64,000 nt of DNA from Stegostoma tigrinum (taxonomy: Eukaryota): positions 36,934,792-36,998,791 of the forward strand of contig NC_081367.1 of the NCBI RefSeq assembly GCF_030684315.1. The letters run 5' to 3'. Below, one piece after another: positions 1-64,000 of this stretch. The translations under genes and the position numbers were made by a program. Positions within the stretch are counted from its first letter, which is position 1. Each line of letters opens with the position of its first letter. Under the pieces are notes generated by a model. It made no database searches. It was not told the DNA's origin and saw nothing but the letters and a program-made list of their open reading frames with translations.

Positions 1-1340
1 CCACATTAGCAGATGTGCAGGTGAACATCTGTTTGATGTGGATGTCTTCTTAGGGCCTAGGATGTGGGTGAGAGGGGAGGTGTAGGGGCATGTGTAGCAC
101 TTCCTGCAGTTGCAGGAAAAATTGCCAGGGCTGCTGGGGCTGGTGGGAAGTGCGCAGTGGACAAGGGAGTCACGGAGAGAGTGGTTCCCCCGGAAACCAG
201 ATAACGGTGGGGTGGGAAAAATGTCTTTGGGAGTGAGGTCAGATTGCAGATGGCGGAAATCTCGGAGGATGACGTGTTGGATCCAGAGGTTGGTGGGGTG
301 GTATGTGAGGACGAGGGGGATTCTGTTTTGGTTGTTATTGTGGGGTGGGGGTGTGAGGGACGAGTTTTGGGAAATGCAAGAGACATGGTTGAGGGCATTT
401 TCAACCACTGTGGACAGGAGGTTGTGGTCCTTGAAAAACAAGGACATCTAGGATGTCCGGGAGTGGAGTGCTTCATCTCGGGAACAGATGCAGTGGAGGT
501 GAAGGAATTTGGACTATTGGATGGCCTTTTTCCAGAAAGGTGGTGAGAGGAGGTGGACTCTAAGTAGCTGTGGAGGTCAGTAGGCTTGAAATGGATATCG
601 GTTTCCAGGTGGTTGCCAGAGATGGAAATAGAGAGGTCCAGGAAGGAGCGAGAGGCATCGGAGACGGTCCAGGTGAACTTAAGGTTGGGATGGAAGGTGT
701 TAGTGAAGTGAATGAACTGTTCGAGCTCCTTGTGGGAGCACAAGGCGGCGCCAATACAGTCATCAATGTAATACAGTAAGAGGTGGGGGATAGGGCCAGT
801 GTAGCTTTGGAAGTGGGACTGTTCCACGTACCCTACGACGAGGCAGGCATAACTTGGGCCCATGTGGATACCCATGGCCACCCCCTTTGACTGTAGGAAG
901 TGGAAGGAATTGAAGGAGAAGTTGTTAGGTGTGAGGACGAGTTCAGCTAAGCGGACAAGGGTGTCAGTGGAGGTGGACTGGTTGGGCCTGCGGGACAAGA
1001 AGAAGCGGAGGGCCTTTAGGCCACCTGTATGGGGAATGCAGGTGTATAGGGACTGGACGTCCATGGTAAAAATGAGGTGTTGGGGACCGGGGAATTGGAA
1101 GTTTTGGAGGAGGTGGAGTGCGTGGGTGGCGTCACAGACGTAGGTGGGGAGTTCCTGGGCCAAGGGGGAGAAGATGGAGTCGAGATAGGTGGAGATGAGT
1201 TCGGTGGGGCAAGAGCAGGCAGAGACAATGGGCCAACCAGGGCAGTCAAGTTTGTGGATTTTGGGAAGGAGAGAGAAGCCGGCGGTGTGTGTTTGGACAA
1301 CAATGAGGTTGGAGGCTGTGGGTGGGAGGTCCATTTGAGT
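1..1340 (-). mobile_element. Penelope-like element (PLE) reverse-transcriptase fragment, frameshifted
   Basis: ORF 57-1355 has PLE RT motifs LPKIHK..CPG.PIVS, DVQSLYTCIP, GVAMG..MGPSYACL, YIDD, then loses frame. The start of the endonuclease region (HIKQMFTCTSANV) is at the window edge. Confidence 0.9.
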
Positions 1341-1956
1341 AACCCTCTTTCTCACTTATTTGCAATTGCATCCTGCTGCAGTTTCTGAGAACTTCAGCTT
1401 TCAAAGCCTGCCAAGTTTTGTGATGCCACTATCTGTACTTTAATCAACCAATTCAGGGATAATTAAAGAGCACCTGTGATGATGAGCATCTATGACCAGT
1501 TAGAACTGGCCTAGGGCATCAAAGAAAATTACCACAAGAACGAGACATATTGTTTGAGAAATGGACTATTTGATTTTTTTTGCCCCTTTCACTGTCAAGT
1601 CAGACTGTATAGAAGTGTTGAGGCATGGAGGCACATAGCCAAGATCAAACAGAAGCTGGGCATGTGGGAACAATGCTCACTCTCCATTATGTATAACACA
1701 CTGGCTATCACGTACGAAGTTGTTGTGCATGACACAATTTTGGACCATATTCCAGTTCTTAAGTTGCCTGAGCCAGCTTCCACACTTGTCCACAGGGCCA
1801 CAAAGTACAATTCTGGAGACAACAGTGTGGGGAGAAACATACCCAACATAGTCCTCATCTTGATGACCACTTTTATGTTGAGATGAATCAAAACATATGC
1901 GTATGTATGCACACACTTGTGCTGTCTATCTCTTGTCATTTGAAGACTTGAAGATG

Positions 1957-2300
1957 GGTGGCATATTAGTTCAGTGGTTAGTATTGTTGCTTCACAGTGT
2001 TAGAAATCTGGCTTTGATTCCAGCCTCAGGCATGAAGTTTGCATGAAGTTTGCACATTTCCCCCATGTCAGTGTGGGTTTCCCCCAGGTGCTCCAGTTTC
2101 TTTCCACAGTCCAAAGATATGCAGTTTGGGTGGATTGTCCATGCTAAATTGCTCATAGTGTCCGGGGACTTGTGGGATGGTTTGATTAGCATGGTATATA
2201 CAGGATGGTAGAGTAGGGGAGTGAGTCTAGGTGGATGTTCTTCATGTTCATGTGGACTCAAGGTGCTGAATGGCCTGCTTCCATACGATAAGAATTCTAT
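1957..2300 (+). mobile_element. tRNA-derived SINE (HE1/V-SINE-like)
   Basis: tRNA-like head (TCAGTGGTTAG...GATTCC) and core TTTGCACATT..GTGGGTTTCC..GGTGCTCCAGTTTC..CCACAGTCCAAAGAT; several copies in the window. Confidence 0.8.
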
Positions 2301-3109
2301 GATATTTTGCCACACAATGCTCCACTCATTTAGATGATGTTGCTATAACCTATTACACATGGCAAAGTGTTGCCTTTGATTGCAGACCCACTAGATAGCA
2401 AAAGGAAGGGGTGGATCATGTAGGTGATAGACAAGCTTCAAGGTGTAATTTGGCTCAGCACCATGATGTGCTGTCTTCAAGGCAGAGGTCATTTCCCACC
2501 TCTTTCTGGAATATGTTTTAGCGAAAAAACCCTGGAAAAAGATCTGGTGGCTTTTGAGATTCATCCCAAACCACTCTGTAACATTGGGATCTGTACAGCA
2601 CTATGTGCTGTTTCCAGAGACTTACACTAACCCAAACATGAACTTCTGCTGGAAGGCCAGCAACTTGGTAAAAGACGCTCTTTGATCTGCCCAAAACCTG
2701 TTGGTCTTTCAATGAAATGAACTGTTCATGATTACGTGTTCCAGACTATTATATTCCAAGGCCCAGGACTACTTGCAAAGGGATGTATTAAAACTTGATG
2801 CAGAGGCTGCAAAAGCCACATAGGAAATGCAAATGAGTAAGGCTATCTTGTAATATTATATTGAGTGCTTGGAACCTGATTAAAACCCCTGGGGCTTACT
2901 CAACAGCGTATTATTTAAATGAAATATCAATACAAATAGTAAATGTAGCTTGCAATTATTAATGCAATGAACTACTTCAGAATGCTGTATAAGCTATTAA
3001 AATAAATTAATATGTACTGTCAGTTATACAGCGTCATTACTGATTGGTACTATAATTCCACAAACTTTTCTTAATGAAGTAGACTTTTTGAAGGAAAATC
3101 TTTTCAGGT

Positions 3110-4000
3110 TGAACTTTGTAATGGGGAATTTCTGACTAAGATACGCTGAAAAGCCACACACATGGATAAAGTCCTGAATTTCAACAGCAACCACCCCAAC
3201 ACTCACAAACAGAGTTGTGTAAAAACACTACTTAAACAAGCCGCAACACAGTAAGCAACCTATAACTATGCCAAAATGTAGAAGAATACCTCTACCAAGT
3301 ATTTAAGGACAACGGATACCTGAACAGCTGGGTCTGTCAATGCCCATCACACAAACAACAACAGGAAGATGCAGTACTGACACATTTGTCATGTTATCGT
3401 ATATCAAGAACATATCCAAACTGACCACAAGACTTCTATGACCATTGGGCATCAGAGTGGCACACAAACCTATGTCAAATCTACACCAACTGCTAACTTG
3501 AGCCAAAGACCCCTTACCCACTATGGACAGAACCAATGTGATATACAAGATTCCATGCAAAGACTGTGACAAACATTACATGCGACAGGAAGGAAACTGG
3601 CCATAAGAATACATCAACACCAACTAGTAACAAAAAGACATGACCAGTACTCACCTGTCTCCATTCACACTCCTAAGGAGAACCACTAGTCTGATTGGGA
3701 CAACATCAGGATCCTCGGACAGGCCAAACAGAGGCACGTATGGGAATTCCTAGCAGCTTGGTTCTCCACTAGGAAGGCCATCAATAAATACATGGAATTA
3801 GACCCTATATATACAACACTGCGAAGAAAAACCAGAAATGAGGCAACCAATTCCAAAGGACCCTATAGTTTAAATACCGGGAGGGAAAACACAACAGCGC
3901 TTCACTGGAGGCTGCACTAATGATGTTACCTAGCAGGGTAACGAAATGTCTGTGAACTAACAAACCAGCTCAGCGAGTGAACCAACCACAGCATCGAGCT
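3110..4000 (+). mobile_element. Penelope-like element 3' part (GIY-YIG endonuclease remnant plus terminal region with hammerhead motif)
   Basis: Decayed translation IRVAHKP...KDPLPTMDRTNVIYKIPCKDCDKHY...RKLAIRIHQHQ...DWDNIRILGQ. The same family occurs at 63595-64000 on the minus strand. Confidence 0.85.
3914..3953 (+). ncRNA. Degenerate minimal type-I hammerhead ribozyme motif in PLE terminus
   Basis: GCA-CTAATGA-T-GTTACC-TAGCAG-GGTAAC-GAAAT-GTC-TGT: perfect 6-bp stem II, 3-bp stem I, two substitutions relative to CTGATGA/GAAAC. Confidence 0.6.
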
Positions 4001-4309
4001 AAAAATCTACTCAAGAACTTTAATCTACTGTTAAAAGGGACAGACACTATTTATGTTCATGGTTATTTTGCTATTGAGAATGATAAACTTGAACAATTAT
4101 TTAGATTTTTTTGTTGCTATGAATGCACAATTTCTATGTTGAAGTGTAGTTCAAATTTCATCTTACTCCAATAACATAATAGTTATACTATCATGTTATG
4201 CATATACCAGAGAAAATGTGTTCTTCTTGAAACAGATGTCTTGAAGTTCACTTTAAATACAAACTATTTAGATGGCTGCAATGTCAAAGAGTTACACACA
4301 CATTTGGAC

Positions 4310-4538
4310 ATAACAAGGTGTAGAGCTGGATGAACACAGCAGGCCAAGCAGCATCAGAGGAGCGGGTCTGGGCTCTTCTTCAGAAATGCCGATGCTGAAA
4401 CTGCCATTCTTAAGAAAAGTGTCCAGACCTGAAATGTCAGCTTTCCTGCTCCTCTGATGCTGCTTGTCCTGCTGTGCTCATCCAGCTCTACACCTTGTTA
4501 TCTCAGATTCTCCAACATTGGCAGTTCCCACTATTTCT
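4310..4538. mobile_element. Short fold-back PLE-end derivative
   Basis: Inverted arms TAACAAGGTGTAGAGCTGGATGAACACAGCAGG.. / ..CCTGCTGTGCTCATCCAGCTCTACACCTTGTTA; GAAATGTC remnant at 4431. Confidence 0.8.
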
Positions 4539-5062
4539 AATAGAATTTTAGCCTTTTACTGAAGGGGGCTCTAAATACAAAGAGGAGGTAATAATTCAGT
4601 TATATAGATCTTTGAACCCTGTCTAGGACACCGCACTTAGCTTTGGGTATTGTTCAGGAAGGAAATATTGGCCTTGAAAGTAATTTGGCACAGATTCATG
4701 AGAATGATATCTTGGCAGACAGTGCTAAGTTATTAGGAGACATTCCATATACCCGTTTTCACAGAGCAGAAATGTGAGGCGTGATCTCTTTGAGGTGATT
4801 AAAACTTTGAATTTGATGGGATAGATTGAAACAATTCTTCCGTCAGCTGGGAAAGTGAAAGTATCATCTAAATGTTTGATCCAAATTTCAAGGGATGATA
4901 AGAAGTATTTTTTCACAAGATATTTGGATTTGTCACCAAAAGGCAAAGGATGTTGAGACACTTGGAGCTTACAAAGTTGAAATTGATACTTATTTTAATT
5001 AATTGGTAGATAATTAACTACAAGGATTATGGAGTGAGTGGTCGGCAGATAAAGTTAAACTA

Positions 5063-5185
5063 TCTGACGAAGGGTCACTGGGCTTGAAATGTTAATCTCT
5101 TCACATATGCTGCCAGACTTGTTGAGTTTCTCCAGCAATTTCTGTGATTGTTTCAGAACTTCAACAATTTCAGTTCTTTATTTTA
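5063..5185 (+). mobile_element. Short PLE-end derivative (second subfamily) starting with a hammerhead-like motif
   Basis: CTGACGA-AGGGTCACTGGGCTT-GAAATGTT followed by ATGCTGCCAGACTTGTTGAGTTTCTCCAGCA; related copies at 39586, 47440 (-), 49131 and 61720. Confidence 0.65.
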
Positions 5186-5749
5186 CTAGAAATAAATTAT
5201 AGGTCAGTTGCGATCTAAATGAATGCTGGCGCGATTTCAATGGTCTATTTTCACCCGCAAAATGAAGGTTAAATTGAGGATACTCTTCTCAAACACTTCT
5301 GCAGTATTATCTTGGGCCTACAACGAATGCCGTAAGACAACATTTCTTCTTGCAAGTAAGACTCAATTTTATTTGACTTCTGGGTAGGACGGACCTCAAC
5401 ATTCACACCACGAACTTTCGTGTATATTTTTCCCCTCCCGAAACAAATTTGTTAGCTGGTTCCATCTGAAAACCACTCTATTGTCCTTCCAAGCCGCTCC
5501 AGTCTATTGGTTATTGATATTTGATTGACGTAGGATGTGGGCGGGATATCTATTTCTATTGGTTGCGATGACAGTCAGCGACGTGTGTCCCCACCCTGTT
5601 CGGCTCTGGATTGGTTGGGATCGGCCATTAGTTGCTCTTTGTTGGCCCAGAGCGGGTTTTCGGTCTGGAGCCGGCGTTGGGAGGGCAGAGGCCTTCGTGG
5701 ATCATAATCATAATCATCAGCGACAGTCTCTCAGCGGCTTGGAGCGGAC

Positions 5750-31446
<25,697 letters not shown>

Positions 31447-31837
31447 TTAACAATATTATAGATACATCACCTGTGAAGTTTTTACCAGTTTTTTTGATGC
31501 CCCAACTATGGTCCTCCGCAACAGTGCCAAACCTGTTGGACTTCATTGTATAGTGGATAGATAATGTATATTTTATAAAGGTTTTTTAAATCGTTCAGCT
31601 AATTTTACTAATCAACCAGACCCCCAAAGATGTGTTTATAAACTTACAATTTACTATTTGTATTTAGATACAAATCACACCATTTTCAGGGAACACCAAA
31701 TATTGTTAACTAGTGATATTTTTGTAGCTGGTTATGTTTTCTACACTGTACGGATTAACAGTTTATCTTGTGCCTTTTAAATGATATCAGTTGTTTACAT
31801 GTTTGCCAAGGGTAAGTCTGGAGGTACAGTACAATAG

Positions 31838-31843
31838 AATAAA
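31838..31843 (+). terminator. Probable ACTL6A polyadenylation signal
   Basis: First AATAAA after the stop codon at 31446. Confidence 0.65.
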
Positions 31844-31999
31844 TGTACTTGCGATAATCTTAATTATCCCTAACTGCTGTTTAAAAATTTTTCCATTACC
31901 TGTGCACTTGGCAACATGCTCACAGGGGTTTCATATTTAAATTAAGTGAATTGTGTAAGCAATTATATCTTTTATACAAATTTATCTTTCAGTGCAAGG

Positions 32000-34900
32000 T
32001 TAATTTGATGCAGAGTAACGTTGGAATTTTTCTTTTAGTACTTTCTCTTCCTCCATTTTTGCCTTTCTGGCATTGTTGATTTTACGTAGGTGCTTCTCAA
32101 TACGTCGTCTACGAGAAATAAAATACAAAATTGACATTGTTAATTCTCACTCAGCTCTTGCACAGCCACACTTGATTCCATCAAACTCTGCCCATGTCCT
32201 TCCTTGCCCCAAATGTGTTTTAATCATTTACCCACTGTCCTCTTAAACATTGTTTTCAAATTCCTTGTTCTTCCGTATCTGTGAACTATTCCAGTTCAGC
32301 AACTTCAAAAATTATCCACACATCTCCAATGCTAACATTTCTGCATCAAAGCTTAATTTCTCCACCACGAAATCTTTCATCCCTCTAAGCTGATCATTTT
32401 AGAACAGATTTTATGCCAAGCACAAGGCAATATTAAGGCAGGTGAAGAAAAGTTTTTGATTGGAGGCAGAGTTTAAAGGATTACCTTAGAGAGAAGTACT
32501 GGGATCTAACTTCCCTTCTGTTATGCTCCAGCTTAAGTGTTGACTAATAATGGGCTGGTTAGCTGGATGAAATATCAGAGCAGAGTCTAAACCTGTTCCC
32601 CATCCACTTCCGACTGGTGACAGTAGATGCTGGTTGTCGAGTAGTATCTTTGTTGATTTGCACCAGCTTTTCCAGGATGGAGCCTTCTAACCAGCCTAAT
32701 TACTGCTAACTAGCAGGATTTAATTAAGTCTGCATGACTGGAGATTCAGATTTTGAACCTCCAATGACTCAGTTCTTATTAAACATTTTAAATCTTTAAC
32801 TCTTTTTAGAAAAATACTTTAGGTAGTGTAAAAGAGCACAGGCCATACATTTACCATTTCTTATTCCCAACTAAGCACATAGATTTCTTGGTTTCCCTTT
32901 TTCTCTTTAGGTGAAACTTAACTTGAATTTTACCATTACAGCATTAGGTGCTAATGCAGCAAGCTTTTCTGAAACAAGTTTTACAGGAAGTGAAGCTGGA
33001 GCAACACATGACTATAAATCAAGAACTAAACTTTCAATCCTACAAAAAGTATTTTTAAAATAAATTCATTCATGGGATCTGGGCCTTCACTGGCCAGGCC
33101 AGCATTTATTATCCACCCCTAACAGGCAGTTAAGTGTCAACCACATTGCTGTGGGCCTAGAGTCAATGTAGGCCACAGCAGGTGAGGATGGCAGCTTCCT
33201 TCCCTGAAGGGCACTAGTGAATCACAAGGATTTTTCTGACAATTAACAATGGATTCACGGTCATCATTAGACTCCTAATTCCACCGTCTGCCACGGAAGG
33301 ATTCAAACCCAGGTCCCCAGAATATTACCAAGTTATCTTGATCAGTAGTCTAGCAATAAAATGAATAGGCCATCACCTTCCCCGACAAGCATGTAAAGGT
33401 GATCCTTGCTGCCATTAAGACTTGTCCTCACGTGCACTAAAGACAATGCTTCAATATTTCAGAAATCTGATATACTGTAATAATCGTTCAATACAGAAAC
33501 TACTTGGGAACCATGCTATAATGAAATACTATAAATTACAAAGTTGAAGAAACTAATGCATGATATGACTGTAAATTCAGCTGAATAGTAAATGTTGAGA
33601 TAATTTATTACCTAACAAAAATATCCACGAATGGTGGTGTGTAAAATTGTTTCCTTCTGTATATCTTGTTTAGGTACCAAGGAATAGGCCATTCCTTAAA
33701 CTTGTACCTAGAAAAAAAAATAATCTGGTTAAATCTGAAATAAAAGGCTTAATTATGATTTGGTCATAGCATCGTAAAAGCAGACTATTTTTCAGAATGC
33801 TACCTTCAATAAACTGCAATATATTGGATTATAGAACTGTGAATTGCAATTCACGTGTATTTAAATAATTTGGAAGACTTGTGCGGCAGAGCATAATTTT
33901 GGAGAAAGTATATCCTCTCACGTCAAACTGTGCTTCCTATCTTGTTAGGAGTAATTTAATAACTTTTTTTTTCTTTTAGCAATCAAAAACATGAAGGCAT
34001 TAAAGTTATCTTCTATTCCTGCTCATATTTTTGGACAGGAGACATTTTTTGGTCAACCTCTGGTATTTTAATGTGTTTACTAGAAATAACATTTCTCACC
34101 ATGTTTTCATGTCATACTCCAACATGGCAAGTTCATGTCGACTGCCAAATACAAATGCAAATCCTGGCATTTTTAGCAGTGAAGTATCTATCTTTATACT
34201 TGCAATAGGTTTTATCCTTTATCATTAAGTTTTTTTGTTAGTTGCTTTGGAAATAGTTAAATATTTAATTGTCTCATCTGGAATAACTATCCTGTGTAAT
34301 ATTCCTCAAGCATGGTTGTGTATATCATGGTAGGTAGCTCAGTTGGCTAAACTATAATATGCCAAATAATGCAAACACTTCAATTTGTTTTAGTTGAGGC
34401 AGTTCTTGAAGTCTGCTGCCTCCTTGCTGTGCTCCTTCACGCAATCGCCCAAGGCTGAAATCGAGCCCAGGTCCCTGGCGCTGTGAGGCTGCAGTGCTTA
34501 CCACTGAGCCACCATTTGCCAGCATGCTGAATTTGTTGTATTGCAGCTTAAATTTTAATTAGTGTTGTTTTTGTTTGTTTTTTTTGAGATGTTTGTAAGT
34601 GTTTTTTGTCTACCCTATTTTAGTGTCACAAATCACCCAACTTCATCAGGTCATTTGTGATACATATGCCCACTGCTGCAAACTTTAATTTTAATTTTAA
34701 ATCGCTTAATTTCACATCTTGTCCTCCTCCAGTATCTATTCTTCACCTATCTTTTTCATTTTGTCCTGTCACATTCAGTTGACTGATCTGTTCTGGCTTT
34801 TATCGCCAGGCCTCACCATCAGTTCTACCATTTGTGCCTGCACTGCTTTGTGTCTTAGTCGGTTTGACATAACAGTGAAACTACACTGGACCTTCTACCC

Positions 34901-37900
34901 AGCTCTTACCTCTGTTTTAAAGGGTTTTTAGAGGCTTTCTTCCAACATTGATCATTATTTGTTGCTGGATATTTAAAATCCCCATCGCTCCTTTCATTCA
35001 AACTTTGGCCTGATCCCAAATATCCCCAAACCAAGGAACTACCTTCTGTTTAGCACTGTGATTTCTTCAGTCAATCTGACCTGGTTGCCTTAAAGATCTA
35101 CTGAGGCTTAAATGATCTGAACAAAAGGGAATTTATTAATTAAATGCATTATGCATAACTAGCCATTTAATGCACTATACATTGTAATAACATAACTGTC
35201 TTTAAATGAAATGATACATATACTATGAAGTTAATTTCTAAATATGCTTAGCAAACTGATTCTGTACATTTAGCTTCTGATACTTGAATAAAGTAGTATG
35301 CCATTAATAAAATGCAGTTGGAAAAACTGGGTCTAATAGCAGCCGGACAGATTATAAAGTACAAACCACAACTTTAGATGAAAGCAAATCTAAGCTATTG
35401 AGATCTTGAGGAGGTTTAAGAAATGACTGAAATTTCAGGTATTGGAACCAGAATATCATTGTACAAATTTTAATTTTGTAATTTTTTTCAATTACCAGCA
35501 AAATTTGACTTTTTTGCTTTAATATTTCTAAAGCACTAGTAACCTGAATAACACTACTTAATATCACACCAATATTTGATTCATTGAATGACATGGCCTT
35601 CCCACTATGACCTTCTATTCAGCATTTGACTTTGTGGTAGAAAGATGAATTTTACCCCCCCACCCACCCCTAGAATTCTGTGAACAGTGCCATAGGAAGT
35701 CTATTTATTTTTATAATTGTGTATGATTATACCATAACACTTATATTTACATATTAATTGTACATGCATCAGCTCTAAAGAGATTTTGCTTCTGAACTGT
35801 TTAAAGAAAGAAATGCCATTTCTTAATAACTTTAAACAATACATTATTGAACCATTTAGTAAAACAGAAAATAATTCACTTCTAGCACAAAGAACTCCAA
35901 ACTAAAATAAAAATACCAAGCACATACAATCTCATAAGAGTTGATTGTAATAAACAAATCTTTCTCACCAAAGATTTTGCCCAAAGATGTCCTTCCTCCA
36001 AGCGCCGGGACGGCCTTTCTCCTGCCCAGTCTGCAGCAACCTTAGAGCATCTTCACGTTCTTGAACGATTGAGTCAATTCTAGCCATAGACCGTTCTACC
36101 TATTAATAAAAAGTCAGAGACCCGTTTCTCTACATTTTGAAGTATTTAGTTAGCATGAATTAATATGGCACACAATAAAAGTCCACTGAGATCCTTACTG
36201 AAAATGTTATTACTATAATTATTTCAAGCTGATCAAAATAAGATTGTGGGATAGTGAAGAACTACATCTAAAATAACTTGTGCCACTGCTCTGATTCTTG
36301 ATTAGAAAGTCTTATTTTTCACATCCTTAACATAAATCATGCAAGAAATGTTAGGACCTGAATAGGTTTTATTTCTTACTTTCTTTAAACGCTCTGGACT
36401 GGGCATTTGTAATCGTTGTCGCTTTGCTTCTTGTTCTAAAGTCAAAAGCATGTTCTTTTCTTTGAGAAGAATGTACCTGCAGAAGGAATAGTTAATGTTA
36501 TGAAATACAAAAAGTGAAAGTTCAGAGTCAAGAAGGTTTCCTTTTTCTAAGAAACGTACAGCATAACTGCAGTTTCAACAAGTTATAGTACAGGAAGATG
36601 CTATTTGGCCCAATGGTCAGTAAATAAAAGTTTCCACAAAAGGAAATTTTTTTAAAATATCAGATTAAAGCATCCAACTGAAGTCTGCACAGTACCAGAG
36701 CTTGTGTAAATCTTCATTGCTTTTTATTCGTAGTTGTTTTGCTGTCCAAGGTGCACCTAAAAAGCAAATTCAAAAACATTATTTACGTTAGAATCAAGGT
36801 GTAAGATGAATCCATACAAGGACAAGCTATCAGATTTGGCATAGGAGAAAGAGTGGGGTCATAGGGCTGTACAGCGTGGAAACAGACCCTTTGGTCCAAC
36901 GGTCCAACTCATCCAAGCTGACCAGATATCTTGAATTAATCTAATCACATTTGGCCCATATCCCTCTAAACCCTTCCGAGTTGTGTAACAATTCACGTGC
37001 CTTTTTTAATGTTGTAGTTGTACCAGCTACCACCACTTCCCCTGGCAGCTCATTTTATACACACACCACCCACTGCATGAAAAAGTTTCCCCTTGGGCCC
37101 CCTTTTAAATCTTTTCCCCTCTCACCTTAAGCCTATGCTCTCTAGTTTTGCAGATCTGCAGCACAGGGAAAAGACCTCCACCATTTATCCTATCTTATGC
37201 CCCTCGTGATTTTATAAACCTCTAATAAGGTCATAAGACGTAAGAGTGGAAGTAAGGCCATTCGGCCCATCAAGTCCACTCTGCCATTTAAAACATGGCT
37301 GATGGGCATTTCGACACCACTTCCCTGCACTCTCCCCGTAGCCCTTGATTCCTTCTGAGATCAAGAATTTGTCGATCTCTGCCTCGAAGGCATCCAACGT
37401 CCCGGCCTCCACTGCACTCTGCAGCAATGAATTCCACAAGTCCACCACTCTGGCTGAAGAAATGTCGTCTCATTTCAGTTTTAAATTTACCCCTCTAATT
37501 TTAAGGCTGTGCCCATGGTTCCTAGTCTCCCCACCTAATGGAAACAACTTCCTAGCGTCCACCCCTTCTAAACCATACATTATCTTGTAAATTTCTATTT
37601 GATCTCCCCTCAACCTTCTAAGCTCTAATGAGTACAATCCCACGATCCTTAGCTGTTCATCATACGCTAAACCTACCATTCCAGGGATCATCCGTGTGAA
37701 TCTCCGCTGGACAAGCTCCAGGGCTAGTATGTCCTTCCTGAAGTGTGGGGCCCAAAATTGGACACAGTGTTCTAAATGGGGCCTAACTAGAGCCTTCTAA
37801 AGCCTCAGAAGCACATCGCTGCTTTTATATTCCAACCCTCTTGAGATAAACGACAACGTTACATTCGCTTTCTTAATTATGGACTCTACCTGCAAGTTAA

Positions 37901-40900
37901 CCTTTAGAGAATCCTGGACCAACACTCCCAGATCCCTTTGCACTTGTGATTTGCGAATTTTCTCACCATTTAGAAAATAGTCCATGCCTGTATTCTTTTT
38001 TCCAGCAAAACCTCACATTTACTCATATTGAATTTCATCAGCCATTTCCTGGACCACTCTCCTAAACTATCTAAATCTTTCTGCAGCTTCCCCACCTCCT
38101 CAGTACTACCTGCCTGTCCACCTATCTTTGTATCATCGGCAAACTTTGCCAGAATGCCCCCAGTCCCTTCATCCAGATCATTAATATATAAGGTGAACAG
38201 GTGTGGCCCCAACACTGAACCCTGTGGGACACCACTCGTCACCGGTTGCCATTCCGAAAAAGAGCCTTTTATCCCAACTCTCTGCCTTCTGTCAGACAGC
38301 CAATCCTCAATCCAAGCCAGTAGCTCACCTCATCCCTCTGCCTCCGATGTTCTGGGTGAAAATAGCCTCAGCCTATTTGGCATCTCCCTATAGCTCAAAT
38401 CCTCCAACCCTGGCAACATCCTTGTAAGTCTTTTATGAACTTTTTCAAGTTTCACAACATTCTTCCTATAGCAGGGAGAACTGAATGCAGTATTCCAAAG
38501 AAGTGACCTAACCAATGTCCTGTACAGCCACAACAATGACCTCCCAAATTCTCTACTTAATGAATAGACCAATAAAGGCAAGCATACGAAGTGCCTTTCT
38601 CACTATCCTATTTACCTGCAACTCCACCTTCAAGAAACTATGAACCTGCACTCTAAGATCTTTGTTCGCCAACACTCCACAGGACCTTACCCTTAAATGT
38701 ATAAGCCCTGTCCTGATTTGCCTTTCCAAAATGCAGCATCTCACATTTATCTAAATTAAACTTCATCTGCCACTCCTTGGCCCATCTGATCAAGGACAGT
38801 TGTATTCTGAAGTAACATTTGTCATTAAATTTTTTAAAAAGTATATGATAAAGAAAATATCTTTAGACGTGAAGATGATGAAATCTACTAATGGACATAG
38901 AAGGCAGAGTAGACAAAAATAAGGGCACTTAAAGAGGCACCTTGGTCAAAGATAACAGTTGTAGCTGTTTATTAAAGTTCTGACAGATATGAAGAAACTG
39001 AGTAATTCAAAGTAACGGAGTAATGTTTATTGTCTCATTAAAAGGCATGGAGATCAGCTCTCATGATTCCACCATTGGATTGGAAGTTAAGTACAGTTTA
39101 ATAAGTAGATGGATTTAGACAGGCAAGATGTCTGACAATGTTATCAATTATAATGCCATGAATAAGAGACACTGCAAGGACACACCTATCAATTATAACT
39201 AAATAACCAGATATACTGCACTTCACATAGATGTGCTTTGTTTTGAATCAAACATGAAATAAAAACAATCTGCAATAGGAGAACAGCTAAATATTTTAAT
39301 AAAACAATTTGGATGTGTTAAAAAGGATCAATTTAGGATTTTGCAAAAGGCAACTCACCAGATTTTACAGTCGGTTCTCCCCAGTTCTTAGCGTCATCAA
39401 AGAACTCATCCAGCCCTTGACAGGAACCAGAAGTATGCACAGATCTACACTGTGCAGACAGGCTTGATCCCACTCCAAACTTCTGAAATTTGTCCAAGTT
39501 TTTCCTTTAATTACATGAACATTGACAAATTATGGAAGGCCAGCTTCACTTTGCCACACATCTTCAGAACAATGGAATAATCTCTACGTTAACTCTGTTT
39601 TCTCCTCCATAGATGCTGCCAGACCTGCTGAGCTTTTCCAGCAACCTTGTTTTTGTTCCTGATTTACAGCATCTGAAGTTCTTTTGGTTATTATTGAATG
39701 ATCTCTACTTGCCTGGATGAGTACATCTCCTACAACACTCCAGAAGTTTTACACTATCCTGAATGGGAACTATCTTGTTGTATACTACTGCGAGATCAAA
39801 ATCCTGGAACTTGCTTCCCACATAACAATCGGTGTACCCTAGACCTCCAAGGACCATTGCGATTCAAGAAGGTAGCACACCACCATCTTCTCAAGTGAAT
39901 CCCATGAACAAATGAAGAAAAGTTGTTGAAATTTTCCATTTGCTTCACAGGCTATCATTCCAGAATATGAAAGCTCCTAATGGACACATTTCTTGCTGGA
40001 TATTTTCATTTCTTTCTGGATCCTTCTCCATTACAAATTATAAATGCTTACTTTGTTTGATTAGGCAGAAAAAAGGTTTATTTTGAGGTTCTTAAATTCA
40101 CTTTTTTCAGGTCTCATAGGTCAGTTAAGGATGCCTTCTGTAATTATTTAAAACTTTCTCATACTCCTCAAAGAACTTAACCTCTCATCCATGATCTACC
40201 CCATAGTCAAGTCCTGGGACATGGGTATGTCACAACAGAGATGTTATTATACAATGTAATGACATTACAAATGTGAAGTGCAAACCTTGCAATGCATCAA
40301 GATCAAGAGGAATCTGACTAATTGCAGGTCTAAACTGTAGACAATTTATAGTCATGGAGCATTTTTAGCATAAAAAATCCCTTCACAGCTGCCTTCTAAA
40401 GCGCAAATATGTAAAAACAACTGTTTAGTATTCCTGAAATATCAAGAAATCTGAGTATTTATTTGTAGAACATACTCAAACAAAAGAATTACGGAATCTC
40501 TATACCATAAAGACAAGTGACTTAATGCTGTGATAACAAGCGTGGAGCCGGATGAACACAGCAGGTCAAGCAGCATCTCAGGAGCACAAAAGCGACGTTC
40601 GGGCCTAGACCCTTCATCAGAAAAGGGGGATGGGGAGACGATTCTGAAATAAAGAGAGAGAGAGGGGGAGGCGGACTGAAGATGGATACAGGAGAAGATA
40701 GGTGGAGAAGACAGTATAGGTGGGGAGGTAGGGAGGGGATAGGTCAGTCTGGAGAGGATGGACAGGTCAAGGGGGCGGGATGAGGTTAGTAGGTAGGAAA
40801 TGGAGTTGTGGCTTGAGGTGGGAAGAGGGGATAGGTGAGAGGAAGAACAGGTTAGGGAGGTGGGGATGAGCTGGCTGGTTTTGAGAGGCAGCGGAGGGAG

Positions 40901-43900
40901 GAGAGATTTTGAAGCTGGTGAAATCCACATTGATACCATTGGGCTGCAGGGTTCCCAAGTGGAATATGAGTTGCTGTTTCTGCAACCTACGTGTGGCATC
41001 ATTATGGTACTGCTGGAAGCACAGGATGGACATGTCTAAGGAATGGGCCGAATGTTTCTGTGTGTGAGATTAAGAGTCTCTACAATGTGTTTGACAATTT
41101 CTCTGGCTGTTGTGATTGTTAACTTCACTTGGGTTTTACAGCATGTGTATGTCTCTTGCACATTGTTACCAGTGTTGGTTGTTGGCATGTTCGTCTTCTA
41201 CACCTTCATTTTCCAAGCATATCTTTATTTGTGTATTCAGTGCACAATGGGAATTCTGTATAGTTCCCTAAGGTGGCTTGTTTCTCTTCAATGTTGTACC
41301 ATTATGTATTGTGACTGTGGGAAATAGGCAGCGTGCACACTTACACTGCACCTGTGGATAACCAGATTCTTTGAGTAGGCTTCAACTATCTGTCCAACAC
41401 ACATATCAGGCAGTTCCACAGTGGTGACCTGTACCTGTTTACGCCAAAATAGCCCATATTTGAAAGACACAAAAAGGCCAACAAGGGTTAGAATAATTGA
41501 ATTAAAACACAATGGTACCTTTAAATAAGACTACTTCAAGGTCAGCAAAACAGCCTTACCACCAACTACCCAAGTTAAAGGAATGCCTAAGAGCAATCAT
41601 TCCAGCCTCATTAATGAAAGAATGATTGCGCCAGTAAATGAATAACACCAAGTGCAGGTCTCAGCCCATGAGGTAGCCAAGACTAACTCTCTAAACAGCT
41701 GCAAAGGCAACAGCTAAAGTTACTTTGTAGTAAGTAGTTGCTTCTTTGAAGCTACCTGCAATACTAGATAGACTCTAAAGGTAGGTTTCAACATATAACC
41801 AAAGTATAATACACGCATTAGGGAAAAAGTATTTAAACCTAGATGTGAAAAGTTAATTAACCTTGGCATAAACACCTTTATCTTATGCTCTGAGCAAGAT
41901 AGATTGTTCACAACCCATTCATTACAACATGCTAAGAGTAGAAGTAGCTGTACAACTTTACATTCAATAACTAACTTTATAACAGAAATTAACCATGTCA
42001 GATCACGGGAAGCTGAGCTGTCCATAGGAATGCCCATTATTTGATGTCCCGCGGAATTGTGTGTATGGATCAATATGGAAGGACGGCGACTATGCTGTAT
42101 TTGATTATTGTAATCGATTGTGTATAAAATGCTGTATTTTTCACTGTAAAAATGAGAATGTGTCATTGATCTCCCTTCCAATTCAGGGAAAATTCTCTGG
42201 CCCTCTCCCTGCCTTAACTGATTTGTGCTTGAATAAACATCTTCCACTTGCCTGAATCCTGCCTGCCTCCTGAGTTTTTGTCTCTGGTCGGAGGGGTTCA
42301 CTCCTACAGTTATGTATTGTCTTCTACTCCTTGGTGGGCAGGTTGTGGTTAGGCAGGGTTGTCTTTGAAGAATAATGTCTTCCAGTTACAGTGAGCATAC
42401 ATCTAAAAGTATCACTCTTACTGGGAAACACTATGATACATAAATAGTGTGAAAATCATGCATGTCATCACCATGTTGTTTAATGATCATTGCTTTAATG
42501 GTGCAAACAATGCAATCAGCAAGACCATCCAATGTGGGATAATGTAGTAAAGCTGATGTAAGGTTTATGACCCATTTGGCACATGTATCCCTAAAAAGTA
42601 CTGTTGCTCATAGTCAGGGATGAATTCTTGAGGTCTACAAAATAGACTGAGTATTGTACGCCATAGATCTGCTGCAGATGCACTTGAAGTGTTCTTATAT
42701 TCACATTTGGGAATTTGGAAAAATAGTGATTCAGAGAAAATCAATACCACGTATGGTGAATAAATCTGTTGTGATTTTAGACCATGGGATCGATGGAATC
42801 TTGCAAGGGTATTTTTGCATTGATGTGATTGGTGACTCAGGCATGCTTCTCACATCTATTCTTCGGTCGTTGTTGATAACTGACCAATACCTTATAACCT
42901 GTATCAGCTGTTTTGGTCCCCTATACCTGTTAATTACAACGTGCTAAGAGTAGAAGCAGCTCTTAACACAGCTGTAACAATAAATGCAACAAAACAGCTT
43001 GGGACACATTACTTTTATCTCTTTTAAGATTATGCCTCAAATTATATCGCTCATCTCTGTACAGTCAGAAGCATCGGAGAGAGATTGGCATTTCTTGTAA
43101 TGTATGAGGCCTCCCCCTCCTATAGCCCTTTTAGTTGTGCACCATTAGCCATTTCTTCTTGTTGATTCTTTGGAACAGTCTTTGTTAAAAGCAGTGGAAG
43201 CAGAGTACTTGAATATTTTTCAGGCTGAGAGATAGACAGATTCTTGATAAGCAACAGGGCAAAACGCCTGACTCTCAGAAGTAGGCAAGTATGTGGAGTA
43301 ATCAGAGATAATGGGAACTGCAGATGCTGGAGATTCCAAGATAATAAAATGTGAGGCTGGATGAACACAGCAGGCCAAGCAGCATCTCAGGAGCACAAAA
43401 GCTTATCAGAGATAATGGGAACTGCAGATGCTGGAGATTCCAAGATAATAAAATGTGAGGCTGGATGGTGTGCTCCTGAGATGCTGCTTGGCCTGCTGTG
43501 TTCATCCAGCCTCACATTTTATTATGTGGAGTAATCAGATCAGCCACGATTTAACTGAATGGTGAATCTCCAAAAGGTCCACAGCGTCACAGGTGCCATT
43601 TATTAGCCTGTTTGATTCACTCTGTGTGATATCAAGAAACGGTTGAAGGCACTAGATCCTGTAAAAGTTGAGAGCCCTGACATAATATTGCCAATAGTAC
43701 TAAAGACACGCTCCAGAATGTGCCACACCCCTATTCCAGCTGTTCCAGTATAGCTACAACACTGGCATATGCCTGACAATGTTAAAAATTGCCTGGTTAT
43801 GTCCTGTACACAAAACAAAACAAGATAAATACAATGCAGGCAATAACCAACCCATACAGTCTACTCTCAATTATCAGTAAAGTAATGGAAGATATCATTA

Positions 43901-45974
43901 ATAATGCTATCAAGCAGCACCTGCATAACAATAATCTGCTCACTGATGTCTAGTTTCGGTTCCACCAGAGCCACTCAGTTCCTGACCTCATTACAGCATC
44001 GATTTAAATATGGACAAAAGAGGACATGTGAGAGTGACAGCTCTTGACATCAAGGCTACATTTGACTGAGTATGCATGTTATTGGAGGTCAACCATCTCA
44101 GCTCCATGACATTTCTGCAGTGGAGTGTCCTTGGCCTAATCATTGCTTCATCAATGACCTTCCCATTGTGAAGTCAGAAGTGGGCATGTTCACCAATGAC
44201 TGCAGCGTTCAGCATATTCATGACTTTTCAGATACTGAAACTGTTCATGTTCAAATGCAACAAGTCATGAACAATACCCCTATGTGGTCTAAAAACTGGC
44301 AAGTGACAGTCATGCCACATAAATACCAAGCAGTTACCAACTCTAATAAGAAACAATCTGACTACAGCCCCATAACATCCGGTAGAGTTACCATAACTGA
44401 ATCCTTCATTATCAACATACTGGAGTTCACCACTGACTAGAAACTGAAGTGGACTCACCATATAAATAGTGGCTAAGTGAGCAGGTCAGAAGTCAAGAAT
44501 AGTGGTTAGAACACACAAGTCAGGTGTGTGATGGAACATTCCTCATTTGGATGGATGAGTGCACTTCGATAACACTCAAGAAGCTTGACACCATCAGGAT
44601 AAAGCAGCCCACATGACTGGCACCACATGCACTCACTCCCTCTAGCACAGATGCTTAGCAGCAGCAGTGTGTACTATCTAAAGTTGCGCTGCAGAAACTC
44701 AGGCAAGATTCTTTGACAGCACCTTCCAAAACTACAACCACTTCCATTCAGAAGGATAGTGGTGGGGATGGGGATGGGCTGCTGATAAATGAGAACACCA
44801 CCAACTGCTACTTCCCCTCCAACTCACTCACCAACTGAAAATATATTGGCATTCCTTCACTGTCGCTGGGTCAAAAAATCACAGAATTCCCTCCCTTATG
44901 GCATTGTGGGTGTACCTGCAGTACATGGGCTGCAGCAACTCAAGAAGGCAGCTCACCATCACCTTCTAAAAAGGCAACTAAGAATAAGAAATAAATGCTG
45001 GCCAGCCAGCGATACCCACATCAGGCAAGTTAAAAAAAAAAGCTTGATGGGCCATGTGGCCAACTTCTGTTCATAATCCATATATGTGAGTGTTCCTGAA
45101 GTTGCTTGCATTTGTGCTGGCCAAAATTCATCCATGTTATCTACTTATAAATCCAGTGGAACTTCTGTACTCTTGTTCAAGGTAGCCATTTTAATCCCAG
45201 TTTGCAGAAGATGCTTGTGCTTTTGCTACACTGTAGTGTAGTACTTTTACCGTACTGGTATGTATCAAATTGTTTCCAATGATTTGTGACTGGTTTCCAC
45301 AGTGGACCACTTACTTAACAGGTATCGTACAGGTGAAAGTATTAACCACTACGTTTGCACTAGACTTCTGTATCCAAATGTGTTTTGCTTGCTCTTGGTC
45401 TTTATGAAATGCACTGATATCCAAGATTGTCTTCTTCCATTTGGTCAGAGTGCTGCAGAATACAAGTTTCTGCCAACAACATTGGTTGGAGTGATTCACC
45501 GCGAGTTAATTGTTCTCTGACATTTCCTTAAGATTCTCCTAAAGGCAATGCTTCAAAAGTTTGTCACAAATGGTGCAAGGACGTCTCGGCCGATCTTTTG
45601 TGTCTTGGGTAGGGGGCATATGTACTACATCTTTGCCTGTGTTGTAACGGATCCCATATGCTATAGAAGTAGCGCCAAAAACAAGAGTTGATCCGTCCTA
45701 CTCTCATCTGGTAATTCTTGTTTCTTTCACGAAAGGTACTGCAGGTCTCTGATGTACTCCATGCTGCAGTCTTCTTGTTTGGTTGAGTCTATTGTAACCT
45801 CTGATTACACTTTTGGACAGGGGTCCCCGTCTTCACGGGCCAAACCCACCTCCCGGTCAGTCACGGGCCAACTCAGACCCCCCCGCCCCGCGCCCCGCGC
45901 CCCGCGGTTACTCACGGGCCGATCCGGAAGGTTTTACTCAGACGCAAGCACCAGCTCACGACACGCGCCGCCAT
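32000..45974 (-). CDS. MRPL47: Mitochondrial ribosomal protein L47 (uL29m), 7 coding exons, 232 aa
   Basis: Minus-strand exons 45974-45916, 39504-39359, 36756-36696, 36476-36380, 36099-35969, 33707-33612, 32108-32000 = 699 nt, GT-AG, in phase. Contains [70 protein letters not shown] and [15 protein letters not shown]; basic N-terminal presequence. Confidence 0.95.
33060..33385. mobile_element. Interspersed SINE/LINE-tail repeat
   Basis: GGCCAGCATTTATT..CCCT is the reverse complement of the LINE tail at 44990; tRNA-like GGATTCAAACCCAGGTCC. Confidence 0.5.
36860..38810 (-). mobile_element. Two nested CR1-type LINE fragments (younger copy ~37232-38330 inside an older one)
   Basis: Inner RT motifs [40 protein letters not shown]; the outer copy resumes after 38330 ([26 protein letters not shown]). 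Confidence 0.88.
40532..41040 (-). mobile_element. PLE 3' end: endonuclease C-terminus plus terminal region with hammerhead-like motif
   Basis: [27 protein letters not shown], then a pyrimidine-rich tract and CTGATGAAGGGTCTAGGCCCGAACGTC (40620-40594), continuing into the sequence shared with the short elements. Confidence 0.88.
41726..42308 (+). mobile_element. Putative solo LTR
   Basis: TGTAG...CTACA termini, TATAAAA at 42123, AATAAA at 42232 followed by a U5-like tract; TSD not evident. Confidence 0.45.
43302..43525. mobile_element. Composite PLE-end derivative (two tandem tails plus one inverted tail)
   Basis: TCAGAGATAATGGGAACTGCAGATGCTGGAG.. twice, then an inverted arm; TATGTGGAGTAATCAGA duplicated at 43290 and 43523. 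Confidence 0.85.
43600..45040 (+). mobile_element. Decayed CR1/L2-clade LINE RT region and 3' tail
   Basis: Remnants [38 protein letters not shown]; A-run at 45032. Confidence 0.7.
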
Positions 45975-46700
45975 CTTACTCCCAGAATGCACAACGTCAC
46001 TGGTAGCCTGGCAACCGGCCGCCAGAGCAGCTCACTGATCAATATTAACTCATTTTTTCTCATTGGCAATGTGTCAAGTTTGGAAACGTCAGGTTAAATG
46101 AAAAGAAATCGATCCTGTACATTATCCGAAGTAAATAATCTTGTCATTTCAGCTAGTTTGTGCAACCAAAGAAAGCACGGTCTTGATGTCTGTAATACAA
46201 TAAAACACTGTATGGATGTTTCAATCTGAAACAGAAAATACGATATTAACGTCGACAACGTTCACTCCACCCTTTCACAAAGCGCAAGAACATGTTGACA
46301 GAAATTTATAAAGAATCTGATTTGAAAGTTTGTTGACTATTCGCTGTACAGTGTGGGATAGTGAGAAATGATTCTGAATCCTGCCATGGTCAAAGATGGC
46401 GCCTGCAGGCTTCCGTCTCATGTGATCACTAAGGCAACCCGGGGAGTATCAAAGATGGCGCAAACTGGCCTTTTCCGTTTCGGTGACGAAAGCGTCGAGG
46501 ACTATCAAAGATGGCGCTGGCCTGCATCCGTTTTGCGACCCCTGGGGCGATCAAGGAGTATCAAAGATGGCGGTGTTAAGTGTGTTGAGGGTTGCGGCTG
46601 CTGTTGTGGCGCGGCGACCTTCACCCAAACTGCAGTATCTGGCTGGAAATTCCTTGCTCAAGGCCTTTCCTGCAGCTGCTAAAGGTATGGCTAGCCCTAA
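45830..46700. promoter_or_regulatory. Bidirectional promoter shared by MRPL47 and NDUFB5
   Basis: Divergent ATGs at 45974 (-) and 46567 (+), 592 bp between them; CpG-rich ends; five AAGATGGCG YY1-type motifs; ATTGG at 46062. Confidence 0.85.
46390..46572 (+). repeat. Degenerate ~56-bp tandem repeat, each unit starting TCAAAGATGGCG
   Basis: The 12-mer occurs at 46390, 46449, 46505 and 46561; units share internal TCCGT and terminal GGA[G/C]TA. Confidence 0.85.
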
Positions 46701-49700
46701 CCGGCTGTTAGTTCAGCTTGGTCGTCTGTGTCCGGAAACCGATTGACCTTGTGAAGTGCATCAGGATACAGCAAAAACTTACATTTATGTAGCGAACTTG
46801 CTCAAGGGGTGTTATAAGGCCAGTTTTGACGTTCAGCCCCTAGGTGGGTGCTGTGTCAGTACAGGTGTTAAGAGCTTGATCAGAGTTTGAGATAACAAGG
46901 TGTAGAGCTGGATGAACACAGTAGGCCAAGCAGCATCATAGGATCAGGAAGGCTGATGTTTCGGATCTAGACCCTCTTGATTAGAGTTTGCTTCATTAGT
47001 ATCTCACAAGGGGAAAAGGAGCGATGTACGAAAATGGAGGTAAGACGGATTTTTTTTTTAGGACCTAGCCTCTAAAAGTACGGCCATTTATGTAGAGCGA
47101 ATAACATTCGGAATACTCAAGAGATAGAATTAGAGGAATAAAGAAGGGTCTCGGGTCGGAAGAATTTGCAACTGAAGTCGTGGATGAATTTAAAATTAAG
47201 ATGCAACTGGAAGTTGCCCTAAGCCTATGAATGTTGGTTCGCTACATAAATGTAAGTTTTTGTTGCATCCTGATGCACTTCATAAGGTCAATCGGTTCCC
47301 TGACACAGACGACCAACTGGTGATGGTTGAATGGGACCTGGAGTGAGTTGAGACAGAAGCAGAAGAGTTTTTTGACTTAGTGGAAATTCACAGAGTAATA
47401 TGTGTGAGGCTAACCTGACAAGTAACAGTCAACATAATCAGAAATTGCTGGAGAAACTCAGCAGGTCTGGCAGCATCAATGGAGAGAGAAATGAAGTCAC
47501 TGTTTAAAATCCAGTGACCCTTCTTCAGAACTGAACAGTCAAGGCTTGTAAGAAGACCTTGTAACAGTCTCTACCACAAGAAACAAAGTATTTGACAATC
47601 TAATAGGACTAAAGGCAGACAAGTTGCCAGGCCTGCATCCAAGGATTTTATAAGATGTACCTTCAGACATAGGGGAGGCATTGGTCAAAATATTCCAGAA
47701 CATTCTGGATTCTGTGAGGGCTCCAATAGATTGGAAAATAATTGTGATGCTCCTGTTTAAAAGGAAAAGAGAGTATAAGCTAGTTAGCCTAATACTGGTC
47801 ATTGGAAAAATGCTAGAATCCACTGTTAAGGGAGAAATAGCTGAACACAGTCGAGCAACAAATCTGATATTATCTTATGAATGATTAAAATAAAATGAAT
47901 TGATAATCAAAGCTCTAGAAATAAATATTTTTGGACAAAACTCAGTGAAAATTTAAACTTAACTGTAATAGTGCAGTTACCACCCAAATACATCCTGTGG
48001 AACAAAATAAAGAGAGTATTTAATACATGCTGAATGTGCAAAGGGAACAACTCACCTTTATTAAAAAAAGTACATTTCTAAAGGATTTCTTACGTAAATA
48101 TTTTTAATCATCTATTCGGATGAGTTCTGCTGCACCTCTGGACCAGGTGGAATGTGAACCCAGAACACCGTTCTTTATTTTTAGAAAAATCAACCTGTTC
48201 ACACATTATCTCACAGTGTGGAGCAGGTCACATTTGAACCCAGGTAACCCTAGCTCAGAGGTAGGACATCACCAATGTGCCCCAAGGGCCCTTTATTCTT
48301 GTATATACAGAGCCGTTACATAGCACTTTGTGATGAGGGAGAACTTTGGTTTTTGCATGTCCCTTAAAATCATTTCTGTTTTTGTAAGAGCTTATGTCTG
48401 AGATTCTTTTCCTTTTTACCTATTCTGACTTTGTGTAAAGCTGCCTTCCTGTTTCTTCAGTAAGGTGGCAGGGTGGCTCAGTAGTTAGCACTCCTATCCC
48501 AAGACCCAGGGGACCCAGGTTTGATTCCACCCTCAGGCGACTGTTTGTGTGGTGTTTGCACATTCTCCTTGTGTCTGCATGGGTTTCCTCCTACAGTCTC
48601 AAAATGTACAGGATAGGTAGATTGGCGAGCTAAATTGCCCATAGTGTCCAGGGATGTGTAGGTTAGGTGGATTAGCTATGTGGAATGCAGGGTCATAGGA
48701 TAGGGATGTGGGTCTGGCAAGGATGCTGTTTGGAGGGTCAGTGTGTTTTGATAGGCTGATTGGCCTCCTTCCGCACCACAGTGAATCTTTGTTCTATGTT
48801 TTGTGCATCTGTGATGTTTGGAACAGTACGATTCCCTCTACGGTCAGTCTCCTGAGTTCTGCCTGTGCGTATGTCTCCGGAATGCTTCTAATACAAGATG
48901 AAAGTCAGACTGATTTTAACTTGTGTAGCAGACATTGTGGAAGTGTATTTTTCTTTCCTGTTAACTATTAATTCACAAGTTAAGGGAACCTGTTTGGAAA
49001 ATTGGACAGGAACCCACAGTGCAGGAATTTTATCCACATTTATATTTATCCCTTTTGTTTTGGTGTTATGCACCTGCATTTATTTTGTGTTTATTCCTGT
49101 TTTTAAATTAGGTTAATACACATTAAGGCAGTTCAGAGGAAGGGTCACTGGACCCGAAACATTATCTCTAATTTTTTCTTCACAGATGCTGCCAGACCTG
49201 CTGAGCTTTTCCAGCAACTTCTGCTTTTGTTACACATTATAGCAGTTCTGGTATGTTAGCCTAATTCCCACTGTTTTGTCATCTTATCGAAAGAAAATAG
49301 GTGTCTGTACTGGGGTACACTACAAATGGAAAATCTGTGTAATTATGGTAAATCTGCCATGGAAACTTGAGTGGCGATAGCATCCTTAACATGAGCCTTG
49401 TTTTGAATCATTGGAGTATGAACAGGAATCATATGAGAAAATTTGGCCTAGTGTTTCCTTTATAGCTCTGAAAGTTGTTTTCATTGAAAGTCCACGCAAT
49501 AGGTCGTCGTAATGTCAAAATGCTTTAATGCTAAATGTGTAATTCTTAAATGATATAGTTTCTGTTGTTTTAAACAAAAATACATATTTTGCATTCAGCC
49601 TGTCTTCCAAATCATACAACAGTCTGTATTTGGATAACAATTTTGATGATATCCCACAGTTACATGTGAAAATAAAGTTTCCATTGGAAAACAAATCTGA

Positions 49701-52700
49701 TAAAACTTAAATAGCAATACTGCTGAGTGAATTTACGATATATTTAAAGTTCTATTTTTGTAAGCACTAAATGTTAATTTACACAATTCATATTTACAGC
49801 ACCAACTTATCAGAGTGCTTCTCACACAATGGAATGTCCCAAGATGCTTAATGAGCATTATAAGTCATGTGAGATATTGAGACAGATTTTCCAGGCATTG
49901 GCGATCTTGCACCTTCTGTTTTAGGAAAGAAGGGAGATCTGTATTTATGATATGAGATTCTGGGTTTGGCAGGGGTAGGGCGTTGGTGGTGTGGGGTTGG
50001 GCAGGTCATGGTATGGGTTGAGGTGTCAGATCCCTGGGTGCCTGATCCTGCAGAGTGGTGAGTGGGTGGATGTCCAGTCTCTGTTGGTATTCATCTAGAG
50101 TTGGATGATGTATTTAATACTTAAACTTTCCCGAAGTAACTATTCATTAGAACCATCGAAAGTCTCCAAGTTTTAAGGCATAGAAGATTTGTTCAAAGGA
50201 AAATGCAATTTTCTGGGCAATTCCTTAGGAGTTTGCTAAGTTGGAGATTCTTCAAAGTTCCCTGTATAGCTCATGTCAGTGCTGGAATAATGACTGTCTG
50301 GCCAGCAGAAATGCTACTCCAGTGGGTCTGTTGACCAGAAATTTTAATGGAGGAAAGAAAGGTAGGGTGGTGTTGAGGAGTACTCCAGAGTGTGGGGCTG
50401 AGGCCCTTGAAGGATTGGCCACTAATAGTAGAGTAATTAAAATTGGACATGTGCATCTCAGGATCAGATGTGATGCCAAGGTAATGAACAAACTGGCTTA
50501 ACATTGACTTGCTGCCAAAGAGAAATGTAGCCAGCAGTAGAGGAATTGAGTTTGAAGTGAACCCTGATTAACGATGACTTAAGCCTTCCCAATATTTAAT
50601 TTGAACAAATTTCTGCTTATCCAGTATTGAATGTCAGATGAGCACTCTGATGATTTATCAACAATGGAGTCATCCAGAAATGCTGTGGTGTTGTAGCTCC
50701 TAAGTTAGAGAAATAGAGATATTTCAGAGGGTTGAAGAGCTGGGTAGAATCACAGATATAGAGAAGCGTGAATTCATACAGGAATTCGAAAGTAACTTGA
50801 ATTTTAAAATCCAGATGTGCCATTTTTGGGAGCCAACGTTGTGAGCACAGGAATGATAGTGGAACAGGACTTGCTGCAAGTTAGCATGGCACGCAGCCAA
50901 GTTTTGGATGATTTAAAGCTATGGAATATAGGAAACAAACTAGGATGTACTTGAATGTTTGAGCATAGAAAAAGTGATGGCAGGAATTTGAGGTTTAGGC
51001 AGCAGAAGACCTGAGTCCTACATAGGGTGTAATGTAGTGGTCTTCTTGGTGGGGCATTAAAATGGGGTTGGAAGTTCATCTCAGGATCAGATACGATACC
51101 ACAGCTATGAACAAACTGGCTTAAAATCAACTTGCTGCCATGAGAGAAATGTTGTCAGTGGTTGAGGAATTGAGTTTGAAGCAGACCCCGATAATGATGA
51201 CTTAAGCCTTCCCAATATTTAATTTGAACAAATTTCTGCTTATCCAATATTGAATGTCAGATGTCTGATAATTTATCAACAATGGAGTCATCCAGAAATG
51301 ATGTTGTAGCTAATATACAATTATTTTCTGTTACCTGCAAATGTTGTGTTGGTTTGTTTTATTCTAGTTGCAGTCCGTCATGGTAGTCACGGAAAACAGA
51401 TGTTTGTTATCAAATCCAGTCAATATTATGATACTCGCTTTCTGCGTCTCTTGGTATGTACCAAAGTTGCATCTGAATTCAGGCCAATTGGTCTACAAGC
51501 ATGGAAAAGATAATTCTGCCTGAGGTTGAATGTGTAAAGTATATAATTCAAATATAAAGCCATTTTTTAGCAATCAGCATTGATAAATAATAACATCTCA
51601 ATTCCAATTATCTATTCGATTGGAATGTGTGAATGTACTGAAGGTCCAATTATCTTTGTACAAAGAGGGACAAATGTGTTGAACATATTTGTTGTCTTTG
51701 ATGTAAAGCTTTAGAAATATTTAATGAAAAGGCATTAATGACTTTTCTACCTTTAAGAAGTAGAGTATATACTTTATTTTTAGTGCTATATAATCTAAAA
51801 CCAAATATATATCATTATTCATTTTGTTGTTTACTTACCAAGTCTGCGTGACACTGACGACTGCCCATTATCTGCCAATGCCTTAAACAGAGTTATAATT
51901 TGATACTGCTAGTCATTTACAGCCCATCAAGTGGGCATCTGAGAGGCAGGTGCAATATTTAGACTTGATTTTCTTCATTTGGAAGAACACTGTCACAAGG
52001 CTGTGTGGAATGAAAGTAAGCCTTCATTTTAAAAGCACAGCATGATAGGAGTGAGTATTTTCTCTTTTTACTAAGTCTGCAAAAATCGCTGTCCCTTGAT
52101 CTGACTTTCAACTCAACATCATTTGCATAGTAACTATCTCCAAATCAACTGCTGTGTAAATCAAACACCTCATGGAATTTGGTAGCCTACTCACCCCCAG
52201 TTTCTACTTAAAGGAATGGAATTGAGACAAATATGATGGCTTGTTGCATCAATTCCAATTCCTGAAATCACCTCTTGAATTCCTCTGCCAACATTTTTAG
52301 GTATGCACAAACATTTATGGATCGAACCAATTATCTTTATCTCTGATTTTTATTTTCGCTAGTATTTTAAAGATTCAAGGTGTTGCAATGTTTTGTTCTT
52401 TAAGTGATAGGACCATAGGCCCAGTTTCTGTTTGAATACATTGACAGCACTTACCTGCTAAATTTCTGTCCTTTTCCTGCAGGTAACAGTTCAGTTTACT
52501 CAGTTTTGACATTTCTGTAAGGAGCCCAAAGTCGAGCAACCACTATTTCATCTGTCAATTCACTGCATTGCTTTGTTCCTTGATTTCAGGCATCAGATCA
52601 AAAAATCTTTTCAGGACCTTCCTCTGACTTAATCATCTCATATTAGCATGGAGCATTAGTTTGCCATGGGGCAGTGCTCAAATTGAGTTTACAATATTAA

Positions 52701-55700
52701 CAACTTCCATTATGTGAGAGAAAACCCTAATTTATTTGTCCAAAGTATGCTGTTCAAGCAAAAACTGCCCTTGAATTTACTATGCATTGTTGTGGTGTCA
52801 TTCCAAATTCCACTCTTCACTTATTGATATGCTTCGGTTGCATTTAAGGCAAATGCTCTTATCTTTTATAGTTGTGAACTAAATTCATTTTTCCATACTG
52901 TGTGGAAGTTGTAAATTTGCAATATCTTTTTAGATGGTTCAACTTCATTCATCATATGTTCCTGGTTAACAAGGATGAGTTTTTTAGCGAGGATAAAAAG
53001 CAACATAACACTAAATACTAACCTACAACTGAGAGCACACCTGGGGTTAGAGATGTGCACAACACATGATAAATAACAGTACAAAAGGCTTTTTTTAAAA
53101 CCAGGTTTTACAATTGGTTAAACATGAACATAAATTCTGCTCCTGCAACCAATGAGTTTTAAATGAAGGTCTGAAAGCTGCTTTCTTCTGCACTTGCTTC
53201 ACCTCGTGGCCTCTGACACCAGGCTGTCACTGGGCAAGCTGCAGGAAGGTCACTAGATCCACACTGCTGGAATATCTGGAATGTTGTCGGCTGCTCCCAA
53301 GTGTGGAGGCACAGAAGTCATTTCTGTGGTCTTGATTTGTATCCAAGATTCTGGGTTGGCTTCTTATGTCACAGACACTAAATGTGAGACATGGCAACAT
53401 TTCCCATAATTTTTCTTTGTCGTGTGCAAATATGAGCTCAGTGCATGGCAATGGCTTCCAAAGGTGGAAGTCATGCAGTAGCATGATGGTTGACATGTAC
53501 ACATCACTTAAAAGGAACGTAGGTGGTGTTTGAAGGACTGAGATTGACTGTCCAACATTATGTGATTGACCAATTGACTGAGTGTTGGATGGCAGTACAG
53601 ACTTCAGCAGTGCAGGACAGAACCCTAAGTCCTAAACTTCATGGAGCCTAACACGTGAGGACTGATCAAGTAAATATTATATTAATAAATGCATGTTAAA
53701 CCATTGCATCTATCTTATTCTACTTGAGTTCTTACTTAGGAGCTTGTTTGTGTTAATAGAAATATTCACAAGTTCAAACCCTCACATCATTGTGTGTATG
53801 CAGCTTTAAACATACAATGACAGTTGCACTGATACATTTTCGATTCTTTCTGCAGACATTCTACACTTTATTAACTGGAATACCAGTGGCTGTTTTCATC
53901 ACTCTTGTGAATATTTTTATCGGTAAGTATATTACAGTGGTAATTATAAATGATGCAAAAAGATTATTTTTAAGTGACTGGTGTAAGTCAATTGACATTG
54001 AAAATAAAATGATCTAAAATTAAAATGATCAAAAATTACTGCATTTTTGTTTAAAACCTATCTAGGTCATTAGTATCCTTTAGAGAAGGATATAGGCTGT
54101 CCTTGTCTATCTGGTGTGATGCTAGACTCAATGCAGTATAACTGCTGGTTAGTTGCCCTCTGAAATAGTCAGAAATCTGATCAGCTGTATCAAATTTCTG
54201 AGAGTGTCTAAAAAGAACAAAACTGGATGAACCACCTGACATTGACCAAGGAATCAGGCACACCCAGCCGAGTCAATCCTGCAAAGTGGTCATTACTGAT
54301 ACCTGGAGACTTTTGTGAGAGCTGTCTAGCAGAGTATCCATCTGGGAACCAAATCAAGGTTCCTTCACTGCTGTTGAATAAAACTCCCTCCTTAACAGTT
54401 CTGTGGGTGTTTCTGAATCTCAGAAGTCGTAATTCAAGGTGTACATCACTAACTTTGAGGAGAATTAGCTGTAGACAATAAATGCTGACTTTGACAGCAA
54501 CGCACACAACACTTAAAACAAAGAAAGAGATGCGTTCTGTAAATCAGAGCTCAGCATTCAGGTGATCAGTTTCCTATTATATTTATTTTGTAGAAGATTG
54601 AATTTGCCTTCAATAAGTCTGGTTAGCACTGCTGCCTCACAGTGCCAGGGCCCTGGGTTCGATTCCACCTTAGGTGACTGTTTGTGTGGAGTTTGCATAT
54701 CCTCCCTGTGTCTACGTGGGTTTCCTCCAGGTGCTCTGGTTTCCTCCCACAGTCTGAAGATATGCAGGCTAGGTGGAATGGCCATGCTAAATTGCCCACA
54801 GTGACCACGGATGAGTAGATTAGGTGGGTTATAGGGGGATGGGTCTGGGTGGGATGCTCTGAGGTTTGGTGTGGACTGGTTGGGCTGAAGGGCCTGTTCC
54901 AAACTGTAGGGATTCAATGATAGTATTCAACTAAAATATAAATATTTTTAACTAGCAATTTAAAACATAATGATTACCAGTTCACCAATATGTTCAGCAA
55001 TGTATAACCAAAGAGATAGGAGGCATTAGTGGTGATCTTTCAGGAATCACGAGTCAGGGAGAGGACTGGAAAATTGCTCAGGTAATTCCTCCTACTTAAG
55101 AAGGGAAGAAAGCAAAAGCTGGGAAATTATGGGCTAATTACCCAACCTCAATCATTAATAAGATTTTGGAGTCCATTGTGAAGGATGAGATTTCTGAACG
55201 CTCGGAAGTGCATGGTAAAATATGGTGAAGTCAGCATGGTTTCATCAAGAGGAGGTCATTCGTGACAAATCTGTTAGAATTCTTTGAGGAGGTAACTAGG
55301 AGGTAACTAGCAGGTTAGACCAAGGAGAGCCAATGGATGGTATCTGCCCGGGTTTCCAGAAGGCCTTTGACAAGTTGCCACACAGGAGGCTACTAAGTAA
55401 GATAAGGGCCCATTGTGTTAGAGGCAAGTATTAGCATGGATGGAAGATTGGCTATCTGGCAGAAATCAGAGACTAGAGTTGAGAGTCTTTTCTGATGAAG
55501 GGTCTAGGCCCGAAACATCACTTTTTGTGCTCCCAAGATGCTGCTAGGCCTGTTATGTTCATCCAGCCCCACACTTTGTTATCTTGGATTCTCCAGCATC
55601 TGCAGTTCCCATTATCTCTGACTAGAGTTAAGAGTCTTTCTCAGGATGGAAGCTGGTGACTAGTGGTGTTCCACAAGGGTTAGTGTTGGGACCATAACTT

Positions 55701-58700
55701 TTTACTTTATACAGGTAGTTCAACTGTAACTCATGTTTCGTTAATGCAAATTGGGTGTAATGTGAGTGACGAATAGTAGATGCTGTTTGGATAATGCAAA
55801 TTTTCTGTTGTACAGATTTCCCTATAACGTGATTTTCTGTGGCAGTTTTCTATAGTGCGAGGTCATGCAAGAACGCAACTATTGTGTCATAGGAGAACTA
55901 TCTGTACATTAATGATCTAGGTGAAGGAACTGAGGGCATTCTGGTTAAGTTTGCCGATGAAACAAAGATAGGTAGAGGGACAGGTAATCTTGAGGAGGCA
56001 GGGAGACTGGCAAAGAATGGCAGATGGAATACAATGTGGGAACGTATGAGGTTGTGCTCTTTGGTAGGAGTAATAGAGGCATGGACTATTTTCTAAATGG
56101 GGAGAAACATTAAGAAATCTGAAGTGAAAAGGGTCGTGGGAGTCCTAGTCCAGGTTTCTGTTAAGATAAGGTTGAGTCGGTAGTTAAGAAGGCCAACACA
56201 ATGTCAGCATTTGTTTTGAGAGGACCATAATATAAAAGCAGGGATATACTTCTGATGCTTGATAAAGCTCTGGTCTACATTTAGAGTATTGTGTACAGTT
56301 TTGAACCCGATATCTCAAGAAGGATGTATTGGCCCTGAACGGGTCCAGAGGACGTTCACAAGAATGATCCCAGGAATGAAAAGCTTAACATATGAGGAAC
56401 GTTTGAGGACTCTGGGTGTATACTTGATGGAATTTAGAAGGATTGGGTGGGGGAATCTAATTAAAAAGTGCACAATACTGATCAGCTTGACAGAGTGGAT
56501 GTTGGGAAGATGTTTTCATTAGTAGGAGAGACTAGGACTCACGGGCACAGCCTTAGAGTTAAGGGAGGACCCTTAAGAATGGAAATAAGGAGAAACTTCT
56601 TCAGCCAGAGAGTGATGAGTCTATGGAATTCATTGCCACAGAAGGCTGTGGAAGCCAGGTCATTAGTATATTTAAGATGGAGATACAGGTTCATGATTGT
56701 TAAGGGGAGAGGGTGGGAGAATGGGTTTGAGAAACATATCAGCCATTCTTGAATGGCAGAACAGACCTGATGGGCCTAATTTCTGCTCCTCTGTCTTGTG
56801 GAGATAGATAAACAGGAAGTTGGAAGAACATAGCAGGCCAGGCAGCATCTGGAGGAAAGGAGCAGTTAACGTTTCATACATTACCCTTCTCCAGGACTGC
56901 CTGAAATGTTGACTGCACCTTGGATTCCAGCATCTATGTTTTTATTTGTCTCTTATGTAGTTAGATATTCACATTTTCGTTCCCTATTGTGGCAATCTTA
57001 ATTTTCAAATATTATGACTCTTGGAAGAGAATAAACAGCTTTTCTAAAGATGTATCTCTGTTGTTGCATTTCTCAGGTGAGGCTGAGCTTGCAGAGATTC
57101 CTGAAGGTTATGTCCCAGAGCACTGGGAATACTACAAGGTACAGTAAGCTTCTTAGTAATCATTATTAAACTAATGCACTGGGTGTCAACAATGAATTGC
57201 AATATTTCCTCAGCACCATTTAGATACACATTAATTAATTGATAGTTTCAACTGGGATTCCAATTGAAGACATACTCTTTGTTAACTTGTGTATTGAGAA
57301 CTAGCGACTGCTTGCATCTGAAGTGAAATACCATGTGGGGAGATTAAGTAACATGGTGGGGGAAATATTTAAACTGGTATGGCTTGGAGATAGGAATCTG
57401 CACTTGCAGCTATAGAAGAAGAACCAAATTAATGAGCTTTCGATGTAGAAATAAATCGTCTTAACTGAAATAAATAGATGAAAAGTTTTATTGGAGAAGA
57501 AAGGCAAATAAAGTCTTTGAGCTACTGAGAGCTGAAAACACTGCATGGACAGGCTAAGAAATACCAGGAAGTTAAAGGGAAGAAATAGATAAAGATCAAT
57601 TTTCATAATAAGTATGCCATTCAGGCATGACTATTTGTGATTTGAAAACAAAATTGGGAATTGCACGGAATCACAGAAGTATTATGATGCAAAACGAGGC
57701 CACTTCAGTTGATTATGCCTGCACCAGCTCATTAAATGACATCTGTACCTAGTACCAACCTCCTGCTTTTTCTTCATACTCTTTCACATTATATTTATCC
57801 AAGTGATCATTCAGTGTTCTCTTGAATGTCTCAATTGAACCTGAACTCCTCCACACCCTAACTTTGTGTGTATCCTTACTTCATCTGTATTTCTTTGGCT
57901 GATCATTTGAAATTAATACCCTCTTGTTCTTGTTCCTTTGTATAAGCAGGATCATTTTTTCACTACCTGTTCTATTCAGCTCACTCATGATTTTGAAAAC
58001 TTCTACCAGATCTCCTCTTAGTCTTCTTCGCTTCAGAACCATCCCAACTTCTTCCATCAATCCTTCTAACAGAAGTTTCTCACCCCTCAAGCCATTCTTG
58101 TAGACCTCTTCTGTACTGTTTCCAATGCAATCACATCCTTCCTGTAATGTGGCACCCATAAATGTGGCATAGAGATATGTAACTGCTTCCACAATCAACT
58201 ATAAACCACAACAACTACTGAAAGTGCAGCCTGTTTTTCTTACCAAAATGCATCATGTCACATTGAAACTCATATGGCACCAATGTGCTCACTCCACTAA
58301 CTTGTCTGTCTCTTTCTGGAGTTATACACAATCTTCCTCACAGTTTATGATTCTTCCAAGTTTTTTATCATCTGCAGACTTTCATATTGCCCTCTGCATG
58401 CCAAGATCACAGGTGGCACTGTGACTCAGTGGTTAGCACTGCTTCATCACAGCATCAGGGGCCCAGGTTCGATTCTAGTCTCAGATGACTCTTTTGTGGA
58501 TTTCACACGTTCTCCCTGTGTCTGCATGAGTTTTCGCCGGGTGCTCCAGTTTACTCCACAGTCCAAAGATGTACGAGTTAGGTGGATTGGCTGTGCTAAA
58601 TTGCCCTGTAGAGTCCATGGATTGTAGATTAGGTAGATCAGCCATGGTTATAGGAGTATGATGGGGGTTTAGATCTGGGTGAAATGTTCAGAGGGTTGAT

Positions 58701-60244
58701 GCCGACTCGATGGGATGAATTTTTCACACTGTAGGGATTTCATCATCTAGGTCTCCAATACTGACCCCTGGGGAACATTACAAACCTTCCTCTAGCCTGA
58801 AAAATATCCATTGACTGTTACTCTGTTTCCTATCACTCAGCAAATTTGGAAGTAATAACTGTGGAGAATTTCATGGGTGAATTGGGGATGTTTTTATTAA
58901 AGCCCCCTGTGGTATTTTTCTGGTAACATCCTTATTTCTGTTTAAAAAGTTGAAAATTCAAACCCTACCATAACTGGAGTGCATATTCTGTATGCTTCAG
59001 TGTTGAAAAAATACTACAATGTATGAGATGCCATCTTTTAGATGAATCATTAAAGAGTCTGTCACCTTAGATGTAAGTGCTGAAGTCTCTGGAGCGGGTC
59101 TTGAATCTTAAGAGGTGACAGTGGTACTACTGAGCTGGCATTAAACCTGACTAAGGCTTGTCTGTTGGAAATGATTAAGCAAAAGTATAAATGCCGGCTA
59201 GAGGAAAAATAATAAAATAAATGATTTCTTTCTTCATGCTTGGTAAATTCTGCAGAAGATGCGAGCTAAATGTGTTAGGCACCTTTTTGTTAGTAATCTC
59301 ATGCCTAGTTACACTGTTTTCTATTTACAGCATCCCATAACAAGATGGATTTCAAAATATCTTTACGACCCACCTGAGAAGGGTTATGAGAAAATGATGG
59401 CCCTTATTTCTGTTGAAGCAGAGAAAGCAGACCTGAGGTAACCAACTGCAAATCTATACATACTTATAATAAAGCAACCCAAACAATGCTCTTAAAAGCT
59501 GTACTTTTCTAAATATATACTAAAATGAAAATTTCATGTGTTTAAAAAAAGACAGGTGGTATCAATTTGCCAAGCATCCACCTTCATGTATCACAGGCCT
59601 TTTTAAAGATGAGACAAATGTAACCTTAAAAAAAGATAACTGATCCTGCTAGTTTGTAGAATTTCAAAAAAACTGATACAGCTGAGGTCTCTCATTTACA
59701 TCCTCTATTCTTGTCAACTGTGATTTATTTGACATAGCCCATTGTCTTTCAATTTGCATCTTTTATATTAGGTTAGGAGAAGAAGAAATGTGAGCAAAAA
59801 AAAACAGTTATGAAGAGGCAGATTTATGAAATCAGGCTCATCAGATTATTTTAAACTCTTGGATGATCCAATAAAGGCAGTTAGTGGAAGTTATCACAAA
59901 ATAGACTTCCACATAAGTTGCTGGCTGAGTGAAATTAATGTTGCAGAGGCCTCAAAGAAAATATTCTACTCAGAGTCTTGGTGAAAACATGATTCTGAAG
60001 ATTGGGGATTACACATTTTTGGTACACTGGGAATGGATTACTCCTTGTAGATATACTTTATAGTTCCCAGATTTGCTTAAACTGTTTGTATTATTAATTT
60101 CAGTTTTGCTTTCTTAATTATAGGCTGAAACAACTTGAGGTTCGTCGTCTTATGAGGGAGCGAGGTGATGGTGCTTGGTATCAATATGAAACTTTGGACA
60201 AAAATTTGATTGATAATTCTCAGAAGTCAGACCCAGATTATTAG
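46567..60244 (+). CDS. NDUFB5: NADH:ubiquinone oxidoreductase subunit B5 (SGDH), 6 coding exons, 186 aa
   Basis: Exons 46567-46684, 51368-51453, 53856-53922, 57077-57138, 59331-59437, 60124-60244 = 561 nt, GT-AG, in phase. Presequence [17 protein letters not shown], then [16 protein letters not shown] segment [65 protein letters not shown]. Confidence 0.96.
46890..46975 (-). mobile_element. Short PLE-end derivative with 15-bp TSD
   Basis: CTTGAT[C/T]AGAGTTTG at 46875-46889 and 46976-46990. Confidence 0.85.
48465..48790 (+). mobile_element. tRNA-derived SINE (HE1/V-SINE-like)
   Basis: GGTGGCTCAGTAGTTAGCAC A-box, GGTTTGATTCC B-box, conserved core. Confidence 0.8.
49131..49230 (+). mobile_element. 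Short PLE-end derivative (second subfamily)
   Basis: CAGAGGA-AGGGTCACTGGACCC-GAAACATT; TACACATTA..GCAGTTC duplicated at 49117 and 49231. Confidence 0.75.
50454..51311. repeat. Local direct repeat of ~240 bp (50454-50698 and 51077-51311) in decayed LINE-like sequence
   Basis: Both copies begin CATCTCAGGATCAGAT and share an identical GATGACTTAAGCCTTCCCAATATTTAATTTGAACAAATTTCTGCTTATCCA block. Confidence 0.85.
54620..54915 (+). mobile_element. tRNA-derived SINE (HE1/V-SINE-like)
   Basis: GGTTAGCACTGCTGCCTCACAG..GGGTTCGATTCC..GTGTGGAGTTTGCA core. Confidence 0.85.
55491..55619 (+). mobile_element. Short PLE-end derivative with near-intact hammerhead motif and 20-bp TSD
   Basis: CTGATGA-AGGGTCTAGGCCC-GAAACATC at 55492-55519; GACTAGAGTT[G/A]AGAGTCTTT at 55471-55490 and 55620-55639. 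Confidence 0.88.
55712..55904. mobile_element. 193-bp Tc1/mariner-type MITE
   Basis: TIR CAGGTAGTTC / GAACTATCTG, TA on both sides; excision restores CR1 codons FTLYIND. Confidence 0.85.
57670..58830 (-). mobile_element. Decayed CR1-type LINE fragment containing a SINE
   Basis: [15 protein letters not shown] motif; CCCTGGGGAACA (VPQG) near 58770. Confidence 0.65.
58412..58740 (+). mobile_element. tRNA-derived SINE (HE1/V-SINE-like)
   Basis: GGTGGCACTGTGACTCAGTGGTTAGCACTGC..GGTTCGATTC and conserved core. Confidence 0.8.
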
Positions 60245-60306
60245 GAAGACAAAGATTGCTTGGGTGTGCTAATTATTAATACGTAGGAAGTGAAAACACG
60301 TTGTTT

Positions 60307-60312
60307 AATAAA
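60307..60312 (+). terminator. Probable NDUFB5 polyadenylation signal
   Basis: AATAAA 62 nt after the stop codon, followed by T-rich sequence. Confidence 0.75.
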
Positions 60313-61781
60313 CTATATCATGTCAATGTTCTTTTGGCCAAGTTTCTTATTTTAGTTGAAATATTCCTTTTTTAATCAAACTTATCAACTTTTTAAAGTT
60401 GCACATTTCAGAGACCATTTAGTCATTGATATTCCCTCCTGCAGTTGTTGATGTAGTGAGTTTCTTGTTTTAGTCAGGTCATGAGTGACATATTTAATGA
60501 TGAAGTGTTTCTCTGCAATGACAGGATAATGGAAAATGCTTTCTAAGATCTGCTTTTTTCCCCACTTACTCTCAGTGATTATTTTAAGCATTTCCTGTCA
60601 TCTTTATAGGGCATAAGTGAGGGTGCTGTGAGCATTTCTGGAATCCACATTATAAAGATAATTGGTTCTGAAGATGATACAAAAAAAAATTACTGAAGTT
60701 GTACCAAAACTGGGAAGTTAATCTAATAGGAAATATTTAGCACGCTGGGCTGTTTTGAAAAGAGAAATCCAGGGATGACTTGACAGAGGTCAACGTCATG
60801 AAAAGGTTTCATAGGATAGATGTAGTGAAGATGTTTCCACTTATGGACAAAATGAGAGTTTGGAATCAAATATTAAATAGCCACTAAAACACATAATAAT
60901 GAATTCAGGGAGTGAATAAATATGGAAGTTGCTCTCACATGGAGGAATTCAAGCCATTTGTAAAGGTGTATTTAAGGTGAGGCTAGATAATCACACAAGG
61001 ATAATAGGTGAAGAAGGATGCAAAGAGGCTTGTATGTAGTATGAACCTACTGGAACAAATGGAAAATTTCTATGCTGTAAGTTTTAAGGCAGCTGTATAA
61101 ACACCTGGAATAAAGAATAGACTTTAATAAAAATTATCATGAAATTGTTGGGTAGTTGTAAAATCTCCAAGGATTGTACTGATGTAATTTTAATAGGGAA
61201 ATTTCTACATCTTTGTTTAGTATCTGTGACTCCACTTCCATGCTGAGTTTCATCAGCATTTTTCTGTTTTCATTTTGGATTTCCAGTATTGGCAGTTTTT
61301 TTTTGCTTTTATTTAAATGTTGGTCTTGCTACTTAAATCCACAAAAAGATTTTTCTTTTAAATTGAGGAGGAACCTAAAGATATGGAAGAAAATTTATAA
61401 AATGAGTTATGAAAAGTTGTGTGCTTAGTGCTGGTATGTGCTGAATTCCTGAGTTATTATGGTAGTTGTATTGCACCTGGGGTCAATCAGTACGTGACAG
61501 ATTTTGGAGAAGAAATTTACCTGGGTTTGCAATCATGATCGTCATTCACTCAGCCCTATTTTCTGCGGACATGATCAAACTCGGCAATGTCAAATTTCAC
61601 TAACTTATTTAATGTCTCCTTATACTGTATAGTCCCCTTTCTCATTTTGTTTTCTTTTACCTTACACACCCTCATTTCACTTCCTTAAAACCTATTATAA
61701 TTTTAACATTTCCAAATTCTGATGATCTGAAAAGCTAGGCCTGTGTGTCTCCAAACAGATGCTGCCAGATCTGCTGAGTAC

Positions 61782-62650
61782 ATGGAACATAGAACTGTAC
61801 GGCACAGGAATGGACTAAGCAGCTCAAGATGATGTGTTGAACATGACACAAATTAAACTAATCCCTTCTGCCTGCCCTTGGTCCATATCCCTCCATTCCT
61901 TATATATTCATGTATTTATCTAAATGTCCCTTAAACACCCCAATCTTATTTACCTCCACCACCACCAGCCCTGGTAATGCGTTCCAGACTCCTACCATTC
62001 TGTTTTTTTAAAATAAAAACTTGCCCTTCACATTTCCTTTGAACATTACTCCTCTCATCTTAAATGCATGCCTCCTAGTTTCAGACGTTTCATCTCTGGG
62101 GGAAGAAGATTCTGACCTTTAACTCTACCAATGCATCTCTTAATTTTATAGACTTCTATCAAGTCTCCTGTCAGCTTCTTCCCCTCTAGAGAAAACAACC
62201 CGAGTTTTTCAAGCCTCTCCTTGTAACTCATGCCCTCCAATCTGGGTGGCATCCTGGCAAACTCTTCTGCACCCTCTCTAAAGCCTCCACATCCTTCCTG
62301 TAATGTGGTGACCAGAATTGAACACAATACTCTTAGGTGTGGTCTAACCAAAGTTTCATTAAGCTGCAACATGACATCCTGACTCTTGTGTAGAGCTAAA
62401 TGAACACAGCAGGCCAAGCAGCATCTGAGGAGCTGGAAAGCTGACGTTTTGCGTTGAGACGTCAGCTTTCCTGCTCCTCTGCTGCTTGGCGTGCTGTGTT
62501 CATCCAGCTCTACACCATGTTATCTCAGATTCTCCAGCATCAGCAGTTCTGACTATCCTGACTCTTGTGCTCACTTCCCTGACCAATAAAGGCAAGTATG
62601 CTGTATGCCTTCTTTTCTACCCTGTGTGCTTGATTGGCCACTTTCATGGA
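61782..62650 (-). mobile_element. CR1-type LINE 3' fragment with nested fold-back element
   Basis: LVRPHL..SYKERLEKLGLFSLE..GDLIEVYKI. Confidence 0.8.
62391..62554. mobile_element. Short fold-back PLE-end derivative with perfect 15-bp TSD
   Basis: ATCCTGACTCTTGTG at 62376-62390 and 62555-62569; inverted arms meet at AAAGCTGACGT..ACGTCAGCTTT. Confidence 0.88.
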
Positions 62651-63594
62651 TGTTTGACCACAAGCCACTTGATCTGTATTGAAAAAGTGCAATGAGAAAA
62701 CACACCCTGCTCCAGCCACACTGCCTATTCAGTAAATAAATGTGTTGTAAGTGCAAAGTCTTTTTAAACTGAGTAATATGTCAGCCTTGGCAGCTAATGC
62801 AGGAATCAAACATTAGATCAGCATATGAAAACAAGGAACAAAGGCAAGAAATGGTTGATTTTTAAAAAAAAACTACACTATAGTAAGTTTTCACTTGAAG
62901 TTGTATCCCTCAAAATAGTGACTTCAAGTGAAAGCTCTGAATGCTGAAGATGGCCTAAATGAAAGTCGGAACCAGACATCTTTGGAAAATGATAGAAGGT
63001 GGCAATCGTCTCAAAATATGGTGCTGCTGGGAGTAGCAGCTCCTGCTCCCAGATGCAATCTTCTCTGCAACAGGACAACTAGCACTTCCAGCATTTTCTG
63101 TTATTTGAATTCCAGAATTCATAGCGTTTTACTTTTGAATGTCAAACTAAATTTGAGTCTATTGCTAGTAGTGGAATTTTACTAACTTGTTTCAATTTAC
63201 TAATTGATTAGGATTAAATATGAAAAAATCAATTTTTCAAACAATGGAATAATTGCATAAATCTCTTATCTCCAATTTCTAAAGTCTTAAAATTATTTTT
63301 ACTTGGATATTATCAAAGCTGTATTTTTACTTGATCAATTTTTGTTGTTTGACTTCCAATATCCATTAAATTTCCAATTAAATTGGAATTAATTTTTATG
63401 TGCCTTTGGACATTTGTTTCAAAAGATTCAATATAATGGGGACCAGAATGTCCATCAGTGTGAACATTTGGTACTTTTCCAGTAGACAACTATGTTTTAC
63501 TGCCCCCTGCTGTAATAGTCACTTCATTACAAATACATTACAAATATTTTTATTCCTTGACAAATTTCCAACTGGCCAGAAATATAAATATAAT

Positions 63595-64000
63595 GTTGTG
63601 GTTGGTTTGCTTGCTGAGCTGGTTCATTAGTTCATAGATGTTTCATTACCCTGCTGAGCGACATCAGTGCAGCCTTTGATTTAGCGCTGTTGTGTTTTCC
63701 TGCCTGGTATTTAAACTCTGCTGTCCATTGAGCTGGGTTACCTCACTTCTGGTTTTCCTTTTGCAGTGGAGTATATACAGGGTCTAGCTTTGTGTTTGTT
63801 GATGGCCTTCTTGGTGGAGAACCAGACCTCTAGGAATTCTTGTGCTTGTCTCTATTTGGCCTGTCCTGGGATCCTGGTGTTGTCCCAATCAAACTGGTGG
63901 TTTTCCTTATCTGTGTGGATGGAGATGAGTGAGTGTTGGTCATGTCTTTTTGTTGCCAGTTGGTGTTCATGTACTGTTGTAGCTAATTTTCTTCCTGTGT
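63595..64000 (-). mobile_element. Penelope-like element 3' part (same family as 3110-4000), truncated by the window end
   Basis: Reverse complement aligns with 3585-3990 (TGRKLA..HEHQLATKRHDQHSLISIHTDKENHQFDWDNTRI); hammerhead remnant CTGATG..GGGTAATGAAACATC. Confidence 0.85.

What the first reader, a model, noticed from the sequence alone, without database searches (positions are those of the whole stretch)
3914..63672. Dispersed hammerhead-ribozyme motifs in two or three Penelope-like families and their short mobile derivatives
Seen: the pattern CTGANGA-hairpin-GAAACGT[C/T] recurs with three different stem II sequences: GTTACC/GGTAAC (3917; 63640 -), GGGTC-TA-GGCCC (28108; 28103 -; 40620 -; 55492) and GGGTC-ACTG-GACCC (5064; 47530 -; 49134). 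The core is kept while the stem changes and still pairs. Established: PLE termini carry minimal type-I hammerheads whose palindromic ACGU stem III works through dimerisation. Inference: more than a dozen ~90-230 bp elements in 64 kb are the ribozyme-bearing end only, each inserted separately, so this may be an abundant non-autonomous ribozyme-linked family in this lineage. I cannot tell whether it is already catalogued.
Basis: partly seen in the sequence, partly recalled or inferred. Interest (0 to 1): 0.8.

Follow-up and report, generated by a model that had tools for sequence, protein, structure and literature searches.

The report
Penelope retroelement stubs carrying hammerhead ribozymes
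The short ribozyme-bearing repeats are real but are stubby end-copies of three protein-coding Penelope-like jumping genes in a likely shark genome, not a separate mobile family; their ends suggest they are likely copied from the very start of the element's RNA, often twice into one cut site, and possibly sometimes from ribozyme-cut RNA.

Summary
All nine cited motifs are present, but each is decayed; none keeps the full core. Three families are confirmed genome-wide (exact cores: 92,176; 762; 8,045). All three sit at the 3' end of Penelope-like (PLE) RT/GIY-YIG reading frames, and family A has long-ORF copies.

The short copies are not one non-autonomous family: lengths run continuously to full size and all 17 short-pair junctions differ. 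In 1.12 Mb of fixed-position samples, about half of family A ends form head-to-head pairs with target duplications; 24 of 27 young pairs have exactly one 'tail'. 5' ends pile up just before the ribozyme, about 30 nt below a TATA-like box, often after an extra G, which points to the transcript start. A smaller class starts at the predicted cut site (566 junctions against 21-202 at control palindromes); this did not repeat in an older subfamily or in family C.

Ribozyme-bearing truncated PLEs are published, and this scan reported the same kind in other genomes. New here: coupled two-ended priming statistics and possible fossil traces of cleavage in vivo.

The parts
1..1332 (-). Family A PLE internal fragment (RT region), 83% to the long-ORF copy L031; runs left out of the window to its own ribozyme end
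   Evidence: L047
3120..3990 (+). Family C (Penelope/Poseidon-type) 3' fragment: GIY-YIG remnant, TATA-like element, decayed core at 3917-3950
4310..4548 (.). Older family A head-to-head pair (short minus arm, tailed plus arm)
5063..5185 (+). Family B short copy starting at the core; the only window site passing the relaxed descriptor
8141..8349 (.). Older family A head-to-head pair (+13..+91 minus; +8..+127 plus)
15491..15590 (-). Older family A single short copy, 12-bp target duplication
27971..28200 (.). Young family A head-to-head pair: tailed minus arm -4..+129, tail-less plus arm 0..+92; both arms share one core substitution; about 14-bp target duplication
39586..39695 (+). Family B short tailed copy starting at about +25, 13-bp target duplication
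40532..41047 (-). Family A 3' fragment of about 500 bp: end of the GIY-YIG frame plus core at 40620
43301..43525 (.). Young family A composite: minus arm starting exactly at the predicted cut site (+28..+129), second minus piece (+68..+129), plus arm (+34..+90), target duplication
46888..46975 (-). Older family A single tail-less copy, 15-bp target duplication
47431..47534 (-). Family B short copy, core decayed
49129..49231 (+). Family B short tail-less copy starting at -5, about 18-bp target duplication
55491..55621 (+). Family A single tailed copy -1..+129, 20-bp target duplication
62388..62563 (.). Older family A head-to-head pair joined near +20, 15-bp target duplication; source of the miRNA-like Rfam matches
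63590..64000 (-). Family C 3' fragment running out of the window; decayed core at 63667-63637

Best explanation
These are short end-copies of three protein-coding Penelope-like retroelements, most likely made when the element's reverse transcriptase starts near the 5' end of the element's own RNA and runs off it, often from both ends of one staggered DNA cut. Positions count from the C of CUGANGA = 0. Shown: family identity; target duplications; two 3' ends (about +92 and +129); head-to-head pairs with one tail; 5' ends piled at -8..+11. Inferred: a promoter in the upstream terminal repeat starts the RNA at about -4, just before the ribozyme (0.65). The enzyme cuts both strands and both 3' ends prime on the same RNA junction, one at +92 and one at +129; the two cDNAs are then joined at their far ends by short microhomology (0.7). 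Priming at the first junction gives 90-135 nt promoterless copies; priming at a downstream junction of a tandem transcript gives long ones. A minority in young family A would be copied from RNA already cut by the ribozyme (0.45).
For: L031 has a 1,200-codon RT+GIY-YIG frame between direct repeats carrying the family A core, plus an inverted truncated copy. B and C cores also end PLE frames. One tail per pair: 24 of 27 young and 48 of 52 all A pairs; B 9 of 10 sampled and 11 of 12 targeted. Shared flank string of >=9 nt in 23 of 27 young pairs. Arm lengths are coupled: 17 short-short, 9 long-long, 1 mixed (p=2e-6). The tail-less arm reaches further 5' in 14 of 25 pairs, which a cDNA fold-back cannot give. 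5' ends: 41 of 87 young A arms at -8..+11 and 2 at -86..-9; B 29 of 48 at -9..+3. TATA-like boxes at -34 (A) and -33 (B, initiator-like TCAGT at -6). Base before a -4 end: G 68, A 8; before a -5 end: G 30, A 41 (hand counts, first 100 rows, C-preceded rows left out). A single extra G appears at such joints in contigs of a public run. Cut-site class: 3,494 ends at +28 against 699 and 872 at neighbours; 566 junctions centred there against 202, 42 and 21 at other 4-nt palindromes. Two RT start sites and cutting and extension of both strands were shown in vitro for a lizard PLE (PMC11167929).
Against: No RNA data on the start or the cut. The extra G can come from the partner arm or target: only about 8 of 21 G cases among 25 true ends are clearly untemplated. 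Family C shows only a weak pile-up (7 of 37 targeted arms at -17..-8). The D. virilis promoter is reported as internal and TATA-less (PMC2377424). The cut-site excess is not seen in the older A subfamily (20 against about 7 with a pattern 10 nt longer) or in C (12 against 5 and 10). About 57 of the first 100 +28 rows involve the self-complementary AGCT, which favours joining there. Family A's stem I has only 2 pairs, and free folding does not give the hammerhead shape. Greater likeness of arms within a pair (3.8% against 6.0%) is confounded with shared age. Frangieh et al. found no RNA reads at the cut site and cleavage was not needed for insertion.
Confidence: 0.7

Rival explanations
1. A self-propagating non-autonomous family (SINE- or retrozyme-like master of 90-230 bp) mobilised in trans.
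For: A sharp common 5' boundary; some head-to-tail short tandems exist; PLE-derived tandem retrozymes are reported in vertebrates including one cartilaginous fish (10.64898/2026.07.22.740005).
Against: 17 of 17 short-pair junctions differ; lengths continue up to full size; the cut-site palindromes carry variants of several subfamilies; short copies lack the TATA-like element; no tandem array of them in the window.
Confidence: 0.08
2. Same origin, but the 5' pile-ups mark pauses of the reverse transcriptase at RNA structure or bound protein, plus microhomology capture in the self-complementary ribozyme, rather than RNA ends.
For: Junctions often overlap at stem II or other short palindromes; the cut-site class needs only the AGCT palindrome; no RNA evidence.
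Against: A pause should fall 3' of the fold, yet most ends lie 5' of it; singles stop at the same place; TATA-like spacing and G bias fit a capped start; the neighbouring ACGT palindrome is used 13-fold less.
Confidence: 0.15
3. Head-to-head pairs arise by self-priming on an antisense template or by cDNA fold-back, with the endonuclease trimming the tail (proposed in PMC3846280 and PMC8557442).
For: Junction palindromes exist; one tail per insertion is expected from asymmetric resolution.
Against: Fold-back of the tailed cDNA needs the tailed arm to be the longer one; it is shorter in 14 of 25 pairs. An antisense-RNA variant is not excluded by sequence alone.
Confidence: 0.07

Closest known systems
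Endonuclease-positive Penelope-like elements (Neptune/Nematis-type for A and B, Penelope/Poseidon-type for C)
   Same: Single RT + C-terminal GIY-YIG frame, pseudo-LTRs, adjacent inverted 5'-truncated copy, 30-40 bp tail at one end, target duplication (PMC3846280, PMC8557442).
   Different: Very high load: family A covers 7.4% of 1.12 Mb, about 600,000 ends by extrapolation; about two thirds of young ends are 135 nt or shorter.
Minimal type-I hammerheads of metazoan PLEs (Cervera and de la Pena 2014, PMC4209133)
   Same: CUGANGA, extra base before stem II, G-C closing pair, GAAACGUH with palindromic stem III; mostly solo motifs from truncated PLEs, some as near pairs on opposite strands.
   Different: 92,176 exact cores against about 9,000 motifs reported for Xenopus; family A stem I only 2 bp; possible genomic trace of cleavage.
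Poseidon element of Anolis carolinensis, PAc (PMC11167929)
   Same: Two start sites bounding the tail; both strands cut and extended; mostly uncut RNA used.
   Different: That text (parts 1-2 of 4 read) does not link this to head-to-head pairs or short run-off copies, and found no reads at the cut site.
Non-LTR retrozymes (10.64898/2026.07.22.740005)
   Same: Non-coding, hammerhead-bearing, PLE-derived.
   Different: Retrozymes are head-to-tail tandem units; these are solo or head-to-head, each with its own junction.

Membership tests
EN+ Penelope-like element | One frame with RT followed by GIY-YIG endonuclease | tested here: met
   L031: RVT_1 E=1.6e-5 and GIY-YIG E=0.005, both below Pfam cut-offs, with YIDD and VVY..YIGET motifs visible. 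B and C only as broken remnants.
EN+ Penelope-like element | Direct pseudo-LTRs and adjacent inverted truncated copy | tested here: met
   L031 and others
EN+ Penelope-like element | 30-40 bp tail at one end and target duplication | tested here: met
   37-nt tail; 48 of 52 A pairs have one; flank duplication >=9 nt in 23 of 27 young pairs. Tail of C seen by eye only.
Neptune/Nematis versus Penelope/Poseidon clade | [quoted passage not shown] | tested here: inconclusive
   C-x4-C-x2-C linker present in A and B, absent in C; no reference set for a tree
Minimal type-I hammerhead ribozyme | Conserved core, stem II of 4 bp or more, palindromic stem III | tested here: met
   At family level; not in the 9 cited window copies, which are decayed
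Minimal type-I hammerhead ribozyme | Stem I of 4-5 bp | tested here: inconclusive
   A 2 bp (31 of 32 commonest hits), B 3-4 bp in most listed hits, C 2-3 bp; a 2-bp helix I is reported for D. virilis (PMC4209133)
Minimal type-I hammerhead ribozyme | Self-cleavage after GUC/GUU, as a dimer or with protein | not testable with these tools
   Indirect only: excess of ends at +28 in young A, not in older A or C
Non-LTR retrozyme | Head-to-tail tandem units, each with a hammerhead | tested here: not met
   Window copies are solo or head-to-head; short tandems elsewhere not counted
Non-autonomous SINE-like family | Fixed master structure shared by copies, own promoter | tested here: not met
   17 of 17 junctions distinct; TATA-like element lies outside short copies

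The most novel reading that the evidence does not exclude
The hundreds of thousands of stubs record the PLE reaction in vivo: one transposase dimer primes both ends of a staggered cut on one RNA at two fixed sites, which explains the long-unexplained inverted, one-tailed structure; and a second class of copies starting at the ribozyme cut site is genomic evidence that an animal PLE hammerhead cleaves its RNA in the germ line.
Probability: 0.35. Interest if true: 0.72.

Novelty: new member of a known kind. Interest (0 to 1): 0.45.

Why it matters
How PLEs make their inverted, one-tailed insertions, and whether their weak ribozymes cut in vivo, are stated as open in the papers read (PMC8557442, PMC4209133, PMC11167929). 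This genome offers a very large natural data set that separates the models and names exact positions to test (-4 start, +28 cut, +92 and +129 priming). Practically, the pairs form perfect hairpins in introns that mimic miRNA precursors and non-autonomous elements, so they should be annotated as truncated PLE copies.

Tried and rejected
Rfam: no hammerhead match; miRNA-like hits at 62388 are the pair's hairpin, all below gathering score. Expression: no RNA holder listed; only contigs could be laid, which show neither starts nor ends. No empty-site joint for the 27971 pair was among the rows shown (524 rows not shown). Cut-site test in family C and older A: no clear excess. Family B not tested, since a palindrome spans its cut site. 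Free folding of natural copies gives stem II but not the active shape, so it was not used as support. The MAFFT alignment put family C out of register, so no formal covariation count was made. The family C reference ended at +72, so its tail was not scored. Lunse et al. 2017 was not held; known only from its citation in PMC6765202. Repbase and Dfam were not available, so whether these families are catalogued is unknown.
Full report
SETTING. The window is G000:C17:36,934,792-36,998,791 in a 3.2-Gb assembly. An exon near 16300 matches Actin-like protein 6A (E=5e-18), so at least the nearby elements are probably intronic; the gene's span was not mapped. A shark-like host is my inference from recalled repeat types and genome size; no call names it. 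Positions count from the C of CUGANGA = 0; in family A the predicted cut leaves a 5' end at +28.

OBSERVATION. The nine motifs are at the stated places with the stated stems, but all are decayed. A strict scan finds 1 hit and a relaxed descriptor passes 1 site. Rfam finds no hammerhead among 10 matches. The families are real: 61 descriptor hits in 112 fixed-position 10-kb samples against 0-1 in each of five shuffles, and exact cores number 92,176 (A), 762 (B) and 8,045 (C), with controls 0. A and B share stem II and differ in its loop; C has an unrelated stem. The three stems are thus two designs, not a covarying series.

WHAT THEY BELONG TO. The RT fragment at 1-1332 has 73,826 first-look candidates, 150 scored. 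One region, L031, holds a 1,200-codon frame with RT and GIY-YIG matches between two 167-bp direct repeats bearing the family A core, preceded by an inverted truncated copy. The 40620 motif ends a 500-bp piece of this family. B cores follow frames 40-62% identical in protein to A in several of 25 loci. C cores follow a GIY-YIG frame without the cysteine linker seen in A and B; PMC8557442 gives that linker as the mark of Neptune and Nematis.

ANATOMY. In 1.12 Mb, family A covers 7.4% and leaves 212 3' ends, 104 of them in 52 head-to-head pairs. 3' ends fall at about +92 or +129. Exactly one arm has the tail in 24 of 27 young pairs (one had both, one neither, one unclear) and in 48 of 52 overall. 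B shows the same in 9 of 10 sampled and 11 of 12 targeted pairs. A shared flank string of 9 nt or more brackets 23 of 27 young pairs; 15 of 33 young unpaired arms have one of 10 or more. Arm lengths are coupled: 17 short-short, 9 long-long, 1 mixed. All 17 short junctions differ, and sizes run on to kilobases, so no fixed master is being copied.

THE 5' ENDS. Of 87 young A arms, 26 start at -87 or beyond, 2 at -86..-9, 41 at -8..+11, none at +12..+25, 4 at +26..+31 and 14 further 3'. In B, 29 of 48 start at -9..+3; C shows only a weak cluster. TATA-like boxes lie at -34 (A), -33 (B, in one of two loci printed) and -46 (C), about 30 nt above a pyrimidine- or TCA-type start (the motif labels are recalled). 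Among the first 100 rows, leaving out rows preceded by C, the base before a -4 end is G 68, A 8; before -3, G 33, A 12; before -5, G 30, A 41 (hand counts). In 30 inspected loci, 5 were point mutants of long copies; 21 of the other 25 had G, about 8 of them not explained by target or partner. Contigs of a public run show a lone G at joints into -4, -2 and +2 in 5 of the 12 rows shown. A copied cap is the simplest reading, but it is inferred.

THE CUT SITE. Ends at +28 number 3,494 against 699 (+29) and 872 (+27). Much of this is junctions centred on the palindrome AGCT that begins at +28: 566 loci, against 202 at +15, 42 at +23 (CpG decay allowed) and 21 at +55. They recur in several sequence variants, and one arm at 43301-43403 in the window starts exactly there. 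Against this, the older A subfamily gives 20 against about 7 with unequal pattern lengths, and C gives 12 against 5 and 10. Many junctions also lie at +29..+54, which fits trimming from +28 but also simple early stops. I put cleavage in vivo at 0.45.

MECHANISM. For a lizard PLE, both strands are cut and extended, reverse transcription starts at two internal sites that bound the tail, and uncut RNA is the main template (PMC11167929). Applied here: a promoter in the upstream repeat starts RNA just before the ribozyme; both DNA ends prime on one repeat-ORF junction, one at each site; the cDNAs run to the RNA's end or stop early and are joined. This gives pairs with one tail, coupled lengths and a target duplication; singles arise when one end primes. 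A cDNA fold-back needs the tailed arm to be the longer, but it is shorter in 14 of 25 pairs, longer in 8 and level in 3. Self-priming on antisense RNA (PMC3846280) is not excluded. The D. virilis promoter is reported TATA-less (PMC2377424), while a TATA plus initiator pair is noted in a rotifer repeat (PMC3846280).

WHAT IS KNOWN. Solo and opposite-strand minimal hammerheads from truncated PLEs are described (PMC4209133); inverted copies and one-sided tails too (PMC3846280, PMC8557442). Seven searches gave no paper on shark PLE ribozymes, two-ended priming in PLEs or cut-site copies; most subscription papers, Repbase and Dfam were out of reach. Five earlier notes of this scan report the same kind in other genomes, three of them with ends or folds at the ribozyme edge; none was returned for the cap, TATA and cut-site words together. 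Read: PMC4209133 and PMC11167929, parts 1-2 of 4; 10.64898/2026.07.22.740005, parts 1-2 of 5 and passages (supplement closed; it may list cartilaginous-fish families); passages of PMC6155905, PMC3846280, PMC8557442, PMC6765202, PMC2377424. No supplements were seen.

VERDICT. Real and abundant, a new member of a known kind; the non-autonomous family reading fails. The value lies in the end statistics, which make two open questions about PLEs testable. Interest 0.45.

Noticed in passing
window 17646-21150: 3.5-kb purine-poor tandem array, period 24, about 151 copies at 96% match, close to an ACTL6A-like exon; the other strand is G-rich. Could be a real minisatellite or an assembly expansion.
   Followed up: no
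window about 16310-16430: Exon of an Actin-like protein 6A gene on the plus strand; other exons not mapped.
   Followed up: partly
window 56806-56945 and 61720-61790: Older ribozyme-type ends related to families A and B, the first apparently a head-to-head pair of a fourth variant.
   Followed up: partly
window 1975-2168, 6876-7084, 48482-48717, 54620-54831, 58430-58604: Dispersed repeat with a tRNA-like head, probably a SINE (label recalled).
   Followed up: no
window 37470-38329, 55905-56584, 62055-62519: Fragments of another non-LTR retrotransposon; RVT_1 match at 37970-38329.
   Followed up: no
window 50451-51307: Local direct duplication with a spacing of about 620 bp.
   Followed up: no
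L044 (G000:C38:769000-778999): Head-to-tail array of at least three 2.6-kb internally deleted family A units, 98-100% alike; the best candidate seen for a tandem non-autonomous derivative.
   Followed up: no
L140, L298, L299, L038: Copies whose 5' end at -2, -6 or +28 is joined to the 5' part of the element's own ORF, suggesting template jumps, circular RNA or insertion into older copies.
   Followed up: no
L031 about 3770-3980: The family A frame holds a variable 21-27 bp tandem repeat before the RT domain.
   Followed up: no
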